From: Pirellulaceae bacterium | GTDB taxonomy: Bacteria > Planctomycetota > Planctomycetia > Pirellulales > Pirellulaceae | Length of the DNA: 64,000 nt | Reading direction: 5' to 3' | NCBI GenBank assembly: GCA_023382975.1 | Contig: JAHDXO010000005.1 | Span: 44,876-108,875 of the forward strand | Shown here: positions 1-64,000 of the stretch, one piece after another | How positions within the stretch are numbered: the stretch's first letter is position 1 | Layout: the number at the start of each line of letters is the position of its first letter | Position numbers and translations under genes: made by a program | The notes under the pieces: model-generated | Databases searched by the model: none | What the model was told of the DNA's origin: nothing | What the model saw: only the letters and a program-made list of their open reading frames with translations

Positions 1-527
1 CCGGCAAGAAGAATATCTTGGAAGGCAGCAAAGCGGGGCTCACGTCCAAGGAGACCGAGATCAAACTGACCAACGTGGCCCGCGCCAGCCTGGAGGAATT
101 GCTGGACGACTACTACGATTATCTCCGCGCCCGCGATCTTCCGATTTGGGACAAGGATTCCCGCGAGGCCAAGTATGTCCGCCAACTCGGCCGCAAGACG
201 CCGCAGACGTACGAGAACTATCGCGAGTTCGTCGAGACGCGTCCGCCCGAGGTCGTCGCCAACATCGCCATCTGCCTGATCCACCAGACCAACTTTCTGA
301 TCGACCAGCAGCTTCGGCGTCTGGAACAGGATTTCGTGGAACAAGGCGGGTTGCGCGAGCGCATGACCCGCGTCCGCACCGCCTACCGCAGCGCGAAACC
401 GAGCCGACCCGCCAGCCATTCAACCTCGAACGACCGCCCCCAGGAAAAGCCTCCCGACACTCCTACCTCGCCTAATTCCCATTCCTCCCAAACCCGCAAG
501 CCCGGACCCTCCGGAGGCGAACGATGA
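1..527 (+). CDS. 5'-truncated CDS (frame 3..527) running off the left edge of the window. Probably a four-helix-bundle (23S rRNA IVS-like) protein with a '4HB suffix' domain, of the kind often embedded in Type I R-M operons between hsdM and hsdS.
   Basis: The frame is open from position 3 with no start codon inside the window. Its TGA stop overlaps the hsdS ATG (ATGA at 524-527). The sequence NVARASLEELLDDYYDYLRARDLPIWD...IHQTNFLIDQQLRRLEQDF resembles the 4HB-suffix family from memory; I could not run a search. Confidence 0.4.
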   Translation, partial: GKKNILEGSKAGLTSKETEIKLTNVARASLEELLDDYYDYLRARDLPIWDKDSREAKYVRQLGRKTPQTYENYREFVETRPPEVVANIAICLIHQTNFLIDQQLRRLEQDFVEQGGLRERMTRVRTAYRSAKPSRPASHSTSNDRPQEKPPDTPTSPNSHSSQTRKPGPSGGER

Positions 528-1810
528 AGCCGCCTGTCGAAATGACGAAAACCGGCGGACGTGACGCGACCACACGCCACATTCCCCCGACGCTTGCCTT
601 GGCTGTTGGAATGCCATCGAAATCGCCGCCGAATGGTTGGCGGTGGACGGCACTGACCAAACTCGCCCGCATGGAATCGGGGCATACGCCCAGCAGGAAA
701 CGTCCCGATTACTGGGGAGGCACAATACCATGGATTGGAATTCAGGATGCGAAATCCAACCACGGACGGCGCATCCATGACACCCACCAGAAGACAAATG
801 AACTGGGGATTGCCCATTCATCCGCGCGCATTCTGCCGGAGAATACCGTTTGTCTGTCGCGAACGGCATCGGTCGGGTACGTCGTTGTCATGGGGCGTCC
901 GATGGCAACCAGCCAAGACTTCGTGAATTGGGTCTGTTCGAGCGACCTCGATCACGATTTCTTGAAGTACCTGTTCATCGCAGAAGACGACAATCTTCTC
1001 AGGTTTTCCAGTGGCGCCGTACACCAAACCATCTATTTCCCCGAAGCCAAAGCCTTCCATATTTGCCATCCACCTCTTCCCGAGCAGCGGCGGATTGTGG
1101 GGATTCTGGACGCGGCGTTTGACGGGATCGCGGTGGCCAAAGCCAACGCCGAAAAGAACCTCCAAAACGCCCGTGCCCTCTTCGAAAGCCATCTGAACGC
1201 GGTGTTCAAGACGAAGAAATGGAAATGGCGAACTTTGGGCGAACTATGTCACGGGGTCGAATATGGTTCCTCTGCGAAATCAAGAAAAGAAGGGAAGGTA
1301 CCCGTTCTGCGAATGGGCAACATTCAGGACGGACGATTGAACTGGGAGAGTCTTGTCTACACGGATGACGACGAGGAAATCGCAAAATACCAACTCAAAC
1401 ATAATGATGTCTTGTTCAACCGAACAAACAGCCCGGAGTTGGTTGGCAAGACGGCAATCTACAAGAGCGAGATGCCGGCCATTTCTGCAGGTTATCTTAT
1501 TCGGATTCTTCGCAGGGTGGAGTTGTTGGATGCTGACTACTTGAATTACTTCCTCAACAGCCGAATTGCATTTGATTATGGCAAGACGGTTGTTATTTCA
1601 AGCGTAAACCAAGCCAATATCAACGGGGCAAAGCTGAGAGGTTATCCAATCCCAGCCCCTTCCTTGGCAGAACAAGAACGCATCGTCGATGAGCTTAATG
1701 GCCTGCGAACCGAAACCCAGCATCTCCAATCCATCTACCAGCGCAAGCTGGCGGCGTTGGACGAGTTGAAGAAGTCGCTGCTGGATCAAGCCTTCCGGGG
1801 TGAATTGTAG
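524..1810 (+). CDS. hsdS: Type I restriction-modification specificity subunit HsdS, with two target-recognition domains.
   Basis: 428-aa ORF. It has the conserved HsdS central segment (LPEQRRIVGILDAAFDGIAVAKANAEKNLQNARALFESHL) and C-terminal segment (LAEQERIVDELNGLRTETQHLQSIYQRKLAALDELKKSLLDQAF), with two variable TRDs between them. The ATGA overlap with the upstream gene and its position directly before hsdR support the call. Confidence 0.85.
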   Translation: MKPPVEMTKTGGRDATTRHIPPTLALAVGMPSKSPPNGWRWTALTKLARMESGHTPSRKRPDYWGGTIPWIGIQDAKSNHGRRIHDTHQKTNELGIAHSSARILPENTVCLSRTASVGYVVVMGRPMATSQDFVNWVCSSDLDHDFLKYLFIAEDDNLLRFSSGAVHQTIYFPEAKAFHICHPPLPEQRRIVGILDAAFDGIAVAKANAEKNLQNARALFESHLNAVFKTKKWKWRTLGELCHGVEYGSSAKSRKEGKVPVLRMGNIQDGRLNWESLVYTDDDEEIAKYQLKHNDVLFNRTNSPELVGKTAIYKSEMPAISAGYLIRILRRVELLDADYLNYFLNSRIAFDYGKTVVISSVNQANINGAKLRGYPIPAPSLAEQERIVDELNGLRTETQHLQSIYQRKLAALDELKKSLLDQAFRGEL

Positions 1811-1820
1811 CGGGGATACC

Positions 1821-4214
1821 ATGAACGAAGCCGAGACCCGAGCGGAGTATATCGATCCGGCGCTGGCGGCGGCGGGCTGGGGGGTGGTCGAGGGCAGCCA
1901 GATCCGGCGCGAGTACCCGATTACGCTGGGGCGGTTGGAAGGCTACGGACGGCGTGCCAAGCAATTGATGGCGGATTACGTGCTGGTGTACCGGAACACG
2001 AAGCTGGCGGTGGTCGAGGCGAAAGCGTGGGACGAGGAACTGACCGAGGGCGTGGCTCAAGCCAAGCAGTACGCCGGGAAACTGGCCATCCGCTTCGCCT
2101 ATTCGTCCAACGGGCAAGGCGTCTACGGCATCGACATGCAGGAAGGGACCGAGGGCGAGATCGACCGGTTCCCGACGCCCGACGAACTGTGGAACTCGAC
2201 CTTCGCCGCGCCGAACGCCTGGCGCGACCGGTTTGCCGCCGTGCCGTTCGAGGACAAGGGCGGGTACTTCCAGCCTCGTTACTATCAGGACATCGCGATC
2301 CAGCGCGTCCTAGAGGCGATCGGCATGGGCCGGAACCGCATCCTGCTGACGCTGGCCACCGGCACGGGCAAGACGTTCATCGCGTTTCAGATCGGTTGGA
2401 AACTGTTCTACAGCCGCTGGAATCTGGCGGAGTGGAACGCGGACGGCGATCCGTCGCGACGTCCCCGCATCCTGTTTCTGGCCGACCGCAACATCCTGGC
2501 GAACCAGGCGTTCAACGACTTCTCGCCCTTCCCCGAAGACGCACTGGTGCGGATCGACCCGGACAGCATCCGCAAGCGGGGCAAGGTGCCCAGGAACGGC
2601 AGCCTGTTCTTCACGATCTTCCAAACGTTCATGAGCGGCCCGCCGAAGAACGGGCAGCCCTCGCCCTACTTCGGCGACTACCCGTCCGACTTCTTCGACT
2701 TCATCGTGATCGACGAATGCCATCGGGGCGGAGCCAACGACGAGAGCACTTGGCGCGGCATCTTGGAGTACTTCGCGCCGGCTGTGCAGCTCGGCTTGAC
2801 CGCCACGCCCAAACGGCAGGACAACGTGGACACCTACGCCTATTTCGGCGAGCCGGTGTTCATCTACTCGCTCAAGGAAGGCATCAACGACGGCTTCCTG
2901 ACGCCGTTCAAGGTCAAGCAGATCCAGACCACGCTGGACGAGTATGTCTACACGTCCGACGACACGCTGGTCGAAGGCCAGATCGAGGCGGGCAAGGTCT
3001 ACGACGAACCGGACTTCAACAGGATCATCGAGATCCGGGAGCGCGAGCAGCACCGCGTCAAGCTGTTCATGGAGGCGATCGACCAGCGGGAAGAGACGCT
3101 GGTGTTCTGCGCCACGCAGGCGCACGCACTGCTGGTCCGCGACTTGGTTAACCAGATGAAAACCAGCACGGATCCGAACTAATGCCACCGGGTCACGGCG
3201 GACGACGGGGCACTGGGCGAACAGCATTTGCGGGATTTCCAGGACAACGAGAAGACGATCCCGACGATCCTGACGACCTCGCAGAAACTGTCCACCGGCG
3301 TGGATGCCCGCAACATCCGCAACATTGTGCTGATGCGGTCGGTCAACTCGATCATCGAGTTCAAGCAGATCATCGGCCGCGGCACGCGGCTGTACGACGG
3401 CAAGGACTACTTCACGATCTACGACTTCGTCAAGGCGCACCACCACTTCCGCGACCCCGAATGGGACGGCGAACCGGAGCCGGAAGATGTTTGCCCGAAG
3501 TGCGGCCAACAGCCGTGCCAGTGCGAGCGGCAACCGCCCAAGGTCTGCGAGCGGTGCGGGCAACGGCCGTGCGTGTGCGTCAAGGAACCGTGCCAGAAAT
3601 GCGGCAACTCGCCGTGCGAGTGCAAGAAGAAGGCGAAAGTCAAGCTTGCCGACGGCAAGGAGCGACGCATTCAGCACATGATGGTGACCAGCTATTGGCA
3701 CCCGGATGGAACACCGATGTCGGCCCAGCAGTTCCTGGAATTGCTGTACGGCAAGCTGCCCGACTTCTTCCAGGACGAAGCCGAACTGCGTGCCCTGTGG
3801 AGTGCCCCAGACACCCGCGCCAAGCTGCTGGCCGGGTTGGCCGAAAAGGGATTCGGGCCGGACCAGATGGCCGAGATGCAGCGGATCATCGATGCCGAGA
3901 AAAGCGATCTGTTCGACGTGCTCGCCTACGTGGCCTACGCCCGACCGGCGATCACCCGCGAGGAGCGGGCGGCGATTGCCAAGGTAGAAATCAGCCAGCG
4001 TTTCAATTCCAAGCAGCAAGCCTTCCTGGACTTCGTGTTGGCGCATTACGTCAGCGAAGGGGTGTACGAGCTGGACCAGGAAAAGCTCACCCCGCTGCTG
4101 CGTCTGCGCTACAACAACTCGATCGCCGACGCCATCGCCGACCTGGGCCGCCCGGAAGAGATCGGCACCGTGTTCGCAGGCTTCCAACGCTATCTGTACG
4201 AGATTGCGGTGTGA
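1821..4214 (+). pseudogene. hsdR: Type I restriction enzyme R subunit HsdR (DEAD/DEAH helicase-nuclease), interrupted by a single in-frame TAA at 3180-3182. It also carries a triple Cys-rich repeat in its C-terminal region.
   Basis: The N-terminus MNEAETRAEYIDPALAAAGW is the canonical HsdR start. The ATP-binding motif LATGTGKT, DEAH-box motif DECHRGG, and helicase motif VI (QIIGRGTRL) are all present. ORFs 1800..3182 and 3228..4214 are in the same frame and separated only by TAA. Read-through gives ...TDPN*CHRVTADDGALGEQHLRDFQDNEKTIPTILTTSQKLSTGVD..., a contiguous HsdR sequence. Confidence 0.85.
3489..3630 (+). repeat. Three tandem ~42-nt coding repeats inside hsdR that encode a Cys-rich motif, CxxCGxxPCxC, three times (zinc-ribbon-like).
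   Basis: Translation: CPKCGQQPCQCER / CERCGQRPCVCVK / CQKCGNSPCECKK. The repeats sit directly after helicase motif VI. Confidence 0.7.
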
Positions 4215-4262
4215 TTGTCGAAGAATTACCCTCGAAACAGGACTTGAAACGCTTGAAACGAT

Positions 4263-4298
4263 AAAAACCCGCGTTTTCCTTGGAGAAACGCGGGTTTT
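4263..4298. terminator. Bidirectional rho-independent terminator between the hsdR 3' end (+) and the tRNA-Val 3' end (-).
   Basis: AAAAACCCGCGTTTTC-cttggag-GAAACGCGGGTTTT: a perfect GC-rich stem (CCCGCG/CGCGGG) flanked by an A-run on one side and a T-run on the other. Confidence 0.7.
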
Positions 4299-4314
4299 CT
4301 GGGGTTCCTGCAAG

Positions 4315-4388
4315 TGGGCGACACGGGACTCGAACCTGTGACCTCCGCCGTGTGAAGACGGCGCTCTAACCAACTGAGCTAGTCGCCC
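4315..4388 (-). tRNA. tRNA-Val, anticodon CAC.
   Basis: Reverse complement: GGGCGAC-TA-GCTC-AGTTGGTTA-GAGC-G-CCGTC-TTCACAC-GGCGG-AGGTC-ACAGG-TTCGAGT-CCCGT-GTCGCCC-A. The cloverleaf has a 7-bp acceptor stem, T-loop TTCGAGT, U33, and A37. One A-C mismatch lies in the T-stem. CCA is not encoded. Confidence 0.8.
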
Positions 4389-4643
4389 TGAATCGGACGT
4401 TATAGTAATCGATGGCAAAACAGTTTTCCAGAGGGCAGGAGACGATTTCCTGGTTGCAATGGCGCGAGGTTCCGAAGTCGGCCTGAGCGAACCCCGCGGC
4501 CACGTTGTTGGTCGCGCGGCGGAACGTGTGGTTGATCGCGGTTCATACCACGCGGATAATCGCGTTTCAGCGGCCGGTTGGTGGGATGTAGAACACTGGC
4601 CGCGTTTTTCCGAGATTCGATTTTTGCAGAAGGAGTCGCATCG

Positions 4644-5684
4644 ATGATTCGAGTGGGTATCGCCGGTATTGGCTTTATGGGCTGGATTCACTATCTGGCG
4701 TACCAGAAGGTCCGCGGAGTCAAGTTGGTGGCGTTTGCCGAGCCAAATGCCAAGCGGTTGGCAGGCGATTGGCGCGATATCAAGGGGAATTTTGGGCCTC
4801 CCGGCGAGATGGTGGACTTGACGTCGATGGCCTGCTACTCGGATTTTCACGAGATGTTCGCTGATCCGAATGTCGACGTGGTGGATCTCTGTTTGCCGCC
4901 CGCGATGCATGCGGACGCTGCCGTCGCCGCTTTCAAGGCCGGTAAACATGTGTTTTGCGAAAAGCCCATGGCGTTGAATACAACGGACTGCCGACGCATG
5001 GTCGCCGCCGCTCAGCAAGCGGGCAAACTGCTGTTCATCGGCCACGTCCTGCCTTTTGTGCCCGAGTACGCTCACGCCCTGAAGATCGTGCGCGAGGGCA
5101 AATTCGGCCGTCTGCTGGGTGGCAGCTTCAAACGGGTCATCTCCGACCCGCTGTGGCTCAAGGACTTCTTCGATCCCCAACGCGTTGGCGGCCCGATGTT
5201 GGATCTTCACATCCACGATGCCCACTTCATCCGCCTGCTGTTCGGACAACCGACGGCCGTGACCAGTCGCGGTCGCATGCGCGGCGACGTGGTGGAGTAC
5301 TTCAATACGTTCTTCGAATTCGAAGACCCGTCCCTCGTCGTCAGCGCCACCAGCGGCGTGGTCGGTCAGCAAGGCCGACCATTCACTCACGGCTTCGAAA
5401 TCCAGTTGGAAAAAGCCACGTTGAACTACGAACTGGGCGTGTACGGCGATCACGTCGAGGTGATGCCGCTGAAGGTGCTGCCGGCAAACGGCAAGGTGGT
5501 GCGCCCCAAACTGAGTGGTGGCGATATGCCCGATGCCTTCGTGGACGAAATCAAGGAAGTGGTGAAATGCGTGACTGCCGCACAACCTTCGGCGACGCTC
5601 GATGGCGACTTGGCTCGCGATGCCGTGGTGCTGTGCCACAAGCAGACCGAATCGGTCAAGAAGGGCAAGACGGTCAAGGTGTAG
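4644..5684 (+). CDS. Gfo/Idh/MocA-family NAD(P)-dependent oxidoreductase.
   Basis: It starts with the Rossmann N-terminus MIRVGIAGIGFMGWIHYLAYQKVRGVKLVAFAE. An AAGGAG RBS lies 7 nt upstream of the ATG at 4644. The ORF track extends to 4578, but the RBS supports 4644 as the start. Confidence 0.8.
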   Translation: MIRVGIAGIGFMGWIHYLAYQKVRGVKLVAFAEPNAKRLAGDWRDIKGNFGPPGEMVDLTSMACYSDFHEMFADPNVDVVDLCLPPAMHADAAVAAFKAGKHVFCEKPMALNTTDCRRMVAAAQQAGKLLFIGHVLPFVPEYAHALKIVREGKFGRLLGGSFKRVISDPLWLKDFFDPQRVGGPMLDLHIHDAHFIRLLFGQPTAVTSRGRMRGDVVEYFNTFFEFEDPSLVVSATSGVVGQQGRPFTHGFEIQLEKATLNYELGVYGDHVEVMPLKVLPANGKVVRPKLSGGDMPDAFVDEIKEVVKCVTAAQPSATLDGDLARDAVVLCHKQTESVKKGKTVKV

Positions 5685-5814
5685 CGAGGAAGAAACTCGC
5701 CTTCTGAAGCCGTTGCCGGATGGAACCAAGAGGGTTGCATCCGCGCCGCGAACTTGCCGCGTCGCTGGCAAATGACTTGAAGGGCTGGAATGACCAACCA
5801 ACCTCCAGCCCAAA

Positions 5815-5886
5815 CTACCCGGCCAGGACTCGAACCTGGACTAAGGGAGCCAAAATCCCTAGTGCTGCCAATTACACCACCGGGTA
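5815..5886 (-). tRNA. tRNA-Gln, anticodon UUG.
   Basis: Reverse complement: TACCCGG-TG-GTGT-AATTGGCA-GCAC-T-AGGGA-TTTTGGC-TCCCT-TAGT-CCAGG-TTCGAGT-CCTGG-CCGGGTA-G. It has the U1-A72 pair and G73 discriminator typical of bacterial tRNA-Gln, and the anticodon loop is UUUUGGC. Confidence 0.85.
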
Positions 5887-6154
5887 TCCGCAGACGCAGA
5901 GTATGATACGCAATTCTTGAAGGACCACAACGGGGCATCCCGACGTGTCAGGTTGGAAGCGGCTCAGCATTCCACCAGCGACGTCACGATTGCACTACTT
6001 TTGGCGACATGCCAATCCTTGCACGGATCGAGTGTGAGGAGATCGGTGTTGGCTCCCCCGCGATCGAGGATTCTGCAGGGAAACCATCCTCGATCACCAA
6101 GTGGCTCGGATGCGACGGGGGAAGCGGGAGTGTCTGACCTTGAGCGAAACGGCG

Positions 6155-6640
6155 TCAAGGACGCTGATAGGTCCCGATCAATTCGCCGCGGTCCAGGATA
6201 TGATCGCGCATGGCGTACTCGACGGCCGCTTTGTCCACGCCCGGATGGAGACCGAGATCGCAGTCTACCGCGTACAGCTTGAAGTGGTAGTGATGGACGC
6301 CGTGCCGGGCCGGCGGAGCCGGGCCGCGATAGCCAGTCGTCCGTCCCGATGTCCACGAGTTACGGCCTTGAAAGGCCTGGACGGGCAACTCGATCCGCGT
6401 TGCCGTTGGCATCCCTTCGGGCAATTCACTGACCGAGGCGGGCAGGTGGTAGAGCACCCAGTGAACCCAGGGCTGAGTTGTCGGGGCATCGGGATCGTCG
6501 CAAATCAACACCAACTCGACCGACCCTTCGGGAACATCCTCCCAACGCAGGTCGGGTGAGACGTCCTCGCCGTCGCCGGTGAACCTGCGTGGAATCGCTG
6601 CGCCGTTGGCGAAGGCGGTACTGGAGATTTGGATGGTCAT
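6155..6640 (-). CDS. YbhB/YbcL-family (PEBP / Raf-kinase-inhibitor-like) protein.
   Basis: The PEBP signature ...DPDAP...HWVLY...GPAPP..HHYHFKLYA is present. The start MTIQISS at 6640 forms an ATGA overlap with the stop of the upstream PSP1-like gene. Confidence 0.75.
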   Translation of the reverse strand: MTIQISSTAFANGAAIPRRFTGDGEDVSPDLRWEDVPEGSVELVLICDDPDAPTTQPWVHWVLYHLPASVSELPEGMPTATRIELPVQAFQGRNSWTSGRTTGYRGPAPPARHGVHHYHFKLYAVDCDLGLHPGVDKAAVEYAMRDHILDRGELIGTYQRP

Positions 6641-7395
6641 CGTGTCGTGCTCCCTGTCGGTGGAGAATCTGGATGAAGCCGTTTGCGTTTGCGGCAGGAT
6701 TCGGCTGCCGCACAGACCGCGCAATCGCTGGCGCTGCCGCAGCCTCGCCGCGACGATGGAGCGCGACCGGTCGAGCCCGCCGGGATGCCGCCGCTGCTGA
6801 TCTCGTCGCCGCAGCCGAAATCCTTGCAGCCACTATCGCCGCAGCCGGGATCGCTACAACCGGTTGCGTGGCATCCGCATTCTTCGCAGACGTGGTCTTC
6901 GCCATCGCTGCCCTCTTCGCCGTCGCCGACTGGCTGGCGTTCAATCGGCCGGAAATGCACTTGGGTGTGAAACGTACGCGCAAGCCGCAAACGCAAGGAT
7001 TCGCTTTGCGGCGGCACTTGATCGGCGAAGTAGAAGTACAGTGCCGTGCCATCGAACAGCGGCTCCGCATCGATCAAGATCGCCGACGACAAACGGTTCC
7101 GCTTCAAATCCTGTTGGCACGAGCGAAACGCGGAATCTCGTCGCACACGGAGGATGGCCAGATGGGCGTCGTCCGCTGGCAACAGTGGCCGCAAGACATT
7201 GCCGGCTTCCGCGCCTTCGGGCAGCTCCACCGTCGACAGAACCTCGCCCACTTCCACGCCGCGTTCGGTTCGACAGATCACCTTGGTCAATCGTGGATAG
7301 TCCGCGTTACCGGCCGCCACAAACGGACGTACGCACCCCAATACCCCGATCCGAATGAGAAGCTGCTTGGTCACTCGCGAGTTTTCCCGAATCAT
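6637..7395 (-). CDS. PSP1 C-terminal-domain protein (RicT/YaaT-like) with an atypical Cys-rich tail.
   Basis: VICRTERGVEVGEVL and ALYFYFADQV...LRLRLARTFHTQVHFRPI align, from memory, with B. subtilis YaaT (VIVETVRGIEYGQVV and [33 protein letters not shown]). The C-terminus CEECGCHATGCSDPGCGDSGCKDFGCGDE replaces the usual CGR.LCC motif. An ATG is confirmed at 7395. Confidence 0.55.
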   Translation of the reverse strand: MIRENSRVTKQLLIRIGVLGCVRPFVAAGNADYPRLTKVICRTERGVEVGEVLSTVELPEGAEAGNVLRPLLPADDAHLAILRVRRDSAFRSCQQDLKRNRLSSAILIDAEPLFDGTALYFYFADQVPPQSESLRLRLARTFHTQVHFRPIERQPVGDGEEGSDGEDHVCEECGCHATGCSDPGCGDSGCKDFGCGDEISSGGIPAGSTGRAPSSRRGCGSASDCAVCAAAESCRKRKRLHPDSPPTGSTTR

Positions 7396-7523
7396 GGGCG
7401 TCGACGAAACCCGTTCCGGCTTGTTACAATTGCGAGCCCACGATTCCCAGGAATCCCTGCGCCCGCCGTCCTGCTTCGTGCCGGGATGTTTTGTCCGCCT
7501 GAACTCTGTGAATAGGTTGTCAG

Positions 7524-8606
7524 ATGCAACGGAACGCTCCCATGATGTCGTCTGCTGCGATGGAAATCAAGACGGAAAGAAACGAGTCTGTGAATGACTG
7601 GCAGCGTCTGGCCAAACGGATTCTGCACGGACATCGACTGACGATGGAGGAAGGTCTGGCATTGCTGCAAGCGCCGGACAACCAGTTGCTGGACGTCCTG
7701 GCGGCGGCCTACCGCATTCGCGAGCGGTATTTCGGCAACACGGTCCAGTTGTATTTTCTGATCAACGCCAAGAGCGGACTGTGTCCGGAGGATTGCTCGT
7801 ACTGCTCGCAGTCCAAAGTCTCGAAAGCTCCGATTCCCAAGTACAACATTCTGCAACGCGACCAGTTGATGGAAGGAGCCAGGATCGCGCGGGAGCGAAA
7901 CGCGCGGACCTATTGCATCGTCATTTCGGCCCGCGGTCCGAACGAACGTGAAATGCGCGCGGTGGAAGAGATCGTGCCCGAGATCAAGTCCAAGTACGGG
8001 TTGCGGGTGTGCGCGTCGCTCGGGTTGCTCTCGCAGCCGCTGGCGGATCGGTTGAAGGCCTGCGGGGTCGACCGCATCAATCACAATCTGAATACCAGTC
8101 CGGATTACTACGAGTCGATCTGCTCGACCCATTCGTACCAGGACCGCATCGCAACGCTGCAAGCCGTGCGACAAGCCGGCATGGAACTCTGCTCGGGCGG
8201 GATCATCGGATTGGGCGAGCGGGACGAGGACGTGGTGCAGATGGCGATCGAGCTGCGCGAGATCGGCGTGGAATCGATCCCGCTGAACTTTCTGAATGCG
8301 ATCGACGGCACGCCCTTGGAGGGCAGCAACCGCCTGAATCCCCGCTACTGCTTGAAAGCGTTGGCCATGTTCCGCTTTGCGAACCCCGATCGCGAAATCC
8401 GTATTGCCGGTGGCCGCGAATTGCATCTCGGCAGCCTGCAACCGCTCGGCTTGTACGCCGCGAACTCGATCTTCGTGGGCGACTACCTGACCACTCGGGG
8501 CCAAGCCCCGGATGCGGACTACCGGATGATCGAAGAAATGGGCTTCGTGGTCACCCGCGGGGGCGAGCCCGCCAGTGATCCCGAAGAAGAGTTGCAGGCG
8601 GGTTGA
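7524..8606 (+). CDS. bioB: Biotin synthase (radical SAM).
   Basis: The radical-SAM cluster motif CPEDCSYCSQS is present, and overall similarity to BioB runs along the full length (YFLINAKSGLCPEDC...GGIIGLGE...). An ATG is confirmed at 7524. Confidence 0.9.
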   Translation: MQRNAPMMSSAAMEIKTERNESVNDWQRLAKRILHGHRLTMEEGLALLQAPDNQLLDVLAAAYRIRERYFGNTVQLYFLINAKSGLCPEDCSYCSQSKVSKAPIPKYNILQRDQLMEGARIARERNARTYCIVISARGPNEREMRAVEEIVPEIKSKYGLRVCASLGLLSQPLADRLKACGVDRINHNLNTSPDYYESICSTHSYQDRIATLQAVRQAGMELCSGGIIGLGERDEDVVQMAIELREIGVESIPLNFLNAIDGTPLEGSNRLNPRYCLKALAMFRFANPDREIRIAGGRELHLGSLQPLGLYAANSIFVGDYLTTRGQAPDADYRMIEEMGFVVTRGGEPASDPEEELQAG

Positions 8607-8640
8607 TCACCGCTGCGGTGCCGCGTTCTCGCAACTCGTC

Positions 8641-10140
8641 TCACAGTCGGTCGAACGCTTCCCGGACTCGGTCGATCAGATCGGTGGCCGATTCGAGGCC
8701 GACGGAGAATCTCAGTAGATACCGGCTGACTCCGCAACGCTCGGCCCAATCCAACTCGTCGAAATGGGCCAGCAGCGTGAAAGGGCAGCAGAGGCTGAAG
8801 TAGGTGCCCAGATTCGGGCCCTTGGAAAACCGCAGCGAGTCGAAGAAAGACGCGGTGTTTCGTTCCGGGTCTCGCAACAGCAGCGAGAACAAGCCGCCGC
8901 AACCGGCTCCCGCGCGCTGCACGGCAGCAAAGTTCTCCGGGGTGCTGTACTTGGGATAGTAGACATCGGCGACCGCCGGATGCGAACGGCAGTAATCGAC
9001 CAGTTGCTCGGCCGTGCGGTTGACCTGCTGGACGCGGTCTTGAAAATCCTCGCTGTATCTCGCCAGCAGCAGCGCATCGCCGCCCCACAGCACGTCCTCG
9101 TACTCGCGGTCCACGGCGTCACGCAGTCGTTCGAACCAAGGGCTCCGCGGATTCACGATCGCGGCGCCGGCCAGCACGTCTCCGCCACCGGTGAAATACT
9201 TGGTCAGACTGGTCACCATCACATCGGCGACCCCGCCGAGATCGACATTCACGTACGTTCCCAGCGTCTCATCGACGACCAGTGGCACGTCGTGGCGGCG
9301 GACCAGTTCAGCCAGCGCCGCCAAGTCGGGACTGATCAGCAGCGGGTTCGACGGAAACTCGCAGTAGACCGCCGAGACCGGCTCGGTGCGCAACAGCTCG
9401 CTCAATTGCCCCAGTTCCTGATCGTCGCCGCGCGGAAAGAAGTGGACGCCGTGTCCGAGATCCTGTTGGACTTTGAGCGTATCCACGTAGGGAAAGCCGA
9501 ACTGCACACTGCGCCGTCCGGGGAGAACGCGGTTGATGGCTCGAAAAGCCGTGTAGATGGCGCTCATGCCCGACCCGAACAACAGGACGCAATCGGCCGG
9601 GACGCCGGCCAAGTGCGCGATTCGCTGGCGCACGATTCGTTTCGCCTCGTCCGCGTCGGATTGCGGTGTCTGTTGAATCCACGCTTCGGCCAGCCGCGAG
9701 GATACTCCTTCGCCAGCGTGACGCCAGTATTTCTTGGCGGCATCCGCTGCACCGCGCGGAAAACACGTGGCCCACGGCCCCCCGTCCGTCCAAGCGGCGA
9801 TGCGACCGGTCAGCCCGGTTCGGCGCGCGACCCACGCCACACACCGCTGCGCTGCGTTTCGCGAAGGATAGACGTGGCAGAATTCGTCGGGTCCGGCGAA
9901 CCGGCTTGTGGCCTGAGCAAACAACTGCTCGGTCAACGGATGGATGAAGAAGCGGGGGTAGCCGGTTTGCAGTCGCTCGATCACTCGGCGATCGTTCTGC
10001 TCGTATCCGATGACGTCCGCCCACGTCGGCAGACAGACCGAATTGGCGTGCGGCGACGGCGGCAATGGCTTGCCGAGATCCTCCGCGCGCCACAACGGCT
10101 CGTGCAGCAGGTTCCGCTGATAGGTCTCCGGGCCGTTCAT
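8641..10140 (-). CDS. PLP-dependent Cys/Met-metabolism (trans-sulfuration family) enzyme with an N-terminal extension of about 100 aa.
   Basis: The family core GSGMSAIYTAF...DETLGT...VTSLTKYFTGGGDVLAGAAIV is present, including the PLP-binding Lys in SLTKY. Its start overlaps the sulfatase stop by 4 nt. Confidence 0.75.
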   Translation of the reverse strand: MNGPETYQRNLLHEPLWRAEDLGKPLPPSPHANSVCLPTWADVIGYEQNDRRVIERLQTGYPRFFIHPLTEQLFAQATSRFAGPDEFCHVYPSRNAAQRCVAWVARRTGLTGRIAAWTDGGPWATCFPRGAADAAKKYWRHAGEGVSSRLAEAWIQQTPQSDADEAKRIVRQRIAHLAGVPADCVLLFGSGMSAIYTAFRAINRVLPGRRSVQFGFPYVDTLKVQQDLGHGVHFFPRGDDQELGQLSELLRTEPVSAVYCEFPSNPLLISPDLAALAELVRRHDVPLVVDETLGTYVNVDLGGVADVMVTSLTKYFTGGGDVLAGAAIVNPRSPWFERLRDAVDREYEDVLWGGDALLLARYSEDFQDRVQQVNRTAEQLVDYCRSHPAVADVYYPKYSTPENFAAVQRAGAGCGGLFSLLLRDPERNTASFFDSLRFSKGPNLGTYFSLCCPFTLLAHFDELDWAERCGVSRYLLRFSVGLESATDLIDRVREAFDRL

Positions 10141-11600
10141 TCGGTCTCCCGCGGTTTGCGACCAGACCGAGCCTTGGCGGCCGGCTTTGCTCCGGGTTGG
10201 TAGTCGGGGTTGACTTCCGTCGGCAACGGGGCGGGAACTCGACCGATCCAGTCGAGCAAGTCGGCCAGCAGCTCGTTCCGCATTTCCCGGTTGGTCAACG
10301 CCAAATCGTTCCGCTCGCCTGGGTCTTCGGCGATGTTGTACAGCTCCACGGCCGAGTTGGTGTCGAGCTTATCCTGGCCGCCGTCGAGTTGCCATTCCTC
10401 GTGGTAGAGCAGCAGTTTCCAGTCGCCTTTGCGAACAACGCTCACCGGGCGGGTGCGGAACACCGGATCGCGGCCACGGGGCACGGGGCCGTCCAAATAA
10501 CCGGGGAAGTGCCAGAATATCGCTTGCCGGTCGAGGCTCTTTTCGCCTTGGAGCAACGGCAGCAGGCTTGCGCCATCCAGCGCCCGACTGGACGGCAATG
10601 GCGCACCGGCGGCAGCGAGGAACGTCGGATAGAAGTCGACGTTGATCACCGGCACGTCGCACGTTGTGCCTGCCCGCACCACGGCGGGCCAGCGAACGAC
10701 CATCGGTTCCCGAATGCCGCCCTCGTAGTAGCCGCCTTTCTTGCCACGGAGCGGTTCCTGCGACTCGGTGGTTCCCCCATTGTCCGAAGTGAACAGAACC
10801 AGCGTGTTCTGCTCCAGGTCGAGTTCCGCGAGCTTATCGAGCACGAGACCGACACTTGTGTCCAACTCGGCGAGACAAGCGGCAAAGGTCGAATTAGCAT
10901 GGCGTTCGCCCGGCGTCTTCTGCTGGAACTTGGCCTTGGTGGCCGGCTTCGCCTCCAGCGGTGTGTGAACGGCGTAGTGCGGGAGATACAGGAAGAAAGG
11001 ATGGTCTTTGTGCTGGTCAAGAAAGTCGCAAGCGGCCGTCGCGATGGAAAACGCCCCCTTCGGATCGTCCTCGGTAGTGCGGCGCCATCCGGCGGCGGAC
11101 ACCTGGACCACGTCGAAATGGCTTGCAGGAGCGCTGCCTCCGGACCCATCCAAATGCCATTTGCCAAACATGCCGGTGGCGTAGCCGGCGGCCTTCAACG
11201 CCTTGGGCAGGGTGAGATCCTCCGCACTCAGCCCGCCCCGATTGGGAACGGGCTGCATCCGCATCAGGTTGACGGGCCCGCGTTTCGTATTACCTACGGC
11301 GTAGACGCCGTGCCGCGGTGTGTACTGACCCGACAGCAGGCACGCGCGGCTCGGCGCACAATTGCCCGCCGCGGCATACGCTTGGCGGAAGATCATCCCG
11401 TCGCGGGCCAACCGGTCCAGATGGGGCGTCTCGAAGAAATCCGATCCCATGAATCCCGTTTCCTGCCAGCCCAGATCGTCGGCGAAGATCAACACGATGT
11501 TTGGGCGAGACGCCGCCGGGGCTCCGGATACCGAGGTGGGCAACACGCACAGCAGCAGGCCAAACCAACAAAATCCAACCGTGGTTTTCAAATTCATCAT
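10137..11600 (-). CDS. Arylsulfatase-family sulfatase (formylglycine-dependent), secreted.
   Basis: It has the motif IVLIFADDLGWQETGFMG and C-A-P-S-R (the Cys that becomes formylglycine), and an N-terminal signal peptide MMNLKTTVGFCWFGLLLCVL. The ORF track extends to 11639; the start at 11600 is inferred. Confidence 0.85.
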   Translation of the reverse strand: MMNLKTTVGFCWFGLLLCVLPTSVSGAPAASRPNIVLIFADDLGWQETGFMGSDFFETPHLDRLARDGMIFRQAYAAAGNCAPSRACLLSGQYTPRHGVYAVGNTKRGPVNLMRMQPVPNRGGLSAEDLTLPKALKAAGYATGMFGKWHLDGSGGSAPASHFDVVQVSAAGWRRTTEDDPKGAFSIATAACDFLDQHKDHPFFLYLPHYAVHTPLEAKPATKAKFQQKTPGERHANSTFAACLAELDTSVGLVLDKLAELDLEQNTLVLFTSDNGGTTESQEPLRGKKGGYYEGGIREPMVVRWPAVVRAGTTCDVPVINVDFYPTFLAAAGAPLPSSRALDGASLLPLLQGEKSLDRQAIFWHFPGYLDGPVPRGRDPVFRTRPVSVVRKGDWKLLLYHEEWQLDGGQDKLDTNSAVELYNIAEDPGERNDLALTNREMRNELLADLLDWIGRVPAPLPTEVNPDYQPGAKPAAKARSGRKPRETE

Positions 11601-11643
11601 CGAGGTGTTCCCTGGGACGAGTCTTGCGGAAATTCGCATCCGG

Positions 11644-11730
11644 GTAGCCGAATTCGTGAGAATTCGGATGAAATTGGACGATTCTGAATTCTCACGAATT
11701 CAGCTACGGGTCACGAATTCAACTGCGCGA
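11644..11730. repeat. Cluster of GAATTC-N4-GAATTC palindromic repeat units (REP-like). Two copies are in inverted orientation and there is a partial third.
   Basis: gtagccGAATTCgtgaGAATTCgg ... tctGAATTCtcacGAATTCagctac ... tcacGAATTCaa. The same core recurs at ~12782, ~21547, ~53858, and ~63832. Confidence 0.8.
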
Positions 11731-11748
11731 GCGGGTATCATAACGGGG

Positions 11749-12750
11749 ATGGGCATCGTGCTGCAATCACCTCCGTGGATGCTAAAAGCGTACCCGCTTG
11801 CCGTCACCAGCGCCGTGGCGATGGGCTCGGCCGGCGGGTTTAGCGGCGCAGCGTTTTGGCGAGTGGAAACGTCCGCCGGACCGTTCTGTCTGCGGCGTTG
11901 GCCGCCTGAGCATCCTTCGCCCGACCGACTGCGATCGATCCACTCCGTACTGCGACACGTTTTCGACGTCGGCGTGACTCAAGTGCCTGTGCCGATTCGG
12001 ACGCGGGACGGCGGTACGTTTGTAAGTGACGAGGGGCGCCTTTGGGAACTCGCGCCCTGGATGCCGGGCACCGCAGATTACCACAGCCGACCCACGCGGG
12101 AACGATTGGCGGCGGCCATGCGACTGTTGGCCCTCTTCCACACGGCGACCGCCACTTTTCCGGACCGTCCAAGAGAACAACGAGCGTCGCCAGGATTGCG
12201 TCAGCGCCTCGCACAGATCGATCGACTGATGGCCGGCGAAGTCGGACAGATCGCCGCAGCGGTCCAACGCGACACCGAAGTTGGACGCAGTTCGCGAGGC
12301 GTCCAACTGCTCCGCGCGTTTTCGGAACTGGCACCGCGAATCCGTCCCGATCTGGCGGCGGCCGTGGACCGACCGGTCACCCTGCAGCCTTGCCTGCGGG
12401 ACGTCTGGCACGACCACGTGCTGTTCTCGGGCGACGAGGCGACGGGCCTGATCGATTTCGGCGCGCTCCGAAACGAATGCGTCGTCGGCGACGTGGCTCG
12501 TCTGCTCGGCAGTCTGGTTCGCGATGATCAAGCTGCCTGGCAATTCGGACTCTCGGCCTATCAGCAGCTACGCCCACTATCGACCACCGAACTTGCGCTG
12601 TTAGGAATCTTCCACCGGGCAACCATCGTCCTCTCCGGCATGAACTGGCTGCATTGGATTTACATCGAGCGGCGCGCGTTCGAGAATCTGGAACAGGTTC
12701 TCGCTCGACTTGATGGCATCCTGGAGGATATGGAATGTTTGCGCAGTTGA
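11749..12750 (+). CDS. Aminoglycoside-phosphotransferase / CotS-family protein-kinase-like phosphotransferase.
   Basis: FCLRRWPPEHPS and the downstream sequence ...DVWHDHVLF.GDEATGLIDFGAL are the APH-fold catalytic and Mg-binding regions. An ATG at 11749 lies just after the repeat cluster. The ORF track starts at 11362 and reads through the repeats, which I treat as an artefact. Confidence 0.6.
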   Translation: MGIVLQSPPWMLKAYPLAVTSAVAMGSAGGFSGAAFWRVETSAGPFCLRRWPPEHPSPDRLRSIHSVLRHVFDVGVTQVPVPIRTRDGGTFVSDEGRLWELAPWMPGTADYHSRPTRERLAAAMRLLALFHTATATFPDRPREQRASPGLRQRLAQIDRLMAGEVGQIAAAVQRDTEVGRSSRGVQLLRAFSELAPRIRPDLAAAVDRPVTLQPCLRDVWHDHVLFSGDEATGLIDFGALRNECVVGDVARLLGSLVRDDQAAWQFGLSAYQQLRPLSTTELALLGIFHRATIVLSGMNWLHWIYIERRAFENLEQVLARLDGILEDMECLRS

Positions 12751-12781
12751 GATCAAATGGGGTGTCGCTTTGATCGCAGCA

Positions 12782-12836
12782 GAATTCGAGTCTGCTCAAG
12801 CGTTCTTCAACTCATCCGCTTCTCACGAATTCGAGC
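12782..12836. repeat. Degenerate copy of the GAATTC repeat family.
   Basis: gcAGAATTCgagtctgc ... cttCTCACGAATTCgagc. It sits in the intergenic region after the phosphotransferase. Confidence 0.5.
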
Positions 12837-12963
12837 ACGTGGATTCCTGAGAAAACACGGTATCGACCGGCGGTTTCGGCAGGTCATCACTCGACTTCAT
12901 CGATATACTTCCGGTAAGTTGGTGCTCTCCGAGAATGACGCATTTGTTTGATCTTCTGAAGGT

Positions 12964-15558
12964 TTGCTTGAAATGAAACCAAGAACTCGATTTTGTTGCC
13001 TAGTCGGTTTGCTTGTGGCTTTGATGTGCTGTTTCGGTTGGGCACCGGCCCAAGAATCGCAGTTTCCATTCGAGTCGCAACCGGGCCAGTTCGGACTGGA
13101 GGCGGGGGATCTTGGATCGCTGGACGCCTCGAGCGATGCCAGCCAGAATTTGAAACTGTCCGGCGCGCTGAAGTTGCGCGAGGGAAGTCGCGAGGGCATT
13201 TTGCAGGTCACAGCGACCATGCCCGATGGCTGGCATATCTACGCTTTGACTCAAAAAGGCGGCCCCGGCCCATCGTCCCTCACGGTCAAATCGGTGGACA
13301 AGATTGAATTGCTCGGAGCGTTCCGACCGGACGAGGCTCCGGAAAGTCGCGAGGTGGCCGAGTTCGATGTGCCGCTGGACGAGCATTACGGCACGGTTAC
13401 GTGGACAGCGCCAATTCGGCTGGCCGAAGGCGTCGATCCGCAGACCGTCGAGTTGGAAGTTTCGTTCGATGGAATTCTGTGCCACGATACGAAGGGCTGC
13501 GTTCCCGCCATGGACACGCCCGTCGTCGTGAGTTTCGAAGGCACGATGGACGCTGCGGAGGCCGAAACCGCGATCCCGGCTGCGGGCGAGTTCCGGGCGG
13601 ATCGTTCGCACGTGACGATCCGTGGCCATGTCGAGCCGGCGGCGGTTCAGCCAGGGGGCGCGGTGCGTTTGGTGCTGACGGCTGTCAACGACGAGGGGTG
13701 GCACGTCTATGCGTACGCAGCGAAGGATCCGGTTGAGGTCGCGAAGCCTACGTTGATCGTCGTGACGGAGCCTGCCGACTGGAAGATGGGCCAGGTTCAG
13801 GCTTCCGGCGAACCGACCATCAAGCACGAGGAAAGCTTGCCGCCAGTCGCCTACCACGGGGGAACCGTCTCGTGGTCGGTGGATCTGCAGGTTCCCGAGA
13901 ACGCGCCCGAGGGCATGGTCCGGTTGGCAGGGATGATCGGCTACCAGACCTGTACCGACGTGAATTGCGACCGTCCTTTGGCTGCGGAATTCCATGTCGA
14001 CATTCCCGTGGCTTCCGCCATGAGGGACGGGCAGTTGCCGTTGGAGTTCGCCGCGTCGAGTTACGGCACGGTCGCCCGTGCGGCGGAGGCGAGACAAGCG
14101 TCGGCGCCCGAGTCGGCCGTCGCGTCGAAACCCGCCGCCCCGCCGCCGTCCGGGATCCGACAGATCGACTTCTGGGCGGTGACTTTCGAAAAGCTGGGGT
14201 TTCAGGAAGCGGACGGCCGATGGACCCATTCACGGATGCCGTCCGTGGCTTTGAACGCCTATGCACTGACCGCACTAGCCGTGGCGATGGCCCTGGCGGT
14301 CAGCTTCCTGGGTGGATTGATCCTGAACATCATGCCGTGCGTGTTGCCAGTGATCGGCCTGAAGCTGATGGCCTTCGTCCAGCAGTCGGGCGAAAGCCGC
14401 TGGCGGATTTTCACGCTGAACGTCTGGTACTCGCTGGGCATGTGGCTGGTGTTTCTGATCTTCGCTTGCGTGGCCGCGGTATTGCACCTGCTGGGCGAGA
14501 CGTTCGCGTGGGGCGAGCATCTGGGCGACCCCGCCTTCTCGATCCCGTTGTTGCTGCTTGTGTTCACTCTGGGGCTGAGCATGTTCGGCGTTTGGGAGAT
14601 CCCGATCCCCGGTTTCGTCGGCAGCGGCAAGGCGAACGAACTGGCGATGAAGGAGGGGCCGGCGGGCGCATTTTTCAAGGGCGTGCTGACGACCATTCTG
14701 GCGACCCCGTGCAGCGGCCCCTTCGTCGGTGTGGCCGTCGGCATTGCCGTGATCGCGCCGATCTGGCTGAATTTTGCCATGTTCACCGCGATGGCGCTGG
14801 GGATGGCCAGTCCATACCTGATCATCGGCGCCTTTCCGCAGTTCATCAAGTGGCTGCCGAAACCCGGTGCCTGGATGAACACGATGAAGGAGTTCATGGG
14901 ATTCATCCTGATGGGCACCGGCGTCTGGATCATCTACTTTCTCGAGAACCGTTTCATCGTGCCGATCCTGTCGCTGCTGGTCGGCGTCGCAGCGGCTTGC
15001 TGGGTAATTGGCGGCACGTCGATCACCGCCACCGCGGCCAAGCGAGTTCGCAACTGGGGGTGGGGCCTGGTGTTCAGCTTGGTAGGTTTTTGGCTGTTCC
15101 TGGCGCTGCTGCCGCCGCCGAGCGAATCGGTCGCGGTCCAACGCAACGTCAGCGACAGTTCGCCCGAGTTGCCTTGGGAATCCTTCACGCCCGGCCTGTT
15201 GCAGCAGTACCGCGAGGAAGGGCGCACCGTGCTGGTGGACTTCACCGCCGATTGGTGCTTGACCTGTAAGACGAACGAAGCGGTCGCGCTGAACACGCTC
15301 GATACCAAGCGATTGGTGCTGGAAAACGGCGTCGCGACGCTCAAGGCGGACAAGACGCATCGCCGCGCGTCGGAGGACGTCAATCAACTGTTGGTCGAGT
15401 TGGGCAATTTCGGCAAGACCGTTCCCTTCCTGGCGATCTATCCGGCCAGCGGCGAGCAACCGATCCTGCTCGACGGACTGGTGACCAGGGAACAGGTGCT
15501 CACCGCCCTAAACCAAGCCGGTCCTTCGCGCCGATCGGCCCTTGACCCGGATGCGTGA
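12964..15558 (+). CDS. DsbD-family thiol:disulfide interchange protein (CcdA-like transmembrane core plus C-terminal thioredoxin), with a large N-terminal periplasmic extension of about 430 aa.
   Basis: Signal peptide MKPRTRFCCLVGLLVALMCCFGWA. The transmembrane core contains the conserved Cys (LNIMPCVLPVIGL ... TILATPCSGPFVGVAVG). The C-terminal thioredoxin has CxxC (DFTADWCLTCKTNE). Confidence 0.8.
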   Translation: MLEMKPRTRFCCLVGLLVALMCCFGWAPAQESQFPFESQPGQFGLEAGDLGSLDASSDASQNLKLSGALKLREGSREGILQVTATMPDGWHIYALTQKGGPGPSSLTVKSVDKIELLGAFRPDEAPESREVAEFDVPLDEHYGTVTWTAPIRLAEGVDPQTVELEVSFDGILCHDTKGCVPAMDTPVVVSFEGTMDAAEAETAIPAAGEFRADRSHVTIRGHVEPAAVQPGGAVRLVLTAVNDEGWHVYAYAAKDPVEVAKPTLIVVTEPADWKMGQVQASGEPTIKHEESLPPVAYHGGTVSWSVDLQVPENAPEGMVRLAGMIGYQTCTDVNCDRPLAAEFHVDIPVASAMRDGQLPLEFAASSYGTVARAAEARQASAPESAVASKPAAPPPSGIRQIDFWAVTFEKLGFQEADGRWTHSRMPSVALNAYALTALAVAMALAVSFLGGLILNIMPCVLPVIGLKLMAFVQQSGESRWRIFTLNVWYSLGMWLVFLIFACVAAVLHLLGETFAWGEHLGDPAFSIPLLLLVFTLGLSMFGVWEIPIPGFVGSGKANELAMKEGPAGAFFKGVLTTILATPCSGPFVGVAVGIAVIAPIWLNFAMFTAMALGMASPYLIIGAFPQFIKWLPKPGAWMNTMKEFMGFILMGTGVWIIYFLENRFIVPILSLLVGVAAACWVIGGTSITATAAKRVRNWGWGLVFSLVGFWLFLALLPPPSESVAVQRNVSDSSPELPWESFTPGLLQQYREEGRTVLVDFTADWCLTCKTNEAVALNTLDTKRLVLENGVATLKADKTHRRASEDVNQLLVELGNFGKTVPFLAIYPASGEQPILLDGLVTREQVLTALNQAGPSRRSALDPDA

Positions 15559-15578
15559 TTCGCGAACAGGAGGCAGTG

Positions 15579-16388
15579 ATGGGCAAGAACCCGTTTCCCG
15601 GCATGAATCCGTGGCTGGAATCGCATTGGGGTGATGTGCATACGCGGCTGACCACCTACGCGTGCGATCAATTGCAGCCTCTTCTGCCATCGGGCCTCCG
15701 AGCCCGGATCGAAGAGTACGTATCGGTCGATTCCGACGAGGAAAACGCGCAGTCTGCGCCTCGCTTCGCCCCGGACGTGCGCGTCATCGAGCACCCGGGC
15801 GGGACGGAGGCGTCCGGAGGGATCGGCACCCTGGTCGCGGCCGAACCTCTGCTGGTAAGGCGGATCGCGGAACCCGAGACCCTGCGGTACATCCAGATCG
15901 TGGATCTCACGGCCGGACATCGCATCGTGACGTCGATCGAGTTCTTGAGCCCGGCCAACAAGGCCCACGGGCCCGGATGTCGGCAATACCGGAAGAATCA
16001 ACGCCAGATGCTTGATGGTCGAGTGAACGTGGTGGAAATCGATCTGCTGCGGGCCGGCGGATGGGTGCTGGCCGTGAGCAAAGACTCGGTCCCGAAACCA
16101 TGCCGGCGACCGTATCGGATCTGTGTCGTCCGCGCGGCCAACCCCTGGACTGCCGAAGTCTACCGCACCGCTCTGGATCAACCTCTTCCGATCATTCGCG
16201 TACCGCTCCGTTGCGACGACGCCGACGTCCCCTTGAACCTCCAAACGCTGATCGACGCCGCCTACTTCAACGGACGATACGCCGACGACATCGACTACTC
16301 GAAGCCACCTCGTCCCAAGCTGCGAGACGCCGATGCCCAATGGGCAGCACGTGTGCTGACGGACCAAGGTCTGTACCACGAAGCATGA
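15579..16388 (+). CDS. DUF4058-family protein with a PD-(D/E)XK-like motif.
   Basis: The N-terminus MGKNPFPGMNPWLESHW is the hallmark DUF4058 start (MPSPFPGMDPYLE...). An IVD...EFLSPANK motif resembles the Uma2/PD-(D/E)XK active site. Confidence 0.55.
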   Translation: MGKNPFPGMNPWLESHWGDVHTRLTTYACDQLQPLLPSGLRARIEEYVSVDSDEENAQSAPRFAPDVRVIEHPGGTEASGGIGTLVAAEPLLVRRIAEPETLRYIQIVDLTAGHRIVTSIEFLSPANKAHGPGCRQYRKNQRQMLDGRVNVVEIDLLRAGGWVLAVSKDSVPKPCRRPYRICVVRAANPWTAEVYRTALDQPLPIIRVPLRCDDADVPLNLQTLIDAAYFNGRYADDIDYSKPPRPKLRDADAQWAARVLTDQGLYHEA

Positions 16389-16403
16389 TCGCCCCGCAAA
16401 ACG

Positions 16404-18203
16404 TCACAGCAGTTCGTCGAGTTGGGCGACCAACGTGTCGAACTGCTTCAGGGCGGTCTCGACCGGCTCTGGACTGCTCATGTCGACCCCCGCGTCGCGA
16501 AGCAGGTCGAGCGGATCCTTCGAGCAGCCTCCCTTGAGGAAGCCCAAGTAGTCGTTCAATTCCGCGGCACCGCCGTGAAGGACTCGTTGGCTGAGTGCGA
16601 TCGCGGCGGAGAGACCGGTGGCGTACTTGTAGACGTAGAATCCACGATAGAAATGCGGGATGCGGAAGCATTCCAGGGACAGTTCGTCGTCCAAGGCGAA
16701 ATCGGGGCCGAAATACTGTTCCAGCAGATTGCGGTACGTGTCCTTGAACGTTTGCACCGTCAGCGGCTGGCCGGCTTCGGCCATCTCGTGCGTGATCTTT
16801 TCGAATTCCGCGAACATCGTCTGACGCACGATCGTGGCCCGGATGCTGTCCACCTCGCGGTTGATCAGGTAGGCCCGCTGACGATCGTCCTTGGCTCGCT
16901 GCAACAAGTATTGGAACAGCAGTTGCTCGTTGAACGTGCTGGCGACTTCGGCGACGAAGATCGTGTAGTTGTAGTACTGAAACGGCTGATGGCGGGCCGA
17001 GTGGTACGAGTGCATCGAATGGCCCGCTTCGTGGGCCAGGGTGAACATGTCTTCGAGCACTTCAGGCTTGTAGTTCATCAAGATGTACGGATCGCCGTCG
17101 AAGGTGCCGCAACTGAAGGCGCCGCTCTGTTTGCCTCGGTTCGGGTAGCGGTCGCACCAGCGGCCTTTCAGTCCCTTTTCGAGCGCGGCGCAGTAATCGC
17201 TGCCCAGCGGAGCGAGCGCCTTGACCACGTTCGACACCGCCTCGTTCCACGTGTGCCGCACCGAGACTTCGCTGAGGATCGGCACGTAGGTGTCGAAGTG
17301 GTGAATGTCCTTCAATCCCATCTTGCGGCGGCGCAGATCGAAATAGCGGTGGACGGCGGGCAATTGGCGGTGGACGGCGGTGATCAAATTCTCGTAGACG
17401 CTGGCCGGTACGTTGTCCGGAAACAGCGCAGCGGCCAGCGAACTTTCGTAACCGCGAGCCTTGGCGTAGTAAACGTCGGTCAGGATCGATCCGCTGAGCG
17501 TCGCGGCCAGCGTGTTTTCGTGCGATTGGAACTGCTGGTAGTATTGCCGGAACGCCGTCCGCCGCACGCTGCGCTTGGGAGACTGCAGCAGTTGCATGAA
17601 GGTCGAGTTGCCTAACTCGATCCGTTCGCCCCGCTCGTTGGTCACCAGACCGAACTTCAAATCGGCGTCGTGCAGTTGCCGGAACGCCTTGCTGGCCGAT
17701 TGCGCCATCTCGCCCTGCATGGCCAGCAGTTCTTCCTCTTTCTTGCCGAGCGTGTGCTTCTTGAACCGCACGATCCGCTCTAGGACCAGTCGGTATGGTG
17801 CCAATTCGACGGCATCGAGCCACGCCTGCAGCTTGCCGGCGGCGATGGCTAGAATCTCCGGACGGATATAGCTGGCCGCTTGCCCGGCCCGGGTGGCGAC
17901 GTTCTGGAAGCGGGCGAGCAATCCTTGGTAGTGGCTGTTCGTCTGGTCCTCGGCGGTCTTCAGGAATGCGTACGTACCGAGGCGTTCGCCCAAACGGTCC
18001 AGTTCGCAATCGAACGCCAAGCATTCCGCCACTACGGCGGGGCCTTCGCTCAAACGGCCTCGAAAACGTTCGTAGCCCGCGATCTGCTCGCCGTATCGCT
18101 GAAAATGTTCCTCCCACGCTTTGTCATCGGGGAAGAGGCTGCCGAGATCCCAAGTATCCGCCTGCTTGACCTGGTGCCGCTGGGGCAACTGCTTTACTTT
18201 CAT
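16404..18203 (-). CDS. pepF: Oligoendopeptidase F (M3-family metallopeptidase).
   Basis: The zinc-binding motif HEAGHSMHSY (HExxH) is present and similarity to M3B runs along the full length. Start is MKVKQLP at 18203, with 'cat' confirmed on the + strand. The ORF track extends to 18395 through an alternative start. Confidence 0.8.
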   Translation of the reverse strand: MKVKQLPQRHQVKQADTWDLGSLFPDDKAWEEHFQRYGEQIAGYERFRGRLSEGPAVVAECLAFDCELDRLGERLGTYAFLKTAEDQTNSHYQGLLARFQNVATRAGQAASYIRPEILAIAAGKLQAWLDAVELAPYRLVLERIVRFKKHTLGKKEEELLAMQGEMAQSASKAFRQLHDADLKFGLVTNERGERIELGNSTFMQLLQSPKRSVRRTAFRQYYQQFQSHENTLAATLSGSILTDVYYAKARGYESSLAAALFPDNVPASVYENLITAVHRQLPAVHRYFDLRRRKMGLKDIHHFDTYVPILSEVSVRHTWNEAVSNVVKALAPLGSDYCAALEKGLKGRWCDRYPNRGKQSGAFSCGTFDGDPYILMNYKPEVLEDMFTLAHEAGHSMHSYHSARHQPFQYYNYTIFVAEVASTFNEQLLFQYLLQRAKDDRQRAYLINREVDSIRATIVRQTMFAEFEKITHEMAEAGQPLTVQTFKDTYRNLLEQYFGPDFALDDELSLECFRIPHFYRGFYVYKYATGLSAAIALSQRVLHGGAAELNDYLGFLKGGCSKDPLDLLRDAGVDMSSPEPVETALKQFDTLVAQLDELL

Positions 18204-18404
18204 CAAGAAACGCCGCTTTCGAACCAAATTGATCGGGAAATCAGCCGCGCCAAGGCAAGCCCGGCATGTCCTACAGACGCCGAATTGTAGGCCAATCATG
18301 GCCCGGCGACTATCGGGGCGAGCGCGGCGCGCTGGTGATCTTGGGGCCAAATCGAACGGGATTGCGAACGTCGGGAGTCTCCGCCGACATGCCACATCGA
18401 AGCA

Positions 18405-20423
18405 TCACGCGCCCAGCAGAACGGCACCGTACGCCTGGTGACAGGCGGCGACAACTTGGTCGCGAATCTGGTCGGCCTCTTCGTTGGTCAGCGTACGCTG
18501 GGCGGAACGCAGCGTGATCGAGAAAAGTTGCCGCTTCTTGCCCGATCCGTCTTTCTCCGGATCGCGGTACGTTTCCTGGTAGCTGACGCTCTCCAAGCAC
18601 TCGCCCGCCGAGTCGCGCACGGTCTGTTCCAGTTGAGACCAGCGCACTAGTTCGTCGACGATCAGGTTCAGGTCGCGTTCGATCGGCGGATAGGGGCTCT
18701 GATCAGCGTGCTGCGGGATCAGGCAAGCGATCTCGACCAGCACCGATAGATCCAATTCCGCGATCGTGGTTCCGGTTCGCAATCCGCACTGCTTCAGACT
18801 CTCGTCGGCCAGTTCGCCCAAGAATCCGAATCGCCGTCCGCCGAGCCTCAGTTCGGCGCTGCACGCGGGATTCAACAGCGGTTGACGAGTGTCCGACACC
18901 TCCAGCCGCAAGGCGGGATTCAACGCCTCTACGATCGCCTCGACCACGCCCTTGACTCGGTAGTAGTCGCCACCACTGGTGATTCCAAGCGTCCATTGTT
19001 CGTGCGGCAACTGACCGGCACGCGGCAGATAGATGCGGGCCGTTTCGAACAACTCGATCACGGCGTTGCCCAGCGATTGGTTCACGCGGCGGACTTCCAG
19101 CAGGCTGGGCACCAAGCTGCACCGCAACCGGTCGGCGCCTTTCAGCATGGGCGTGCTGGCACGCAGCGGCTGGGCGTCGCTCCACGGGCAGAAGACGGCG
19201 TGCCATGCTTCGGGCACGACGCTGGACGTCATTGCTTCGTCCAAACCGGCGGCGGTCAGCACGCCGCGGACCTTGCTCTGCACGCGGTCCTCGTCGCGGC
19301 GATGCGACGGCGCCATCGGCACGCCGACGTCTTCGGGGATTTGGTCGTAGCCGTGCACTCGGGCCACCTCTTCGACCAGATCGATCTCCCGCGTCAGATC
19401 ACGCCGCCAACTGGGCGGCACGACCGTCACCTGGGAAGCGTCGGCAGCTTGCTCCCGGCAACCCAGATCGCCCAGCATGCGGCGGACCTCGGCGGCCGGG
19501 ATCTCGATGCCCAACACCCGTGGCAGTTGGCTGAGCCGCAGGACAACCGGCTCGCGCGGCGAAACCGGCGGCCCGACGTCGACGACGCCTTCGGTCAGTT
19601 CGCCTCCCGCCAGCTCCAGGATCAATTGGCAACAACGCCGGCTGGCCCAGTCAACTCCAACCGGATCGACGCCGCGTTCAAAGCGGTAGGAAGACGGGCT
19701 GTGCAGACCGAGCGCGCGAGCCGTCGTGCGGATCGAGAGCGGGGCAAATTCGGCGGACTCGATCAGCAGATCGGCGGTCGCTTCGCCAACTTCCGTGTCC
19801 GCTCCGCCCATCACGCCGCCCAATGCCACCGCGCGGTCGGCGTCGGCAATCACGCACATGCCGGGCTGCAGATCGTACAGCTTGTGGTTGATCGCCAGAA
19901 ACTGCTCGCCCGGCAATGCCTCGCGGACGATGATCTCGCGTCCCGCCAGCTTGGCCAGGTCGAACGCGTGCAGCGGCTGGCCGCATTCCATCAGCACATA
20001 GTTCGTTACGTCGACCACGTTGTTGACCGCGGCGATGCCGATGGTTTGCAGACGCTGAACCAGCCAGTCGGGGCTAGGACCGATTCGCACCCCGCGCACC
20101 ACGCGAGCGATGTAGCGGTAGCAGAATTGCGGACAGACGATCGAGACCTTGGCCAGCGAATCCACCGGCGGACCGACCTCGTTCAACTCGACCCGAGGCA
20201 CGGTCAACGGCCGTTGCCACAGCACGGCGATTTCGCGGGCCACGCCGATATGACCCAGGCAGTCCGGTCGATTGCTGGTCACTTCTAAATCGATCGCGAG
20301 ATCCTGACCAGCGCCGGTCGAACTTTCGTGATTCAGGCCGGCCATTGCCAAGCGATGGACCAACTGGTCCGGCGCCATGTCCAGCTCGACGTAATCTTTC
20401 AGCCAGTTCCAGGAGACGATCAT
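18405..20423 (-). CDS. pheT: Phenylalanine--tRNA ligase beta subunit, short form lacking the N-terminal OB tRNA-binding domain.
   Basis: MIVSWNWLKDYVELDMAPDQLVHRLAMAGL matches the PheT N-terminus. 672 aa. It lies 3 nt downstream of pheS. Confidence 0.85.
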   Translation of the reverse strand: MIVSWNWLKDYVELDMAPDQLVHRLAMAGLNHESSTGAGQDLAIDLEVTSNRPDCLGHIGVAREIAVLWQRPLTVPRVELNEVGPPVDSLAKVSIVCPQFCYRYIARVVRGVRIGPSPDWLVQRLQTIGIAAVNNVVDVTNYVLMECGQPLHAFDLAKLAGREIIVREALPGEQFLAINHKLYDLQPGMCVIADADRAVALGGVMGGADTEVGEATADLLIESAEFAPLSIRTTARALGLHSPSSYRFERGVDPVGVDWASRRCCQLILELAGGELTEGVVDVGPPVSPREPVVLRLSQLPRVLGIEIPAAEVRRMLGDLGCREQAADASQVTVVPPSWRRDLTREIDLVEEVARVHGYDQIPEDVGVPMAPSHRRDEDRVQSKVRGVLTAAGLDEAMTSSVVPEAWHAVFCPWSDAQPLRASTPMLKGADRLRCSLVPSLLEVRRVNQSLGNAVIELFETARIYLPRAGQLPHEQWTLGITSGGDYYRVKGVVEAIVEALNPALRLEVSDTRQPLLNPACSAELRLGGRRFGFLGELADESLKQCGLRTGTTIAELDLSVLVEIACLIPQHADQSPYPPIERDLNLIVDELVRWSQLEQTVRDSAGECLESVSYQETYRDPEKDGSGKKRQLFSITLRSAQRTLTNEEADQIRDQVVAACHQAYGAVLLGA

Positions 20424-20426
20424 AAT

Positions 20427-21449
20427 TCAAAATTGATGCAGGAATCGGACGTCGTTCTTGTAAAATTCGCGGATATCGGTGATCCGGTGCCGCCGCATGC
20501 ACAGCCGCTCGACGCCCAAGCCGAATGCGAAGCCGATGACCTGCTCCGGATCGTAACCGACCGCCCGCAACACGTTCGGGTCCACCATGCCCGCTCCGCC
20601 GAATTCGATCCACTGGTCGTTCCAGTGGTAATCGACCTCGACACTCGGCTCGGTGAACGGGAAAAACGAAGGCCGGAACCGGATATGCACGTCGCCGCCC
20701 AGATAGCTGGTCGCGAACAGCCTCAGGACGCTTTTCAAGTCGGCCATGGTGACATGGCGATCAATCAGCAAGCCTTCCATCTGGTGGAACATCGGGTAGT
20801 GCGTGGCGTCCGCCGTATCGGGCCGATAGACGCGGCCCAGCGAGATGATCCGCACCGGCGGCGGAGTACTTTCCATCACCCGGATCTGCACGGTGCTGGT
20901 TTGGCTCCGCAAGAGCAGCGGCGAATCCCCGGCGAGTTTCTCTGCCGCGCTCAGGTAGAAATTGTCCAACGGGTCGCGAGCCGGGTGTTCGCGCGGGATG
21001 TTCAACGCCTCGAAGTTATGCCACTCGTCCTCGATCTCCGGGCCTTCGGCAGCCGAAAATCCCAGCCGGCCCATGATGTCCTTCAATTCTTCGATCGTCT
21101 GCGTGATCGGATGCAGTCGGCCGCTACGCACCGGCGTGCCGGGCAGTGTCGGGTCGAAGTGCGGTCCCCGCTGGACCCGAGGCCCGCCGCTGGCCAGTCG
21201 CTCGGTCGCAGCCTGAAACGCTGCTTCGACTCGCTGCTTGACCTCGTTGAACCGCATCCCCGCCGCGCGACGGTCGGTCGAATCGATACCGCCCATCTGC
21301 TTCTGGACCGCCTTCACACGGCCCTGCTTGGCACCCAGATATTCGACGCGCGCCGCCTCGACCGACTCGGCATCGTCTGCCGAACCAAAGGCTTGCTCGG
21401 CTGCCGAAGCCAAGTCATCCAACTGCTGAAGGAATTCCGCCAATGCCAT
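20427..21449 (-). CDS. pheS: Phenylalanine--tRNA ligase alpha subunit.
   Basis: Class II aaRS motifs are present ([16 protein letters not shown]; [10 protein letters not shown]). It is adjacent to pheT. Confidence 0.9.
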
Positions 21450-21546
21450 CTTACTGAGATCTCGAAGCGGCTGAAACGAAACGAGAGACAGGCCCTGTTC
21501 GTTCCAGGCCCGTCTCTCGGATGAATGCGAGCAACACTCTCTGCGA

Positions 21547-21568
21547 TCGCCGAATTCGCGAGAATTCG
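21547..21568. repeat. Copy of the GAATTC-N4-GAATTC palindromic repeat, located between rplT and pheS.
   Basis: cgccGAATTCgcgaGAATTCggatg. Confidence 0.7.
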
Positions 21569-21586
21569 GATGTCTCCGGCCGACGG

Positions 21587-21943
21587 TCAGGCTGCCAGCG
21601 CCGTCTTGACCCGGTTCACCACCTCGCCAAACGCCGCGGGATCAGCGACTGCCAACTCGGCCAACGAACGACGGTCCAGTTCGATACCGGCCTGCTTCAG
21701 GCCGCCGATGAACTCGCTGTACCTCAGACCGTGCTGGCTAACCGCCGCGTTGATGCGGATGATCCACAACTTGCGGAAATCGCGTTTGCGAGCCCGCCGG
21801 TCTCGAAACGCATACGCGCCGGCACGAACCAGCGTCTCTTTCACCGTGCGCAGCAACGTGCCGCGCCCGCCACGGTAACCCTTGGCCCGCTTGAACAGAC
21901 GTCTCTTCGCCTGGTTGCGGGCAGCGCCTTTTGTCGTTCTCAT
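21587..21943 (-). CDS. rplT: 50S ribosomal protein L20.
   Basis: [28 protein letters not shown]...AVADPAAF is the canonical L20 sequence. Confidence 0.9.
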
Positions 21944-22018
21944 GGTTCTCTACGACTCCCTTACGCCATCAGGCCCCCTTCATCCACAGAAGGGTGTTAT
22001 GCGCCCATCGCGTTCAAA

Positions 22019-22222
22019 TTAGTAGCTATTTCCTGCCAGTGCCGCGCGAATTGATTTTTCCATCGGCTTATCCACCACTTTGGTGCCGCGCAGATTTCGC
22101 TTCCGCTTGGCGGATACGCGAGTCTGCAAGTGGCTCGTTCCCGCTTGGCGATGCTTGGCATGGCCCTTGGCGGTCAATCGAAAGCGTTTCTTGGTCCCTT
22201 TGTGCGTCTTCTGCTTCGGCAT
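22019..22222 (-). CDS. rpmI: 50S ribosomal protein L35.
   Basis: MPKQKTHKGTKKRFRLTAKG is the canonical L35 start. The ORF track begins 4 codons earlier (MATT). Confidence 0.85.
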   Translation of the reverse strand: MPKQKTHKGTKKRFRLTAKGHAKHRQAGTSHLQTRVSAKRKRNLRGTKVVDKPMEKSIRAALAGNSY

Positions 22223-22532
22223 TGTTGTGGCCAACCTTGAATATCGCGAGAAATCCCCAAGTCAAAACGCACAAGTGTACTTTCCTCGCTCCGGCAGGGA
22301 AAGGGGGATCGTCAAGAAACGCTTGCCGAGTGCCTGCGTGGCTGGACAGCAGTGCATTTTCGGCCAGCGCATCCGCCGAGACTCGTCCGAGCTACCGTCC
22401 ATGCATTCAGTGGAAGAAGTGTCTCGGAATCGGGGAACCTTGCCGAACGAACCTCCACGAATATAATCAGAACATCGGAGACGGAGATACACAACACGGG
22501 GGATTCGTTCCAGCAGAGAGGTTGAACATTCG

Positions 22533-23225
22533 ATGATGCGACGACCGATCAAACTTGCGATCGCCGCGGCCGTTTTCTTGACGACAGGCGTCGTTCCGGC
22601 ATCAGGCCAGCAACCCGCGGGGGCTGAGCAACCGGTCGTCGTCGAACAACGGGTGTACGAGACCGGCCCCCTATCCGCTCGCGATTTTCAAGCCAAGATC
22701 CCCGCGGACAACCGGGGTTTGGATGCCTGGACGACCACCGATCTGGTTTATCGCCTCGAGTACCAGACTCGCATCACCAGCCGAATTGCCTCGGTATGGA
22801 CGACCCAAGTTACCGTCGAGGCCGTGGTGATTCCCGGCAAGTCGTGGAACCGCCGGCCGGACGATTCGGCATTGATGGACCATGAACAGGGCCATTTTGA
22901 TCTTAGTCAAATCGCCGCCCTCCGTGCCCGCATTCACTTTGCAAATCAGCGACTCACCGGGACGGCGACCACGGCGGAAGCGGCGGCCCGCAACCTGGAT
23001 AACGAGGTGCAGCGACAGATCCGCGAGTTCTTCGAAGCGTTGCGGCTCGAGCACGAGGACTACGACCGGCTGACGCGCCACGGGCGTGATGAGTCCAAGC
23101 AACGTGAACAACGTCGCCTACAGCAAGAGGAACTTGCCAAGCTGACCGAACAATGGCGGCAACTGCAAGCCCATCAAACGTCGCGATCCAAGAGTCGGCC
23201 CGCGCGGCGGGCGCCGAACCCATGA
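22533..23225 (+). CDS. Secreted putative Zn-dependent peptidase (DUF922-like, HExxH motif).
   Basis: It has a signal peptide (MMRRPIKLAIAAAVFLTTGVVPASG) and the motif HEQGHFDL. A GAGAGG RBS precedes the ATG at 22533. Confidence 0.5.
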   Translation: MMRRPIKLAIAAAVFLTTGVVPASGQQPAGAEQPVVVEQRVYETGPLSARDFQAKIPADNRGLDAWTTTDLVYRLEYQTRITSRIASVWTTQVTVEAVVIPGKSWNRRPDDSALMDHEQGHFDLSQIAALRARIHFANQRLTGTATTAEAAARNLDNEVQRQIREFFEALRLEHEDYDRLTRHGRDESKQREQRRLQQEELAKLTEQWRQLQAHQTSRSKSRPARRAPNP

Positions 23226-23296
23226 GACAATCCCTCGTCCGCGCGAGCTTCGTCGCTTCCCGAAAATAGCTAACAAGGTCAGCGTTGACTTGAGAG

Positions 23297-24796
23297 GTGA
23301 TGCTCAGGCAGATAAAGTTGGGTTTGCCGAGTAGGAACGCAGGCGTGACGATGACAAAAGGAGATGGTGTGGTGACTGCAACGACCAATCGAACTGCCGA
23401 TCGGCGGCGATTCTTCAAGACGGGCGCCGCGGCGACCTTGGGGTGGACCCTCGGCGCGCCGCGCGTCCAAGGCGACGATACCACGGCCGGACTCGTCCAG
23501 GACGGCGCGTACATCGAGCCGTCCCAACGCGTGCCGATCGCGGCCGAAGCCGACGTGGTCGTATGCGGCGGAGGCCCCGCAGGTGTCGCCGCCGCGCTGG
23601 CAGCCGCCCGAGCCGGTGCGAAGACGCGACTGCTGGAGGCCCACGGTTGTCTGGGCGGCATCTGGACCAGCGGCCTGCTGAGCTACATCCTTGATTCGGG
23701 CAACAAGCCCGGGATCATGCGCGAGATCCTCGCGGCGCTGCAGGCTCGCGAAAGAGATGCCCGCCGCGCACCGTCGATGTACGACCCCGAAGCGATCAAG
23801 CTGCTGCTGGAACAGATGTGTGACGAGGCCGGAGTCGAACTGCAATTGCACACGCAATGTGCTGCGGCGGTTCGCGATGCGGTCAACCGACTGGCGTTGA
23901 TCGTGACCGAGTCCAAGTCGGGTCGCGAAGCCGTCGCGGGCAAGGTGTTCATCGACTGTACGGGCGAAGGCGATGTGGCCCATCAAGCCGGCTGTGGATG
24001 GGACTACGGCCGACCGGAAACCGGCGAAGCGCAGCCGATGAGTTTTGTTGTCTTGTTGACCGGTATCCACCTGGACGAAATCCGGCCATACGTTTCGTCG
24101 CTGCCCGGCGACACATGGGCCGGGCCGAAGGACGCCCTGGCCGGGTTGATCAAAGAGTCCAGCGGTTTCGGTCCTTCCTACTCGAAACCCTCGTTGTTCC
24201 CGATCCGCGAGACGCTGTTCTGCCTGATGGCCAACCACGAATACGGACTGCGGGGATTCGACGCGCGCGACGTCACGAAAGCCACGTTGCAGGGACGCGC
24301 CGAGTTGCATCGGATGATCGACGGTTTGCGCAGCCTGGGAGGCCCCTGGAAAGACATTCGCATCTGCAGTTCGCCGGAACGGATCGGCGTCCGCGAGAGC
24401 CGCCGCATTCACGGCCGCTACACAATCAGTAGCGACGACATCGCGCGCGGTGCCCAGTTCGACGACGCCGTCTGCCGCTGTGAGTTTCCCGTCGACGTGC
24501 ATTCGACCACAACGGACCGGGGCAAGGGCATCGAGGCGGCTCCCGTCCGCGCAAAGCCGTTCGACATCCCTTACCGCTCGCTCGTGGCCAAGGACGTTGA
24601 CGGCCTGATGATGGCCGGCCGCTGCATTTCCGGCGACTTCTACGCCCACTCGGCATACCGGGTGACCGGCAACGCAGTCGCCATGGGCCAAGCGGCCGGG
24701 TTGGCCGCCGCCACCGCGGCGAAAGACGGCGTGCGTCCGCATGAGATCGATTGGGCGGACTTGGCCAAAACGGCACCGTGGAGCGGGAACGCTTGA
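23297..24796 (+). CDS. Tat-secreted FAD-dependent oxidoreductase (FAD_oxidored / GIDA-like family).
   Basis: Twin-arginine motif RRRFFKTGAAATLG. FAD-binding GxGxxG within DVVVCGGGPAGVAAALAAARAG. A likely alternative start is at 23351 (MTKGD). Confidence 0.7.
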   Translation: MMLRQIKLGLPSRNAGVTMTKGDGVVTATTNRTADRRRFFKTGAAATLGWTLGAPRVQGDDTTAGLVQDGAYIEPSQRVPIAAEADVVVCGGGPAGVAAALAAARAGAKTRLLEAHGCLGGIWTSGLLSYILDSGNKPGIMREILAALQARERDARRAPSMYDPEAIKLLLEQMCDEAGVELQLHTQCAAAVRDAVNRLALIVTESKSGREAVAGKVFIDCTGEGDVAHQAGCGWDYGRPETGEAQPMSFVVLLTGIHLDEIRPYVSSLPGDTWAGPKDALAGLIKESSGFGPSYSKPSLFPIRETLFCLMANHEYGLRGFDARDVTKATLQGRAELHRMIDGLRSLGGPWKDIRICSSPERIGVRESRRIHGRYTISSDDIARGAQFDDAVCRCEFPVDVHSTTTDRGKGIEAAPVRAKPFDIPYRSLVAKDVDGLMMAGRCISGDFYAHSAYRVTGNAVAMGQAAGLAAATAAKDGVRPHEIDWADLAKTAPWSGNA

Positions 24797-24884
24797 TCGG
24801 TTGGCCTCGGTGCCAGGAACGCCTTGCGCCGCCAGTTACCGCCGCATCGTTGCGAGTCATTGCCCGCCGATTGTTCTGCGCCTT

Positions 24885-27026
24885 TCAGGACGGCCGACGG
24901 AGCATCACCCGGCTATCGGCTACGGAACAACCTTGACCTTGGGGATGAACGATCAGTGGATTGATGTCCAGTTCCGAGATCTCGGGATGATTGCAGACCA
25001 TTTCGGAAACTCGCAACAGCGTGTCCACGATCGCGTCGAGGTCCGCGGGCGGATTGCCGCGGAAACCGTCCAACACCTGGAACGAACGGATCTGGCGGAC
25101 CATGCGTTCGGCCGAGATCCTCCACATCGGAGCCAAGCGAAACGAGACGTCTTTCAGCACCTCGACCAGCGTGCCACCAAGCCCAAACATCATCAGCGGT
25201 CCGAAGCGGGCATCGCGGCTGGCGCCCAGAATGACTTCGACCCCCTTGTTCGCCAGTTCCTCGATCAAGATGCCTTGGATTTTGGCCCCGGGGACGGCCC
25301 GCAGGACGTTCTGCACGATCTTGTTGTAGGCGGTTCGAGCTTCATCCTCGCCCTGGATGTTCAGCAGTACGCCGCCCGCGTCGAACTTGTGGACCACGTC
25401 CGACGACATCACCTTCATGACGATCGGCGTACCGAACGATGCGGCGACGTGCGAGGCTTCCTCCGCCGATTGGACGGTTGCGCTGCGCAACAGCGGCAGA
25501 CGATAGCATTCCAGCAACGGACGGCACTCGGCCTGCGTCAAGTAACGCTGGTCCTGGCCGTCCAACGCCGCGTCGATCAGCCCCCGAGCCCGTTCCACTT
25601 CCATGTCCTGGAACACCTGCATCTCGCGGCGCGGGATTTCATGCAGGGCCACCAAGCGTTCAGCCGCCGCCAGGCTGCGGATGGCGTCTTCAGGAAAGGG
25701 ATAGTTCGGAATGCCGGCTTTGCGCAGAATATTGACGCCCGGAGCCACGTCCTTGGCCCCCATGAAGGCGCACACGACGGGTTTCTTGATCCCCCGCACC
25801 GCGTCCGGCACGACCGCCGCAGTCTCCTCGATGTCCGTCATCGACTGGGGCGTCAGAATGACCATTGCCATGTCGACGTTCTCGTCTTCCAATACGGTGC
25901 GCACCGCCGACTGGTAGCGGTCTGCGCGAGCGTCCCCGATCACGTCGATGGGATTCCGCAGCGACGCGGTGGACGGCAGCGATGCCTTCAGCTTCTCGCG
26001 AGTGCCTGTGCCGAGTTCCGCCAACTTCAGGCCAAACCGGACGGCGGCGTCCGTCGCCATGATGCCTGGTCCACCCGCATTTGTCACGATCGCCACGCGA
26101 CCGCCGCGCGGCAAGGGTTGGGTGCAGTACAGGGCCGCCGAGTCGAACAACTCGGCGATCGTATCCACCCGCTGGACACCGCTTTGCACCAGCAGCGCAT
26201 CGTACACCGAATCGGAGCCAGCCAGCGAGCCCGTGTGACTGCTGGCCGCTTTGGCGCCCTCCGGGGTCCGACCCGATTTGAGGCACAGCATCGGTTTATG
26301 CGTTTCCCAGAAGATCTTCCGCACGGTCTCGATGAATCGGCGACCGTCGGAAATGTCCTCCAAATACATGGCGATGACGTCCGTCGTGGGATCGTTCGCC
26401 AGGTACTCCAGCAGGTCGATCTCGTTCACGCCGGCTTTGTTCCCGAAACTGATGAATTTGCTGAAGCCCATGTGCCGCTCCTCGGCATAGTCGAGCACCG
26501 ACGTGCAAAGGGCTCCGCTCTGCGACAGAAACGCCAGATTCCCGGGCCCGGGCATTTTGCGACCAAAGGCTGCGTTCATCCGGACGGCTGGATCCGTGTT
26601 GATCACTCCGAGACAGTTGGGGCCGATCAATGGGATGCCTGCGGTCTGCACCTTCTCCCGCAGACGTTCTTCCAACTCGACGCCCTTGCCGCCGATCTCT
26701 TTGAATCCGGCCGAAATGACGACCATCGCTTGCACCTGTGTCGCAATTGCCTGGTCGACGACATCGAGAATTCCGGCAGCGGGCACGATCACGACGGCCA
26801 AATCCATCTTGCCGGGCACGCTCATCAGGTCGGGATAGCAGTGGACGCCGAGAACATTGGTGGCCTTCGGATTGATCGGATAGACGCTACCGCGGAACTC
26901 GTTGAACAACAGGTTGCGAAAAATATCGTTTCCCACGGTACCGGGACGTGTCGAGGCACCGACGACGGCAATCGAGGTGGGTTTGAAAATAGCATCCAAT
27001 TTCGCGGTGGGAATGCGATCCGACAT
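24885..27026 (-). CDS. Acetate--CoA ligase (ADP-forming) / acyl-CoA synthetase (NDP-forming), fused alpha and beta domains.
   Basis: CoA-binding domain (SIAVVGASTRPGTVGNDIFRNL), succinyl-CoA-synthetase-like domain, and C-terminal ATP-grasp domain. Start is MSDRIPTAKL at 27026, with 'cat' confirmed and a GAGAGGA RBS. The ORF track extends to 27221. Confidence 0.8.
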   Translation of the reverse strand: MSDRIPTAKLDAIFKPTSIAVVGASTRPGTVGNDIFRNLLFNEFRGSVYPINPKATNVLGVHCYPDLMSVPGKMDLAVVIVPAAGILDVVDQAIATQVQAMVVISAGFKEIGGKGVELEERLREKVQTAGIPLIGPNCLGVINTDPAVRMNAAFGRKMPGPGNLAFLSQSGALCTSVLDYAEERHMGFSKFISFGNKAGVNEIDLLEYLANDPTTDVIAMYLEDISDGRRFIETVRKIFWETHKPMLCLKSGRTPEGAKAASSHTGSLAGSDSVYDALLVQSGVQRVDTIAELFDSAALYCTQPLPRGGRVAIVTNAGGPGIMATDAAVRFGLKLAELGTGTREKLKASLPSTASLRNPIDVIGDARADRYQSAVRTVLEDENVDMAMVILTPQSMTDIEETAAVVPDAVRGIKKPVVCAFMGAKDVAPGVNILRKAGIPNYPFPEDAIRSLAAAERLVALHEIPRREMQVFQDMEVERARGLIDAALDGQDQRYLTQAECRPLLECYRLPLLRSATVQSAEEASHVAASFGTPIVMKVMSSDVVHKFDAGGVLLNIQGEDEARTAYNKIVQNVLRAVPGAKIQGILIEELANKGVEVILGASRDARFGPLMMFGLGGTLVEVLKDVSFRLAPMWRISAERMVRQIRSFQVLDGFRGNPPADLDAIVDTLLRVSEMVCNHPEISELDINPLIVHPQGQGCSVADSRVMLRRPS

Positions 27027-27280
27027 GAGTAATCCTCTCAAGTGATAGCTGACGCCTTGATCCTCGAGCGTCCGTATTGGGAGAAGCCAGTCGCCGCCAG
27101 AACAGGCTGGCAGACTCGGCGTTTTCGGCGGGCAAAGCTCAGGAGGGACGTTGTGGAAAGGCGTGAATTGTAGCAACTCGGACGGCGCGACGATAGCCGT
27201 CAGCCGCCGCCAAGCCACCATTCGAAAAGGCGGTACTCGTGCTCGTTTGCCACTTCCGTGGGGCCATGCGTCGCTTGCGG

Positions 27281-27553
27281 TTACGCATCCCTCAGGAGCG
27301 GCACCAATTCCTCGGGCTCGATCGGTTCCAAACCGTAACTGGCCAGAACCTCATTCACTGCCTCGACGGTCACCAGGTCGGGATACCCGATCTCGATCCC
27401 GATCGGCCGCCCATCGGCGGTCAGATCGGCGATCAACCCCGCTCCGTGCTGTTCTGAGTGAACGCTCCGGTCGCCGTCCTGACGAGGCAAGTACAGATAC
27501 GCCCCCAACGGCTCGCCACCCTGGTAGGTCACGTCGAGACAGACTTCATGCAT
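27281..27553 (-). CDS. DUF2283 domain protein (antitoxin-like partner of DUF4258 in other genomes).
   Basis: 90-aa ORF. MHEVCLDVTYQGGEPLGAYLYL resembles the DUF2283 N-terminus (MK.TYD.EADA.YI.L). Confidence 0.5.
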   Translation of the reverse strand: MHEVCLDVTYQGGEPLGAYLYLPRQDGDRSVHSEQHGAGLIADLTADGRPIGIEIGYPDLVTVEAVNEVLASYGLEPIEPEELVPLLRDA

Positions 27554-27652
27554 GGATGTCCTCCTGGAAATGAGTCCACAATCGAAAACCGCTTGTGCAT
27601 CGCATCCGCGGGCGAAGGGGGCGGTCGAATGAGCCGATTACAGCCGCCGGTT

Positions 27653-28750
27653 CTACTGCTCGCGAAACGGCCGGTCCTGTTCATACAGTTCCAGGCGTTT
27701 CTGCAGCGAGTCGGCTTTTTCCGGGGGTGCGACGCGGATGGCTTCGGCTTGGGTCTCGCGGGCCTTGGTGAAATCGCCCGAGTTGGCCAACGCTGCAGCC
27801 ATCGCATCCAGGCCGCGATGGTCTTGTCGGCCCAGCAGTTCCAACGCTTGCTGGGCGGCTCGCAGGGCCAGTTCGCTGTTCCGCATTTTGCTGTCGGGGC
27901 AAGTGGCCATCAGCCAAGCGGCGCCTTGGTAGGCTCGACCGGATTTCGAATCCAGGCGGATGGCTTGCAGGTAATCGTCCGCGGCGGCCTGCCAGCGTCC
28001 CAGGCTGCGGTTGGCGTCGGCTCGGTTGACCAGCGCTTCGGCGTCTTGGGGCGAGTTGGTCACGGCCCGGTCGTAATCGGCCAACGCCTGCTGGAAGTCG
28101 CGCAGTTGGAAATAGGCGTGCCCGCGGCGGATGTGGAGGTCGTGGTCACCGGGGGCCAGTTCGATGGCCCGGCTGTAGTCGGTGATCGCCGCGTCGAATT
28201 TTTCGAGTTCGTAGTGGATCTCGCCGCGGTTGAACCAGGCATTGACGTAATCCGGCTTCAGTTCCACCACGCGGCTGAAATCGCTGAGGGCCAAATCCAA
28301 CTGGCGGCTGACGGCGCGGCTGACTCCCCGGTTGTGAATCGCCTTCCAGTAATCGCCGTTCAGGGTGATCGCCGTTTCGAATTCCGCCAGTCCTTGCGCG
28401 TCCACCTTGGCCGCCGCCTCGTTCTGTCCCGCCTTGGCCAGGGCGGCTGCCTGTTCGGCGTAGTACTCGCCGCGCTGATTGTGCGCCCACGAACGCAGTT
28501 TCCGTTCGTAGTCGACCAAGCTCTCCGACAAGCCCGTGGCCGACGCCTGTTCGCACAACCGGATGACTTCCGTGTACTGCTCCAGCGTCTTGGCCTGCTG
28601 GCTCTTCGTGTGGGCGTCGCGCAACAGTTGCTTGCCATCCTCGACCGACGGCGCCGGCTGCTGTGCAACGAGCGGCGGGGCCGGGACAACGGCGATGGCA
28701 ATCAACGACAGCGCCAAGGAAAACAAACGGACTCGCTCGGAGCGGAGCAT
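27653..28750 (-). CDS. Secreted tetratricopeptide-repeat (TPR) protein.
   Basis: It has a signal peptide followed by more than six TPR-like units (W..G..YY......A...F..A..L.P....A...RG). Confidence 0.75.
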   Translation of the reverse strand: MLRSERVRLFSLALSLIAIAVVPAPPLVAQQPAPSVEDGKQLLRDAHTKSQQAKTLEQYTEVIRLCEQASATGLSESLVDYERKLRSWAHNQRGEYYAEQAAALAKAGQNEAAAKVDAQGLAEFETAITLNGDYWKAIHNRGVSRAVSRQLDLALSDFSRVVELKPDYVNAWFNRGEIHYELEKFDAAITDYSRAIELAPGDHDLHIRRGHAYFQLRDFQQALADYDRAVTNSPQDAEALVNRADANRSLGRWQAAADDYLQAIRLDSKSGRAYQGAAWLMATCPDSKMRNSELALRAAQQALELLGRQDHRGLDAMAAALANSGDFTKARETQAEAIRVAPPEKADSLQKRLELYEQDRPFREQ

Positions 28751-28772
28751 GGAAATTGCCTTTCTGATGGGA

Positions 28773-30197
28773 TCATCCTTGCGGTTCGGTCATGCTCATG
28801 GGATCCAACGCCTCGGTCAATGTCGCTTCCGGCAGGATGCCTTGCTCGCGACACAGCTCGCGGATCGTTCTGCCGGTCGCAAAAGCTTCCTTGGCCAGAC
28901 GAGCCGCTTTTTCGTAGCCGATCAGCGGATTCAGACTGGTGACCATCGACAGGCTCTTTTCCACCGACGCTTCGCAGCCCTCGACGTTGGCTTCCAGTCC
29001 CTCCGCGCAGAAATCGATGAAGGCCCGGCACACGGCGGCCATCAGCCGGACGCTCTCCAGCGTCGCGTGCCCCATGATCGGCATCATGATGTTCAACTGG
29101 AACTGCCCGCCCGCGGCTCCGCTGAGCGTCACGGTCTGGTCGTTGCCCATCACGCGAGCAGCCACCTGCATCATGCTCTCGCACATCACTGGATTCACCT
29201 TGCCCGGCATGATCGAGCTGCCCGGTTGGCGGCTGGGCAGGATGACTTCGAAGAATCCGCACCGCGGGCCGGATCCCAGCCAGCGGATGTTGTTCGACAC
29301 GTTGAACAGCGTGTTGGCGATGGTTCGCAAATGGCCGTGGCAGGACACCAGCCCATCGCGTTGCGCATTGGCTTCGAAGTGGTTGACGGCTTCGAGGAAA
29401 GCCAGTCCGGTTTCTTCGGCGAGCACGGCCGACACTCGTTTGCCGAATTCGGGATGCGTATTGATGCCGGAGCCGACCGCGGTGCCTCCGACGGGCAGTT
29501 CCAGAACCGCCTCGATCGCTGCTTGGGCCCGAGTGATCGACAGTTCGAGTTGCCGGGCCAATCCGCCGATCTCTTGTCCCAATCGCAGCGGAGTGGCGTC
29601 CATCAGGTGCGTGCGGCCGATCTTAATCACACGGTCCCACTCTTTGGCCTTCTGTGCCAATACCGCGGCGAACCGCTGCAAGGCCGGAATCAAATCGTTC
29701 TTGATCTCCACCGCCGCCGCGACATGGATGGACGTCGGAAAGGTGTCATTGGTGCTTTGGCCCATGTTCACGTGGTCGTTGGGATGGATCGGCTTGTCCG
29801 CGGCAAACCGGTCCCCGCCCAGCAGCTCGATCGCCCGGTTGGCGATCACTTCGTTCATATTCATGTTGCTGGACGTCCCCGAGCCGGTTTGGAAGACATC
29901 GACCGGAAACTGGCCGTCGTGTTTCCCTTCGGCTACTTCGCGGCAAGCCTGCAACATGGCCTCCACCTGCTGGTCGTTCAGCGGGTTCTTGCCGCTACCC
30001 GTCAGCTTGCCCAGATCGCGGTTCGCCACGCCGCAGGCGTACTTGACCAAGCCCATGGCGTGGATCAGCGAGGCCGGCAGATTCCACCCGGAAACGGGGA
30101 AATTTTCGACCGCGCGCTGAGTCTGAGCGCCGTAGTAAGCGTGGGCTGGAACCTGGACTTCGCCCATCGAATCCCGCTCGGTGCGGAAATCACTCAT
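28773..30197 (-). CDS. Class II fumarate hydratase / aspartate ammonia-lyase family lyase. Its subfamily is ambiguous from sequence alone.
   Basis: The family signature GSSIMPGKVNPVMCE is present. The N-terminus (AHAYYGAQTQRAVENFPVSG) is aspartase-like, while FQTGSGTSSNMNMNEV and PGKVNP are FumC-like. Confidence 0.85.
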   Translation of the reverse strand: MSDFRTERDSMGEVQVPAHAYYGAQTQRAVENFPVSGWNLPASLIHAMGLVKYACGVANRDLGKLTGSGKNPLNDQQVEAMLQACREVAEGKHDGQFPVDVFQTGSGTSSNMNMNEVIANRAIELLGGDRFAADKPIHPNDHVNMGQSTNDTFPTSIHVAAAVEIKNDLIPALQRFAAVLAQKAKEWDRVIKIGRTHLMDATPLRLGQEIGGLARQLELSITRAQAAIEAVLELPVGGTAVGSGINTHPEFGKRVSAVLAEETGLAFLEAVNHFEANAQRDGLVSCHGHLRTIANTLFNVSNNIRWLGSGPRCGFFEVILPSRQPGSSIMPGKVNPVMCESMMQVAARVMGNDQTVTLSGAAGGQFQLNIMMPIMGHATLESVRLMAAVCRAFIDFCAEGLEANVEGCEASVEKSLSMVTSLNPLIGYEKAARLAKEAFATGRTIRELCREQGILPEATLTEALDPMSMTEPQG

Positions 30198-30351
30198 TTC
30201 GAAACCTCGTCATGCGTCAATGTAGGGTAGTCGCTCGTAGCCGAGCCGCTGGCTGTGATCGTTGCATGATATCTTGTACGACCGTACCAGCCAATACGTT
30301 CCGTCGTGGTACATGGCCTGGGCGGGCACCTTCGTGTATGTTGACCGCATC

Positions 30352-31374
30352 ATGAATGACGCACACAACCCTTTCGACGAATCCCGCCGATCGGAGCATG
30401 GCAACCCAGATGTCGTGATCTTGTTGGACGAACAGTCGGTCCACGGAATCGGGGCTCGGTCGCAACCCGAGCCGCCGTCCTGCCATCGCCGCCCGCGGCG
30501 AAAGCGGTTGCCCGCCATCCTGTTCGCGATCACTTGCTTCTCGACTTTTTTCGCGGGGGCGACTGGCTGGCTGCCGGCGGCTTACCTTATTTCCCTGGAC
30601 GGGGACGGGATGCGGCAAGCGATCGTCCGGAACTGGAGGGAAGGTCTGATCTACATGGGCTGCGTGCTAGCAATCCTGCTGACGCACGAAATGGGCCATT
30701 TCGTGGCGACGTTGCGTCACCGCGTTCCTGCCAGTCTGCCGTTCTTCTTGCCGCTTCCTATTTCGTTCATCGGGACGATGGGGGCCGTGATCGCGATGGA
30801 CGGGACCAAGGCCAACCGGAGAGAGACGTTTGATATCGGGCTGGCCGGTCCCTTGGCGGGTCTGGCGGTGATCGTACCGATCATGTGGATCGGAATTCGG
30901 CAGATCGATTGGACCGCGCCCCAGCACGGCCCATTCTTGATCGACATGCCACTGGCCGTTCGCTGGTTCCTGGAGCAGACACGCCCGGCTGGCTATCAGC
31001 CCGGGTCCGACATCTGGTACAGCCAGTTGAATCCGTACTTCATGGCCGGCTGGGTCGGGTTGCTGGTTACCGGCTTGAACATGCTGCCGGTCAGCCAGTT
31101 GGACGGCGGGCACGTGATCTTCACGCTGTTCGGCAAGCAGTCGCGCTGGATCGCCCGCGGATTCATGGCCGTTGCGCTGGCGTACATTCTGTACTCGCAG
31201 GCCGGCATGTGGACGCTGATGGTGCTGCTGGTGCTGCTGGTCGGGATCGACCATCCGCCGACTCGCGACGACACCGTTCGCCTGGGCTGGTTCCGCACGA
31301 CGATCGGTCTGGCCTCGCTGCTGATCCCGGTCCTGTGCTTCCCCGTGCAAGGCATTACGTTCATTGTTCCATGA
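30352..31374 (+). CDS. Site-2 protease family (M50) membrane metalloprotease.
   Basis: HEMGHFV (HExxH) lies in a transmembrane segment and LDGGH lies downstream, with multiple transmembrane helices. An ATG is confirmed at 30352. The ORF track starts at 30262. Confidence 0.75.
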   Translation: MNDAHNPFDESRRSEHGNPDVVILLDEQSVHGIGARSQPEPPSCHRRPRRKRLPAILFAITCFSTFFAGATGWLPAAYLISLDGDGMRQAIVRNWREGLIYMGCVLAILLTHEMGHFVATLRHRVPASLPFFLPLPISFIGTMGAVIAMDGTKANRRETFDIGLAGPLAGLAVIVPIMWIGIRQIDWTAPQHGPFLIDMPLAVRWFLEQTRPAGYQPGSDIWYSQLNPYFMAGWVGLLVTGLNMLPVSQLDGGHVIFTLFGKQSRWIARGFMAVALAYILYSQAGMWTLMVLLVLLVGIDHPPTRDDTVRLGWFRTTIGLASLLIPVLCFPVQGITFIVP

Positions 31375-31399
31375 AATGAGACGAGATCAGGCGACACCT

Positions 31400-32347
31400 T
31401 TATTCGGCGGGCAGCAGTTTCCGGACGAATTCGACACGCGGCGAGCCCGGCCCCTTGCCTCGCAGGAATTCGGGCACAAAGCGTTGGGCTCCACGTTCTT
31501 CGGGAACAGTGATGTTCTCGCCCTTCTGCAGGATTAGGCGATTGTCCGACAGTCCGCCGAAATCTCGCGGCCCGGCCACCTGGCACGGATACCAGCGACC
31601 GACTCCCTGATCGTCCATCAGAAAGAACTCGGCGTATACGTGATCCGGAACCCAGACGGTGCGGGCTGGAACCTTGTGAGCGCGGCAGAGCGCGATGAAC
31701 AGCGAAGTCACGTCGTGTTTGTTGCCGAAACCGTCGCGCAGCGTCGCCGCGGCGCCTTTTTCCTTGCCCTCGCGATAGGCGATTTTGTTCCGGACCTCGT
31801 CGTAGATCGCTTCGATCTCTTCCCAGGCGCATGTCTTGCCTTGGACGATCTCGTTCGCCCTGCGCCGGATGCCTGCATCGCGGACTTCGATCTGCGGGCT
31901 GTCGCCCAGATAGCCCCGTACTTCCCGCGGGGCGTTGCGCGGGATGACCAACTGCTGCGGGGCTTCGGGTGGCAATACCGAATGTTTGGTGATCTCAAGC
32001 GTCACCAGCGCCTGGGCCGACTCGCCCGCTGGCAACCGCGGAATGCGGAACAGCATTTGACGGATTCCGTCCAGGTTGCGGTACGTGGTGGCGCTGACCA
32101 ACGGCGAGACGTCTTCGGCGACGACTCGCACCGACTGTTCGGGCCAGTCCGTGGGGACCGGCAGCGTGCCGAACAAATCGGACGAAGGACCTCCGGTGGC
32201 GTGGATGACGACTCCGACCTGCCAGCGTTGCGTCAACGGCTTGTCCAACGCTGCGCCCGCCGGTTGACGGGGAATGTCGAACTGGCCTCTGGCGGCGCCG
32301 GCCAACAGAAGCAAGCCGGCGAATGAGGCGATGGCGGAACGTCTCAT
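31400..32347 (-). CDS. Secreted transglutaminase-like (Cys-His-Asp) superfamily protein.
   Basis: Signal peptide MRRSAIASFAGLLLLAGAARG. Catalytic-core-like region TSLFIALCRAHKVPARTVWVPDHVYAEF. A GAGGAG RBS lies before the ATG at 32347, with 'cat' confirmed. Confidence 0.65.
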   Translation of the reverse strand: MRRSAIASFAGLLLLAGAARGQFDIPRQPAGAALDKPLTQRWQVGVVIHATGGPSSDLFGTLPVPTDWPEQSVRVVAEDVSPLVSATTYRNLDGIRQMLFRIPRLPAGESAQALVTLEITKHSVLPPEAPQQLVIPRNAPREVRGYLGDSPQIEVRDAGIRRRANEIVQGKTCAWEEIEAIYDEVRNKIAYREGKEKGAAATLRDGFGNKHDVTSLFIALCRAHKVPARTVWVPDHVYAEFFLMDDQGVGRWYPCQVAGPRDFGGLSDNRLILQKGENITVPEERGAQRFVPEFLRGKGPGSPRVEFVRKLLPAE

Positions 32348-32394
32348 TTCACGTCTCCTCGGTCGGGTACTCAGTTTCTCACGCTTGACGGTTT

Positions 32395-32613
32395 TCAAGT
32401 GCTGGCCGGTCCGGGCAGCGTTTCGACTTGAGGCGCACTGCTCCAGCTTCCGCCCATCACGGCTCCGCCGGGGCACGATGCGCAGGGATCGCACTCCTCG
32501 ATCACCTCGTACCCACAGTCGTTGTTGCAGAACATGCTGGGCCAACCTCGGTTGCAGCCCGTCATCGCAACGGCGACCAAACCCAGCGTCATGATCAAGA
32601 ATGCTCGTTTCAT
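32395..32613 (-). CDS. Small Cys-rich lipoprotein, 72 aa.
   Basis: The sequence MKRAFLIMTLGLVAVAMTGC contains a lipobox (LVAVAMTG|C). A GAGAGGA RBS lies 5 nt upstream of the ATG ('cat' confirmed at 32611-32613). The mature peptide has 8 Cys: CNRGWPSMFCNNDCGYEVIEECDPCASCPGG. Confidence 0.6.
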   Translation of the reverse strand: MKRAFLIMTLGLVAVAMTGCNRGWPSMFCNNDCGYEVIEECDPCASCPGGAVMGGSWSSAPQVETLPGPAST

Positions 32614-32830
32614 CTTCGTCCTCTCTACTCTCGTGGTGTTTTTCGATGTGTCCCGGCCTCGTCTTGGCCAGACAACTCTAGGTTGCGCTCTTGGATGTGC
32701 AAATCGGAGCGTTGCGAAATTTCTTCCTGACGTGTTTTTTTGGCAACATGCACGCGAGCAAGGGCTAGAATTGCATGAGCCGACGAAGCGTTCTTGCCCC
32801 GTTGACCAGCCTCCGTTTTGAATTTGCACC

Positions 32831-33817
32831 ATGATACGACTGTCCAAGCATCTGTTCTTCCTGCTCCTGATCCTGTCGGTGACATTCGTCCGGATTGGGA
32901 GGGCGGATTCGTCGGCCGAACTGTCGTCTTGGCCAGACTCGGCTTGCGCCACGGGACTGCGACCGCAGGATTCTCTCTGGCTGATCGGAACGCGGCATCT
33001 TGGGTGTCCCGATCCGGATCTTCCGCCCAGCGAGTCGTTTCAATACCTGCGTTACGAAGGTCAGAATTGGCAGGAAAGCCATTTTCCCGATTTTCAGAAC
33101 GATCATCGCGACATGACCGTGTTCTACATCCACGGCAATCGAGTCGACAGCGGCCAGGCGTTTTCGCGCGGTCGCGAAGCCTACGAGGCGTTGGTGCAAC
33201 CAGCCCATCAGCCGACGGCGGTGCGGTTCGTCGTCTGGTCCTGGCCCAGCACGCAGATCCACGGACCGAAGCGAGACGTGCTGACCAAGGCGGCGCGGAC
33301 CAACGTCGAGTCCTATTATCTGGCGTCGTTGCTGGCGCAATTCCCGCCGGAGACCGAGGTCGGGCTGTTCGGTTTCAGTTTCGGCGCCCGGATCATCTCG
33401 GGTTCGCTCCATCTGCTGAGCGGCAGCGATCTGTGCGGATACCGGCTGGCAAACGGGGATCCGTTGCCGGTCCTACACCCGCGCGCCGTATTGACGGCGG
33501 CGGCCATGGACCGCACTTGGTGGCTGCCCGGCGGGTTCCACAGCCAATGCCCCGCGGTAGCCGATTCGCTGCTGGTCCAATTCAATCCGAACGATCCGGT
33601 CTTGAAACTGTATCCCCGGATCGACCGTCACAGCCGTCCACAGGCTCTGGGCTACACGGGGTTTCCCTGGGCGGGAACCCTGGATGCCGGCACGCTGCAA
33701 CAGCAGAATGCGGGCTGTCGGCTTGGCAAGACGCACGATGTGTCGAAATACTTCGATGCGCCGGAGATCATCGGCCGAGCCCGGCAAGTGCTGCTGGATC
33801 CGCCGCTACTGCCATGA
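32831..33817 (+). CDS. Secreted alpha/beta-hydrolase-fold protein (putative esterase/lipase) of unknown specificity.
   Basis: It has a signal peptide and a GxSxG nucleophile elbow (GLFGFSFGARI). Confidence 0.5.
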   Translation: MIRLSKHLFFLLLILSVTFVRIGRADSSAELSSWPDSACATGLRPQDSLWLIGTRHLGCPDPDLPPSESFQYLRYEGQNWQESHFPDFQNDHRDMTVFYIHGNRVDSGQAFSRGREAYEALVQPAHQPTAVRFVVWSWPSTQIHGPKRDVLTKAARTNVESYYLASLLAQFPPETEVGLFGFSFGARIISGSLHLLSGSDLCGYRLANGDPLPVLHPRAVLTAAAMDRTWWLPGGFHSQCPAVADSLLVQFNPNDPVLKLYPRIDRHSRPQALGYTGFPWAGTLDAGTLQQQNAGCRLGKTHDVSKYFDAPEIIGRARQVLLDPPLLP

Positions 33818-33947
33818 AGGCGCCCGCCGAAGTCTCGGGAATTCGGATCCGGCATTCCCGTGCGGTGATATTTTTTGGCGGTACGTGGTCAACGGCCAGG
33901 AAATTCTGTATCATCCCGACTGCCGATTACCCACCGAGGAGTAGCCC

Positions 33948-34544
33948 ATGAAGCGTTCACTTGGCGCCAAAACGTTGATCTACCCGACGCCCGTCTGGAT
34001 CGTCGGCACGTATGACAGACAGGAAAAGCCGAACGGAATGACCGCGTCCTGGGGCGGAATCTGCTGCTCCGATCCTCCCTGTGTCGCCGTTTCGCTTCGC
34101 AAATCGACGCACAGCTTCGCCAACTTGCTAGACCGCCAAGCGTTCACAATCAACGTACCGTCGCAGAAACACGTCAAGGTGGCCGACTATTTCGGGCTGG
34201 TCAGCGGTCACGACACGGACAAGTTCGCGGCGACCGGACTGACGCCCGTCCGCAGCCAAGTGGTCGACGCCCCGTATGTCCAAGAGTTCCCGCTGGTGCT
34301 GGAATGCCGACTGGTGCATGTCTTCGAATTGGGGCTGCACACACAGTTCGTGGGCGAAGTGTTGGATGTCAAGGCCGAGGAAGGCGTGCTGGACGGCAAA
34401 GGCATGCCCGACATGTTGAAAGTCCAGCCGATGATTTTCTCGCCTGGCAACCAAGTGTATTACGGAGTTGGATCGACGCTGGGGCAAGGCTTTTCGATCG
34501 GTAAGGAAATCGCAGGAGACCAGTCCAAGATCGAGTCGATCTGA
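33948..34544 (+). CDS. Flavin reductase-like (FMN-binding split-barrel) domain protein.
   Basis: It matches the family hallmarks (KTLIYPTPVWIVGTYDRQEKPNGMTASW...FTINVP). Confidence 0.7.
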   Translation: MKRSLGAKTLIYPTPVWIVGTYDRQEKPNGMTASWGGICCSDPPCVAVSLRKSTHSFANLLDRQAFTINVPSQKHVKVADYFGLVSGHDTDKFAATGLTPVRSQVVDAPYVQEFPLVLECRLVHVFELGLHTQFVGEVLDVKAEEGVLDGKGMPDMLKVQPMIFSPGNQVYYGVGSTLGQGFSIGKEIAGDQSKIESI

Positions 34545-34571
34545 CGGGTCCCGCTGCCGGGAGATTCGGCG

Positions 34572-35078
34572 ATGGCTCGGACAACACTTCCGACCTACGG
34601 AATGGACAATTCGGCCACTGGATGCTGTCCGCGTTTCGAACCGGACGACTGGGACGGGCAGGAGTTCGAGTTTTGCGAGTGGCCGTTCGTGCGGGCGACC
34701 ACCGTGAACTTTCTGCACATCCCTTTGAACATGGGATCGATGATCAAGCGGACTTGGGCCAAGATCGAACAGGCCGGGGCGGTGCCCAAGGAAGCTTTCT
34801 TGATGCTGTCAACCGATCCCTCGCCCTGGCGCGGCGAACACTATTTCCTGGTCACCCGCGAGGTTCCCGGCGCGCCGATGGTGCGGCTGTCGGGCTTGCA
34901 TCTGAGCAAGGTCTTCGAGGGGCCGTACCACGACGCCGGCAAATGGGCGCGGGACATGGAACGCTGCGTCCAGTCGCAGGGAAGAACGTTGAAGACACTG
35001 TACTTCTTTTACACGACCTGTCCCAAGTGCGCAAAGATCTACGGGAAGAACTATGTCGTGGCTTTTGCCGCCGTCTAG
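34572..35078 (+). CDS. Hypothetical protein with a 4-Cys putative metal site.
   Basis: 168-aa ORF that fills the gap between flanking genes. It has an N-terminal GCCPRFEP and a C-terminal TCPKCAK. I do not recognise the family. Confidence 0.45.
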   Translation: MARTTLPTYGMDNSATGCCPRFEPDDWDGQEFEFCEWPFVRATTVNFLHIPLNMGSMIKRTWAKIEQAGAVPKEAFLMLSTDPSPWRGEHYFLVTREVPGAPMVRLSGLHLSKVFEGPYHDAGKWARDMERCVQSQGRTLKTLYFFYTTCPKCAKIYGKNYVVAFAAV

Positions 35079-35126
35079 TCGCTGAACGACGGAAGACTGG
35101 CAGTACTGGCACTCGAACCGCTTGAC

Positions 35127-35936
35127 TTGGTCACGATGGACGCCACAGGCCCAATTTTGGAACTCGGCTGCGACCAGGTCGATCTGTGGTACGTGCTCAC
35201 GGAACCGGTCGTTGCGTTGGAGTTGGAATCGGAGTATCGCGCCCTGCTGCCGGCGAACGAGTTGGCCGCGTGCGACCGGTTCGTGTTTCCCGAAGGTCGC
35301 CGCGAATGCCTGATCACTCGCATGCTGATCCGGTCCGTGCTCTCCTCGTACACCGGCGACGATCTGTCGGTTTGGAAGTTCTCGGCCAACCGCTACGGCA
35401 AGCCGTCCATCGCCCATCCGGCGGATTGCCCGTTGCGGTTCAACCTGTCCCACACGACGGGGCTGGTGGTCTGTGCCGTCAGCCCCGGGGCCGATGTCGG
35501 CGTCGATGCCGAAGACACTCGCCGCCGCATGGCCGACGAATCCATCGCCCAACACTATTTCGCGCCGGAGGAAGTCGCCTTGCTGGAAGCCGCGCCGCCG
35601 GACGACCGGCCGTTGCGGTTCCTGCAATTCTGGACGTTGAAGGAAGCGTTCCTGAAAGCGCACGGATCGGGGTTGTCGATCCCGCTGAAAGACTTCTCCT
35701 TCGAGCTGCCGCCCGGGCGATCGCCGAAAATTTACTTCCACAATCCGGGCCTGGGCGACGCGGACCGGTGGCAGTTCCTGGAGCGGCGCCTGGGCGACCG
35801 GTTTCAACTCGCCTTAGCGATACAACGACCAATTGCCCAGGCGACAAAGCTCCGCATGATTGAGACGATCCCACAACACAGCACCGTGGTTCACGAGACG
35901 ACGGCAGTTGTCTCAGCGAGCGGTAGCCAACCGTGA
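35127..35936 (+). CDS. Sfp-type 4'-phosphopantetheinyl transferase.
   Basis: PPTase motifs are present: FNLSHT, GVDAE, and WTLKEAFLKAHG. Confidence 0.8.
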   Translation: MVTMDATGPILELGCDQVDLWYVLTEPVVALELESEYRALLPANELAACDRFVFPEGRRECLITRMLIRSVLSSYTGDDLSVWKFSANRYGKPSIAHPADCPLRFNLSHTTGLVVCAVSPGADVGVDAEDTRRRMADESIAQHYFAPEEVALLEAAPPDDRPLRFLQFWTLKEAFLKAHGSGLSIPLKDFSFELPPGRSPKIYFHNPGLGDADRWQFLERRLGDRFQLALAIQRPIAQATKLRMIETIPQHSTVVHETTAVVSASGSQP

Positions 35937-36215
35937 GCCGATTACCGACGGCGCGGAGTCGGCGGGGAGGGCCTTTGGATCGCCAGCCGCGGAGCATTCG
36001 GCAAGGAGTGCCGCCCGAGGCCGAACGCGGATGATCCGCCGCTTCGAAAATCGGGAACTCCCTGTCGACGACCATCACGCATGTTGGCACAATGGCGTCG
36101 TTCTGTTTCGTGCAAGAAGCCAGGATCGCCGCGAGGAGCGGGCAGGTTGGACGTGTCCGCCCGTCATGGGCCAAGCGACGGACTGGATCGTCCCTCCCAA
36201 CCAACGAGGCCTGAA

Positions 36216-37520
36216 ATGAACCATCCGCAGCCCGTCGAGAAACGTGTCAGCATCTTGCGGTCGATCGGACCGGCTTTGATCACTGCCTGCGTCGTGTTTG
36301 GGCCGGGCAGCCTGATCATCAGCGCCAATGTGGGAGCCGAGTACGGCTACGCCTTGCTCTGGCTGCTCGTTCTGACCGGTCTGTTGATGGGCAGCTACAT
36401 GACGATGTCGGCCCGTGTCGGCGTGACGGCAGGCGCCACGCACTTTGACACGCTGCGCCAAGAGGCCGGAAAGCCGTTCGCCGCTTTGGCGGGGATCGTC
36501 CTGTGCCTGGTCTGCGCCGCCTTCCAGTTCTCGAACAACGTGGCGGTCGGACTGATCGCCGGCGCGTTCGCTCCGGAAGCTCACGTATTCACGGCACAGG
36601 TTGCGGCCATGGCCGTCCTGAACGGACTGCTGATCGTCTTTCTGTTCCGCGCGCAGCACGTGTACAAAGCGGTGGAGCGGATCATGAAGTTCATGGTGGG
36701 GGTGGTGCTGCTCTCGTTCCTGTTCAATCTGGTGCTGGCCCAACCCAATTTGCTGGCGGTGCTCAAGGGATTGGTGCCCAGCGTACCCGAAAAACTCTCG
36801 TTCGGCATCCCGCAGATCGTCAACGGGGCGATCGCGGACCCGTTGGTGCTGATCGCCTCGCTGGTCGGGACGACTTTCTCCGTCGCCGGGGCGTTTTTTC
36901 AAGGCAACCTGGTGCGCGAAAAGGGCTGGACGGTCGAGGACTACGACCGCGGCGTGGGAGACGCCATCGCGGGCGTCTGCGTGCTGACGCTGGTCAGCAT
37001 GATCATCATGATCACCGCAGGCACGGTCATCCTGGGCAAGCAGGCCAGCGACATCGCCACGCTGGCCTTCACCCTGCAACCGCTGTTGGGTCCGGTCGCT
37101 TTTTACGTGTTCTGCATCGGGCTGATCCCGATCGCCTTAAATCCGTTTCTGATCAACGCGATGATCGGCGGCACGGCCTTGGCCGACGGACTCGGATTTC
37201 CGGGCCGCTTCAGCGACTTCTGGCCGCGGATGTGTACGATCGGTGTACTGATCGTTGGATTCGCGGTGGCTACGTTCGGCCTGTGGTTCAAGATCCCCGC
37301 AGTCAACTTGATGATATTCGGCCAGGCGATGACGGTGATCGGCAATCCCTTGCTGGCTGCGACCATTCTGTGGCTGGCCAACCGCAAGAACATCATGGGC
37401 GAACGTCGCAACCGCATCGCCTCGAATGTCCTGGGCACGATCGGCTTGACCGTGGTCGTTTTGCTGACGCTCCGCATGCTGTGGTTCCTGTACCTCCGCA
37501 TCTCGCTGCTGGCCGGATAA
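36216..37520 (+). CDS. Nramp-family divalent metal (Mn2+/Fe2+) transporter.
   Basis: GPALITACVVFGPGSLIISANVGAEYGY is the Nramp motif region. About 11 transmembrane helices. An ATG is confirmed at 36216 with a GAGG RBS. The ORF track starts at 36081. Confidence 0.8.
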   Translation: MNHPQPVEKRVSILRSIGPALITACVVFGPGSLIISANVGAEYGYALLWLLVLTGLLMGSYMTMSARVGVTAGATHFDTLRQEAGKPFAALAGIVLCLVCAAFQFSNNVAVGLIAGAFAPEAHVFTAQVAAMAVLNGLLIVFLFRAQHVYKAVERIMKFMVGVVLLSFLFNLVLAQPNLLAVLKGLVPSVPEKLSFGIPQIVNGAIADPLVLIASLVGTTFSVAGAFFQGNLVREKGWTVEDYDRGVGDAIAGVCVLTLVSMIIMITAGTVILGKQASDIATLAFTLQPLLGPVAFYVFCIGLIPIALNPFLINAMIGGTALADGLGFPGRFSDFWPRMCTIGVLIVGFAVATFGLWFKIPAVNLMIFGQAMTVIGNPLLAATILWLANRKNIMGERRNRIASNVLGTIGLTVVVLLTLRMLWFLYLRISLLAG

Positions 37521-37658
37521 GCCCCGGACCGACTGGTCGTTGCGAGACCAATTGAAGCACAAGCACACAGCCGACCGGCAATTGCTCGGCGACGCCCCCG
37601 GCACGCCGGCCAAACGAATGGACGCCGCGGCCAAGACAGACGTTTCTCCGATCACCTT

Positions 37659-38453
37659 CTAACCGCCCAGGATCTGCCAGGCGAGTACGGCCAGACCGAC
37701 GGGAATGCACCACCACGCGAAGTGATGAAAACGGCCTAGTTCGAGCCAGCGGACCAGCCAGGCGAGTGAGGCCAGTCCGACGACGAACGACACGGCGCCT
37801 CCCGCCAACAGCCACAACAGTGGCGTGCTGCTGCCGGCCGGGGAACGCCACATCGACAGCAGTTCGTACGCGCCGCCGCCTGCGATAATCGGAATGGCCA
37901 GCAGAAAGGAAAACGTGGCCGCTTCCGTCGGTGCCAAGCCCAGACGCAGGCCCGTCGAGATGGTGGTGCCGCTCCTCGACAACCCCGGCAAAATCGCGAC
38001 CGCCTGGCCGACGCCGATCAGCAGGGCTTGGCCGATGCCCAGCGAGCGACAATCGCGACTGCCCGGATCTCGCCGCGATGCCCAGATCAACAACGCCCCG
38101 GTGACCAACAGCATGGCGCCTGCAACCAGCGGACTCTCCAAGACCTGCGGAGCGAATTTCTTGACTGTCAAACCCAACGCTGCGCCAGGAACCGTAGCGA
38201 TCAGCAACAATCCCAGCGTGCGACGATCCCTCGAAAGCAATCCGACGATGCGTCGCGAGTAGAAAACCAAAATCGAGAACAGCGTCCCGACATGCAACAC
38301 GATGTTCAACTCGGCGATGTCCAGGAATTCGGAGTCTCCGCCTGCGAGCAACGCCGCCCCGATCACGACATGACCGCTCGAACTGATGGGCAGGAACTCG
38401 CCAATGCCCTGGACGATTGCCAGCAGCAGGATGTGCCAGAATTCTAGATTCAC
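37659..38453 (-). CDS. uppP: Undecaprenyl-diphosphate phosphatase (BacA/UppP).
   Basis: LEFWHILLLAIVQGIGEFLPISSSGH is the canonical UppP N-terminus. The likely start is GTG at 38453 (VNLEFW), with 'cac' confirmed. The ORF track extends to 38678. Confidence 0.8.
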   Translation of the reverse strand: MNLEFWHILLLAIVQGIGEFLPISSSGHVVIGAALLAGGDSEFLDIAELNIVLHVGTLFSILVFYSRRIVGLLSRDRRTLGLLLIATVPGAALGLTVKKFAPQVLESPLVAGAMLLVTGALLIWASRRDPGSRDCRSLGIGQALLIGVGQAVAILPGLSRSGTTISTGLRLGLAPTEAATFSFLLAIPIIAGGGAYELLSMWRSPAGSSTPLLWLLAGGAVSFVVGLASLAWLVRWLELGRFHHFAWWCIPVGLAVLAWQILGG

Positions 38454-38868
38454 AGACGGACGATTCCTTGCCAACGGCGGAGAAAGAACGAAACGAACCA
38501 CGCAATTCGCCTCGAAGCCAAACGGCCACCAGGGTAGCGGACGGACAGTGACAGCGGAAGAAGGGCGATTGATCGGCTGGCTCGCCTTTGACCGTGGACA
38601 TGGCTTCGTCGCCAGTATCGCGAGAAGTGCGACGTCCGGGCTCCCAACTCGTAACTTCTGACTCCGGACTCCTGACATTCATCTTCGACGCCCCCTTTGA
38701 AGGCATGGCGTTCTTGCCCTAAGATAAACGCTCGCTTGCCGGGCACCGCGACAATCCTCGGAAGCCGCCGGGCGATTTCCGGGGACGATCCTGCCAAGGA
38801 TGCCTTTTTCACTCGATAATCACCACGGGCCAAGCCGAAACAAGATAGTTAACTTGAGGGAGGAATGA

Positions 38869-39795
38869 ATGTACAAGAATTTGAACCCTGCTTCTTTAGG
38901 GGTGTCCGGGCGACAGAGTGAATTGATTGAGTTGGCATTGACCTACGGCTTTCGGGGGCTAGACCTGGAGGCGGGCGAAATCGTCAAGCGAGCGGTGCAA
39001 CTGGGAGTCGAGGAAGCGGCCCGTTACATCCGCAGCGGACGGGTCAAAGTTGGTGGGTGGACTCAGTCAGTCGACGTGTCAGCGTCCGCCGACGCGTTTT
39101 CCAAACAGATGGATCGCCTGCCGACCCTTGCCGCCGCTGCCAAGCAGATCGGGCTCACGTATTGCACGATCGATATTCAGCCGGTCAGTGCGGATCTGCC
39201 GTACCACGAAAACTTTGAACGGCATCGAGAGCGATTGAATTCGGCCGCCGAGGTGCTGCAGCAGCAGGGGATCCGGCTCGGTTTGAGGCTGAGGGCTTCG
39301 GCCGGACACCGGCAGGACGGCGCGTACCAGTTCATTCACCAAGCCGAGGAACTGCTGACACTGATACGCACGATCGCGTCGGACAACGTCGGTCTAGCGT
39401 TGGATACCTGGAGTTGGAAAGTGGGTGGCGGCGGTAGCGACCAATTGGCCGAGTTGACGGGGCAGCAGATCGTCTCGGTCGCGATCGCCGATGTCCCCTT
39501 GGATACCGATCTCCGCACGATTACCGAGTCGCAGCGGTTGCTGCCGGACGAGGACTCCATCCCCGAACATGGCGCGTTGCTGCGGTCGTTGAGCCAGCGG
39601 AAGTACGCCGGTCCGGTAACGCTTCGCCCCCATCCAAGCCAATTGGCCAAGTTGTCGCGCGACGCCAGCGTCGACAAGTGCGCCAAGATCCTCGAACAGA
39701 TTTGGATTGCCGCTGGACTCAGCAAGGCGCCGAAGCCGGTGCCGGCTCCCGCCCCAGTTCCGCCAGCCGCGCCCGCCTCGGTCACTTCCGACTGA
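38869..39795 (+). CDS. Sugar-phosphate isomerase/epimerase (xylose-isomerase-like TIM barrel) family protein.
   Basis: A GAGGGAGG RBS precedes the ATG at 38869, and the protein has a TIM-barrel-like pattern. The C-terminus is Pro/Ala-rich. Confidence 0.55.
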   Translation: MYKNLNPASLGVSGRQSELIELALTYGFRGLDLEAGEIVKRAVQLGVEEAARYIRSGRVKVGGWTQSVDVSASADAFSKQMDRLPTLAAAAKQIGLTYCTIDIQPVSADLPYHENFERHRERLNSAAEVLQQQGIRLGLRLRASAGHRQDGAYQFIHQAEELLTLIRTIASDNVGLALDTWSWKVGGGGSDQLAELTGQQIVSVAIADVPLDTDLRTITESQRLLPDEDSIPEHGALLRSLSQRKYAGPVTLRPHPSQLAKLSRDASVDKCAKILEQIWIAAGLSKAPKPVPAPAPVPPAAPASVTSD

Positions 39796-40822
39796 GCACT
39801 CCGGCCGAGTGCAGAATGCGGTACGCGTGATGCCAGCGTACGCTGACCCGACCGGTCGCGTACGCCAACAGGCAGGACAGGCTGAGCATGATCAGGCACC
39901 AGCCCGCTGCTCGGTTGCCGGGCAACTTGTCGCCCAGGCCCAAGATTTGGACGAATTCGCTCTCCTGATCTGCCAGCATAAACACGCCCAACAGCATGGC
40001 ATAGACCATCGCCAATCCCAGCGTGACGAGCGAAACAACCCAGACAGTGCTCCAGTCGGGAAGTTGGGTCATGTAGACGGCGTAGGCGATCTGGAGTACG
40101 CCGGCCAGCAACAGCAGGAAAGCCCAACGCGACACGCCCAGCGATTGAGCCGTGCGAAAATGCTCGACGGCATCCAGGACGGCAGGCACCATACTGAACA
40201 GACTTGCCAGGACCAAAGCCGCGGCCAATTGATGGACCGTCGACCGTCTTGCCGCTTCGGCCTCGTACCCTCGCACCCGTTCCTCCGGAGCTGTCCCGGC
40301 GATTGGGGGCGGCGCGACAGGCGACAGTGCGTCGACGGCGGCGGGCGTCGAGTTCAAGGGTCGATCTTCCTCGATCGGCATCGATATCGCAGATCCGACG
40401 TGCGGCAGAGACGACTGGGTTGGAGTCGGCGGTGGTGTTGGAGTCGACGGTGGTGTTGGAGTCGACGGTGGTGTTGGAGTCGTGCCGCGGGTTGTCGGCG
40501 GCTCGGCGCGCGGTAACGGCGGCGGATTCGGAGCAACGTCTGGCAGCGAAGGCGGAACGGATGGTTCGCGTACGGGCAGTCGTGGCGGGGCGGACGCCCT
40601 GAAGCTCGGCACCGGCGGCGGAGCGGTGCTCCCGCTGGTTGGCAACGCTGGCGGATTGGTCGGTTCAAGCCTCGGCAGCGGCGGCGGTTCCGCGGGGATT
40701 CGATCTGGGACAGGCGGCGGTACACACGCGCCGAACGATGGACACTCCATCTCGCTGGGCACTGTATCAGAGGGCCGATCGAGAGGAACTTCGGAGACAG
40801 GGCACGGGGTGGAGTTTGCCAT
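39782..40822 (-). CDS. Pro/Thr-rich membrane protein (N-terminal PT-repeat region plus about four C-terminal transmembrane helices).
   Basis: Start is MANSTPCP at 40822. It overlaps the upstream gene's stop in TGATG fashion. It carries TPTPPSTPTPPSTPTPPPTPT repeats, and its C-terminus is hydrophobic. Confidence 0.55.
   Translation of the reverse strand: MANSTPCPVSEVPLDRPSDTVPSEMECPSFGACVPPPVPDRIPAEPPPLPRLEPTNPPALPTSGSTAPPPVPSFRASAPPRLPVREPSVPPSLPDVAPNPPPLPRAEPPTTRGTTPTPPSTPTPPSTPTPPPTPTQSSLPHVGSAISMPIEEDRPLNSTPAAVDALSPVAPPPIAGTAPEERVRGYEAEAARRSTVHQLAAALVLASLFSMVPAVLDAVEHFRTAQSLGVSRWAFLLLLAGVLQIAYAVYMTQLPDWSTVWVVSLVTLGLAMVYAMLLGVFMLADQESEFVQILGLGDKLPGNRAAGWCLIMLSLSCLLAYATGRVSVRWHHAYRILHSAGVLSRK
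40419..40490. repeat. Tandem repeat, 18 nt x4 (imperfect), inside a CDS. It encodes (TPTPPS)n.
   Basis: gttggagtcggcggtggt / gttggagtcgacggtggt (x2) / gttggagtcgtgccgcgg. Confidence 0.7.
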
Positions 40823-41826
40823 CAGACGGAAAGAGCGATGACGACGACGATGACGACGCCGAGGAGAAAGAAAGCGGCGCCGGCCAGAAACATCAGAGCC
40901 AGATACGATGAATCGACGCGACGCGAACGCCGAACCGAACGAGCTTTCGAGGAACGCTGCTGGTTCCTCGCGTCTTGGGACGCCCCCGGCACGGGAGACG
41001 GCTGGGGTTGGACCGGCCACGCGCTGGCGGACGCCTGGGTTGGCTGCGGGCCGCCGACGAAACTGGGTGGAGCGAGCGGAGGTGGAGTTGCGACGGGTTG
41101 AGGCCAAGCCGGCGTCGCCATCGGAGCCGTCTGACCGTATTGCGGCTGGCCCTGCGGAACGCCTCCCTGAAACGGGACTCCTGTCGGAACAGCACCAGGA
41201 TAGGTCGCTCCATACACGGGTGAAACCGGTTGCTCGCCCACTGCGGGAGGGCCTCCCAAGGGCGTGTTTGCCGTCGAGAATCCCGCGGTCGGCGCTCCGG
41301 GTTGCTGCATCTGCGACGGTTGGACAGGGGCCGGTGCTGGCCGCATCGGCACGTGCGGGGCGGCCATCGGTACTTCGGGCCGTGGAGCCGCCATCGGCAC
41401 CGCGGAAGCCGCTTGGATCGGATACGCGGCGCCCGCCGGGCGAGCGGCAGGGCGTGCCACCTCGCCGGGCGCGGGAGCCCGGGGTATTTGCTGCCCCACG
41501 GGCACGGTCGGGGCCGATTTGACCGCTCGCTCTTGCCCCGCGGTGGGGATCATCGGAGCGGCGCGGACTTGCCGCTCCTGGCCCGCACTGGCTGCCGCAG
41601 ACGGCCCCGCGGCACCCGGCGGCGGAGCGATGGGAACCTCTTGATGCGGCGCAGTCGGCGACTGACCGGGCAGCGCCGGAGCTCGGCGAACCGGCGTCTC
41701 GCCATGCGGGTGGACCGAACGGGGATCCGGGGTCTCGGCGGTCAAAGGCTCGTCCTCCCAGTACGCGACCTCGTTGTCTTGGAAGCAGTTTGTATTATCT
41801 TCCACATGCCGCCGCATCGCAACCAC
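40822..41826 (-). CDS. Pro/Ala/Gln-rich protein with a single C-terminal transmembrane anchor.
   Basis: 334-aa ORF. It is a low-complexity P/A/Q-rich protein ending in a basic stretch plus the transmembrane helix SSYLALMFLAGAAFFLLGVVIVVVIALSV. It is translationally coupled to the downstream Pro-rich gene. Confidence 0.5.
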   Translation of the reverse strand: MVAMRRHVEDNTNCFQDNEVAYWEDEPLTAETPDPRSVHPHGETPVRRAPALPGQSPTAPHQEVPIAPPPGAAGPSAAASAGQERQVRAAPMIPTAGQERAVKSAPTVPVGQQIPRAPAPGEVARPAARPAGAAYPIQAASAVPMAAPRPEVPMAAPHVPMRPAPAPVQPSQMQQPGAPTAGFSTANTPLGGPPAVGEQPVSPVYGATYPGAVPTGVPFQGGVPQGQPQYGQTAPMATPAWPQPVATPPPLAPPSFVGGPQPTQASASAWPVQPQPSPVPGASQDARNQQRSSKARSVRRSRRVDSSYLALMFLAGAAFFLLGVVIVVVIALSV

Positions 41827-42853
41827 TGGCTTTCAGTCCGCGCTGCGGGAGGTCGGCTTGTGCCGCGGGTGGAGACGGTTCCCAGCGTCTTCCCTGCCAC
41901 GTATCGCGGCGTTCGAACTCTGCCTTGACCGCGGCATGCAGTCCCGGCTTGTCCAAGCACCAAGCAGGCCCGACCAGGAACTCGGGCGGTGCATCGCCGC
42001 CAATTCTCTCGACGATCATCGCGGGCGGCAGAAGCTCGATGAAATCGATCAGTGTCTCGACGTACTCGTCGCGTTCCATCAGTCGGACCTCGCCCCGCAG
42101 CACCTGGTCGGCCAACGGCGTTCTTTTGACGGCGTACAAATTGTGGATCTTGACGGAATCAAGTTCCAACCGCGACAGTTCCCGGGCCGTCGCCAGCATG
42201 TCGTCGCGGCTCTCGCCCGGCAAACCCAGAATCACGTGAGCACCGATCTCGAATCCGCGTCCGCGGCTTCTTTCGATGGCGTCCAGGAACGCTTCGTAAT
42301 CGTGGCCCCGATTCATCCAGACGAGCGAGCGGTTATGGATCGTCTGCAAACCAAATTCAACTGCCAGATACGTCCGCTTGGCAATTTCCGTCAGCAGGTC
42401 CAGCACATCCCCTGGCACGCAATCCGCCCGCGTGCCGATTGCCATCGCGACCACTTGCGGATGCGACAGCGCTTGCTCGTACAATGCGCGCAGCCGGTCG
42501 ACCGGGGCATAGGTGTTCGTTGCTGGCTGGAAGTAGGCCATGAACCGTTCACACTGGTAACGGACGCTCAAACGCCGGATCCCTTCGTCAAGCTGACGAC
42601 GGATCTCCATCGGCGGCAATCGGCGGCTGGGGCTGAAGCTGCGATTGTCACAAAAGACACAGCCGCCGACCGCAACGGTGCCGTCCACGTTGGGACACGT
42701 CATTTTGGCGTCCAAGCTGACTCGCTGGACGCGCCCGCCGAAGCGGTTGCGCAGGAAGAAGCTGCAAGCGTGATACCGCAGGCCGGCCTCGTGCCAGGCG
42801 GTTCGCGACGCTCGATCCGTTGAGGGACAGTTCTTAGTTGACGGACTGGTCAT
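41795..42853 (-). CDS. TIGR01212-family radical SAM protein (YhcC-like).
   Basis: RVQRVSLDAKMTCPNVDGTVAVGGCVFCDN matches the TIGR01212 N-terminal pattern (RVQKISIDAGFTCPNRDG...GGC.FC). Confidence 0.7.
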   Translation of the reverse strand: MTSPSTKNCPSTDRASRTAWHEAGLRYHACSFFLRNRFGGRVQRVSLDAKMTCPNVDGTVAVGGCVFCDNRSFSPSRRLPPMEIRRQLDEGIRRLSVRYQCERFMAYFQPATNTYAPVDRLRALYEQALSHPQVVAMAIGTRADCVPGDVLDLLTEIAKRTYLAVEFGLQTIHNRSLVWMNRGHDYEAFLDAIERSRGRGFEIGAHVILGLPGESRDDMLATARELSRLELDSVKIHNLYAVKRTPLADQVLRGEVRLMERDEYVETLIDFIELLPPAMIVERIGGDAPPEFLVGPAWCLDKPGLHAAVKAEFERRDTWQGRRWEPSPPAAQADLPQRGLKASGCDAAACGR

Positions 42854-42953
42854 CGTCTAGTAAATTGACGGTTAAGTGCATAGTTCCAACGGTGGGTAGT
42901 TGTTGTATCGCAGAATAGTTTACCCGGTGAGCACGGGCAAGTGGAGCGCGAAT

Positions 42954-43352
42954 ATGTACGGTGAGCTTGTTCCATTGGGTGGCGGGGATCCGATTCCCTT
43001 GTTGAAGAAGTCGCTGCTGATCGGACGGCGGGAGGCGTGTGACATCGTTCTGCGGTTCGCCAACGTTTCGGGCGAGCACTGCGAATTGTCGGTGGACGAG
43101 GGCTACTGGTTTGTCGTCGACCGGGGCAGTCGCAACGGCACGAAGGTCGACGGAGTCCGCGTCGGCTCGACGCGCAAGCGATTGGATCCGGGCAACATTT
43201 TGTCGGTTGCCAAGCACAAGTACGAAGTGCGCTATTCGCCGGTGGACGATTTGGGCGCGATGGGTCCGCCGCCTCCGGACCAGGAACCCATGCGAGAGAT
43301 GCTCGGCAAGTCGCTGTTGGACAGGGCCGGGCTAAACCGTCGCCGGAGCTAG
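42954..43352 (+). CDS. FHA-domain protein.
   Basis: LLIGRREACDIVLRFANVSGEHCELSVDEGYWFVVDRGSRNGTKVDG is the FHA core (GR....D..L....VS..H..L....NGT.VNG). An ATG is confirmed at 42954. Confidence 0.75.
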   Translation: MYGELVPLGGGDPIPLLKKSLLIGRREACDIVLRFANVSGEHCELSVDEGYWFVVDRGSRNGTKVDGVRVGSTRKRLDPGNILSVAKHKYEVRYSPVDDLGAMGPPPPDQEPMREMLGKSLLDRAGLNRRRS

Positions 43353-43358
43353 CCGCCT

Positions 43359-43396
43359 CCGCATGTCGATCGCTGTCATCATGCGGTTGCGTTTTG
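43359..43396 (+). terminator. Putative rho-independent terminator after the FHA gene.
   Basis: CCGCATG-(14-nt loop)-CATGCGG followed by TTGCGTTTTG, 6 nt after the TAG stop. Confidence 0.4.
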
Positions 43397-43882
43397 TCAA
43401 CATGCCGTCCGCCTTTTCTGCGCGGCCACGAATCTTTTCTGTTTTCTCCGCGGTTCGGTTTGACACGGAACGAACCTGACATAGGTTTCAAGTGCGGGGC
43501 TGAGGTGCCGAAGGCGCAGCAGTCCCGGTCAGGATGCGAGTCCTGAAAAGGCCTGTCGCCTCCGATCCTCGACAAAGGCAAACCAGTTGCAAAGCTGGGA
43601 CGCAAAGCCGAGGGCCGCTCGGACGTTCGCTCCGGGCGGCAGCCTGGCTGCCGAAAGGATAGATCGCGTTGTTCGCGGAAGTGGTGCGGTCATGGAGCGG
43701 CCGTACGAGGAAAAGAGGCTGGTGTTTCGTGTGTGTGGTAGAGGTCCGCTGGCCGCACGGCAGGCCGAGGCGTCGACAAACGTCTCGCGACCGGAGGAAC
43801 TCGGCGTCCCCTTTTCCCAGATAGCCTTCGCGGGCCGTGCTTGAATCGGCGCCGCGGACGGCGAAATCCATTGGAGGTTGTT

Positions 43883-44077
43883 ATGAACCGTTTCGCTCAG
43901 AAGGTCAGTCATTTCCTGAAGTCTGAAGACGGCCCGACGGCTGTCGAGTACGCCGTGATGCTGGCGTTGATCATCGTCGTGGCTCTGTCGGCGATCACCA
44001 CGGTCGGCACCGGCACCCGTGACATGTTCGACCAGATCGCCGGGGAACTGTCCGGCACGGGAACCGCCACTCCCTAG
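43883..44077 (+). CDS. Flp-family type IVb pilin.
   Basis: MNRFAQKVSHFLKSEDGPTAVEYAVMLALIIVVALSAITTVG carries the Flp motif G-(P)TAVEYAVML. A GGAGG RBS lies 5 nt upstream of the ATG at 43883. 64 aa. Confidence 0.8.
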   Translation: MNRFAQKVSHFLKSEDGPTAVEYAVMLALIIVVALSAITTVGTGTRDMFDQIAGELSGTGTATP

Positions 44078-44125
44078 TTTCGGCTCTCGTCCCGACGGAA
44101 AACCGTAGACCGTCCGGATCTGTCA

Positions 44126-44164
44126 ACCCATCGCGACTCTGCGGAGCGCGATGGGTTCTTTTTT
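44126..44164 (+). terminator. Rho-independent terminator after flp.
   Basis: AACCCATCGCG-(10-nt loop)-CGCGATGGGTT followed by CTTTTTTG. The 11-bp stem is perfect. Confidence 0.75.
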
Positions 44165-44298
44165 GCGCGCAGGCAGACCGCGTCGGAGCCCGTTTCCGTC
44201 CCCCCGGCCTCGCCCTCCCGCCCTTTCGACGGCATCGCAAAACGACTATGCTACACCTCGGTTGTTTTCGCTGAACGCTAACGTTCGAGGATGCCGTC

Positions 44299-45990
44299 AT
44301 GAATGCTCCGTTGAATTGGAACAGCAGGAACCTGACGCACGGTTGGCAGCGCGGCGTCACCGCGTTTTACTATGGACTGGGACTGACCGAGGCGGATTTT
44401 GACAAGCCGCAGATCGGGATCGGCGTGCCGTTGCTGGACGGGAATCTCTGCAACGTCCACGCCTACGACCTGGCTCAGCGGATCGCGGACGGTTGCCGCC
44501 GCGCGGACATGATCGGTTTTCCGTTCGGCGTGCCCGCGGTCAGTGACAACATCACGCAAGGGCACGAAGGCGGCAACGCCAGTCTTCCGTCCCGCAACAT
44601 GATCGCCAACGGGGCCGAGTGCGTGGTCAGCGCGCACGGCTACGACGCGTTGATCGGACTGCACCACTGCGACAAGAACGGTCCCGGATTCGCCATGGCG
44701 CTGGCCCGCATGAATTATCCGGGATTGCTGGTCAGCGGCGGCACGATCATGCCGGGTTGCCACCGGGGCGAGGAGATCTCGATCCTGGACGTCTACGACG
44801 CACAGGCCGCGGTCGCCGTCGGCAACATGGACCCGTCCGAAGCGGAAGAGATCCTGCGGACCGCCTGTCCCGGGGTCGGCGGTTGCGGCATTGCGGCTTC
44901 GTTCAACACCTGGGGCGTGGCCATGGAAGCCATCGGGCTGATGCTGCCCTACAGCAGCGCGATTCCGGCGATCGACGAAGCCAAGCACGAGGAATGCATC
45001 CGGGCCGGCCAAATCATGCATGGCGTGCTGCAGCAAGGACTACGCCCGCGCGACATCCTCACGCGCCGCGCGTTCGAGAACGCGGCGACGGCCATCGCCG
45101 CGATCGGCGGTTCGACCAACGGCGTGCTGCACCTGCTGGCGCTGGCTCGCGAAGCCGATGTCGAGTTCACCCTGCGCGACATGCAGGCAATTTTCCGCCG
45201 GACGCCCGTGTTGTGCTGTTTCGCCCCGCGCGGCAAGAAGACGATGGTCGACATGCACCGGATCGGCGGCACCCCGGTGTTGTTGAAGCACCTGTGGCGC
45301 GCCGGTCTGCTGGACGGCGACACCATGACCGTGGTGGGCAAGACGCTGGGCCAGGTCGCCGCCGAGGCGCCCGATCTACCCGACGACCAGCAACTGATCG
45401 TCCCGGCCGATGCCCCCTTCAAACCGTTTGCCGACGTGCAGATCTGTTTCGGCAACCTGGCGCCGGACGGCATCGTGTTCAAGGTTTCCAGCATGCAGGA
45501 GCCCCGGTTCCGCGGCGTCGCGTTGTGCTTCGACGACGCCAAGGACGTGGCCGACGCGGTCGAATCCAAGCGGATCCAGCCGGGCAGCGTCATCGTGTTG
45601 CGTTACCTGGGACCGGTCGCATCTGGAATGCCCGAGGTGTTGGTCGCATCGGCCGCACTGGCGGTTCCGGAACTGGACGGGAAAGTCGCCCTGGTCTCCG
45701 ACACCCGCGTGTCCGGCGTTTCGCACGGCGCGATCGGCGTGCATTGTGCGCCCGAGGCCGCGGTGGGGGGCGCCATCGCGCTGGTCGCCGACGGCGACGA
45801 AATCTCGTTCGACCTGCTGGCCGGCGAAGTCACGTTGCACGTCGACGACGCAGAACTCGGCCGCCGCCGTCAGCAGTGGCGGCCCATACCCCGCAAATCG
45901 CGCCGCGGTTACCTGCTGGACTTCGCCGCCACCGCCGCACAAGCCAACCACGGCTGTGTCAGCCGCATCCTGTACCCGGACTGCGCGTGA
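44299..45990 (+). CDS. ilvD: Dihydroxy-acid dehydratase (IlvD/EDD family).
   Basis: 563 aa. It has the Fe-S cluster Cys pattern (CDKNGPG...CPGVGGCG) and similarity to IlvD along the full length. Confidence 0.85.
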   Translation: MNAPLNWNSRNLTHGWQRGVTAFYYGLGLTEADFDKPQIGIGVPLLDGNLCNVHAYDLAQRIADGCRRADMIGFPFGVPAVSDNITQGHEGGNASLPSRNMIANGAECVVSAHGYDALIGLHHCDKNGPGFAMALARMNYPGLLVSGGTIMPGCHRGEEISILDVYDAQAAVAVGNMDPSEAEEILRTACPGVGGCGIAASFNTWGVAMEAIGLMLPYSSAIPAIDEAKHEECIRAGQIMHGVLQQGLRPRDILTRRAFENAATAIAAIGGSTNGVLHLLALAREADVEFTLRDMQAIFRRTPVLCCFAPRGKKTMVDMHRIGGTPVLLKHLWRAGLLDGDTMTVVGKTLGQVAAEAPDLPDDQQLIVPADAPFKPFADVQICFGNLAPDGIVFKVSSMQEPRFRGVALCFDDAKDVADAVESKRIQPGSVIVLRYLGPVASGMPEVLVASAALAVPELDGKVALVSDTRVSGVSHGAIGVHCAPEAAVGGAIALVADGDEISFDLLAGEVTLHVDDAELGRRRQQWRPIPRKSRRGYLLDFAATAAQANHGCVSRILYPDCA

Positions 45991-46037
45991 CGAGGAAGAA
46001 TGGGCTTCCTCCCAACGGGGCACGGCCGCAACCAACT

Positions 46038-46266
46038 CGTTGAACGGTAAGCCGATCGCGACTGCGCCCGAGGGCAGTTCGCATGAACACCGCGTAGTCG
46101 CCTTCGGAGGCTGCTGAAAAAGTCGTGGGGTAAGCTTCCAGCTTGCCAAATGGGGCGTCTAGGAAAGTGCGGGAATCAAAGATACGAAAACTCGGCAAGC
46201 TGGAAGCTTACCCCACCTCGCTTCTTGCCAGTATTTCAGCAGGCTCCTTCGGCTTGCCGTTTAACG
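46038..46266. repeat. Nested inverted-repeat element of about 229 bp (MITE-like). The outer imperfect inverted repeat is CGTTGAACGGTAAGCCGA / TCGGCTTGCCGTTTAACG. The inner perfect 21-bp inverted repeat is GGGGTAAGCTTCCAGCTTGCC (46127-46147) / GGCAAGCTGGAAGCTTACCCC (46194-46214).
   Basis: Read directly from the sequence. The outer arm motif recurs twice as direct repeats at 57171-57228. Confidence 0.7.
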
Positions 46267-46337
46267 AAGATGCGCGCCGCGCGCACCCTACGAACCGTGA
46301 CTCGAGCGGCCGCCTGTTGAACGTGACCGGCGCCGGG

Positions 46338-47210
46338 CTACTCGTTCTCGACGGGAATGTTCAGTTCGCGCAGTGTTTGGCGGAGCCAAGCCAGCGAGCG
46401 TTCGATCATCGGGCCGCCCTGGCCTTCGCATTCCATGCTTAGGACGCCCGTGAAGCGATGCTCGTCAAGGATCTCCAGGCACTGCCGGATGTTGGCCGCG
46501 TTGACGCCGTCGCCCAACGCACAATGGCTGACGGCGATGCCGGTTTCTTCGCCGCGGACTGCCGCGGCCAGCGATTGGCTGACATCCTTGACGTGAACAT
46601 GCGAGACCCGATGGACCAGACGGCGCAGAAAATCCACCGGATCGCGGCCGGCGATGAACGTGTTGCCCGTGTCCATGTTCATCCGCAGGTACGGGCTGTC
46701 GACGAAGTCCAGCATCTCAGCGACTCGTTCGGGATCGGTCGTGAAATAGCCGTGGACTTCGATGTTGATGATGATCTCGTAGACCTCGGCCACTTCCAGG
46801 ATCTGTTCGTAGCTGCGCCGCATCAGCGCCATCGCCTCGCCGTCGCTCAGCCCTTCCGGCTTCTTCAAGCCGTCGGTGGTGGCGATCCGGTCGCAGCCGG
46901 CCAGCTTGGCCCATTGCAGCGACCGCAGCACGTAGGGCACGCCGTACAACGGCCCGTCCTTGCCGGACAGCGGAAACGCCGCGTCAACTTGTGAAAATCG
47001 CACGCCGTAGCGGTCCATTTTCTTTCGCAGCAGCACGGGATCTTCGTACATTGCCACGTGCGGCTGATAGCCCAGGCCGTGAATCCAGCTTGCGCCGTCG
47101 ATCAAGCCGCATTCGATGAAATGGACATCATTCTGCTGGGCCCACTGCAGACACCGCTCGAAGTTCCAGTACGACGAGTTAAAGGCGTCGGTATGAAAGC
47201 CGATCTTCAT
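46338..47210 (-). CDS. Sugar-phosphate isomerase/epimerase (xylose-isomerase-like TIM barrel) family protein.
   Basis: Start is MKIGFHTDAF. Its ATG overlaps the stop of the upstream URO-D-like gene (ATGA). The ORF track's long N-terminal extension to 48047 is an antisense/GC artefact. Confidence 0.65.
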   Translation of the reverse strand: MKIGFHTDAFNSSYWNFERCLQWAQQNDVHFIECGLIDGASWIHGLGYQPHVAMYEDPVLLRKKMDRYGVRFSQVDAAFPLSGKDGPLYGVPYVLRSLQWAKLAGCDRIATTDGLKKPEGLSDGEAMALMRRSYEQILEVAEVYEIIINIEVHGYFTTDPERVAEMLDFVDSPYLRMNMDTGNTFIAGRDPVDFLRRLVHRVSHVHVKDVSQSLAAAVRGEETGIAVSHCALGDGVNAANIRQCLEILDEHRFTGVLSMECEGQGGPMIERSLAWLRQTLRELNIPVENE

Positions 47211-48238
47211 GGCAAAGTCTCCGCGCAAGAGGCAGATGAATCGAGAGCGTAACGAGTCAACGCGAGCAGGTTTTCGCGAGGCGTGCCGCGGGGCACTTCG
47301 CACCCGGCGCCGATGATGTACCGCGGGCCGGCCTCGCGGTGGCACTGGGCAACCGCCGCGGTGATCGCCTCGGGCGTGCCGTTGCGCAACAACCGAACCG
47401 GATCGAGATTGCCCAGCAACACCGGCTCCGGCCCCATCGCCGCCCGCGCGTCGGCCACGGGAACCATGAAGTCCAGGTCGACGATCTCGCAGCCCAGGCG
47501 GCCGATCGGTTCGAGGATGCGGTTGATGTTGCCGCAGATGTGCAAGCGGACTTTGCAGCCCATCTCGTGCAAGCCGTCCACCAACCGCTTCTCGTATTCC
47601 CAGACGAAGTCCCGGTAGATCTGCGGGCCCACCAGCGACGCCGCCGCGTCGCCGACGCCCATCAGTTCCACCCCGGCCTCGACCTGGGCGCGGGCGAACC
47701 GCAGTCCCATCCGCAGCACGAACTCGAACAGCTCGTGGACGAAGGCCGGGTCGTCGTAGAAGTCGAGCATCAGGGTGTTGATTCCGCGCAGATCGGCCGC
47801 CTCGGCGCACGGGCCTTCGATCCAGCCCTCGATCAACCGCCCGCCGCCACGTTCGCGAAACAACGCGGCGGCCCGCACGCGGTCGTGCATGCGTCCGCCG
47901 CCCAGCGGATCGGGAATCTCCAGACTCTTCAGCGCCGCCTTGTCTGCCAACCGGGCGTTCATTTCGTCGATCGCCGGCGGCTGGTCGTCGAACACCTGCA
48001 CGTTGGCTCCGCAGTCGGCGGCTTCGCGGGCGGGATCGGAAATGCACGAGACGTAGTCGAACCCGTACGCCTCAGCCGTCTTCTCCTGACCCTCGACCAG
48101 CACGCGGTAGTCCGTCGCGTACTGTCCGTACGGACGGCGGATGTGATCGGCGGCGAACATCATGGTGATCGGCATCAGCGGGAGTCGGTCGACCGGATGA
48201 CCCGCGATCAGCGCGAGAATGCGTTCGCGTCCGTTCAT
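47207..48238 (-). CDS. Uroporphyrinogen-decarboxylase (URO-D) family protein (MtaA/CmuA-like).
   Basis: It starts MNGRERILALIAGHPVDRLPLMP and shows URO-D-family similarity. The start position was computed from the ORF track. Confidence 0.6.
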   Translation of the reverse strand: MNGRERILALIAGHPVDRLPLMPITMMFAADHIRRPYGQYATDYRVLVEGQEKTAEAYGFDYVSCISDPAREAADCGANVQVFDDQPPAIDEMNARLADKAALKSLEIPDPLGGGRMHDRVRAAALFRERGGGRLIEGWIEGPCAEAADLRGINTLMLDFYDDPAFVHELFEFVLRMGLRFARAQVEAGVELMGVGDAAASLVGPQIYRDFVWEYEKRLVDGLHEMGCKVRLHICGNINRILEPIGRLGCEIVDLDFMVPVADARAAMGPEPVLLGNLDPVRLLRNGTPEAITAAVAQCHREAGPRYIIGAGCEVPRGTPRENLLALTRYALDSSASCAETLP

Positions 48239-48313
48239 GGCAGTACCCTCAGCGCGGTTTCGTCGTCGTTGGAGCGTGGAATGCCGCAATGATCCCAATC
48301 GCCCCGCGGACTG

Positions 48314-48976
48314 TCAAGACGACGGCCCTGGTTCGTCGCGCGGGCCGAGTTGCGGAACCGATCCGAACCGGTAACCGAAATGTCGAAGGTCGTCCGCGTA
48401 ACGCCGCGCGACGACTTCCACCAGGTCCGGCGTGTAGTGCGGCTTGTGGAACTCGAAGTCGCTACGGCGTCGCGCGGAATCGATCGGCGTCCAGGGCAGC
48501 GGCGCCAAACCGAACCGCAGACGGATCGGCTCCCAGTCGGCGGGCAGGTTCTCGAAGCGGCCGACATAATCGACAACCAACCGCCGTTGGTAACCGAGCG
48601 TGTGGAACTGGCCGACGAAATGCCCGTCTGCTTGTTCGTCCGGGATCTCCGCGACGCCGTGGACGAAATCGGGAAAGGCCATGCCCGGAGTGAAGCCGAA
48701 ATCGCCGAAAATAAAGTCCCGACCGTGCAGCACCGGGCCGAGGATCTTGTCCTGGTAGCACGAAAACAGCCTCGCCCAGGGATCGCGCACAAAGGCGAAC
48801 CGGAAGTAGCCGTCCATCCCGGCCACTTCGGCTGTGGACGCGGCGGAGCAACGGGGCCAGTCATCGAACTCGATGCCCAGTTTGTCGGTGATCGCCCGGT
48901 GGATCACCATACTGGCCACCTTGGCCACCGCGATCCAGACGAACCGGGATTCGTGCGAAACCAGGATGCGCGTCAC
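48314..48976 (-). CDS. Sulfotransferase family (Sulfotransfer_2-like) protein.
   Basis: ILVSHESRFVWIAVAKVASM...RDPWARLFSCYQDKI fits the PAPS-binding 5'-PSB and 3'-PB pattern of this family. A GTG start at 48976 overlaps the GT4 stop (GTGA). Confidence 0.55.
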   Translation of the reverse strand: MTRILVSHESRFVWIAVAKVASMVIHRAITDKLGIEFDDWPRCSAASTAEVAGMDGYFRFAFVRDPWARLFSCYQDKILGPVLHGRDFIFGDFGFTPGMAFPDFVHGVAEIPDEQADGHFVGQFHTLGYQRRLVVDYVGRFENLPADWEPIRLRFGLAPLPWTPIDSARRRSDFEFHKPHYTPDLVEVVARRYADDLRHFGYRFGSVPQLGPRDEPGPSS

Positions 48977-50175
48977 GGGGCCAGCACCTCGGCACCCGCC
49001 GGGTGCGCCTGCCGATCCGCGCCGCGCCCGTGCTTCTCGGTCCACAACCGCTCGAACAACTGCTCGTACTGCCGAGCCATTCGCCAAGCGTGACCGTGCT
49101 GTTCGGCGTACCGGCGTCCTTCGGCCGCGACGCCGCGCGCCCAGTCAGGATGTTCCCACAAACGCCGCGCGGCCTGGCACACCGATTCCACTTCGCCGTC
49201 GACCACCAGCCCGTTCACCCGGTCGATGATCGCTTCCGGCACGCTGCCGACCGGCGTGGCAATCACGGGACGGCCGCACATCATGGCTTCCAGGACCACC
49301 AGCGCGAAGCCCTCGAATTCGGACAACAGGCAGAGCGTATCCAGCGACTGGTAGTAGTCTCCCAGATGCCGGTCGGCGCTGACGAAAGCGAACCGTCCGG
49401 GGATCAAGTCGTTGGCCAACTCGAACAACTCCTGACGGAGCGGTCCCCAGCCGACGACCAGCGCCTTGAAATTCGGCGGCAACTGGGCCGTCGCGCGGAT
49501 GACCCGGTCGGCGCGTTTCTCGGGCGACAGGCGGCCGACGAAGCCCAGGACGAAATCGTCGGGCTGGAAGCCGAGCGACGCGCGGACCTGTTGCCGCGAA
49601 CGGGTCTTGCTGAGCCGCGCCGTATCGACGCCGTTCAGGATCACCGAACTGGGAAACCCGTCGCACACCTTTCGCTGAACGCCCTGGCTGACAGCCACCA
49701 CGTGATCGACCACGCGGCGGCTGCCGACCAGCAGGTCGTGCGTCCAATAACTGTCGCCGTGCGCCAGATAGACGCACAACGGAGGGCGGCAATCGGCCAG
49801 CCAAGAATCCAGCATCATTCCCCAAAACATCACGACATCGTGCTCCCGGGCCGCCTGCCGCACCGATAGCTCGTCCCCCGGTTCGACCGGCACGGGCATG
49901 TCGGCCGCCACGGCGGGATCGAGCATGTTCGGATCGGTGACGATGCACTTCTCGATCCGAACTCGGGAAGGATCGAGGAACCGAGCCAGGTCGATCGCGT
50001 GGTTCTCCGCTCCGCCGCGGGAGAAACACGGTCCGATGTGGACCACCCGCAACGGCTTCGGAGCCAGCGGCGCGGTCGCTTCTCCGGCCGAGAACTGCGA
50101 CGATTGCGCCGCCGAAGACCGCTTCGGTAACTCGCGGTAGGCGTAGGTGTCGGACTGGTTCGCCAAATAAGTCAT
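48973..50175 (-). CDS. Glycosyltransferase family 4 (GT-B fold).
   Basis: It has the C-terminal EX7E-type motif region (LLSEFEGFALVVLEAMMCGRPVIATPVGSVPE). Start is MTYLANQ at 50175, with 'cat' confirmed. Confidence 0.75.
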   Translation of the reverse strand: MTYLANQSDTYAYRELPKRSSAAQSSQFSAGEATAPLAPKPLRVVHIGPCFSRGGAENHAIDLARFLDPSRVRIEKCIVTDPNMLDPAVAADMPVPVEPGDELSVRQAAREHDVVMFWGMMLDSWLADCRPPLCVYLAHGDSYWTHDLLVGSRRVVDHVVAVSQGVQRKVCDGFPSSVILNGVDTARLSKTRSRQQVRASLGFQPDDFVLGFVGRLSPEKRADRVIRATAQLPPNFKALVVGWGPLRQELFELANDLIPGRFAFVSADRHLGDYYQSLDTLCLLSEFEGFALVVLEAMMCGRPVIATPVGSVPEAIIDRVNGLVVDGEVESVCQAARRLWEHPDWARGVAAEGRRYAEQHGHAWRMARQYEQLFERLWTEKHGRGADRQAHPAGAEVLAP

Positions 50176-50268
50176 GGTGCTGTCTCCCGTGGTCGTTCTC
50201 AAGTCGGAATTGCTTGACGTCGGAGTATGGGTTCGATCCGGATTCTCGCCGATTCGGTTGCGGGGTGG

Positions 50269-52800
50269 TCAGGGGTTGCCGCCGGGCTTGACGGCTCCAA
50301 CGTGAGCGGGAAACTCCGAATCGTTCGCCCCGGCGGTCCACAGGGGCGAATCGGGCGGGGGACGGAGGAAATCGGCGTGCTCGCGATCACTTCGATTGAT
50401 GACGTCGATCTTTGGCTGAATCTCCGCCAAGCTAGGCCAGAGGTTGTTCCATTCGGACCTGGTTTGGTCCGTTTCCCACCAATTCGATCGAAACTTCCAA
50501 TTGGCTGCGATCCCGGGGAGAACGTCCGGTTCGCCTTGAACGCTCCCGCTGGCCAGGATCAGATTATTGACAAAGGCGATCCCGGCCGGCTCGAACGTGG
50601 CCGAATGCACCAATCCCAGCCAGTGTTCCATCCCATAGAACGTGTTATTGCAGACGACCAACTGTTCGAGTTGCGATGGCGTCTGGACGTCCAGATTCAG
50701 CGCGACGGTTGTGCCGGGCCACCCCGTTCCTTCCGCGGCGTCCGAATCGGCGCGCAAGAACTGGTTGCCGCGAATCGTCACGTTCTTCAGCAGGCCGTCG
50801 GCCAGCACCAAGACTCCGCGTCCCTCGAATCGGTTCTCCTCTAGACGCACCGTCTGCAGTCCTTCCGCACAGCTCATCCGCAAGCAATGGCCTGTCCCCG
50901 GGGAATCGAGAGTCGAACGGCGAATCGTGATCGGACCGGCATTCCCGTTCGTCGCTCGGGCTCGAATATCGATGGCGGGCGAACCGCCGCTGGGCGGCTG
51001 AACACAACGCACCTGCTCGACCAACACGTCTTGGCAGTCCCCTTCGATCACGATTCCATAACAGCCGCCGGTTCGGATCTCGAGGCCGCGGATCGTGATC
51101 CCCGAGACGTCCCGGACCGTGACCACGGCCGAGTCCGAACTCGAGTCGGCACATTTCAGAACGGGCCGGAGTGCGGCGTCGGGCGCGGCGGCCAAAGTGA
51201 CGCCAGCCAATCGCTCCGGATCGTCGACCAAGATCGTTTCGTCATACTCCTTGTCGGGATAGATCTGAACGGTGACGCCAGGCGTAGCTCGGAGAAGTGC
51301 TTCCGCGATCGTTCCGAAGCCGCCCGGTCGCTTGGCGAGGTCGCCCACCGCGATGATGCCTGCGAAGCTTCCGCCGATCTCGATGATCTCCGCGCCGGAT
51401 TCGGGCGACTGACCGTCCTGATGCCGGCCCAGAATCGGCCAGATCGCCAGCAGTGCAAGAATGAGCACGAGCGGCACGACGGCCAGGACTCGGCGCGATG
51501 TCACCCGCGGTCGCTTGGGAAGAATCTGGATTTCCGTCTGTGTTGGACTTTCTGACATGCCTTCCGATGGGCCCTCTAGAATTGTCTCCGACGTATTTTC
51601 CGAAGGCTCCACCACGGGTGCCTCGGAGCGTTGCTGCAGGCGTATGTTGCGCATGACTCCCGAGATTTCGTCCGTGGGCGATTCGTTCAACCGGGCCTGA
51701 TAATGCTCCAGAAGGTCGGCGAGTTCCGCGGCGCTCGAGAAGCGATCTTCCGGGCGTTTGGCGAGCAAACGCTGAGTCACGTCCACGAGAAATCCCGGAG
51801 TTCCCGGAATAACCTGATCCAAAGGTGGCGGGTCGTCTTCCACAATTCGGCGCGCGATTTCGAATTGACTGGTCCCTCGAAACGGTGTGCGGCCGGCAAC
51901 CATCGCGTAGATGACACAGCCCAAGCTGAACAGGTCCGTGCGCGAATCCAGTTCCCCGGCCGTCACCTGCTCGGGCGACATGTAGGCGGGCGTCCCGACG
52001 GCCAAACCGTGCGACGTCAAGTCGACCTGGTCGATCGCCGCGCGAGCCAGTCCGAAATCCGTGAGCTTCACCCACAGGGCGCCGCGATCCAGCAAGAGAT
52101 TTCCGGGTTTGATGTCGCGGTGGATCACGCCCTGCTGATGCGCCGCAGCCAGTCCCTGGGCGATGCCCTTGGCTAAACGCACGACTTCCATCGGGGGCAA
52201 TCGCTCGCGGTTGCGAATGTATTCCCGCAACGTGCCCCCCGCCACGTATTCCATCACCAAGTAAGGGGAACTCCGCTGCTCTTCCACCCCGAAAATCGTC
52301 ACTACATTCGGATGGATGATCCCGGCCGCGGCCCGGGCTTCGCGGATGAAACGACGTCGCGCCCGCTCGCTGGTCGAGATCTGTCGTTTCAGCAGCTTGA
52401 TGGCAACCGTTCGTCGCAGGCCTTCCTCGTAGGCCTCCAGCACGACTCCCATCGCGCCTTGCCCGATGATGCGCCGGACTTGGTATCTTCCCAGACGGCC
52501 CAGGAAGTCAGGATTCTTCGAAGGTTCCAGCAGCGAAGCGTCGAAGCTGTCTTCCGCGTCGTCGTCCGCGGTGGGACGTGCCGCTTCGACGATGCTGACT
52601 TGGTGCGACCCACTCTTGGTCGCTTCCGCGTTGTCCTGCAGATCGTCGCCGAAATCGTGGAACAACTCCTCCTGAAACCAGACGACTCGGCTTGAGCACT
52701 TCTGGCAGGACTCCAGATGGCCCCGGATTGGCTCGCGTACCCCCTCATCCAGCAGTCCCGCGGCAAAATTGATCAATAGATCGTCGGTTGGACAGTTCAT
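50269..52800 (-). CDS. Ser/Thr protein kinase with an N-terminal zinc-finger-like CxxC pairs, one transmembrane segment, and a C-terminal right-handed beta-helix (pectin-lyase-fold) extracytoplasmic domain.
   Basis: Kinase motifs are present: GQGAMGVVLEA...AIK, HRDIKPGNLLL, DFGLA, and SPEQ. The N-terminal HLESCQKCSS is zinc-finger-like. The C-terminus has repeated beta-helix-like units (ITIRG..., VTIRGN...). Start is MNCPTDDLL at 52800, with 'cat' confirmed. Confidence 0.8.
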   Translation of the reverse strand: MNCPTDDLLINFAAGLLDEGVREPIRGHLESCQKCSSRVVWFQEELFHDFGDDLQDNAEATKSGSHQVSIVEAARPTADDDAEDSFDASLLEPSKNPDFLGRLGRYQVRRIIGQGAMGVVLEAYEEGLRRTVAIKLLKRQISTSERARRRFIREARAAAGIIHPNVVTIFGVEEQRSSPYLVMEYVAGGTLREYIRNRERLPPMEVVRLAKGIAQGLAAAHQQGVIHRDIKPGNLLLDRGALWVKLTDFGLARAAIDQVDLTSHGLAVGTPAYMSPEQVTAGELDSRTDLFSLGCVIYAMVAGRTPFRGTSQFEIARRIVEDDPPPLDQVIPGTPGFLVDVTQRLLAKRPEDRFSSAAELADLLEHYQARLNESPTDEISGVMRNIRLQQRSEAPVVEPSENTSETILEGPSEGMSESPTQTEIQILPKRPRVTSRRVLAVVPLVLILALLAIWPILGRHQDGQSPESGAEIIEIGGSFAGIIAVGDLAKRPGGFGTIAEALLRATPGVTVQIYPDKEYDETILVDDPERLAGVTLAAAPDAALRPVLKCADSSSDSAVVTVRDVSGITIRGLEIRTGGCYGIVIEGDCQDVLVEQVRCVQPPSGGSPAIDIRARATNGNAGPITIRRSTLDSPGTGHCLRMSCAEGLQTVRLEENRFEGRGVLVLADGLLKNVTIRGNQFLRADSDAAEGTGWPGTTVALNLDVQTPSQLEQLVVCNNTFYGMEHWLGLVHSATFEPAGIAFVNNLILASGSVQGEPDVLPGIAANWKFRSNWWETDQTRSEWNNLWPSLAEIQPKIDVINRSDREHADFLRPPPDSPLWTAGANDSEFPAHVGAVKPGGNP

Positions 52801-52930
52801 GGATTGTCCGTTTCTTCGCGAGGTTTGATCCTGAGGTTGCGATTCTAACATCGCCCCGTCAATTTGCCTACCACTTTCGGGCAGCGAATACTGGAGCTTC
52901 GTCGGGATTCCTGTAAAACTGACAACCTCG

Positions 52931-53851
52931 ATGATTCAACGCATTTCTGAGGAGGCAACGATCGCCATGACTTCCGACCTTTCTCTCCAGCACCTACCTT
53001 CGGGTGCCCTCTTTTCCTTGCCCGAGACTCGGGCGGCGTGGGAAGCGTATCGCTTGACGCCCGAGCAAGTGGCTCGTTATGAGCAGGACGGGTTCCTGAG
53101 CGGTATCCGGATTCTGGACGACGATCAAATTGAGCGGCTGCGCACGGAACTGGAGACCTTCTTCGAACCTGCCCATCCGGGGCATGAGCTTTGGTACGAG
53201 TACCACACCAACGAATCGGCCGATCCGAGCAGAGTATTGTTTCATGCCTTGGGAGCGTGGCGGATCGCCCTTGGCTTTCACGATCTGTTGTGGCACCCCG
53301 CTTTCACCGTGCCGGCCAGTCAACTGCTGGGCGGTCCCGTGCGGTTCTGGCACGACCAGTTGTTCTGCAAACCGGCGCATCATGGGGGAGTTGTCGCGTG
53401 GCACCAGGACTATTCGTACTGGACCAGAAGCCAGCCGATGGCCCATCTGACCTGTTGGATCGGCTTGGACGACAGCACCCGGGACAACGGATGCGTCCAT
53501 TACGTCCCGGGCAGCCATCGCTGGCCCCTGCTGCCGATCACCGGGTTGGCTGGCGATATGGATGCTATTCGCCAAGTGCTTGATCCGCAACAATGGGAGC
53601 AGTTCCAACATCCCGTGGCAGTCGAATTGAAGCGGGGCGAGGCGACCTTCCACCATCCGTTGATGGTCCACGGCTCGTTCGAAAACCGCACCGATCGCCC
53701 GCGCCGCGCCGCCGTGATCAACTCGGTGCTCGACGGCGTGAAGTCGGTTTCGGATCAGCCGCTGTTGCAAGGAGTTCCGGTCCTCCCGCCCGGCACGCCG
53801 CTGGGCGGGCAGTTTTTCCCTTTGCTGTTCGATCCAGCCGTGTTGGCTTGA
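52931..53851 (+). CDS. Phytanoyl-CoA dioxygenase (PhyH) family Fe(II)/2-oxoglutarate oxygenase.
   Basis: WHQDYSYW...H..GSHRW fits the PhyH His-Asp...His metal-binding pattern. Confidence 0.7.
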
Positions 53852-53857
53852 TCGACG

Positions 53858-53888
53858 TTCGCGAAGCGAATTCTCGTGAATTCGCCTA
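53858..53888. repeat. Copy of the GAATTC-N4-GAATTC palindromic repeat.
   Basis: gcGAATTCtcgtGAATTCgcctac. Confidence 0.7.
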
Positions 53889-53994
53889 CAGAGTCCTGAT
53901 CGAGGCAAGATCCTCCACCGCCATGCGAAATACGATCGGTTTGTGGATCTGCCTCACGACTCACGCAACATCCAAGAAGAAGGAGATCATTTCG

Positions 53995-55719
53995 ATGTCT
54001 CGAACCAGAGTGCTCTTGACCTTGATGGTGCTCGCGCTATGCGGCACCTTGTTCCGTTCCGCAGCGGCGGCCGAAGATGTCTTGAAGGTAGTGCCCCACG
54101 ACGTCCTGGGCGCAGTGGTCGTTAGCGATCCGGCGGGAACGGTGGGCAAGTGGAGCGAGGCGGCCGCGAAGCTCGATATGCCCGCGCCCGACTTTGCTGC
54201 CATGCTCAAGCAACAGTTCGGCGCGATCGAAGGGATCGACCGTCGCGGCTCCGCCGCGATTGCTGCGGTTCCCGCGGACGGTCCCAGCGGCCCGACGATG
54301 GTCGCATTCGTGCCGGTCACCGACTATGGCAAGTTGCTCCAGTCCGTAGCCGCCGAGAAAGCGAGCGAGACGATTTCCAAGGCGACGGTTGCCGGACGCG
54401 CCGTGCTGATCGCTCAACACGGCGCATTTGCCCTGGTCACCGAGGCCGGCGGGGAGGCTGCCCTGAACAAAACGATCGCTGCGCGACGCAGCCTGGGCGA
54501 CGACATGACGGCGCTCAAGGAACGACTCGTCGGGGTGGACGTCTACGCCGTCGCGGCTCCGGCGGGAATCAAGATGGCTCAGCAGCAGTTGCTGGCAGGA
54601 CTGGCCGCGGCCAAAGCCGCGATGGAGCAGCAGGGCGAGGCGGCGCAGCAAGCCGTCGTCGGGCTGCAGATGTACGAATCGATGTTCCAGAACATGGACC
54701 GCGAGATCACTCACGCCGTGGCCGCCGCCCGCGTCGAGGACGGTGGTACGGTTCGCGTCACGTTGAGCGCGGCCTTTACGGCCGATGGCTTGCTCGCCCG
54801 CTTGGGCAGCGCACCCAAGACGCCGCCGGTGGATCTGCTGGAGGATCTACCGCTGGGCGAGTTCCTGTTCGCCGGGGGCGGGAAGCTGCCGCTGGACTGG
54901 AGCACCACGCTAGCCGAACTGTCGAAGAACGTGATGAAAATGTACTTTCAGGATGCCAAGCTGAGCGATGCACAACTGGACGAGATCACCAAGGCATCCG
55001 CGGAATCCGCCAAGGGCATGCACAGCATGTCCATGATGATGGGACTGGTTCCGCCCGACGAGCCGCTGTACGCCAACACCGTCCTGGTGCTCAAAGTCGA
55101 CGACGCGCGGACGTACATGGATGCCTACGTCCGGGCGATGGAGCAGATGAACGAGGTCATGAAGGGTTTGGAGAAGCCGCCGCTGGGCTACGCGGTCGAA
55201 CGGATTCGCGTGGGCGGCAAAGACGGTTTTCGGATCGAAATGCAATTGAAAGGGATGATCGCCGACCCGGCGGTGCCCAACATGAACGCGATGTTCGAGA
55301 AGATGTTCGGAGCGGCCGATTCCATGTCCATCTACTTGGCGGCTCGCGATGAACACACCGTGGTGGGCACATACATTTCTCTGCGGCGTCTGGAGGAACT
55401 TCTGAAGCAGGGCAGCGGCCAAGCATCGTTGAGCCGCGATCCTCAAGTGACCAAGACGCTGGCGCTGTTGCCGCCCAATGCCGACGGGATCGGATTGTGG
55501 AGTCCTTCGGCCACGTTCAAGTTCGCGGCCCAAATGATCGGCGCGATCGAGCCCCAGGCAGCGACGATGATCCCCGCCTTTCCCGAAAGTCCGCCGCTGG
55601 GTGTGGCGACCGGCATGACCGCCCAGCGGTTGGATATCGACGTGGTGTTGCCCGCCGAGTTGCTGCGGGCGATCGCAGCGTTTGCCCGGCAGATCCAAGA
55701 GCCGCAGCAACTGAATTGA
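53995..55719 (+). CDS. Secreted hypothetical protein, 574 aa.
   Basis: An AAGGAG RBS lies 9 nt upstream of the ATG confirmed at 53995. Signal peptide MSRTRVLLTLMVLALCGTLFRSAAAAED. I do not recognise a domain. The ORF track extends upstream to 53593 through the repeat. Confidence 0.6.
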   Translation: MSRTRVLLTLMVLALCGTLFRSAAAAEDVLKVVPHDVLGAVVVSDPAGTVGKWSEAAAKLDMPAPDFAAMLKQQFGAIEGIDRRGSAAIAAVPADGPSGPTMVAFVPVTDYGKLLQSVAAEKASETISKATVAGRAVLIAQHGAFALVTEAGGEAALNKTIAARRSLGDDMTALKERLVGVDVYAVAAPAGIKMAQQQLLAGLAAAKAAMEQQGEAAQQAVVGLQMYESMFQNMDREITHAVAAARVEDGGTVRVTLSAAFTADGLLARLGSAPKTPPVDLLEDLPLGEFLFAGGGKLPLDWSTTLAELSKNVMKMYFQDAKLSDAQLDEITKASAESAKGMHSMSMMMGLVPPDEPLYANTVLVLKVDDARTYMDAYVRAMEQMNEVMKGLEKPPLGYAVERIRVGGKDGFRIEMQLKGMIADPAVPNMNAMFEKMFGAADSMSIYLAARDEHTVVGTYISLRRLEELLKQGSGQASLSRDPQVTKTLALLPPNADGIGLWSPSATFKFAAQMIGAIEPQAATMIPAFPESPPLGVATGMTAQRLDIDVVLPAELLRAIAAFARQIQEPQQLN

Positions 55720-55742
55720 CCGATCCTCTCAGCGAGACCGCC

Positions 55743-57158
55743 GTGGATACGACCACCCGCCAGTGCCAGGGCTGCAACCAACCGTTCTCCGATGACGGGG
55801 AACAGGCGTTCTGCCCTCGCTGCCGGCAGTCGGCGACCGCTTGCGGCGACGATCTGACGCGGGACATGGCCGAGACGATCTCCTACGATCTCGGCGTCCC
55901 CCCCGCGCCGCCCAACGATTTGGCCCGGCAGTTCACCGGCCGCACGTTCGACGCCTACACGATCGATTCGCTGGTTGGACGAGGCGGGATGGCCTGGGTC
56001 TTCCGGGCCAGGCACAATTGGCTGGAGCGGCCGTGCGCGATCAAGATCCTGAGCCCCGAACTGCAGCAGCGCAGCCCGGACTTTCTGGCTCAGTTCATCG
56101 CCGAGGCCCGCGCGGCCGCTTCCGTCGTTCATCCCCACATCGTGACCGTCCACAACATCGGTCAAACGGACGATCACCACTACATTGAATTGGAGTACGT
56201 CGCGGGACGCTCGCTGCAGAGCATCCTGGTCGAACGCCAATGCCTGCCGCCGCTGCAAGCCACCGAGCTGCTGCTGCAAAGCTGCGCCGCGTTGGCCGCG
56301 GCGCATCGCAGCGGGTTGATCCACCGCGATTTCAAGCCCTCGAACATCCTGGTCGCCGACGGCCAACATGCCAAACTCGCCGATTTCGGCTTGGCCAAGC
56401 GGATCGTCGCCGAGACGTTGGACGAGGCCGCGGGCGACTTGGCGGGGACGCCTCCCTACATGGCCCCGGAGTTGTTCGCCCACCGGCGAGCCGATCCGCG
56501 GAGCGACGTCTATGCAGTCGGGGTTTCTTTCTACTACCTGCTGACCGGAACCCTGCCGTTCGGCGAACGCAACCTGCCGAGACTGATCCGCCAGCACGCG
56601 GAACTCGCTCCGCCCGATCCGCGACAGTGCTGTCCCGAGCTGCCGGACGAAGTCGTGGAACTGATCGAACGCTGCTTGGCGAAACGCCCGGAAGATCGCC
56701 CGGAAGACGGCGATCAACTGTACCTGTCGCTGCGCGAAGTGTATCTCGGTCTGCGCGACATCCGTTCGCTGGTGGCCGAGGCCATAGCGACGCTGAATCT
56801 GACGGTCCACACGGACGGCGACCGCCAGATTGTCGACGTGCCGCTGCCCGGCGGTCGGAGGCAGCGGGTCTTCATCGAAGACCGCACCGCCGGTCCTTGG
56901 GCGGAACATCTGGTCAAGATCTACAGCCTGTGCTGCCCGGTTCGAGAAGACTATTTCCGTCGCGCCTTGGAATTGAACGCCGACATCGCCTTCGGCTCGC
57001 TGGCCATCGAAGAGATTGACGGACAGCCGTTTTTCGTCATGGTCAACCGCTACCCGCGCTCGACGTGCGACGCCGAGGAGATCCGGCAGAGCGTTCTGGA
57101 CATCTCCAAGTGGGCCGACAAGGTCGAAGACGCGCTGACCGGCGAAGACCGCCACTGA
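55743..57158 (+). CDS. Ser/Thr protein kinase with an N-terminal CxxC...CxxC zinc-ribbon-like motif.
   Basis: VGRGGMAWVFRA...AIKIL, HRDFKPSNILV, DFGLAK, and APE are the kinase motifs. The N-terminal CQGCNQPFSDDGEQAFCPRCRQ is zinc-ribbon-like. The start is uncertain: GTG at 55743 (in frame, just after the upstream stop) or ATG at 55866. Confidence 0.7.
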   Translation: MDTTTRQCQGCNQPFSDDGEQAFCPRCRQSATACGDDLTRDMAETISYDLGVPPAPPNDLARQFTGRTFDAYTIDSLVGRGGMAWVFRARHNWLERPCAIKILSPELQQRSPDFLAQFIAEARAAASVVHPHIVTVHNIGQTDDHHYIELEYVAGRSLQSILVERQCLPPLQATELLLQSCAALAAAHRSGLIHRDFKPSNILVADGQHAKLADFGLAKRIVAETLDEAAGDLAGTPPYMAPELFAHRRADPRSDVYAVGVSFYYLLTGTLPFGERNLPRLIRQHAELAPPDPRQCCPELPDEVVELIERCLAKRPEDRPEDGDQLYLSLREVYLGLRDIRSLVAEAIATLNLTVHTDGDRQIVDVPLPGGRRQRVFIEDRTAGPWAEHLVKIYSLCCPVREDYFRRALELNADIAFGSLAIEEIDGQPFFVMVNRYPRSTCDAEEIRQSVLDISKWADKVEDALTGEDRH

Positions 57159-57170
57159 CCCCGCCGCCTC

Positions 57171-57228
57171 GCGCGTTGAACGGCAAGCCGAAGGCGTCTG
57201 CGCCCCGCGTTGAACGGCAAGCCGCAGG
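57171..57228. repeat. Two direct copies of the 'CGTTGAACGGCAAGCCG(A/C)AGG' repeat (family 2), spaced 35 nt apart.
   Basis: gcgCGTTGAACGGCAAGCCGAAGGcg ... ccgCGTTGAACGGCAAGCCGCAGGcg. The same motif forms the outer arms of the 46038-46266 element. Confidence 0.7.
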
Positions 57229-57291
57229 CGATCTCATCCCGCGGTGCTTCCCCATGCATACGCTTCGGGTTTGGTCCAGGTTAAGCTATGA

Positions 57292-60528
<3,237 letters not shown>

Positions 60529-61080
60529 GCCGTCGGGCAGAGATTCATGGCCATTGCCGTTGGCTCGGGACGGAGGCGTTGCTCGACACATGCCCGGCCG
60601 AAGGCCAACCGTTTGCCTAGCCCAGCCCAACGGGCTGCGTAACAATGTCGTTCATACCGTGAGGGCCAGCGGCCCGGCCATTTGCGACAAAGAATGGGAT
60701 CGTCACACCATGTCACAATCGCACGCTCAAGTCTGGTTGCACATCGTTTTCTCGACCAAAGAACGACGCGGTTTTCTCCGGAAGGAATCATTCCGCGATC
60801 AGATGTTCCGAATGCAAGCCATGTAGGACAAAGTGGACGCGCACATTCGGAGTCAGGGCCAGCATCACGCGACAAGGTCATTCCAGGACGAGGAAAGCAC
60901 ACGATTAGCCATGGCTGGTTTTATCCAAAGAGTGGCATTGGTCAAGGAATCTGGGTGAAATTTGGGGAATTTTTGGGCCTACGAAACGAATACGGATCGG
61001 TTCGTGGATTTTCGTGGCATACTTTTAGGAATGGCCCGGATGGTGGATCGATTCGGGTTGGGAAAGGCTTGAGGAGTACC

Positions 61081-61734
61081 ATGCCAGCGGTCTGGGACTA
61101 TCTGGGGGTATGTTTTTCCGGCGCCAATTTGCCGGCGAGCGTGGTCTTGCTGGTCGCGATCATGTACTGGCTGTTGGCGATCGTCGCGGGTCTGGATCTG
61201 GACTTTCTGGATTTCGATCTGAACATGGATGGCCAAGCCGATCTGGGCGAGGTGACCGGGATGGGCGTGGTCATCTTGCGGTTCCTGAATATCGGGCTCG
61301 TACCGTTGGTGATTTGGGGCAGCATCCTGGCGATCAACTGGTGGATGGTCTCGATGTTGTTGGACCGGTTGCTGGACAACGTTTATCACGCCGAACAGCG
61401 TGAGGTGTGGTTCAACGCGGTCCAGTGGACGATCCGCAACTTGGCCATCGCCGTGGTGCTGACCAAGATTTTCACGCAGCCGCTGCGAGGCAAGTTCGAT
61501 GCGGAAGAGCCGAATACGGCAGCGGACTTGATCGGCCGGACCTGCCGGATCGTCAACAGCGAGGTGACCGAGCGGTTCGGCCAGGCGGAGTACGCGACGG
61601 AGGCGGCTCCTTTGATTCTGAATGTACGGACGCGCGGGACCGCCTTACTGAACAAGGGCGATACCGCCGTGATTGTCGACTTTGATCCCGAACGCAACAT
61701 CTTCTTCGTCGAGAAAGAGAAAACCGAGGTTTAA
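61081..61734 (+). CDS. YqiJ-family (DUF1449, NfeD-like) inner-membrane protein, the partner of flotillin.
   Basis: MPAVWDYLGVCFSGANLPASVVLLVAIMYWLL...DLDFLDFDLNMDGQADLGE has the YqiJ architecture: an N-terminal transmembrane segment, the motif ANLP, and an acidic D/F-rich segment. A GAGGAG RBS precedes the ATG confirmed at 61081. It lies immediately upstream of the flotillin gene. Confidence 0.6.
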   Translation: MPAVWDYLGVCFSGANLPASVVLLVAIMYWLLAIVAGLDLDFLDFDLNMDGQADLGEVTGMGVVILRFLNIGLVPLVIWGSILAINWWMVSMLLDRLLDNVYHAEQREVWFNAVQWTIRNLAIAVVLTKIFTQPLRGKFDAEEPNTAADLIGRTCRIVNSEVTERFGQAEYATEAAPLILNVRTRGTALLNKGDTAVIVDFDPERNIFFVEKEKTEV

Positions 61735-61736
61735 CG

Positions 61737-63818
61737 ATGCCGGAAGTCATCATCACGATCGTCGTCGGTCTGGGCTTGTTCTTCATGGCCCTGATTGCCA
61801 TAGCCTTTCTCTTCAACCAGTTCTATCGCAAGGTGGGGCCGGAAGAGGCGCTGGTCCGATCCGGATTGGGCGGACTGGCTGCCGTGACGGGCAAGGGGAT
61901 ACTGGTCTTTCCGGTGATCCATCGCGTCGACCGCATGGATCTGTCGGTCAAGCGGATCGAGATCCACCGCAAGGGCGGCCAGGGACTGATCTGCCGCGAC
62001 AACATGCGGGCCGACATCGAGGTGGCGTTCTTCGTCCGCGTGAATAACGCCCGCGAGACGATCCTGCAGGTCGCCCAATCGCTGGGTTGCCGCCGGGCCT
62101 CCGAGCGGGCCGCGCTGGTCGAACTGTTCGACGCCAAGTTCTCCGAAGCCTTGAAGACGGTCGGCAAGCGATTCGATTTCGTCGAATTGTACGAAGAGCG
62201 GGACAAGTTCAAGGAGGAGATCATCAAGGTGATCGGCACCGACTTGAACGGTTACGTTCTGGACGACTGCGCCATCGACTATCTGGAACAGACGTCGATG
62301 GAGATGATGGATCCGCAGAACATCCTGGATGCCGAGGGCATCAAGAAGATCGTCGACCTGACCGCGCGGGAACACATCCTGGCGAACGAGATCGCGCGGG
62401 AAAAAGAGAAGACGATCAAGAAGCAGGACGTGCTGGCCCGCGAAGCGATCCTCGAGTTGGAACGGCAGCAAATCGAGGCCGAGCAGAAGCAGAAACGCGA
62501 GGTCGCCGAAGTTACCGCGCGTCAAGAAGCCGAGGCGCGGATGGTCGAAGAACAGGAACGGCTGAAAGCCGAATCGGCTCGCATCCGCACCGACGAAGAA
62601 TTGATGGTCGCCGATCAGAACAAGGAACGGCAAGTCATCGTGGCCACGCGGAACAAGGAACGCACCGACGGGGTCGAGCGTGAACGGGTGGTCCGCGACC
62701 GCGACTTGGAGGCCACCGACCGCGAGCGCGTCGTCTCGCTGGCCCAGATCGAGAAGGACAAGGCGATCGAAGTCGAGAAGCGCAACATCCAGGAAGTCAT
62801 CCGCGAGCGGGTGGCGGTCGAACGGTCCGTGGTCGAGGAGCAGGAGCGGATCAAGGACACCGAGCAATTCGCGGGGGCCGACCGCCAGAAACGCGTGCAG
62901 GTCACCCGGGCGGAAATGGTGGCCCAGGAAGACTTGGTCAAGCAGGTGAAAGCGGCCGAAGCGTCCAAGCAGTCGGCGTCGCTGAAGGCCGAGCAGATCG
63001 TGATCGAGGCCGAGGCGGATCGGCAGGCGTCCGAGAAGCAGATGCAGGCCACGAAGATGTTGGCCGAGGCCAAGACGGCCGACGAAGCGGCGCTGGGACT
63101 GGCCGAAGCCAACGTGATGACTGCCAAGGCCGCCGCCAAGGAAAAGGACGGGACGGCGGACGCCGTGGTGCTGGAGCGGAAAGCCGTCGCCCAAGCCAAG
63201 GGCGTCGAAGCGATGGCGGAAGCCAAGGAAAAGGACGGCACGGCCGAAGCCAAGGTGATGCACCTGAAGTTCAGCAGCGAAGCTCAAGGCATCGAGGAGA
63301 AGGCCGCCGCCATGAAACTGTTCGACAGCGTCGGCAAGGAGCACGAGGAATTCAAGCTGCACTTGAACAAGCAGAAGGACATCGAACTGGCCGCCATCGC
63401 CGCGCAGCGCGAGATCGCCGAGGCCCAGGCCGGTATCGTCGGCGAAGCGCTGAAGAACGCCCGCATCGACATCGTGGGCGGCGAAACGACTTTCTTCGAC
63501 AAGATCGTCGACGCGGTCAAGAGCGGCAAGGCCGTCGATCGATGGGTCCAGAACAGCGAAACGCTGACCGACGTCAAGAACACGTTCTTCAACGGCAACC
63601 CGGACTACTTCCGGGACAAGCTGCAGCAGTTCTTCGGCCAGTTCAACCTGACGGCCAACGACGTCAAGGATCTGTCGGTTGCCGCTCTGATCGCCAAGAT
63701 GATGGGCATGACCGACAGCGACGAGGCCAAGAGCGAACTCGGCCGTTTGCTGGACATGGCCAAACGCGTCGGGTTGGCCGATAGCAAAGCCTCGTCGCTG
63801 ACACTGCAGGCCAAGTGA
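61737..63818 (+). CDS. Flotillin / SPFH (band-7) family protein (YqiK-like).
   Basis: It has an N-terminal transmembrane segment, an SPFH domain (ALVRSGLGG...ILVFPVIHRVDRMDLS), and a long coiled-coil E/A/K-rich C-terminus. An ATG is confirmed at 61737. Confidence 0.8.
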   Translation: MPEVIITIVVGLGLFFMALIAIAFLFNQFYRKVGPEEALVRSGLGGLAAVTGKGILVFPVIHRVDRMDLSVKRIEIHRKGGQGLICRDNMRADIEVAFFVRVNNARETILQVAQSLGCRRASERAALVELFDAKFSEALKTVGKRFDFVELYEERDKFKEEIIKVIGTDLNGYVLDDCAIDYLEQTSMEMMDPQNILDAEGIKKIVDLTAREHILANEIAREKEKTIKKQDVLAREAILELERQQIEAEQKQKREVAEVTARQEAEARMVEEQERLKAESARIRTDEELMVADQNKERQVIVATRNKERTDGVERERVVRDRDLEATDRERVVSLAQIEKDKAIEVEKRNIQEVIRERVAVERSVVEEQERIKDTEQFAGADRQKRVQVTRAEMVAQEDLVKQVKAAEASKQSASLKAEQIVIEAEADRQASEKQMQATKMLAEAKTADEAALGLAEANVMTAKAAAKEKDGTADAVVLERKAVAQAKGVEAMAEAKEKDGTAEAKVMHLKFSSEAQGIEEKAAAMKLFDSVGKEHEEFKLHLNKQKDIELAAIAAQREIAEAQAGIVGEALKNARIDIVGGETTFFDKIVDAVKSGKAVDRWVQNSETLTDVKNTFFNGNPDYFRDKLQQFFGQFNLTANDVKDLSVAALIAKMMGMTDSDEAKSELGRLLDMAKRVGLADSKASSLTLQAK

Positions 63819-63831
63819 GCGTGGGGATTCC

Positions 63832-63870
63832 CGTAGCCGAATTCGGGAGAATTCGGCTACGGGGAAGAGA
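63832..63870. repeat. Best-preserved copy of the GAATTC-N4-GAATTC palindrome. It is a perfect 12-bp inverted repeat with a 4-nt loop.
   Basis: cccGTAGCCGAATTC-ggga-GAATTCGGCTACggg. Confidence 0.8.
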
Positions 63871-64000
63871 ATTGGAGTTCTTGCGGTGTGTCCCTAGGGG
63901 GTCGGGGGTCGTTTTGGTACCCCCCGTTTTCAAATTGTTTTGGGTTTACCCAAAAAAAAAACCCCCCCCCGGGCCCGGGACAACCGAGTAGGGGTAGGGG

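What the first reader, a model, noticed from the sequence alone, without database searches (positions are those of the whole stretch)
3150..3240. hsdR is interrupted by a single in-frame TAA at the position of a conserved Tyr codon, giving an R-minus Type I R-M system
ORFs 1800..3182 and 3228..4214 are in the same reading frame and are separated only by TAA (3180-3182). Read-through gives ...KTSTDPN-*-CHRVTADDGALGEQHLRDFQDNEKTIPTIL.... By my recollection, Type I R subunits conserve a D-P-(N/S)-Y-C/T-x-R-(I/V)-T-G segment here, so the stop sits where a Tyr codon (TAY) is expected, which is a one-base change. Everything else in HsdR (the N-terminal nuclease region, motifs I, II and VI) and hsdS look intact. 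The result would be a modification-proficient, restriction-deficient system, a known route to relaxed restriction, or a phase-off state.
Basis: partly seen in the sequence, partly recalled or inferred. Interest (0 to 1): 0.7.

Follow-up and report, generated by a model that had tools for sequence, protein, structure and literature searches.

The report
Broken restriction gene in a dead R-M locus
A single C-to-A change has turned a conserved tyrosine codon of a Type I restriction gene into a stop codon, and because the partner methylase gene in the same genome has already lost its catalytic domain, this is ordinary decay of a defunct defence locus, not a "modifies but does not cut" state.

Summary
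hsdR (ATG 1821 to TGA 4214, EcoAI/FtnUII family, Type IB) carries one in-frame TAA at 3180-3182 (codon 454). At that column 119 of 120 homologues have Tyr and one has Phe. Three sister contigs, 98.8-99.3% identical, read TAC, so the change is C to A at 3182. The stop lies in the second RecA-like domain, between helicase motifs IV and V.

The window matches a deposited Pirellulaceae MAG in which hsdR is annotated as two proteins (MCL4201758.1 and MCL4201759.1). Two genes upstream of hsdR, just outside the window, MCL4201755.1 is a 162-aa HsdM remnant. Residues 1-86 are fused in frame to the last 76, and the whole N6-methyltransferase domain (326 residues) is missing. The sister strain has the identical remnant but an intact hsdR. 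The locus is therefore predicted M-minus and R-minus, not M-plus R-minus.

There is no repeat tract at the stop, so phase variation is not supported. TAA terminates three other coding-like ORFs in the window, so recoding is not supported.

hsdR pN/pS between the two strains is 0.13 (flanking genes 0.10), so both lesions look recent. I could not check reads. This is an ordinary, known kind of pseudogenisation, of low interest.

The parts
3..527 (+). 3' part (last 174 codons) of a four-helix-bundle / four-helix-bundle-suffix gene inserted between hsdM and hsdS. The gene runs off the left end of the window. The full product is 257 aa (MCL4201756.1).
   Evidence: TIGR04258 at E 1e-24. The full-length sister copy also hits TIGR02436 and PF05635. 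NCBI accession; 256/257 identical to the sister copy.
524..1810 (+). hsdS, specificity subunit, 428 aa, intact, with two target-recognition domains (MCL4201757.1).
   Evidence: PF01420 matched in 2 stretches at E 5e-32. Protein identical to that of sister contigs L001-L003. Only one synonymous SNP against L001.
1821..3182 (+). hsdR N-terminal fragment, 453 codons plus the premature TAA. It holds the PD-(D/E)xK nuclease domain, RecA-like domain 1 (motifs I GTGKT, II DECH, III TAT) and the first part of RecA-like domain 2 (motif IV). Deposited as MCL4201758.1, 'DEAD/DEAH box helicase family protein'.
   Evidence: NF046051 positions 1-435; ResIII at E 2e-33. (exact match to MCL4201758.1). Domain limits by alignment to 3H1T and its paper PMC2777439.
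3180..3182 (+). Premature ochre codon TAA, derived from TAC (Tyr454) by C to A at 3182. The next base is T.
   Evidence: Tyr in 119/120 homologues. TAC in L001, L002 and L003.
3183..4214 (+). Remainder of hsdR (codons 455-797 plus TGA): motif V (TTSQKLSTGVD), motif VI (QIIGRGTR), a Cys-rich module and the EcoEI_R_C domain. It is still an open frame. The deposited record calls a 328-aa CDS from TTG 3228 (MCL4201759.1, hypothetical protein KJ000_04640).
   Evidence: PF08463 at E 2e-31; NF046051 positions 446-768. P0254 equals window 3228-4214 exactly.
3492..3623 (+). Three tandem CxxCGxxPCxC units (HsdR residues 558-601), a probable metal-binding module between RecA-like domain 2 and the C-terminal domain. 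All 12 Cys are intact downstream of the stop.
   Evidence: All 12 Cys are present in 119-120 of 120 homologues.
4258..4300 (.). GC-rich hairpin (AAAACCCGCGTTT...AAACGCGGGTTTT) between the end of hsdR and the 3' end of tRNA-Val. It is a probable bidirectional terminator, so hsdR is the last gene of the unit and the stop has no downstream polar target.
   Evidence: Read directly. It did not reach the T-run threshold of the terminator scan.
4314..4388 (-). tRNA-Val(CAC). Its 3' end faces the end of the R-M cassette.

Best explanation
The locus is the remnant of a Type IB (EcoAI/FtnUII-family) restriction-modification cassette, ordered hsdM, four-helix-bundle gene, hsdS, hsdR. It sits next to tRNA-Val in the chromosome of a Pirellulaceae bacterium. 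Two lesions are present in this genome. First, an in-frame 978-bp deletion between two imperfect direct repeats of about 25 nt removed the whole catalytic domain of hsdM, leaving a 162-aa N-terminus/C-terminus fusion. This lesion is shared with the sister strain. Second, and only in this genome, a C-to-A transversion changed Tyr454 (TAC) of hsdR to TAA. Translation should stop inside RecA-like domain 2. The product keeps the nuclease domain and RecA-like domain 1 but lacks motifs V and VI and the C-terminal domain. By analogy with other Type I R subunits that domain is thought to dock HsdR onto the methylase core, so ATP-driven translocation and cleavage should be lost. HsdR acts only when bound to an M2S1 core, and the methylase has no catalytic domain. 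The system is therefore predicted to neither modify nor restrict, and the stop is a further neutral step in its decay. Shown here: the sequence facts, the conservation, the sister-strain states and the co-occurrence of both lesions in one deposited contig. Inferred: loss of activity, neutrality and the order of events.
For: One TAA in an otherwise open 797-codon frame. Family assignment NF046051 with the two halves contiguous on the profile. Tyr in 119/120 homologues and in 3H1T. Sister contigs L001-L003 read TAC and L001 encodes an intact 797-aa HsdR. The window's proteins equal MCL4201756-61, 63 and 64 of one 263,443-bp NCBI MAG contig, and MCL4201755.1 is the 162-aa HsdM remnant, identical to L001's. 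Alignment of the remnant with 488-aa HsdMs shows residues 87-412 missing, including the AxGxG-type and NPPF motifs. The direct repeats flank the deleted segment in the intact genes. Other loci with such mini-hsdM genes are visibly eroded: hsdS and hsdR are reduced to fragments or absent. A third assembly of the sister strain has an additional stop inside the mini-hsdM. No second hsdM of this family is in the window. There is no repeat tract at the stop. TAA terminates three other coding-like ORFs in the window. The position of the stop in RecA-like domain 2 comes from the 3H1T alignment and the domain limits in PMC2777439.
Against: Raw reads and coverage of the MAG could not be examined, so a consensus error or a minority variant is not excluded. 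hsdR differs between the two strains by 16 synonymous and 7 non-synonymous changes, giving pN/pS 0.13 against 0.10 in flanking genes and P about 3e-6 against neutrality. That is unexpected if hsdM had been dead since before the strains split. Either the deletion allele is young and spread by recombination, or some constraint on hsdR persisted. A compatible hsdM elsewhere in the genome cannot be ruled out from a 64-kb window. No activity was measured.
Confidence: 0.78

Rival explanations
1. Consensus or assembly error, or a minority population variant. On this reading the true dominant sequence is TAC, and hsdR is intact as in the sister strain.
For: The source is a metagenome-assembled genome. 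All three sister assemblies have TAC. C to A (G to T on the other strand) is also the typical oxidative-damage artefact, and another assembly at about 3.5x coverage shows a G-to-T stop in the mini-hsdM. The rest of hsdR shows no decay: deviations at conserved columns are within the normal range.
Against: Single-base substitution errors in a consensus are rare compared with the 141 real SNPs that separate the strains over 11.8 kb. The site is not a homopolymer. The window strain also carries a private change at an otherwise invariant column (K425E), so private changes in this gene are real. Even if the stop were an error, the locus would still lack a methylase.
Confidence: 0.12
2. One reading: a restriction-minus, modification-plus system in which M2S1 still methylates the HsdS-specified motif while restriction is relaxed.
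For: hsdS is intact and identical to the sister strain's. Nonsense mutations in hsdR are a known natural route to r-minus m-plus strains, for example in S. aureus RN4220. That example is from my own knowledge; only lists papers that mention hsdR, RN4220 and a premature stop codon together, and none of them was read. hsdR shows a purifying-selection pattern until recently.
Against: The cognate hsdM in the same contig lacks residues 87-412, the entire N6_Mtase domain. No other hsdM of the family is in the 64-kb window.
Confidence: 0.05
3. A functional arrangement: a phase-variable off state, programmed read-through or suppression of the TAA, or a genuinely split HsdR whose two halves reassemble.
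For: The downstream frame is still open, and a TTG at 3228 could restart translation.
Against: There is no simple repeat at or near the stop. All of the 120 best homologues are single polypeptides. The break lies inside RecA-like domain 2, between motifs IV and V. The TAA is followed by T, which to my knowledge is the most efficient termination context known in E. coli. TAA is used as an ordinary terminator in the window. The sister strain has a plain TAC.
Confidence: 0.02
4. The methylase-less cassette (mini-HsdM, four-helix-bundle protein, HsdS, HsdR) was still doing something under selection, and the stop is a recent loss of that function.
For: hsdR pN/pS is 0.13 between two strains that share the identical hsdM deletion. 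The mini-HsdM keeps both termini in frame. Mini-hsdM ORFs recur in public data.
Against: Other mini-hsdM loci have lost hsdS and hsdR. Mini-HsdMs with the same junction are each closer to full-type HsdMs than to one another, and their crossover points differ, so they are independent accidents and not a conserved family. One assembly has a stop inside the mini-hsdM. I know of no mechanism by which HsdR acts without a methylase core.
Confidence: 0.03

Closest known systems
Type IB restriction-modification systems (EcoAI / EcoEI / FtnUII family)
   Same: hsdR matches the NCBIfam equivalog model NF046051 over its whole length once the two halves are joined. It has the EcoEI_R_C C-terminal domain, the PD-(D/E)xK nuclease motif and the DEAD-box motifs. 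hsdS has two target-recognition domains. In relatives the gene order is hsdM, hsdS, hsdR.
   Different: Here hsdR is interrupted by TAA at codon 454, and the hsdM of the same genome lacks its catalytic domain. This is a remnant, not a working member.
Natural hsdR nonsense or deletion mutants that give r-minus m-plus strains (for example S. aureus RN4220, Sau1 hsdR)
   Same: A premature stop in the R subunit of a Type I system with hsdS left intact. This is from my own knowledge; only lists papers that hold these terms, and none was read.
   Different: In those strains HsdM and HsdS still methylate. Here the methylase domain is gone, so the r-minus m-plus phenotype is not expected.
HsdR N-terminal fragment of Vibrio vulnificus YJ016 (PDB 3H1T; PMC2777439)
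   Same: It is the closest solved relative (E 2e-132) and aligns over residues 1-556. It has the same three-domain layout (nuclease, RecA-like 1, RecA-like 2) and the same Tyr at the stop column (...hpDYvaRVT...).
   Different: It is an intact protein that was cleaved during crystallisation. It serves only to map the stop to RecA-like domain 2.
Deletion between short direct repeats (replication slippage or illegitimate recombination) as a route to gene decay
   Same: The hsdM deletion joins two imperfect repeats of about 25 nt that lie 978 bp apart, and it is in frame.
   Different: The same pair of repeats appears to have been used repeatedly in unrelated lineages of this hsdM clade. To my knowledge this has not been described for Type I methylases.

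Membership tests
Type IB (EcoAI/FtnUII) HsdR | Full-length match to the family's equivalog model (NF046051, cut-off 550 bits) | tested here: inconclusive
   The fragments score 526 bits (profile positions 1-435) and 267 bits (positions 446-768). Each is below the cut-off alone, but together they cover the model contiguously. The joined read-through sequence was not itself scored against NF046051. It is 76-84% identical over 99-100% of its length to 120 full-length homologues.
Type IB (EcoAI/FtnUII) HsdR | Uninterrupted reading frame giving one polypeptide of about 800 aa | tested here: not met
   TAA at 3180-3182. All of the 120 best homologues are 783-816 aa single chains.
Type IB (EcoAI/FtnUII) HsdR | PD-(D/E)xK nuclease residues and DEAD-box motifs I, II, III, V and VI | tested here: met
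   aDY...VVEAKa aligns with Asp77/Glu92/Lys94 of 3H1T. GTGKT, DECH, TATP, TTSQKLSTGVD and QIIGRGTR are all present in the read-through translation.
Type IB (EcoAI/FtnUII) HsdR | C-terminal EcoEI_R_C domain | tested here: met
   PF08463 at E 2e-31, over profile positions 1-163 of 163. It lies downstream of the stop, so it would not be translated as part of HsdR.
Functional Type I R-M system | HsdM with an N6-adenine methyltransferase catalytic domain (PF02384; SAM-binding and NPPF motifs) | tested here: not met
   The cognate HsdM of the source contig (MCL4201755.1, 162 aa) has only a partial HsdM_N domain plus the C-terminal tail. Residues 87-412 of the 488-aa relatives are absent. No other hsdM of this family is in the window.
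Functional Type I R-M system | HsdS with two target-recognition domains | tested here: met
   PF01420 matched in 2 stretches; 428 aa with no interruption.
Functional Type I R-M system | Methylation of a bipartite target and ATP-dependent restriction | not testable with these tools
   This needs methylome data or biochemistry.
Phase-variable Type I system | A simple-sequence repeat in the coding region, or invertible hsdS copies with a recombinase | tested here: not met
   No tandem repeat overlaps the stop. The only arrays in 2900-3700 are two 9-nt near-duplications at 3254-3276 and 3308-3325. A tblastn with one relative's HsdS found only the one hsdS gene in the window, and the calls made on sister contig L001 show no recombinase next to the cassette.

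The most novel reading that the evidence does not exclude
The hsdM genes of this very widespread and highly conserved Type IB clade carry a built-in pair of direct repeats (peptide GDDLxEFV ... DDDLAEFV) that repeatedly excises the catalytic domain in frame. The resulting mini-HsdM keeps the N-terminal and C-terminal regions, which might still contact HsdR and HsdS. It might then work as a methylase-less adaptor or as a dominant-negative regulator. In that case hsdR stayed under selection after the deletion (pN/pS 0.13), and the TAA would be a recent loss, or a rescue from self-restriction, and not neutral decay.
Probability: 0.05. Interest if true: 0.55.

Novelty: already known. Interest (0 to 1): 0.15.

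Why it matters
It matters little in itself. Nonsense mutations and deletions in restriction-modification genes are common, and this example is already visible in the public record as two adjacent CDS. The check is useful mainly as a correction. An annotator who looked only at hsdS and hsdR would predict a strain that methylates a specific motif but does not restrict. The genome context instead predicts no methylation from this locus. That matters for anyone interpreting methylome data from this Pirellulaceae lineage or hoping to transform it. One side observation may deserve a short look by people who study R-M turnover. The catalytic domain of this hsdM clade seems to be lost again and again through the same pair of short direct repeats.

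Tried and rejected
1. I looked for the window's own DNA upstream. Two exact-pattern scans of genome contigs and two of metagenome contigs found nothing. Position look-ups of four window-specific proteins were not on record. The exact-sequence cluster table then solved the problem by giving the NCBI accessions.

2. I considered TAA recoding and rejected it. TAA ends three other coding-like ORFs in the window, and 15 other checked genes have no internal stops.

3. I considered phase variation and rejected it. There is no repeat at the site.

4. I considered a bipartite hsdR family and rejected it for this clade. All of the 120 best homologues are single chains.

5. I considered that the 162-aa HsdM might belong to a conserved functional family. 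This was rejected as the main reading. Loci that carry such genes are eroded. The mini proteins are polyphyletic and have different crossover points.

6. I looked for long-term relaxed constraint in hsdR and did not find it. Deviations at conserved columns are within the homologue range, and pN/pS is 0.13.

7. The terminator scan did not report the hairpin after hsdR. That hairpin is described from direct reading only.

8. Structure prediction and fold search were not used, because a solved homologue (3H1T) already maps the site.

Full report
**1. The observation**

Window 1821-4214 translates into 797 codons with a single internal stop, TAA at 3180-3182 (codon 454). The context is ...VNQMKTSTDPN*CHRVTADDGALGEQHLRDFQ.... 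The most likely true start is ATG 1821, eleven bases after the TAG of hsdS.

The N-terminal part hits Pfam ResIII, SWI2_SNF2 and DEAD, and weakly HSDR_N. The C-terminal part hits EcoEI_R_C. Against NCBIfam the two parts match the equivalog model NF046051 (EcoAI/FtnUII family Type I restriction enzyme subunit R) at profile positions 1-435 and 446-768. They are therefore two contiguous halves of one Type IB hsdR. hsdS (524-1810, 428 aa) is intact and has two target-recognition domains.

**2. Is the stop at a conserved Tyr codon?**

Yes. A search with the read-through protein returned thousands of relatives. The best 120 are 76-84% identical, 783-816 aa long, and all single polypeptides.

In a MAFFT alignment the stop column is Tyr in 119 and Phe in 1. 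It lies within the block D-P-N-Y-C-(Q/H)-R-V-T-A-(N/D)-D-G. The closest solved structure, the Vibrio vulnificus HsdR fragment 3H1T (E 2e-132), also has Tyr there.

According to the paper on that structure (PMC2777439), RecA-like domain 2 spans Ala372-Val590. The aligned position falls inside it, between motif IV (LVFCAT) and motif V (TTSQKLSTGVD). A product ending at residue 453 keeps the nuclease domain and RecA-like domain 1. It lacks motifs V and VI and the C-terminal helical domain. By analogy with other Type I R subunits, that domain is thought to dock HsdR onto the methylase core.

**3. Sister strains**

An exact look-up of the HsdS protein found three contigs: L001 (JGI 3300028486) and L002 and L003 (Logan SRR14117729 and SRR14117728). 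They are identical to one another and 98.8-99.3% identical to the window, without gaps. All three read TAC at 3180-3182. L001 encodes an intact 797-aa HsdR. The window allele is therefore derived by C to A at 3182.

The other 23 hsdR differences between the strains are 16 synonymous and 7 non-synonymous. This gives pN/pS 0.13, against 0.10 for six flanking housekeeping genes, and it departs from neutrality at P about 3e-6. The window's HsdR deviates at 5 of 455 columns that are at least 95% conserved, plus the stop. That is within the range of the homologues, whose mean is 4.3. The stop is thus a recent, isolated lesion.

**4.

The window begins inside a four-helix-bundle gene (TIGR04258/TIGR02436) that lies between hsdM and hsdS. 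In L001 the gene upstream of it encodes only 162 aa.

Aligned with the 488-aa HsdMs of two relatives (Lignipirellula cremea and an ENA contig), this protein is residues 1-86 joined in frame to the last 76 residues. The entire catalytic domain (326 residues) is missing, including the SAM-binding and NPPF motifs. In the intact genes the deleted segment is flanked by imperfect direct repeats of about 25 nt, GGCGACGAYCTGG.CGAGTTCGTC, encoding GDDLxEFV and DDDLAEFV. These repeats lie 978 bp apart, which explains an in-frame deletion.

**5. Does the window's own genome have that deletion?**

DNA scans and position look-ups did not find the source. The exact-sequence cluster table did.

The window's proteins are deposited from one 263,443-bp contig of an NCBI MAG, 'Pirellulaceae bacterium', under consecutive accessions:
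- MCL4201756.1: four-helix-bundle suffix protein
- MCL4201757.1: HsdS
- MCL4201758.1: 453-aa 'DEAD/DEAH box helicase family protein', equal to window 1821-3179
- MCL4201759.1: 328-aa hypothetical protein KJ000_04640, equal to window TTG 3228-4214
- MCL4201760.1, 761, 763 and 764: the flanking genes

MCL4201755.1, on the same contig and one number before, is the 162-aa HsdM remnant. It is identical to L001's, including its unusual TDDDL junction. Both lesions therefore coexist in the window's genome. A tblastn with a full-length HsdM of a relative found nothing else in the 64 kb.

**6. Interpretation**

A Type I endonuclease is HsdR bound to an M2S1 core. This is established knowledge, reviewed in PMC3874165. 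I queried that review only for its family classification, so the subunit statement rests on my own knowledge. With no methyltransferase domain, the locus should neither modify nor restrict.

The stop is best read as a further step in the decay of an already defunct cassette.

Decay is also what other loci show. One contig with a 163-aa mini-hsdM has only fragments of hsdS and hsdR left. Two others have none. A low-coverage assembly of the sister strain has an extra GAA-to-TAA stop inside the mini-hsdM.

- **Phase variation** is not supported. No tandem repeat overlaps the stop.
- **Recoding** is not supported. TAA terminates three other coding-like ORFs, and the 15 other checked genes have no internal stop.
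- **Read-through** is unlikely. The base after the TAA is T, which to my knowledge is the strongest termination context in E. coli.
- **Polarity** is unlikely. hsdR is the last gene before a hairpin and a convergent tRNA-Val, so no polar effect is expected.

**7. What remains open**

*Reads.* I could not inspect them. A consensus error or a minority allele remains possible. I put this at about 0.12. C to A is also the oxidative-damage artefact type.

*The selection pattern.* Both strains share the same hsdM deletion, yet hsdR shows a purifying-selection pattern across their divergence. If hsdR had been useless since before the split, roughly 55 non-synonymous differences would be expected at pS 0.03. 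Seven are seen. There are several possible readings:
- The deletion allele is young and moved between strains by recombination. A nearly SNP-free tract at 390-1939, covering hsdS, shows that recombination acts here (P about 1e-8).
- The SNPs were imported from functional alleles.
- A compatible hsdM exists elsewhere in the genome.
- Some selection on hsdR persisted.

I could not discriminate among these.

**8. Side observation**

The search with the mini-HsdM returned many short HsdM derivatives that retain both termini. Several have a junction at the same repeat, and others have different junctions. Each same-junction mini is closer, over its N-terminal 86 residues, to full-type HsdMs than to any other mini. 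The crossover points also differ: TGDDL in most, TDDDL here. The deletion is therefore recurrent, a hot spot, and not a conserved protein family. The comparison set was selected by similarity to the L001 protein, so this result is indicative only.

**9. Verdict**

This is an ordinary, already known kind of event, the pseudogenisation of a restriction-modification locus, and it is already present in the public annotation as two CDS. Interest is low (0.15).

Noticed in passing
outside the window: L001 8746-9234 (equals MCL4201755.1 of the source contig); L005 3040-4503 and L006 2449-3912 for intact genes: hsdM of this Type IB clade has an imperfect direct repeat of about 25 nt, 978 bp apart, flanking its catalytic domain. 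Many independent in-frame deletion derivatives ('mini-HsdM', 143-220 aa) exist in public data. Several use the same repeat but with different crossover points, which suggests a recurrent deletion hot spot.
   Followed up: partly
window 390-1939: There is only 1 SNP against the sister strain across hsdS and its edges, where about 21 are expected from the rest of the 11.8-kb alignment (P about 1e-8). This suggests a recent recombination tract or sweep covering the specificity gene.
   Followed up: partly
window 3492-3623 (HsdR residues 558-601): Three tandem CxxCGxxPCxC units lie between RecA-like domain 2 and the EcoEI_R_C domain. All 12 cysteines are present in 119-120 of 120 homologues. This is probably a triple metal-binding module of this HsdR clade. 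Its function is unknown to me.
   Followed up: partly
window 1821-4214 and homologues P0001-P0120: This HsdR clade is unusually conserved. Identity is 76-84% among proteins whose source names span Pirellulaceae, Acidobacteriales, Nitrospira, Deltaproteobacteria/Syntrophobacteraceae and Candidatus Obscuribacterales. This implies wide horizontal spread.
   Followed up: no
window 3-527 (and L001 9231-10004): A four-helix-bundle plus 'suffix' protein gene (TIGR02436 and TIGR04258) with a Pro/Ser/Thr-rich tail is inserted between hsdM and hsdS. It overlaps the hsdS start by 4 nt. All 7 SNPs against the sister strain are synonymous. Similar genes follow the mini-hsdM in one other locus (L007), and a same-sized gene with no Pfam match does so in another (L010).
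   Followed up: no
window 4314-4388 (-): tRNA-Val(CAC) differs from the sister strain at three T-stem positions (4323, 4325, 4337). The changes are not neatly compensatory, and each allele seems to carry one A-C mismatch at a different pair. The 3' end of the tRNA faces the R-M cassette, as at island insertion sites, but no integrase is nearby.
   Followed up: partly
window 43568-43656 (+): An Rfam c-di-GMP-I-GGC riboswitch variant (71.8 bits, gathering score 59) lies about 640 nt upstream of a dihydroxy-acid/6-phosphogluconate dehydratase-like ORF (44299-45990).
   Followed up: no
L018 2380 (ENA ERZ20300939 NODE_6179, about 3.5x coverage): This is the same strain as L001 but with GAA to TAA (E92*) inside the mini-hsdM. 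It is either further decay or a low-coverage G-to-T error. The contig end also carries a cluster of mismatches.
   Followed up: partly
window 11555-11651; also 5712-5811 and 6009-6078: Dense SNP clusters against the sister strain, with 26 in about 100 bp at 11555-11651, the 5' end and upstream region of a sulfatase gene. These are probably recombination imports or hypervariable intergenic DNA.
   Followed up: no
whole window: Stop-codon usage is strongly skewed. Of 39 coding-like ORFs, 29 end in TGA, 6 in TAG and 4 in TAA, one of the four being the hsdR fragment.
   Followed up: yes

Follow-up and report, generated by a model that had tools for sequence, protein, structure and literature searches.

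The hsdR gene in the stretch of DNA that we analysed (here called the window, 64 kb long) encodes a restriction subunit in which, by alignment with its homologues, three cysteine-rich units fill a hypervariable linker that runs from the end of RecA-like domain 2 to the C-terminal EcoEI_R_C domain. Comparison of related loci indicates that this Cys linker alternates with a shorter, Cys-free and mostly Pro-rich linker as a recombining cassette with sharp boundaries. We lean, with modest confidence, towards the explanation that the units are metal-stapled beads, the metal probably being zinc, and that they form a structured tether between the motor and the docking domain of the enzyme. It is the linker, and not the ordinary enzyme around it, that is informative here, as one large and widely transferred HsdR lineage maintains two forms of tether that differ sharply and can be exchanged.

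Apart from its linker, the product of the gene is, by its profile matches, an ordinary HsdR of the EcoAI/FtnUII family (type IB-like). With an internal stop codon read as X, it scored 809.6 bits against the NCBIfam model NF046051 (EcoAI/FtnUII R subunit; cutoff 550), residues 8-801 of the frame that opens at 1800 being aligned to positions 1-768 of the 768 in the profile. Pfam searches detected ResIII (E = 2.3e-33), Helicase_C (E = 3.9e-05) and EcoEI_R_C (E = 7.3e-31), together with a weak match to HSDR_N (22.7 bits against a cutoff of 25.1). The gene, like every feature of it described below, lies on the plus strand, and its start is likely the ATG at 1821 (MNEAETRAEYIDPAL). The 5' part (1821..3179) runs from the N-terminal nuclease region through RecA-like domain 1 (ResIII/DEAD) into the beginning of RecA-like domain 2, and the 3' part (3183..4214) encodes the remaining RecA-like domain 2, the Cys-bead linker, EcoEI_R_C and the stop codon. 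Helicase motif VI, QIIGRGTRL, was read from the sequence at 3366..3392 and aligns to RecA-like domain 2 (RD2) of PDB 3h1t, while the helical C-terminal EcoEI_R_C domain (PF08463) is found at 3726..4199, corresponding to residues 643-800 of the 1800-start frame. The R subunits of the EcoAI/FtnUII family (EcoAI, EcoEI and the partial structure PDB 3H1T, from Vibrio vulnificus) share this domain order, namely nuclease, two RecA-like domains, linker and EcoEI_R_C, with the linker set between like anchors, D-P-E-W-D-G and V-K-L-A-D-G-K.

Directly 5' of hsdR, on the same strand, lies hsdS (524..1810), the gene of the specificity subunit, in which Methylase_S is matched over two stretches (E = 4.8e-32); the NCBIfam type I specificity subunit model is also matched at E = 2e-46, with a score under that model's cutoff. 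A gene with a four-helix-bundle suffix domain occupies 18-527. The 64-kb window holds no hsdM, which may sit beyond the start of the window.

The hsdR gene of the window is probably a pseudogene, as judged from its reading frame. An in-frame TAA (3180..3182) interrupts it 5' of the repeats, so that it reads DPN*CHRV (the asterisk being the stop), at a site where homologues have Tyr (DPNYC) and where the consensus over 106 homologues is DPNYCQRV. The preliminary description had overlooked this interruption, which splits the frame in two; in the NCBI annotation the gene is represented by nothing but its 328-aa remainder, a hypothetical protein (KJ000_04640). At most homologous loci the ORF is intact and encodes ~780-830 aa, an uninterrupted frame that the window's hsdR lacks. 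Since the TAA cuts hsdR upstream of it, the Cys module is in this case probably outside any working enzyme. A systematic splitting of the gene was also considered, because none of the best 120 matches exceeds 600 aa, and was set aside, as most genome loci have intact ORFs; we treat the lack of longer proteins as a property of this set of matches.

Across the repeat region, the plus-strand frame 1800/1821..4214 encodes EDVCPKCGQQPCQCERQPPKVCERCGQRPCVCVKEPCQKCGNSPCECKKKAKVKLADGK, in which three 11-residue units of the form C-x2-C-G-x2-P-C-x-C are recognized: CPKCGQQPCQC (unit 1, 3492..3524), CERCGQRPCVC (unit 2, 3546..3578) and CQKCGNSPCEC (unit 3, 3591..3623). All four Cys of each unit are invariant in an alignment of 106 sequences, from which four atypical sequences had been left out. 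The module holds 12 Cys in 44 residues (27%), compared with 3 in the other 753 residues of HsdR, a clustering with a binomial probability of ~3e-19 at the background Cys frequency. Direct reading of the frame bears out the preliminary description of three Cys-rich repeats with 12 Cys, followed by a Lys-rich stretch. The same account spoke of ~42-nt tandem repeats in the DNA, and here it has to be corrected: the copies are cores of 33-36 nt, 72-78% identical to the reference copy and spaced 54 and 45 nt from start to start, and Tandem Repeats Finder (TRF), run on 3300-3800, reported no array at the Cys repeats.

The position of the module within HsdR was likewise refined. It does separate the helicase core from the helical C-terminal domain, as first described, but it does not lie directly after motif VI: it begins 33 residues past the end of the motif, where RecA-like domain 2 ends. 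The alignment with PDB 3h1t ends at ...DGYPEIEDE (chain residue 579), immediately ahead of the first Cys, and RD2 in this structure spans Ala372-Val590 (PMC2777439). By this alignment, the Cys units follow on from the end of RecA-like domain 2 as solved in the homologue, and EcoEI_R_C comes after them. The inter-domain linker as a whole (56 aa, EPEPEDV...KKKAK; 3471..3638) is an exchangeable cassette between the conserved WDG and VKLADGK anchors. Its basic tail, together with the conserved anchor (KKKAKVKLADGK; 3624..3659), is found in both Cys-type and Cys-free linker alleles, and the anchor residues L, A, D, G and K are invariant in the homologue alignments.

HsdR homologues detected at E<1e-10 numbered 6660, and among the best 120 of them all except one (119/120) have at least three units. 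In GTDB representatives, relatives number at least 598. Examples of an intact Cys-type HsdR are WP_221067419.1, from Methylomagnum ishizawai plasmid pRS11DPr4, and WP_370621069.1, from E. coli ET82. The linker was delimited in 83 relatives from many phyla, of which 42 carry three units, 3 carry four and 38 none; the linkers of the last group are Cys-free and mostly Pro-rich, in the same place. Comparing the repeat number across genomes, as had been proposed, gave three units in 144 of 157 distinct linkers, with a range of 2 to 5 and the Cys-free form in sister alleles. The rare 2-, 4- and 5-unit variants indicate that the number of units changes over long times; two units are present in a Bacteroidota homologue that is only 30% identical, and four nearly identical CPKCGKRPCEC copies in homologue P0027. 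The spacing C-x2-C-x4-C-x-C was found in 454 of 465 parsed units, whose consensus is C-P-x-C-G-x-x-P-C-x-C, with the 4-residue loop, G5 and P8 conserved at 92-100% and with spacers between units that vary. Among 5426 complete E. coli genomes, the module is present in one. One E. coli HsdR typical of the EcoAI family was examined and has an acidic Cys-free linker, and several plasmid members of the family resemble it in having acidic or Pro-rich linkers devoid of Cys, in contrast to the three Cys4 units of the window's allele.

Taken over all parsed relatives, these patterns of occurrence mark the Cys-unit linker as a standard feature of a large, horizontally spread, multi-phylum HsdR subfamily. 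The preliminary description had presented the module as a peculiar insertion, and had accepted that its novelty would be lost if it were standard in a large HsdR subfamily. The novelty is indeed lost, because the module is a common allele across just such a subfamily, and it is better regarded as one of two common alleles of a hypervariable linker (45 of the 83 relatives, one E. coli among them, have at least three units).

Mean flank identity is alike within and between linker states (0.71, 0.74 and 0.72), and in the closest opposite-state pair the flanks are 93% identical. In four opposite-state pairs the DNA passes from ~90% identity to unalignable exactly between WDGEP and IKVKLADG; because the linker cannot be aligned between flanks that are ~90% identical, the two forms appear to swap like cassettes. 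A neighbour-joining tree (282 columns) contains 20 changes of linker state, a figure that is only indicative because the tree is poorly resolved. The number of Cys per linker in the 83 parsed relatives is either 0-1 or 12-17, with no decayed intermediates. Both TGC and TGT are used at each of the 12 Cys positions (335 and 169 in total, counted over loci that had been picked by their Cys pattern), and all Cys are retained while codons and adjacent residues change.

A domain-database search and a structure prediction had also been proposed for the C-terminal region, and both were carried out. In Pfam, no family matches the Cys segment: the 77-aa query gave nothing significant (one match, E = 0.48), no zinc-ribbon model was matched at E<=1, and the metallothionein, iron-sulfur and DnaJ_CXXCXGXG models were also unmatched. 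Sequence searches of the PDB matched the motor, and that only as far as the point where the module begins (3h1t); the remaining matches, to eL37 (E = 0.11) and SmtA (E = 7.8), were insignificant. AF2 predicted helices in the EcoEI_R_C region (pLDDT 74-92) and neither helix nor strand in the module, where pLDDT was 74-82 over the units and pTM was 0.28; this prediction fits locally defined beads without a global fold. Foldseek found nothing in the PDB with the 72-aa model of the module (best E = 7.8) or with a 343-aa C-terminal model (best E = 1.3), the latter being poor (mean pLDDT 61.5) because its start fell inside RecA-like domain 2. Our search of the literature on HsdR, type I enzymes, the motif and Cys-rich repeat linkers returned no description of Cys or zinc in HsdR. 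The Cys4 unit is apparently undescribed, in that no Pfam family, related solved structure or paper was found in the sources searched.

That the module binds metal, as first suggested, is plausible from its invariant Cys pattern and from the CPxCG-type knuckle that opens each unit, but it would not do so as a classical zinc ribbon, in which two CxxC knuckles sit on beta-hairpin turns at least ~10 residues apart. The HsdR unit has a 4-residue loop and a CxC second half, AF2 predicts no strands in it and no Pfam zinc-ribbon or metallothionein model matches it, all of which speaks against the original label of zinc-ribbon-like; its C-x2-C-x4-C-x-C site is shorter than classical zinc sites. The units also resemble short Cys4 zinc knuckles and metallothionein-like clusters, with which they share high Cys density, CxxC plus CxC, no regular secondary structure and likely thiolate ligation of metal; examples are the rubredoxin-type CPxCG knuckle and Hsp33, where a single zinc is bound jointly by a CxC and a CxxC. 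Metallothionein itself was rejected, as the module is not stand-alone, no Pfam model matches and SmtA was matched only at E = 7.8; in contrast to the knuckles and clusters, the module is embedded as a linker in an enzyme of ~800 aa, and its 11-residue unit, in which Gly and Pro are conserved, is strictly periodic. A DnaJ-type CxxCxGxG repeat was also rejected, since the logo of the HsdR unit has a single Gly, immediately after the second Cys, and the Pfam DnaJ_CXXCXGXG model is not matched.

In the metal-stapled tether that we favour, three autonomous 11-residue Cys4 units are separated by short Pro-rich spacers and followed by the basic tail. In each unit the four thiolates would bind a single metal ion, most likely Zn2+, and the unit would fold into a small bead. 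Beads and Pro spacers together would make up a compact, semi-rigid tether, by which the motor would stay joined during translocation to the C-terminal domain bound to the methyltransferase. We infer this role from the position of the linker and its interchangeability with Pro-rich linkers, and assume in doing so that the methyltransferase is the docking site of EcoEI_R_C; docking of this kind has been suggested in the literature for HsdR C-terminal regions (PMC2777439). The Pro-rich linkers of sister alleles would do an equal tether job: they occupy the same position between the same flanking anchors, have a similar span and are interchangeable by recombination, although they lack Cys, measure 34-41 aa in place of 52-68 aa (a difference of ~20 residues) and are presumably extended by polyproline geometry instead of metal stapling. 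Other ways of ligation are possible, such as knuckles paired across neighbouring units, a polynuclear cluster, or iron, and a ribbon could possibly form between neighbouring units in a register like that of eL37 (E = 0.11). The two alleles amount to a natural swap experiment on motor-methyltransferase coupling in type I enzymes and on a possible role of tether length, stiffness or stability in translocation, cleavage or restriction alleviation.

A different role for the units, as a DNA- or partner-binding zinc-finger array that aids DNA grip or contact with HsdM/HsdS, is suggested by RadD, an E. coli SF2 DNA-repair ATPase (PDB 7R7J/6JDE). Outside the HsdR proteins, RadD is the closest relative of the motor (NCBIfam RadD model, E = 4.2e-21 over residues 297-613, module included), and it has tandem Cys4 sites right after RecA-like domain 2, the first with a CPxCG knuckle; the ZF1 knuckle VFCPACG of RadD in the PDB aligns onto DVCPKCG of the HsdR module. 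ZF1 (C384, C387, C411, C425) and ZF2 (C434, C437, C448, C451) directly follow RD2, a Cys of ZF2 is needed in vivo, and a role in DNA binding has been proposed (PMC9049331). With this precedent, the Lys-rich basic tail behind the HsdR units would fit contact with DNA; the tail is, however, not specific to the Cys units, since it is kept in both alleles. The location after RecA-like domain 2 is shared with RadD, but the Cys spacing is not: the fingers of RadD are of the zinc-ribbon type and have beta hairpins and 10-23 residues from one knuckle to the next, whereas the HsdR units (C-x2-C-x4-C-x-C) are 11 residues long, with a CxC half and no predicted strands. In addition, close sister alleles, with flanks up to 93% identical, are without every Cys and have a Pro-rich linker instead, so that the units are dispensable for the core mechanism, and unlike the RadD fingers they are removable and exchangeable between close alleles. 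The residues between the Cys vary freely, which would suit a specific interface poorly, and the Cys4 unit is also found in putative surface-protein stalks. For these reasons we consider a finger array of the RadD kind unlikely.

Hsp33 and zinc-binding (ZAS-type) anti-sigma factors are known zinc-thiolate switches. A tether of Cys beads could similarly respond to redox state or metal availability, oxidation or loss of zinc unfolding the beads, lengthening or loosening the tether, and tuning or shutting off restriction under stress. Twelve invariant thiols in a cytoplasmic protein would be in keeping with such a switch, as would the maintenance of both linker alleles side by side and the post-translational control of type IA and IB HsdR by ClpXP-dependent restriction alleviation (PMC3874165). 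Inspection by eye of 80 genome loci, however, revealed no obvious link of linker type to aerobic or anaerobic lineages, both types being present in both kinds of lineage, and a constitutive structural role accounts more simply for the same data, which makes the switch improbable.

Cys-ligated iron-sulfur clusters are present in several nuclease-helicases such as AddB, Cas4, Dna2 and XPD, and CPxCG is also the rubredoxin knuckle. With four Cys per unit and a CPxCG knuckle, the units might hold an iron-sulfur cluster or rubredoxin-like iron in place of zinc, but we give this very little weight: we know of no [4Fe-4S] or [2Fe-2S] motif in which the Cys are spaced as they are here, no Pfam iron-sulfur family is matched, and a unit number of 2 to 5, with units that can be wholly removed, is unlike a catalytic cofactor. 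The repeats had also been attributed to replication slippage, and a recent, neutral expansion without function, for which the range of 2-5 units and the four near-identical copies of P0027 could be cited, deserves hardly any credence, as TRF found no array at the repeats, the DNA copies of the window have diverged (72-78%) and are unevenly spaced, and the three-unit form is kept across phyla (144/157 linkers) with all Cys invariant in the face of synonymous codon turnover.

The unit is not confined to HsdR. A phmmer search of 1.84 billion representatives with the 48-aa core gave 12 matches, a count that is unusable as a census because most HsdR carriers were missed. Other bacteria carry C-x2-C-G-x2-P-C-x-C units as tandem arrays of 7-9 copies in putative surface or membrane proteins, and in seven non-HsdR carriers no Pfam model covers the repeat; the 11-residue Cys4 repeat could be curated as a new repeat family. 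A wider conjecture, which we offer as possible but doubtful, is that C-x2-C-G-x2-P-C-x-C is a so far undescribed repeat that folds by itself and is stapled by metal or, outside the cell, by disulfides, and that it provides a stiff modular spacer in cytoplasmic machines and surface stalks alike. In HsdR, the Cys-bead and Pro-rich tethers would then form a dimorphism of long standing that selection maintains and recombination reshuffles, and the tether would set motor-methyltransferase coupling or the zinc, redox or proteolytic sensitivity of restriction. In the putative surface proteins, the tandem units adjoin, as judged by eye, N-terminal hydrophobic lipoprotein-like leaders or hydrophobic C-terminal anchors.

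The hsdR frame of the window opens on the plus strand at 1800, likely starts with the ATG at 1821 (MNEAETRAEYIDPAL) and ends with the stop codon at 4212-4214; it codes for the R subunit of a type I restriction enzyme. Its product matches NF046051, the NCBIfam model of the EcoAI/FtnUII family type I restriction enzyme R subunit, over residues 8-801 with 809.6 bits (cutoff 550 bits), and is a member of this family, though interrupted. Pfam places ResIII at residues 157-339, Helicase_C at 424-530 and EcoEI_R_C at 643-800, and the Pfam scan found no domain in the Cys segment. The translation of 3489-3632, VCPKCGQQPCQCERQPPKVCERCGQRPCVCVKEPCQKCGNSPCECKKK, carries three units of 11 residues on the plus strand, CPKCGQQPCQC (3492-3524), CERCGQRPCVC (3546-3578) and CQKCGNSPCEC (3591-3623), which all fit C-x2-C-x4-C-x-C. 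The triple Cys repeat of the preliminary description is confirmed: these units, together called the module, hold 12 Cys in 44 residues, compared to 3 Cys in the other 753 residues of HsdR (binomial probability of this clustering, ~3e-19).

The repeats had been described as an insertion in the C-terminal region of HsdR. The alignment with 3H1T, a Vibrio vulnificus HsdR fragment and the only solved relative, runs up to ...DPDFDGYPEIEDE (chain residue 579), and the first Cys unit starts exactly where it ends. Because the alignment stops there and RecA-like domain 2 of 3H1T spans Ala372-Val590 (PMC2777439), the module is placed at the end of the motor, from which it reaches to the conserved VKLADGK anchor ahead of EcoEI_R_C; it is an inter-domain linker and was not inserted into the helical C-terminal domain. 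In an AF2 model of the 343-aa C-terminal part of the protein, EcoEI_R_C forms helices (pLDDT 74-92) and the module has a pLDDT of 57-69 without secondary structure. Modelled alone (72 aa), the module reaches a mean pLDDT of 70.8, with 74-82 in the units and a pTM of 0.28, and DSSP assigns no element to it; these predictions fit a defined local structure without a global fold, in line with beads on a string. Foldseek returned no PDB match for either model, and searching PDB sequences for the 48-aa core yielded insignificant matches only, namely the eL37 zinc ribbon (E=0.11) and the metallothionein SmtA (E=7.8). By membership tests the module is neither a classical zinc ribbon nor a metallothionein, a RadD finger pair or a DnaJ-type repeat. 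It may work like a short zinc knuckle.

A homologue search with the 343-aa part matched 6660 proteins at E<1e-10. Among the best 120 of these (identity 73-100%), 119 carry at least three Cys4 units; counted as canonical CxxCGxxxCxC, three units are found in 97, four in two and five in one. All 12 Cys of the module are invariant in an alignment of 106 best matches, from which four atypical sequences were omitted, with a mean column identity of 54%. At least 598 relatives were found by scanning one genome per GTDB species, and the top 80 are spread over many phyla or classes, including Planctomycetota, Verrucomicrobiota, Acidobacteriota, Nitrospirota, Alpha-, Beta- and Gammaproteobacteria, Desulfobacterota-like lineages, Bacteroidota, Spirochaetia, Elusimicrobiota, Cyanobium and others. 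Two units are present in a plasmid homologue from Segatella with just 30% identity. Among 5426 complete E. coli genomes, that of strain ET82 alone has three units; in the single typical E. coli HsdR of the EcoAI family that was examined, the linker is acidic and free of Cys. The module thus belongs to the regular make-up of a large HsdR subfamily, which is the finding that the preliminary description had named as one that would remove its novelty. As far as our searches tell, it is widespread in sequence databases yet neither described nor curated: the motif is absent from the literature searched for it, and the HsdR and type I papers searched for these terms mention neither zinc nor any cysteine in HsdR.

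When the linker is delimited from W-D-G to the V-K-L-A-D-G-K anchor, the 83 parsed sequences are either of a Cys type, with three units (n=42) or four (n=3), 52-68 aa and 12-17 Cys, or Cys-free (n=38), mostly Pro-, Glu- or Asp-rich, with 0-1 Cys and 34-41 aa in the close clade. Cys counts between these two ranges do not occur among the 83. Flank identity averages 0.710 within the Cys type, 0.738 within the Cys-free type and 0.719 between types, so that linker type and the remainder of the protein are almost uncoupled. The closest opposite-state pair (hsdR loci L021 and L051) has flanks 93% identical, similar to the closest same-state pairs. About 20 state changes are counted on a neighbour-joining tree built from 282 flank columns, a poorly resolved tree on which the figure is indicative only, and the nearest neighbour has the same linker state in 69% of cases versus 50% in shuffles. 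In four opposite-state pairs, DNA identity is ~85-95% outside the linker, drops to unalignable exactly between TGGGACGGCGA(A/G)CC (WDGEP) and ATCAAGATCAAGCT (IKIKLADG), and recovers after it. This DNA comparison is direct evidence: the linker behaves as a cassette swapped by recombination among otherwise near-identical alleles, and we are practically certain that the module is a linker allele.

A logo of 454 units from 157 distinct linkers reads C1, P2 (53%), x, C4, G5 (92%), x, x, P8 (92%), C9, x, C11. The four-residue loop within the unit is essentially invariant, and the units are mostly set apart by 7 and then 4 residues, with extremes of about 1 to 17; three units are present in 144 of the 157 linkers, and their number varies from 2 to 5 across homologues. 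As the geometry is fixed within units and loose between them, and the number of units changes, the sequences point to every unit being self-contained.

Searching 1.84 billion cluster representatives with the 48-aa core (phmmer, E<=1e-3) gave 12 matches, five HsdR fragments and seven unrelated proteins that bear C-x2-C-G-x2-P-C-x-C in 3-9 tandem copies, covered by no Pfam model. Where named, the latter are listed as hypothetical proteins from MAGs of Clostridiales, Coriobacteriia and Treponema, and in most of them the units have a stalk or spacer position (signal peptides, anchors and sortase-like motif judged by eye). The units follow directly behind a lipoprotein-like N-terminal hydrophobic leader in P0121 and P0132, stand ahead of a hydrophobic C-terminal anchor in P0126, and in P0124, a protein with Spy0128-type isopeptide domains, come before a sortase-like motif and hydrophobic C-terminal anchor. 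The membrane protein P0122 has a transglutaminase core, P0128 (80 aa) is made up of three units, and in P0129 a hydrophobic leader forms the N-terminus and four units lie close to the C-terminus. The window also has, at 6637-7395 on the minus strand, a 252-aa ORF that ends in another Cys- and Gly-rich tail, ...CEECGCHATGCSDPGCGDSGCKDFGCGDE....

The data show where the module lies, that it is conserved and modular, that it alternates with a Pro-rich linker and that such units serve as spacers in other proteins; beyond this, we lean slightly towards a reading as a linker allele of metal beads that tethers the motor to the C-terminal domain. The unit opens with a CPxCG knuckle, and a CxC and a CxxC pair can share one zinc, as in Hsp33. 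Metal binding is fairly probable, and each unit would hold one ion with its four thiolates, Zn2+ being the likeliest, and fold as a compact bead. Three beads with short Pro-rich spacers would then form a semi-rigid, probably protease-resistant tether, keeping the translocating motor attached to the C-terminal domain, for which the literature (PMC2777439) suggests contact to the methyltransferase core; the Pro-rich linker has the same task in sister alleles. Whether the module is a tether rather than a binding site is evenly balanced. A zinc-finger array contacting DNA or a partner is unlikely: RadD, a related SF2 protein, does have its ZF1 and ZF2 at the same topological position, but near-identical alleles do without the units and the residues that separate the Cys vary. 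A redox or zinc switch on restriction is improbable, and an iron site in the units very improbable. Recent neutral slippage, an expansion considered in the preliminary description, is hardly credible at all, given the invariant Cys and the prevalence of three units among homologues, DNA copies (33-36 nt cores) whose identity to the reference copy is 72-78% and whose starts lie 54 and 45 nt apart, and no array reported by Tandem Repeats Finder at the Cys repeats; these are old and diverged and did not arise by fresh slippage. Both TGC and TGT are also found at each of the 12 Cys positions (335 vs 169 in total, 42 genome loci selected by the Cys pattern); given that selection of loci, the non-circular evidence of selection is the all-or-none Cys count. 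The present data demonstrate no new mechanism; for type I restriction specialists, a dimorphic, recombining tether would be a useful handle on motor-core coupling.

The local hsdR is divided by an in-frame TAA at 3180-3182 (DPN*CHRV versus DPNYC in homologues) into a 5' part of ~453 aa and a 3' part of 343 codons, with the module encoded downstream of the break. The NCBI annotation of this Pirellulaceae MAG covers just the remainder of 328 aa (KJ000_04640, hypothetical protein). The gene is probably dead, a pseudogene, unless the TAA is a MAG assembly error. Most genome loci have intact hsdR ORFs, and interruptions also affect about 10 of 80 homologous genes from species-representative genomes (loci L034, L020, L021, L032, L042, L076, L084, L088 and L089), mostly in MAGs, where decay and assembly error are indistinguishable; L034 has its stop codon inside a Cys unit of the linker (CAKCG*RPCAC) and L021 includes a run of N. 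Intact genes encode ~800 aa, and none of the best 120 of the 6660 matches (P0002-P0120 listing) exceeds 596 aa. Several of these begin at one internal position, M[VA]RI.P..IRKK, which is LVRIDPDSIRKR in the window, and come from contigs of up to 1.6 Mb.

Directly upstream of hsdR lies hsdS (524-1810), with a gene coding for a four-helix-bundle suffix-domain protein just ahead of it (18-527, plus strand; TIGR04258, E=1.2e-24). There is no hsdM within the 64-kb window, and the suffix-domain gene presumably sits between hsdS and an hsdM beyond the window. Some homologous loci carry additional genes between hsdS and hsdR: a Phd/YefM antitoxin and PIN toxin pair on Methylomagnum and Aquincola plasmids (L001, 247-943; L003, 206-927), and a DUF262 gene in E. 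coli ET82 (L008, 2155-4008). Integrated islands are commonly bounded by tRNA genes, and two such genes on the minus strand adjoin the end of the restriction-modification locus in the window, tRNA-Val(CAC) at 4314-4388, which follows the hsdR stop after 100 nt, and further on tRNA-Gln(TTG) at 5815-5886.

What the first reader, a model, noticed from the sequence alone, without database searches (positions are those of the whole stretch)
11644..63870. Dispersed palindromic repeat family GAATTC-N4-GAATTC in intergenic regions
At least seven copies share the core GAATTC-NNNN-GAATTC, usually flanked by complementary GC-rich arms. The copies are at 11644-11667, 11685-11708, a partial one at 11713-11722, a degenerate one at 12782-12836, 21547-21568, 53858-53888, and 63832-63870. 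The last is GTAGCCGAATTC-ggga-GAATTCGGCTAC, a perfect 12-bp inverted repeat. All lie between genes: after 3' ends or in divergent promoter regions, and one sits between rplT and pheS. Two AT-rich EcoRI-like hexamers are conspicuous in a ~68% GC genome. This looks like a REP/BIME-like element family. Such elements can give mRNA 3' stabilisation, protein binding (IHF, gyrase) or transcription attenuation, or be targets of a REP-associated tyrosine transposase. It could alternatively be a binding site for an unknown dimeric regulator.
Basis: seen in the sequence. Interest (0 to 1): 0.65.

Follow-up and report, generated by a model that had tools for sequence, protein, structure and literature searches.

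The report
GTAG-tagged REP repeats of a planctomycete
The GAATTC-N4-GAATTC palindromes are a real family of small repeated DNA hairpins (REP/REPIN elements) of planctomycete bacteria. A dedicated tyrosine transposase (RAYT), encoded outside this window, most likely copies them around the genome, and this kind of element was already described in Rhodopirellula baltica in 2013.

Summary
Five intact copies of GAATTC-N4-GAATTC lie in 64 kb, against 0.02 expected by chance, and all are intergenic. There are also two or three decayed relics.

Once oriented, the unit is GTAG-C-N-GAATTC-GTGA-GAATTC-N-G: an unpaired 5' GTAG tag, an 8-bp stem and a 4-nt loop. One site (11644-11707) is an inverted doublet with the GTAG tags outermost, which is the REPIN form.

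The host is a Pirellulales-like planctomycete with about 62% GC, not 68%. A scan of representative genomes found the same 24-mer almost only in Planctomycetota, plus a few Verrucomicrobiota. The one stem pair that the search pattern left free is base-paired in 148 of 154 copies (63.5 expected) and uses all four Watson-Crick combinations.

Genes for a divergent RAYT, homologous to R. baltica RB11751, are flanked by GTAG hairpins of this design in 77 of 89 loci examined. One of them (L202) carries exactly the window's variant. The predicted fold of this protein best matches E. coli TnpA_REP (PDB 4ER8).

The regulator-operator, terminator and EcoRI-site readings are not. No RAYT gene lies in the window. 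This is a new member of a known kind (the GTAG-tagged REPs of Di Nocera 2013) and of modest interest.

The parts
11644..11667 (+). REP monomer GTAG-CCGAATTC-GTGA-GAATTCGG, the left arm of the doublet
   Evidence: Exact pattern match. Covariance model 42.7 bits, E 1.2e-9. DNA hairpin -7.9 kcal/mol, z = -3.9.
11684..11707 (-). REP monomer GTAG-CTGAATTC-GTGA-GAATTCAG, the right arm of the doublet
   Evidence: Exact pattern match. Covariance model 43.0 bits, E 1e-9. DNA hairpin -6.7 kcal/mol, z = -4.5.
11644..11707 (.). REPIN-type inverted doublet with the GTAG tags outermost ('HH dimer'). It lies 75 nt after the stop of ORF 11782-12543(-) and just upstream of the sulfatase gene 10137-11639(-).
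   Evidence: 25-nt arms, 92% complementary, 14 nt apart (I19). Folds as one long hairpin, -21.3 kcal/mol, z = -6.8. HH is the dominant doublet type in related genomes: 23 HH, 8 HT, 1 TT.
11710..11729 (-). Truncated REP relic: GCAG-TT-GAATTC-GTGA, with the 3' half-stem missing
   Evidence: The 11-mer GAATTCGTGAc matches with one mismatch. It does not fold and is not detected by the covariance model.
12776..12838 (.). Decayed inverted doublet in the divergent region between ORF 11782-12543(-) and the dsbD-like gene 12964-15558(+). The outer half-stems are kept and the inner halves are lost.
   Evidence: Exact 11-mer GAATTCGTGAG at 12822-12832(-). Aligns end to end with the intact doublet. The covariance model gives only 10.4 bits, E 1.3. 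No stable hairpin.
21546..21569 (+). REP body CCGAATTC-GCGA-GAATTCGG with the tag decayed to ATCG. It lies 18 nt after the rplT stop and 100 nt before the pheS start.
   Evidence: Exact pattern match. Covariance model 27.2 bits, E 2.5e-5, with model positions 4-24 only. It is present in relatives whose pheS is 96% identical (L203, L204), with progressively decayed tags, and absent in L205 (90% identical), where the spacer is 2 bp.
53866..53889 (-). REP monomer GTAG-GCGAATTC-ACGA-GAATTCGC, 15 nt after the stop of the PhyH-family gene 52931-53851(+)
   Evidence: Exact pattern match. Covariance model 34.3 bits, E 2.6e-7. DNA hairpin -8.4 kcal/mol.
63830..63863 (.). REP GTAG-CCGAATTC-GGGA-GAATTCGG followed by CTAC, so it reads as a tagged REP on both strands and has a 15-bp stem. 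It lies 15 nt after the stop of ORF 61737-63818(+).
   Evidence: Exact pattern match. Covariance model 39.4 bits (+) and 29.2 bits (-). DNA hairpin -19.2 kcal/mol, z = -7.5.
33827..33846 (-). Possible degenerate copy CC-GAATTC-CCGA-GACTTC-GG without a GTAG tag, 12 nt after the stop of ORF 32831-33817(+)
   Evidence: One-mismatch hit to the core pattern. Covariance model only 8.0 bits, E 5.6. Sequence inspected. This part is tentative.

Best explanation
These are GTAG-tagged repetitive extragenic palindromes (REPs). One of them is arranged as an inverted doublet (REPIN). They belong to a family found widely across Planctomycetota.

Each unit is a 24-nt single-strand hairpin: an unpaired 5' GTAG, an 8-bp stem (C-N-GAATTC paired with GAATTC-N-G) and a GTGA loop.

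The most likely mechanism is mobilisation in trans. The elements are non-autonomous, and a HUH/Y1 tyrosine transposase of the RAYT type (the RB11751-like clade) copies or maintains them. By analogy with E. coli TnpA_REP, the enzyme would recognise the folded hairpin plus the GTAG tag on single-stranded DNA. That gene is not in this window and should lie elsewhere in the genome, itself bracketed by the same hairpins.

The copies accumulate where insertion is tolerated, mostly within the first 100 nt or so after stop codons. They then decay, losing first the tag and then one half-stem. Any effect on the host, such as a 3'-end RNA hairpin that protects the upstream mRNA, would be secondary.

Shown here: the family is real and intergenic; pairing is selected; doublet architecture; RAYT genes in related genomes are flanked by this hairpin type, including the exact variant; and the protein has a RAYT-like fold.

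Inferred: this genome has its own RAYT; the RAYT actually cleaves or mobilises these units; and any RNA-level role.
For: (1) Enrichment. There are 5 exact copies against 0.02 expected, and an independent covariance model recovers the same sites at E from 1e-9 to 2.5e-5.

(2) Architecture. In 154-158 oriented copies from 113 genome stretches plus the window (158, 154), positions left free by the search pattern are conserved: C at -2 (93%), loop GTGA (85-97% per position) and G at +17 (84%). The flanks are random, and the GTAG tag has no complementary partner.

(3) Covariation. The unconstrained stem pair (-1/+16) is paired in 148 of 154 copies against 63.5 expected, as G-C 48, C-G 41, T-A 39 and A-T 11.

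(4) Location. Of 122 sites, 53 lie between tandem genes, 24 between convergent genes, 14 between divergent genes and about 8 inside genes. The median distance from a stop codon is 61 nt. Orientation relative to the flanking genes is unbiased: 30 (+,+) against 32 (-,-).

(5) Doublets. There are 23 HH (tags outermost), 8 HT and 1 TT. The window's doublet folds at -21.3 kcal/mol.

(6) RAYT link. L014 encodes a protein 59.5% identical to R. baltica RB11751 and is flanked by such hairpins. Across 89 RAYT loci, 77 have GTAG-plus-8-bp-stem hairpins within 400 bp, and among the 80 metagenome loci 55 have them on both sides. The density is 4.97 per kb in the flanks, 0.225 per kb elsewhere and 0.085 per kb in shuffled sequence. 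Twenty-two loci have GAATTC/GAATTC stems. L202 has GTAG-C[AG]GAATTC-GTGA-GAATTC[TC]G on both sides of the gene.

(7) The protein is a RAYT. It has the HUH motif MPDHxH and the tyrosine motif EYIARNPERAGLV. NCBIfam REP_Tyr_transpos matches at E 1e-10. JGI names homologues 'REP element-mobilizing transposase RayT'. The AlphaFold model has pLDDT 93, and its best PDB match is 4ER8, TnpA_REP bound to a REP hairpin, at E 6.9e-7 and TM 0.58/0.66, followed by the IS608 and ISDra2 TnpA structures.

(8) Literature. Di Nocera et al. 2013 describe GTAG-tagged REPs in R. baltica (families GTAG-20 to GTAG-22) and in Opitutus terrae. They list RB11751 as a RAYT and report GTAG-21 dimers inside the neighbouring ORFs RB11752 and RB11765. 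The REP-encoded peptides they list back-translate to roughly GTA(A/G)-CCGGATTC-GCGA-GAATCCGG.

(9) Turnover. The rplT-pheS copy is absent from a relative whose pheS is 90% identical, and is present with a decaying tag and a partial duplication in relatives at 96%.
Against: - No RAYT gene is in the window (tblastn; motif scan), and the rest of this genome is not available. A cognate enzyme in this organism is therefore assumed.
- The genome-wide copy number in this organism is unknown; I can only extrapolate from 5 copies in 64 kb.
- The RAYT clade scores below the curated cut-offs of Pfam Y1_Tnp (16.5 against 23 bits) and NCBIfam NF047646 (41 against 80 bits). A profile of it finds no PDB sequence.
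- In the published alignment the clade has Y-D where E. coli TnpA_REP has the W-Q residues. Quentin et al. tie that region to GTAG recognition but call the role of W94 unclear.
- No biochemical evidence exists for this clade.
- The absence at the orthologous site (L205) involves the whole 135-nt spacer, not a clean REP-sized gap, so it does not define an insertion event.
- Most RAYT-flanking hairpins have GCCA or GCAA loops. Only a few loci (L202, L182, L183) have the GTGA loop that dominates the dispersed copies.
Confidence: 0.85

Rival explanations
1. The hairpins are primarily host RNA elements: 3'-end stabilisers or factor-dependent terminators placed after genes. On this view function keeps the sequence constant, and the RAYT association is incidental.
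For: Sites cluster just after stop codons, with a median of 61 nt and 36 of 77 within 50 nt. Convergent contexts outnumber divergent ones, 24 to 14. The loop on the GTAG strand is a GNRA-type tetraloop, GTGA in 124 of 154 copies. The same 24-mer persists across several orders of Planctomycetota and in some Verrucomicrobiota. G-T pairs occur in stems, which Di Nocera et al. take as a hint of RNA function.
Against: Orientation relative to the flanking genes is unbiased, 30 against 32, so half the transcripts would carry the complementary UCAC loop and a 3' CUAC. No T-tract follows the stems, and none of the copies in the part scanned (11000-22500, which holds three of the five intact copies) is called terminator-like. 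Rfam has no match. Copies decay, as shown by lost tags and lost half-stems. One is absent at an orthologous site. The densest clusters surround RAYT genes.
Confidence: 0.08
2. The palindrome is an operator for an unknown dimeric DNA-binding regulator, as in the first reader's alternative.
For: It is a near-perfect inverted repeat with two identical hexamers 10 bp apart, one helical turn. The decayed doublet lies in a divergent promoter region at 12776-12838.
Against: The free stem pair covaries: complementarity is kept while the sequence changes. Relatives flanking RAYT genes swap the hexamer for GGATTC, GACTTC, GAAGTC, GAACTC, GATCTT or ACCGTC with compensating changes. The unit is asymmetric, with a GTAG tag on one side and a GTGA loop. 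Most sites lie downstream of genes. The neighbouring genes are unrelated to one another; the largest neighbour family is 10 of 615 proteins.
Confidence: 0.03
3. The paired EcoRI-like GAATTC sites reflect a restriction-modification or other site-specific system acting on GAATTC.
For: GAATTC occurs 37 times against 21 expected in the window.
Against: The excess is explained by the repeats themselves: about 13 of the 37 sites lie in repeats or relics, leaving about 24 against 21 +/- 4 expected. Sister sub-families have non-GAATTC stems. No restriction-modification family appears among the 25 Pfam families listed for the window's proteins; 76 families matched in all and the other 51 were not seen.
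Confidence: 0.01

Closest known systems
GTAG-tagged REP families of Rhodopirellula baltica (GTAG-20 to GTAG-22, especially GTAG-21) and Opitutus terrae; Di Nocera, De Gregorio and Rocco 2013, BMC Genomics 14:522 (PMC3733652)
   Same: Same superphylum (PVC). Both have an unpaired 5' GTAG tag, a 6-9 bp stem, a short loop, extragenic location mostly downstream of genes, a preference for HH dimers, and a RAYT gene (RB11751) flanked by the repeats. The peptides published for intragenic GTAG-21 copies back-translate to roughly GTA(A/G)-CCGGATTC-GCGA-GAATCCGG. That differs from the window's unit by one compensated stem pair and one loop base (my inference). Around the RB11751 orthologue of Rhodopirellula sp. 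P2, 17 copies read GTAG-CCGGATTC-GCCA(A)-GAATTCGG and one has the window's exact stem, CCGAATTC.
   Different: The window's sub-family has the self-complementary hexamer GAATTC in both half-stems and a GTGA loop. It occurs in an uncultured Pirellulales-like organism. The breadth of this exact 24-mer, across Pirellulales, Gemmataceae, Planctomycetaceae, Isosphaeraceae-like MAGs and some Verrucomicrobiota, is not reported in the parts of that paper I read. The paper's Figure 1, which holds the consensus sequences, could not be read, so identity with GTAG-21 is inferred and not verified.
REPIN-RAYT systems of Pseudomonas and Enterobacteria (Nunvar 2010; Bertels and Rainey 2011; Bertels 2017)
   Same: Two REPs in inverted orientation form a long hairpin. 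The RAYT gene is bracketed by its own REPs. Copies are intergenic, and REP sequence types track RAYT lineages.
   Different: The RAYT clade here is much more divergent, about 15% identical to E. coli TnpA_REP in the structural alignment and below Pfam and NCBIfam thresholds. Whether it is single-copy per genome was not tested. Di Nocera et al. report 'a plethora' of tyrosine transposase genes in R. baltica.
E. coli REP/BIME elements with TnpA_REP (structure 4ER8; Messing 2012, Ton-Hoang 2012)
   Same: Both have a GTAG tag 5' of an imperfect palindrome. The best structural match of the associated planctomycete protein is TnpA_REP bound to a REP hairpin.
   Different: E. coli REPs are longer (about 35 nt) with bulged stems and larger loops. 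BIME organisation and IHF, gyrase or Pol I binding are defined experimentally in E. coli, and none of that was tested here. The W-Q residues conserved in typical TnpA_REP subclasses are Y-D in this clade.
Class 3 TnpA_Y1 of Planctomycetes and Acidobacteria (Quentin et al. 2018, PMC6006769)
   Same: [quoted passage not shown]
   Different: Class 3 has the motifs NHVH, W[TA] and YV[VI]xEQ and a CnGA foot on its hairpins. The clade here has PDHxH and YIARNPE, and its hairpins have GTAG feet. It is a different group.

Membership tests
GTAG-tagged REP (Di Nocera 2013; Nunvar 2010) | Short (20-40 bp) imperfect palindrome able to form a stem-loop | tested here: met
   24-nt unit with an 8-bp stem and a 4-nt loop. 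DNA folding energies run from -6.7 to -8.4 kcal/mol for monomers. Three of the four monomer folds have z between -2.7 and -4.5; the rplT-pheS copy gives z = -1.6, with 17 of 200 shuffles folding at least as well. The free stem pair is paired in 148 of 154 copies against 63.5 expected.
GTAG-tagged REP (Di Nocera 2013; Nunvar 2010) | Unpaired GTAG (or GTGG) tetranucleotide at the 5' foot of the hairpin | tested here: met
   Four of the five intact window copies have GTAG. The rplT-pheS copy has ATCG. In related genomes the 3' flank shows no CTAC complement. The search pattern forced GTAG there, but hairpins found independently next to RAYT genes also carry it.
GTAG-tagged REP (Di Nocera 2013; Nunvar 2010) | Extragenic, predominantly downstream of coding regions, between tandem or convergent genes | tested here: met
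   In the window, all copies are intergenic and four sites lie 15-75 nt after a stop codon. In related loci there are 53 tandem, 24 convergent, 14 divergent and about 8 intragenic sites of 122, with a median of 61 nt from a stop codon. Gene calls there come from my own ORF heuristic.
GTAG-tagged REP (Di Nocera 2013; Nunvar 2010) | High copy number in the genome (typically more than 100) | tested here: inconclusive
   Only 64 kb of this genome is available. Five copies in 64 kb would extrapolate to several hundred in a 6-8 Mb genome. No whole-genome count was possible.
REPIN (Bertels and Rainey 2011) / HH dimer (Di Nocera 2013) | Two REPs in inverted orientation, separated by a short spacer, able to fold into one long hairpin | tested here: met
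   At 11644-11707 the arms are 25 nt, 92% complementary and 14 nt apart, folding at -21.3 kcal/mol, z = -6.8. A decayed second doublet lies at 12776-12838. In related genomes there are 23 HH, 8 HT and 1 TT.
REP-RAYT association (REPtron) | A RAYT gene in the same genome, flanked by the same REP type | not testable with these tools
   No RAYT is in the window and the rest of the genome is not held. In other Planctomycetota the feature is met: 77 of 89 RB11751-like genes have GTAG hairpins within 400 bp, and L202 has the exact window variant on both sides.
RAYT / TnpA_REP (for the associated protein family, RB11751-like) | HUH motif, catalytic tyrosine in a C-terminal helix, and an IS200-like Y1 fold closest to TnpA_REP | tested here: met
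   H71 and H73 (the PDHxH motif) and Y132 (the EYIARNPE motif) are invariant in 90 sequences. The AlphaFold model has pLDDT 93.2. The top PDB hit is 4ER8 at E 6.9e-7, followed by IS608, ISDra2 and IS200 TnpA.
RAYT / TnpA_REP (for the associated protein family, RB11751-like) | Passes the curated family thresholds (Pfam PF01797 Y1_Tnp; NCBIfam NF047646 REP_Tyr_transpos) | tested here: not met
   Pfam gives 11-16.5 bits against a cut-off of 23. NCBIfam gives 31-42 bits against a cut-off of 80, although E reaches 1e-10 over nearly the full model. A profile finds no PDB sequence match. The clade is a divergent relative, not a member by the curated sequence models.
REP as a mobile element | Presence/absence polymorphism at orthologous sites | tested here: inconclusive
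   The rplT-pheS copy is present in the window, L203 and L204 and absent in L205, whose spacer is 2 bp. The whole 135-190 nt spacer differs, so this is not a clean empty site.
E. coli-type BIME | Regular alternation of REP types with defined linker motifs, and binding of IHF, gyrase or Pol I | not testable with these tools
   The window holds only one doublet. Protein binding needs experiments. Periodic REP arrays do occur around RAYT genes, with a 285-nt period in L116 and about 147 nt in L119.
Intrinsic (Rho-independent) terminator | GC-rich hairpin followed by a T-tract on the transcribed strand | tested here: not met
   No T-run follows any copy. Over 11000-22500, which covers the copies at 11644, 11684 and 21546, none is reported by the terminator scan; the copies at 53866 and 63833 were not scanned. 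Orientation relative to genes is unbiased.
Rfam RNA families | Match to a curated covariance model | tested here: not met
   The only hits in the window are two tRNAs and a c-di-GMP-I-GGC riboswitch. Nothing matches at the repeats.

The most novel reading that the evidence does not exclude
The same 24-nt REP (GTAG-C-N-GAATTC-GTGA-GAATTC-N-G) is kept almost letter for letter across at least four family- or order-level lineages of Planctomycetota. It also occurs on megabase-sized contigs of a long-read Verrucomicrobiales MAG. It is paired with a RAYT clade that lacks the W-Q residues conserved in other GTAG-associated RAYTs. That combination could mean a REPIN-RAYT partnership of phylum-level age, with an independently evolved way of reading the GTAG tag. 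Alternatively, the host may have co-opted the hairpin, for example as a general 3'-end element in a phylum whose transcription termination signals are poorly known. Either would be older and more sequence-stable than the Pseudomonas and enterobacterial systems on which REPIN theory is built.
Probability: 0.15. Interest if true: 0.55.

Novelty: new member of a known kind. Interest (0 to 1): 0.25.

Why it matters
For genome annotation the result is practical. These hairpins explain the conspicuous paired EcoRI sites. They mark intergenic DNA, and they cause spurious ORF calls, because several ORFs end in the TAG of the GTAG tag or run through REP dimers. They should not be mistaken for operators or terminators.

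For biology the result is modest. It extends a family described in one planctomycete in 2013 to an uncultured Pirellulales-like lineage. With 89 loci, it shows that a large and poorly annotated protein family (hundreds of mostly unnamed or 'hypothetical' entries that fall below Pfam and NCBIfam thresholds) is a RAYT clade whose genes are consistently bracketed by GTAG hairpins. The many stem variants that stay paired, each tracking a particular RAYT gene, form a natural data set for working out how RAYTs read their hairpins.

Tried and rejected
- Rfam scan of the whole window. Nothing matched at the repeats.
- Clustering 615 proteins encoded near copies in 114 sequences. No family recurs; the largest is 10 proteins in 9 loci. 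A fixed partner gene next to dispersed copies is therefore rejected.
- Search for a RAYT in the window, by the motif regex Y[IVLMT]xxNP and by tblastn with four RAYT/TIRYT sequences. None was found.
- Pfam scan of 50 window proteins. No Y1_Tnp or restriction-modification family appears among the 25 families listed, of 76 that matched.
- Terminator and promoter scan of 11000-22500. The REPs there are not terminator-like.
- Profile search of the RAYT alignment against PDB sequences. No hit. The fold search was needed instead.
- Contig L001, found through the window's own pheS, is the same organism at 99.95% identity and adds nothing.
- The loci around close pheS homologues share only the rpmI-rplT-pheS-pheT block with the window. 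The other REP sites could therefore not be compared at orthologous positions.
- The EcoRI/restriction-modification idea is rejected because the GAATTC excess disappears once the repeats are removed.
- One script call was wasted.

Full report
**Observation**

The pattern GAATTC-N4-GAATTC occurs five times in the window, at 11650, 11686, 21552, 53868 and 63839. Dinucleotide-preserving shuffles give a mean of 0.02 and never more than 1. The window is about 62% GC, not 68%.

Reading the copies with their flanks shows that they are not symmetric. In a common orientation they read:
- GTAG-CC-GAATTC-GTGA-GAATTC-GG at 11644, + strand
- GTAG-CT-GAATTC-GTGA-GAATTC-AG at 11707, - strand
- atcg-CC-GAATTC-GCGA-GAATTC-GG at 21546, + strand
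- GTAG-GC-GAATTC-ACGA-GAATTC-GC at 53889, - strand
- GTAG-CC-GAATTC-GGGA-GAATTC-GG-CTAC at 63833

The unit is therefore a 5' GTAG, an 8-bp stem and a 4-nt loop that usually ends in GA.

As single-stranded DNA the monomers fold at -6.7 to -8.4 kcal/mol. The two units at 11644-11707 face each other with the GTAG tags outermost and fold into one long hairpin of -21.3 kcal/mol (z = -6.8). The last copy has a 15-bp stem of -19.2 kcal/mol.

They do carry the diagnostic 11-mer GAATTCGTGAG, exact at 12822-12832 and with one mismatch at 11710-11720. The segment 12776-12838 aligns end to end with the intact doublet. I read both as decayed relics. A further possible degenerate copy lies at 33827-33846.

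GAATTC as a whole (37 sites against 21 expected) is no longer enriched once the repeat copies are removed.

**Context in the window**

I called genes by codon-position GC and annotated them with Pfam.
- The doublet lies 75 nt after the stop of ORF 11782-12543(-) and just upstream of a sulfatase gene.
- The decayed doublet lies between that ORF and a divergent dsbD-like gene.
- The third copy lies 18 nt after rplT and 100 nt before pheS.
- The fourth lies 15 nt after a PhyH-family gene.
- The fifth lies 15 nt after ORF 61737-63818.

None is followed by a T-tract. Over the stretch scanned (11000-22500, covering three of the five intact copies), none is called a terminator. Rfam finds only two tRNAs and a c-di-GMP riboswitch in the window. 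The gene content, with sulfatases and a short pheT, and the later hits place the organism in Planctomycetota, near Pirellulales.

**Distribution**

I scanned one genome per species, 185,579 species in all, for GTAGNNGAATTCNNGAGAATTC. By my own estimate this pattern has 18 specified bases and about 17 chance hits. Almost all are Planctomycetota: Pirellulales, Gemmataceae, Planctomycetaceae, Schlesneria and a Singulisphaera-like MAG. A few are Verrucomicrobiota, including 1-Mb and 2-Mb contigs of one MAG. Three are MAGs labelled Chitinophaga, Deltaproteobacteria and Kuenenia, which may be binning errors.

In 158 oriented copies, the positions the pattern left free are conserved: C at -2 (93%), G-T at the first two loop positions (94% and 85%) and G at +17 (84%). 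Sequence beyond the 24-mer is random, and the GTAG tag has no complementary partner.

The one fully unconstrained stem pair (-1/+16) is base-paired in 148 of 154 copies, against 63.5 expected if the two positions were independent. It uses G-C (48), C-G (41), T-A (39) and A-T (11). What is selected is therefore the ability to form a hairpin, not a sequence read on duplex DNA.

**Position and orientation in related genomes**

With my own ORF heuristic, 122 sites fall as follows: 53 between tandem genes, 24 between convergent genes, 14 between divergent genes, about 8 inside genes and 23 at locus edges. Where a gene's 3' end adjoins the site, the median distance from the stop codon is 61 nt, and 36 of 77 sites are within 50 nt.

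Orientation of the GTAG strand relative to the flanking genes is unbiased, 30 against 32. That argues against a strand-specific RNA motif.

Adjacent copies are mostly inverted with the tags outermost: 23 HH, 8 head-to-tail and 1 with the tags inside. No protein family recurs next to the copies.

**What is known**

Di Nocera, De Gregorio and Rocco (2013, PMC3733652) sorted REPs into GTAG-tagged and CGTC-tagged super-families. They report GTAG families in the PVC superphylum, namely R. baltica (GTAG-20 to GTAG-22) and Opitutus terrae. They find HH dimers to be the preferred arrangement, location mainly downstream of genes, and RAYT genes flanked by the repeats.

Their supplementary table lists REP-encoded peptides for intragenic GTAG-21 copies in R. 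baltica. I back-translate VTGFARIR and SRIRQEF to roughly GTA(A/G)-CCGGATTC-GCGA-GAATCCGG. That is the window's unit with one compensated stem pair and one loop base changed (this is my inference, because the figure with the consensus sequences is not held).

Two of the ORFs they list as containing GTAG-21 dimers, RB11752 and RB11765, neighbour RB11751. RB11751 appears as a RAYT in their alignment.

**Link to a transposase**

One scanned stretch, L014, encodes a 186-aa protein 59.5% identical to RB11751. It is bracketed by GTAG hairpin dimers such as GTAG-TGGACTTC-GCCA-GAAGTCCC and GTAG-TGGAATTC-GCGA-GAATTCCC.

The family is large: 713 and 863 homologues in two searches. Most are unnamed or 'hypothetical', and JGI calls some 'REP element-mobilizing transposase RayT'.

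I fetched DNA around eight homologues from genomes and MAGs: Roseiconus lacunae, Pirellulaceae SH501, Roseimaritima multifibrata, Stieleria varia, Rhodopirellula sp. P2, and Gemmataceae, Pirellulales and Planctomycetaceae MAGs. I also fetched 80 from JGI metagenomes.

Counting L014, 77 of the 89 loci have hairpins of GTAG plus an 8-bp stem plus a 4-5 nt loop within 400 bp of the gene. Among the 80 metagenome loci, 55 have them on both sides. The density is 4.97 per kb in the flanks, 0.225 per kb elsewhere in the same loci and 0.085 per kb in shuffled sequence.

Stems differ between loci but stay paired. Examples are CCGGATTC/GAATTCGG, CTGAACTC/GAGTTCAG, TGGATCTT/AAGATCC(C/T) (7 of 8 positions paired), CTACCGTC/GACGGTGG and CGGAAGTC/GACTTCCG.

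Twenty-two loci have GAATTC in both half-stems. Locus L202 has GTAG-CAGAATTC-GTGA-GAATTCTG and GTAG-CGGAATTC-GTGA-GAATTCCG upstream and downstream of the gene, which is exactly the window's consensus. Around the RB11751 orthologue of Rhodopirellula sp. P2, 17 copies read GTAG-CCGGATTC-GCCA(A)-GAATTCGG and one has the window's stem, CCGAATTC.

**Is the protein a RAYT?**

By curated sequence models it is not: Pfam Y1_Tnp gives 11-16.5 bits against a cut-off of 23, and NCBIfam REP_Tyr_transpos gives 31-42 bits against 80. The NCBIfam match nevertheless has E = 1e-10 over nearly the whole model. A profile of nine members finds no PDB sequence.

The HUH histidines (PDHxH) and the tyrosine of EYIARNPE are invariant in 90 sequences. 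An AlphaFold model built from that alignment is confident (pLDDT 93.2, pTM 0.88). Its best PDB match is 4ER8, E. coli TnpA_REP bound to a REP hairpin (E 6.9e-7, TM 0.58/0.66, 149 columns), followed by the IS608, ISDra2 and IS200 transposases.

I conclude that this is a divergent RAYT clade. In the published alignment it has Y-D where E. coli has the W-Q pair, which lies in the region Quentin et al. 2018 link to GTAG recognition. I did not test this further.

**Turnover**

The contig found through the window's own pheS is the same organism (99.95% identity).

Relatives with 96% identical pheS (L203, L204) keep the rplT-pheS copy, but the tag decays: the CTAC complement reads CTCC, CGCC and CGAT in L203, L204 and the window. 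L203 also has an extra partial duplicate. A relative at 90% identity (L205) has a 2-bp rplT-pheS spacer and no repeat.

This shows gain or loss and decay at one orthologous site. It is not a clean REP-sized insertion.

**Explanation**

The best-supported reading (confidence 0.85) is that these are GTAG-tagged REP/REPIN elements. They are non-autonomous hairpin repeats, maintained or spread by an RB11751-like RAYT encoded elsewhere in the genome, that land mostly just after genes and then decay.

- Shown: the family is real, pairing is selected, the elements are extragenic, doublets have the expected architecture, RAYT genes are bracketed by this hairpin type including the exact variant, and the protein has a RAYT fold.
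- Inferred: a RAYT exists in this genome, it acts on these units, and it recognises the hairpin and tag on single-stranded DNA as TnpA_REP does in E. coli.

A host role as a 3'-end RNA hairpin remains possible as a secondary effect. As the primary explanation it is unlikely, because orientation is unbiased, copies decay, and the densest clusters surround RAYT genes.

An operator for a dimeric regulator is contradicted by the covariation, the asymmetry of the unit and the unrelated neighbouring genes. A GAATTC-specific restriction-modification explanation is contradicted by the sister sub-families with other stems and by the normal GAATTC count outside the repeats.

**Novelty and score**

This kind of element and its presence in a planctomycete were published in 2013, so this is a new member of a known kind.

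Two things are mildly new here. First, one 24-mer is spread across several orders of Planctomycetota and into Verrucomicrobiota. Second, a large, mostly unannotated protein family is shown to be a REP-bracketed RAYT clade.

Interest is 0.25. The most novel reading not excluded is a phylum-age REPIN-RAYT partnership with a different way of reading the GTAG tag, or host co-option of the hairpin. I give that a probability of about 0.15.

Noticed in passing
window 43568-43656 (+): A c-di-GMP-I-GGC riboswitch aptamer (Rfam RF03167, 71.8 bits against a gathering score of 59) lies upstream of small ORF 43841-44077 and gene 44299-45990.
   Followed up: no
window about 21468-21520 (- strand), between the REP and the pheS start: A long GC-rich hairpin, GAGAGACGGGCC...GGCCTGTCTCTC, is followed by GTTTCGTTTC. 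It is conserved in relatives L203 and L204 and absent in L205, where rplT and pheS are 2 bp apart. It may be an rplT terminator or a pheST attenuator and is separate from the REP.
   Followed up: partly
window 45990-46338 (intergenic): This region holds a cluster of other repeats. One is a perfect 23-nt inverted repeat made of two GTGG-tagged hairpins, GTGG-GGTAAGCT-TCC-AGCTTGCC, at 46125-46147 and 46194-46216. Another is a single GTAG-GGTGCGCG-CGG-CGCGCATC hairpin at 46268-46291(-). Copies of a second dispersed family are also present. The GTGG hairpin was not found in any fetched locus.
   Followed up: partly
window 46036-46069, 46239-46266 (reverse complement), 57172-57205, 57206-57239: A second dispersed intergenic repeat, CGTTGAACGG(C/T)AAGCCG(A/C)AGG, has four copies. 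It also occurs as inverted pairs in the close relatives L203 and L204, and once in L027. Its nature is unknown.
   Followed up: partly
window 63900-64000: The last 100 nt are homopolymer-rich and look odd (...CCCAAAAAAAAAACCCCCCCCCGGGCCCGGG...). This looks like a contig end or an assembly or read artefact rather than biology.
   Followed up: no
window 33827-33846 (-): A possible extra degenerate REP, CC-GAATTC-CCGA-GACTTC-GG, has no GTAG tag and lies 12 nt after the stop of ORF 32831-33817. The covariance model gives only 8 bits.
   Followed up: partly
L127, L129, L159 (RAYT loci), and six host ORFs in L002-L114: The TAG inside the GTAG tag often serves as the stop codon of the upstream gene: the distance from RAYT end to REP is 0, and it is -3 for six host ORFs. 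REP insertion can therefore set or reset a gene's C-terminus.
   Followed up: no
L116 8802-11760; L119 9779-12563: Around the RAYT genes of Pirellulaceae SH501 and Rhodopirellula sp. P2, the REP dimers form regular arrays, with 18 units at a 285-nt period and 17 units at about 147 nt. This suggests tandem amplification of dimer-plus-spacer blocks.
   Followed up: no
L203 19533-19582; L204 18238-18287: Close relatives of the window's organism carry another GTAG-tagged HH dimer type, GTAG-GTCGTTCC-TTTC-GGGCCGAC paired with GTAG-GACGTCCC-TTCC-GGGCCGTC. It is not seen in the window.
   Followed up: no
L202 3560-3667: Downstream of the RAYT, the contig ends in a run of GAGTGAGAATTCT repeats derived from the REP 3' half. 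This is probably an assembly artefact at a repeat-induced contig break.
   Followed up: no
RB11751-like proteins (alignments A1, A4): The clade has Y-D where E. coli TnpA_REP has the W-Q residues, which lie in the region Quentin et al. 2018 link to GTAG recognition. Its hairpins are nevertheless GTAG-tagged.
   Followed up: partly

Follow-up and report, generated by a model that had tools for sequence, protein, structure and literature searches.

The window, by which we mean the whole 64-kb stretch of DNA analysed here, contains a 347-bp gap between two convergent genes, ilvD and a gene for an AP_endonuc_2/xylose-isomerase-like TIM-barrel protein, and a palindrome of 231 bp (46037–46267) sits in that gap. 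An exact-protein look-up of the downstream xylose-isomerase-like protein returned no record, and a BLAST search of the gap against plasmids gave no match. The features of the site are the following, with the type of evidence in brackets where it applies:

44299–45990, plus strand: ilvD (Pfam ILVD_EDD).
46037–46267, no strand: whole composite palindrome of 231 bp, an outer CGTTNAAC-framed palindrome around a REP doublet (inverted repeats, fold, alignment with copies).
46037–46055, plus strand: left outer arm TCGTTGAACGGTAAGCCGA, terminus of a second palindromic family (repeat search, motif count, alignment).
46058–46101, no strand: insertion in the left arm that forms an additional side hairpin, GCGACTGCG ... 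CGTAGTCGC (fold, alignment).
46106–46119, plus strand: left CTGCTGAA linker module, GGAGGCTGCTGAAA, which pairs with 46234–46247 (nearly invariant alignment columns).
46125–46147, plus strand: forward REP unit, a GTGG tag plus the stem-loop GGTAAGCT-TCC-AGCTTGCC.
46148–46193, no strand: 46-nt spacer (loop) between the two REP units (moderate conservation across composite copies, orientation constant).
46194–46216, minus strand: reverse REP unit, a perfect inverted copy, followed on the minus strand by GAGTTTTCGT, a terminator-like site.
46234–46247, minus strand: right CTGCTGAA linker module, TTTCAGCAGGCTCC.
46249–46267, minus strand: right outer arm TCGGCTTGCCGTTTAACGA.
46338–48047, minus strand: AP_endonuc_2/xylose-isomerase-like TIM-barrel gene, convergent with ilvD.

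The inner pair of the palindrome is a perfect 23-nt repeat, GTGGGGTAAGCTTCCAGCTTGCC (46125–46147), with its complement at 46194–46216 across a 46-nt loop. Around it, the middle pair (46106–46119/46234–46247) is 93% complementary and the outer pair (46037–46065/46239–46267) 79% complementary, with the right outer arm motif TCGGCTTGCCGTTTAACG corresponding to 46249–46266. An earlier note on this DNA had described a nested inverted repeat without coding capacity in the gap after ilvD, and we found it to be present and non-coding, with the sequences of the arms given correctly. The perfect inner repeat and its 46-nt loop stood as described except that the repeat is 23 nt rather than 21 nt long; the imperfect outer repeat is likewise real, with its right arm starting at 46249 and not at 46246. 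Both motifs exceed chance expectation: the outer one matched the window four times against 0.11 expected matches (no shuffle reached four), and the inner one twice against 0.00 expected. Folded as DNA, 46037–46267 reached −71.6 kcal/mol (z −8.3 versus shuffled sequence) and the REP doublet −27.8 kcal/mol; an RNA fold, a check that the note had proposed, also found the gap far more stable than shuffled sequence, with z-scores of −7.5 on the plus and −6.4 on the minus strand.

Recurrence of the outer-arm motif elsewhere had been claimed as well, and the motif count in the window bore this out with further copies at 57174 and 57208. These form two tandem direct copies (57174–57225, plus strand; 34-nt period) of the motif CGTTGAACGGCAAGCCG (GCGTTGAACGGCAAGCCG[A/C]AGGCG), with a Ser/Thr kinase gene on one side and a GH2 beta-galactosidase gene on the other. 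They contain no REP doublet and are related to the composite, though separate from it.

Each inner arm consists of one REP unit of 23 nt, made up of an unpaired GTGG tag, an 8-bp stem and a 3-nt loop. In the window, two units of the same type face each other with their tags outside, the arrangement of a REPIN-type doublet. For comparison, loci were chosen from other genomes by an exact 21-mer—a choice that inflates the apparent conservation of the selected unit, not that of its partner units—and about 294 units were then collected from them with mismatches allowed, so that partner units were unbiased by the search word. Across these ~294 units, the GTGG tag was at least 92% conserved at each position and was followed by 8 nt, TCC and a further 8 nt, with no conservation beyond the 23-mer. 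The stem covaried at four pairs, and the counts for individual pairs were:

Stem pair 5/23: G-C in 202 units, C-G in 84 units.
Stem pair 6/22: G-C in 258 units, A-T in 32 units.
Stem pair 9/19: A-T in 265 units, G-C in 10 units.
Stem pair 12/16: T-A in 275 units, A-T in 17 units.
Stem pair 7/21: T.G wobble in 282 units, C-G in 10 units.

These compensatory changes argue that selection acts on the small hairpin of each unit rather than on the doublet's long hairpin alone. Each of the three main variants of the unit folds into a tag and an 8-bp stem. The conserved T.G may be a feature used in recognition. Of 127 neighbouring pairs of units, 89 were head-to-head with their tags outside, at preferred spacers of 13, 37–38 and 46 nt, and a G5-C23 unit was paired with a C5-G23 unit in 50 of these 89 doublets; units also form tandem arrays. 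REP units are predominantly extragenic, and the window copy is intergenic: 35% of units lay inside long stop-free stretches, a crude proxy for genes, versus 80% of all bases. REP clustering in Stieleria sedimenti far exceeded that in other genomes, with arrays at L093 5506–6185 and L074 5174–5815 (L numbers denote fetched loci) that include an 85-nt period repeated eight times and a 165-nt period repeated four times.

In a scan of species-representative genomes, the 21-mer GGGGTAAGCTTCCAGCTTGCC occurred in at least 112 stretches of DNA. Nearly all hosts among the matches listed were Planctomycetota, mostly Pirellulaceae, and the carriers listed there included Stieleria sedimenti, S. tagensis, S. 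magnilauensis, Rhodopirellula sp. SM50, Aureliella, Pirellula, Fuerstiella and many Pirellulaceae metagenome-assembled genomes (MAGs), often with about 8–14 loci per genome among those matches. Our source contributes one doublet of the GTGG-tagged family within the 64-kb window. MAG taxonomic labels may be wrong, and several MAGs labelled Chitinophaga or Candidatus Kuenenia (L007, L010, L013, L017 and others) carried the same REP subfamily with a common flank, CTGTTGATTTAGTC, and a common loop; the shared flank and loop suggest that these are mislabelled or mis-binned planctomycete contigs. On an unrelated metagenome contig, a REP doublet (L119 1399–1458) lay 25 nt past the stop codon of a 78%-identical homologue of the xylose-isomerase-like protein.

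To search for a linked transposase, we ran phmmer over all stop-free stretches of the fetched loci with a seed that we took to be the E. coli RAYT (YafM) sequence and that served as a probe only. This seed retrieved two ORFs, in L065 and L102, both directly bracketed by GTGG-tagged units; in L065, the RAYT ORF has a forward unit 88 nt upstream and two reverse units 6 and 44 nt downstream. Against the NCBIfam model NF047646 (REP-associated tyrosine transposase), the RAYT-like ORFs gave an E-value of 1e-20 and 74.1 bits, with a curated cut-off of 80. Pfam, including Y1_Tnp, gave no match to these ORFs, and Y1_Tnp barely detects even E. coli YafM. A database search found 221 relatives, among them proteins of Stieleria neptunia, Stieleria sp. 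ICT_E10.1, strain TBK1r, Novipirellula, Allorhodopirellula, Neorhodopirellula and Fuerstiella, many of which carry the JGI label "REP element-mobilizing transposase RayT". An alignment of 23 members showed an invariant HHH (HUH motif), WQ and Y...NPV, and the sole significant match of the family profile in the PDB was E. coli TnpA-REP (4er8; E 5.4e-6), with the HUH and tyrosine motifs aligned.

The RAYT gene was flanked by units in six of seven genomes examined (L065, L102, L197 from Stieleria sedimenti, L198 from S. magnilauensis, L199 from Fuerstiella and L201, a metagenome contig), at unit-to-gene distances of about 0–170 nt overall; in L197, L198, L199 and L201, units lay within 5–176 nt of the gene or overlapped its 3′ end. 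A near-identical unit accompanies RAYT genes in MAGs of Pirellulaceae as well as in Stieleria and Fuerstiella; the RAYT proteins there are only ~55–65% identical to the query. At Allorhodopirellula solitaria L200 2800–3900, the orthologous RAYT gene is instead flanked by a variant REP, GTAG-CCTAGGCT-TCC-AGCCTGGG, which keeps the layout and the loop but has the canonical GTAG tag and another stem; this is the REP–RAYT co-variation expected of such systems. The linkage of unit and RAYT is observed directly in related genomes and is predicted for the source genome. Since the 64-kb window holds one doublet and no RAYT homologue, copy number and cognate enzyme in the source genome are predicted rather than proven. 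Two side observations concern REP units near transposase genes. In S. sedimenti (L197 2126–4191), arrays of REP doublets with periods of ~122 and ~130 nt lie on either side of the RAYT gene, and at L043 1849–2178 a perfect 28-nt inverted pair of another REP type, GTAG-GGGCGACGC-CTG-CGTCGCCC, lies within the stop-free stretch (1836–2486) of a Y1_Tnp-type ORF (Pfam E 8.4e-6).

The GTGG-tagged family belongs to an ordinary and well-known kind of bacterial repeat. As described for GTAG-tagged REPs (PMC3733652), units of this kind have stems of 6–9 bp with loops of 2–3 nt, tolerate G-T pairs, and fall into subfamilies with complementary stem changes; they form head-to-head dimers 20–100 bp apart and prefer unidirectional and convergent intergenic regions. 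Unit anatomy, pairing and location here match these published features. With the REP/REPIN–RAYT systems of E. coli (TnpA-REP, 4er8) and Pseudomonas fluorescens, as reported (PMC3733652; PMC3116915), our family shares an imperfectly palindromic unit whose 5′ GT[AG]G tag is left unpaired, the joining of units into inverted doublets and so into long hairpins, numerous and mostly extragenic copies, units on either side of a HUH/Y1 transposase gene that is usually single, and the lack of a target-site duplication. In contrast, the planctomycete unit is unrelated in sequence to enterobacterial and pseudomonad units, its tag is GTGG and not GTAG, and the planctomycete RAYT is ~235 aa long with an extra N-terminal region, compared with 165 aa in E. 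coli.

Within the phylum, Rhodopirellula baltica is reported to carry the REP families GTAG-20 and GTAG-21 (Di Nocera et al. 2013, PMC3733652), which share the tagged stem-loop architecture with the family described here; the same survey reports a GTGG tag variant of GTAG-20 in Opitutus terrae, as well as a planctomycete genome that houses several families of REP together with several genes for tyrosine transposases. It lists the peptides RSVVLHR, RWGTTEL and SRIRQEF for intragenic R. baltica REPs, none of which the window unit can encode in any frame when translated here, so that, going by these listed peptides, the R. baltica families differ from ours. Enterobacterial BIMEs are mosaics in which two slightly different REP types alternate in orientation and combine with further conserved motifs, comparable to the mixed G5-C23/C5-G23 doublets and the conserved linkers beside the doublet here; they have no sequence relationship to our element, however, and the window copy has one unit type only. 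ERIC and Correia (NEMIS) sequences resemble the family of the outer arms (below) as long, intergenic, imperfect palindromes, which in that family span 66–230 bp and vary by internal insertion, but they show no sequence similarity to it, and it lacks the TA duplication of Correia elements. A literature search for the core 13-mer of the unit brought up one unrelated paper and nothing else, and the sequence was absent from the REP/HUH survey supplements that we checked; the family does not appear in the searchable literature. Two of its traits are mildly unusual: the unit is near-constant although the RAYTs are only ~55–65% identical to the query, and REP doublets recur inside palindromes of a second family.

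This second family supplies the outer arms. Its frame, CGTTTAAC...GTTAAACG, encloses inner arms that are variable but mutually complementary, and its terminus has the consensus CGTTTAAC-N6-GCCGAAGG. Stand-alone hairpins of 66–136 nt were found in L060 (two copies), L088, L110, L116, L071, L081 and L114. In the window, L032, L036, L085 and L110, the frame encloses the CTGCTGAA linker and a REP doublet with a 46–47-nt loop, and these composites align end to end; L045 and L112 contain partial composite copies. Four composite copies come from one MAG, BS150m-G36. The points (T)CGTTTAAC and GTTAAACG(A) mark exactly where similarity among the composites begins and ends; beyond them the copies are unrelated, and neither an ilvD homologue nor a homologue of the downstream gene was found near the other composite copies. 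Such sharp ends and unrelated flanks at non-homologous sites argue that the composite is a dispersed unit in its own right. It is asymmetric in a consistent way, one side having a short linker and the opposite side a longer one, and of all parts of the alignment the loop is conserved least. The side hairpin at 46058–46101 is missing from most other copies, whereas L085 has a comparable one in its right arm. A related module, CTG[CT]TGA...AGTC, flanks REP doublets of other subfamilies.

For the CGTTTAAC family itself we found neither a conserved unit-level hairpin nor a linked transposase among the copies examined, so that the REP/RAYT model explains the core of the composite and not its frame. 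Given these two negative results, a REP-type unit of its own and a CnGA-footed structure of class 3 TnpA-Y1 (PMC6006769), both of which we considered, are no more than possible identities for the outer motif. Separately, in L071 (2888–2973), L081 (2892–2998) and L114 (376–461), a conserved inverted sequence, GCGGTTGGCNTTGGCT, continues past CGTTTAAC; judging from this conservation, CGTTTAAC is not always a terminus and may be an internal module in that subfamily.

We consider it likely that the structure after ilvD is a mosaic non-coding REP element, in which a REPIN-type doublet core (46125–46216) is nested in a second palindrome, CGTTNAAC...GTTNAACG, and which, by analogy with known systems, was probably spread by a RAYT. 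Following the example of E. coli and Pseudomonas, a RAYT of the HUH family, encoded elsewhere in the genome, would probably recognise the units as single-stranded DNA hairpins and, as in REP–RAYT and IS200/IS605 systems, cut next to the tag. Transposition through such single-stranded hairpins would leave no target-site duplication. Both the mobilisation of the element and the presence of a RAYT gene in the source genome are predicted from this analogy. A secondary role for the two convergent genes is plausible: the hairpins, which may be transcribed as 3′ UTR elements, are predicted to end or stabilise both convergent transcripts at the site.

For annotation, this reading explains a strong hairpin signal that is not that of a riboswitch, a small RNA or a switch. 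It adds a well-defined REP–RAYT pair for Pirellulaceae and relatives, with a unit consensus, compensatory variants and a conserved T.G, and A. solitaria provides an example of a REP sequence that changes together with its RAYT. The reading further draws attention to the CGTTTAAC-framed palindromes as a second family, for which no mobilising enzyme is known. Nothing in it amounts to a new kind of biology.

An extended form of the REP element reading would treat the CGTTTAAC palindrome, the CTGCTGAA linkers, the REP doublet and the semi-conserved 46-nt loop as one distinct unit that is spread or retained whole, that targets or is selected at convergent gene ends in Pirellulaceae, and whose frame is recognised by a further enzyme or host factor. 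Under it, the near-identity of the REP unit despite a RAYT identity of ~55–65% could reflect a function at the level of the host and not mere persistence. We regard this extension as unlikely.

Quite unlikely, too, is an element kept by the host for its RNA or DNA structure, be it as a bidirectional terminator, as a stabiliser of the 3′ ends of ilvD and its convergent neighbour, or as a novel structured non-coding RNA. The very stable fold speaks for such a function, as does the setting, for the copies in the window, L032, L036 and L085 each lie between convergent long ORFs; moreover, a terminator scan picked up the minus-strand REP hairpin with the short T run that follows it (GAGTTTTCGT), and the conserved T.G would be a G.U pair in RNA. 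The earlier note had offered a large structured RNA as one of its two readings, yet Rfam 15 at the gathering threshold, run over the whole window, gave no match in the gap, and in a permissive scan of the gap the sole match by E-value was a chance miRNA hairpin (19.5 bits versus a cut-off of 77). Both strands fold equally well, as a DNA palindrome should, and a loop that is the least conserved part does not suit a functional RNA. Finally, units that occur in tandem arrays and beside a transposase gene point to a replicating element. A terminator role would in any case be an added, exapted function of the mobile repeat and not a rival to its origin.

The other reading in the note was a MITE-like element. 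As a description of a miniature non-autonomous repeat this is fair, because the family is multi-copy and dispersed, with defined ends and unrelated flanks. A classical MITE, by contrast—that is, a deletion derivative of a DDE-type insertion sequence that is mobilised in trans through the CGTTNAAC arms as its terminal inverted repeats—is very unlikely, even though a defined, non-coding, multi-copy unit of 180–230 bp with inverted termini and unrelated flanks has the outward form of one, and a DDE transposase is possible for the frame, for which no enzyme was identified. The note had proposed a check for target-site duplications, and by eye we saw none around any composite or stand-alone copy of the outer family, those in the window, L032, L036, L060, L085, L088 and L110 included. 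The inner arms, moreover, are self-folding GTGG-tagged REP units with a covarying stem, and the cognate enzyme to which they are linked in related genomes is a RAYT-type HUH tyrosine transposase, not a DDE enzyme. The conservation that continues past CGTTTAAC in one subfamily is also at odds with arms that act as termini. No transposase ORF was seen beside stand-alone copies (between the two copies in L060 there are only ordinary long ORFs, as judged without Pfam), and no autonomous transposon with the same termini was seen in 1.38 Mb of loci.

The state of the element in the source population bears on a further alternative. Four contigs from different samples (L001–L004) encode an identical ilvD protein and are identical to the window 3′ of the gene, which indicates that the element is fixed in this population. 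These contigs end at 46126, 46151, 46151 and 46178, at or inside the REP doublet, as would be expected if a repeat or a perfect inverted repeat broke the assembly graphs, and the REP element reading accounts in this way for the metagenome assembly breaks just after ilvD in this organism. Breaks at the element in four assemblies also hint at a high copy number in the source genome. A perfect inverted repeat around a short segment, at which assemblies break, might also suggest an invertible DNA switch in which recombination between the 23-bp repeats flips the 46-bp segment. We hold this to be extremely unlikely, however, as the loop has the same orientation relative to the asymmetric outer arms and linkers in every composite copy, all three of the contigs that reach the loop show the orientation of the window and hence no sign of inversion, no promoter-like site was found, and the multi-copy identity of the REP units is enough to explain the assembly breaks. 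To our knowledge, known invertible segments are all far longer than 46 bp. The spacing and arrangement of the units led us to reject CRISPR and integron attC readings.

A metagenome scan with the downstream protein returned 80 loci, none of which had ilvD nearby; it thus provided no empty orthologous site for comparison and no direct evidence of insertion of this copy. Most RAYT-encoding contigs in the protein database are only ~1 kb long, and together with the contigs that end at the doublet this makes it appear that REP repeats fragment assemblies systematically.

Further structured elements of the window lie outside the gap. At 11644–11707 lies a second REP-type doublet of another family, GTAG-CCGAATTC-GTGA-GAATTCGG plus an inverted partner, with 25-nt arms that are 14 nt apart and 92% complementary, and a third partial copy follows at 11711–11729. 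This type was absent from all fetched loci and, as far as R. baltica GTAG-21 can be deduced from the published description, is closer to that family than the ilvD element is. Another element is a c-di-GMP-I-GGC riboswitch aptamer on the plus strand at 43568–43656, which scored 71.8 bits against a gathering score of 59; downstream of it come a 50-aa ORF and a Flp/Fap pilin gene, both of which precede ilvD.
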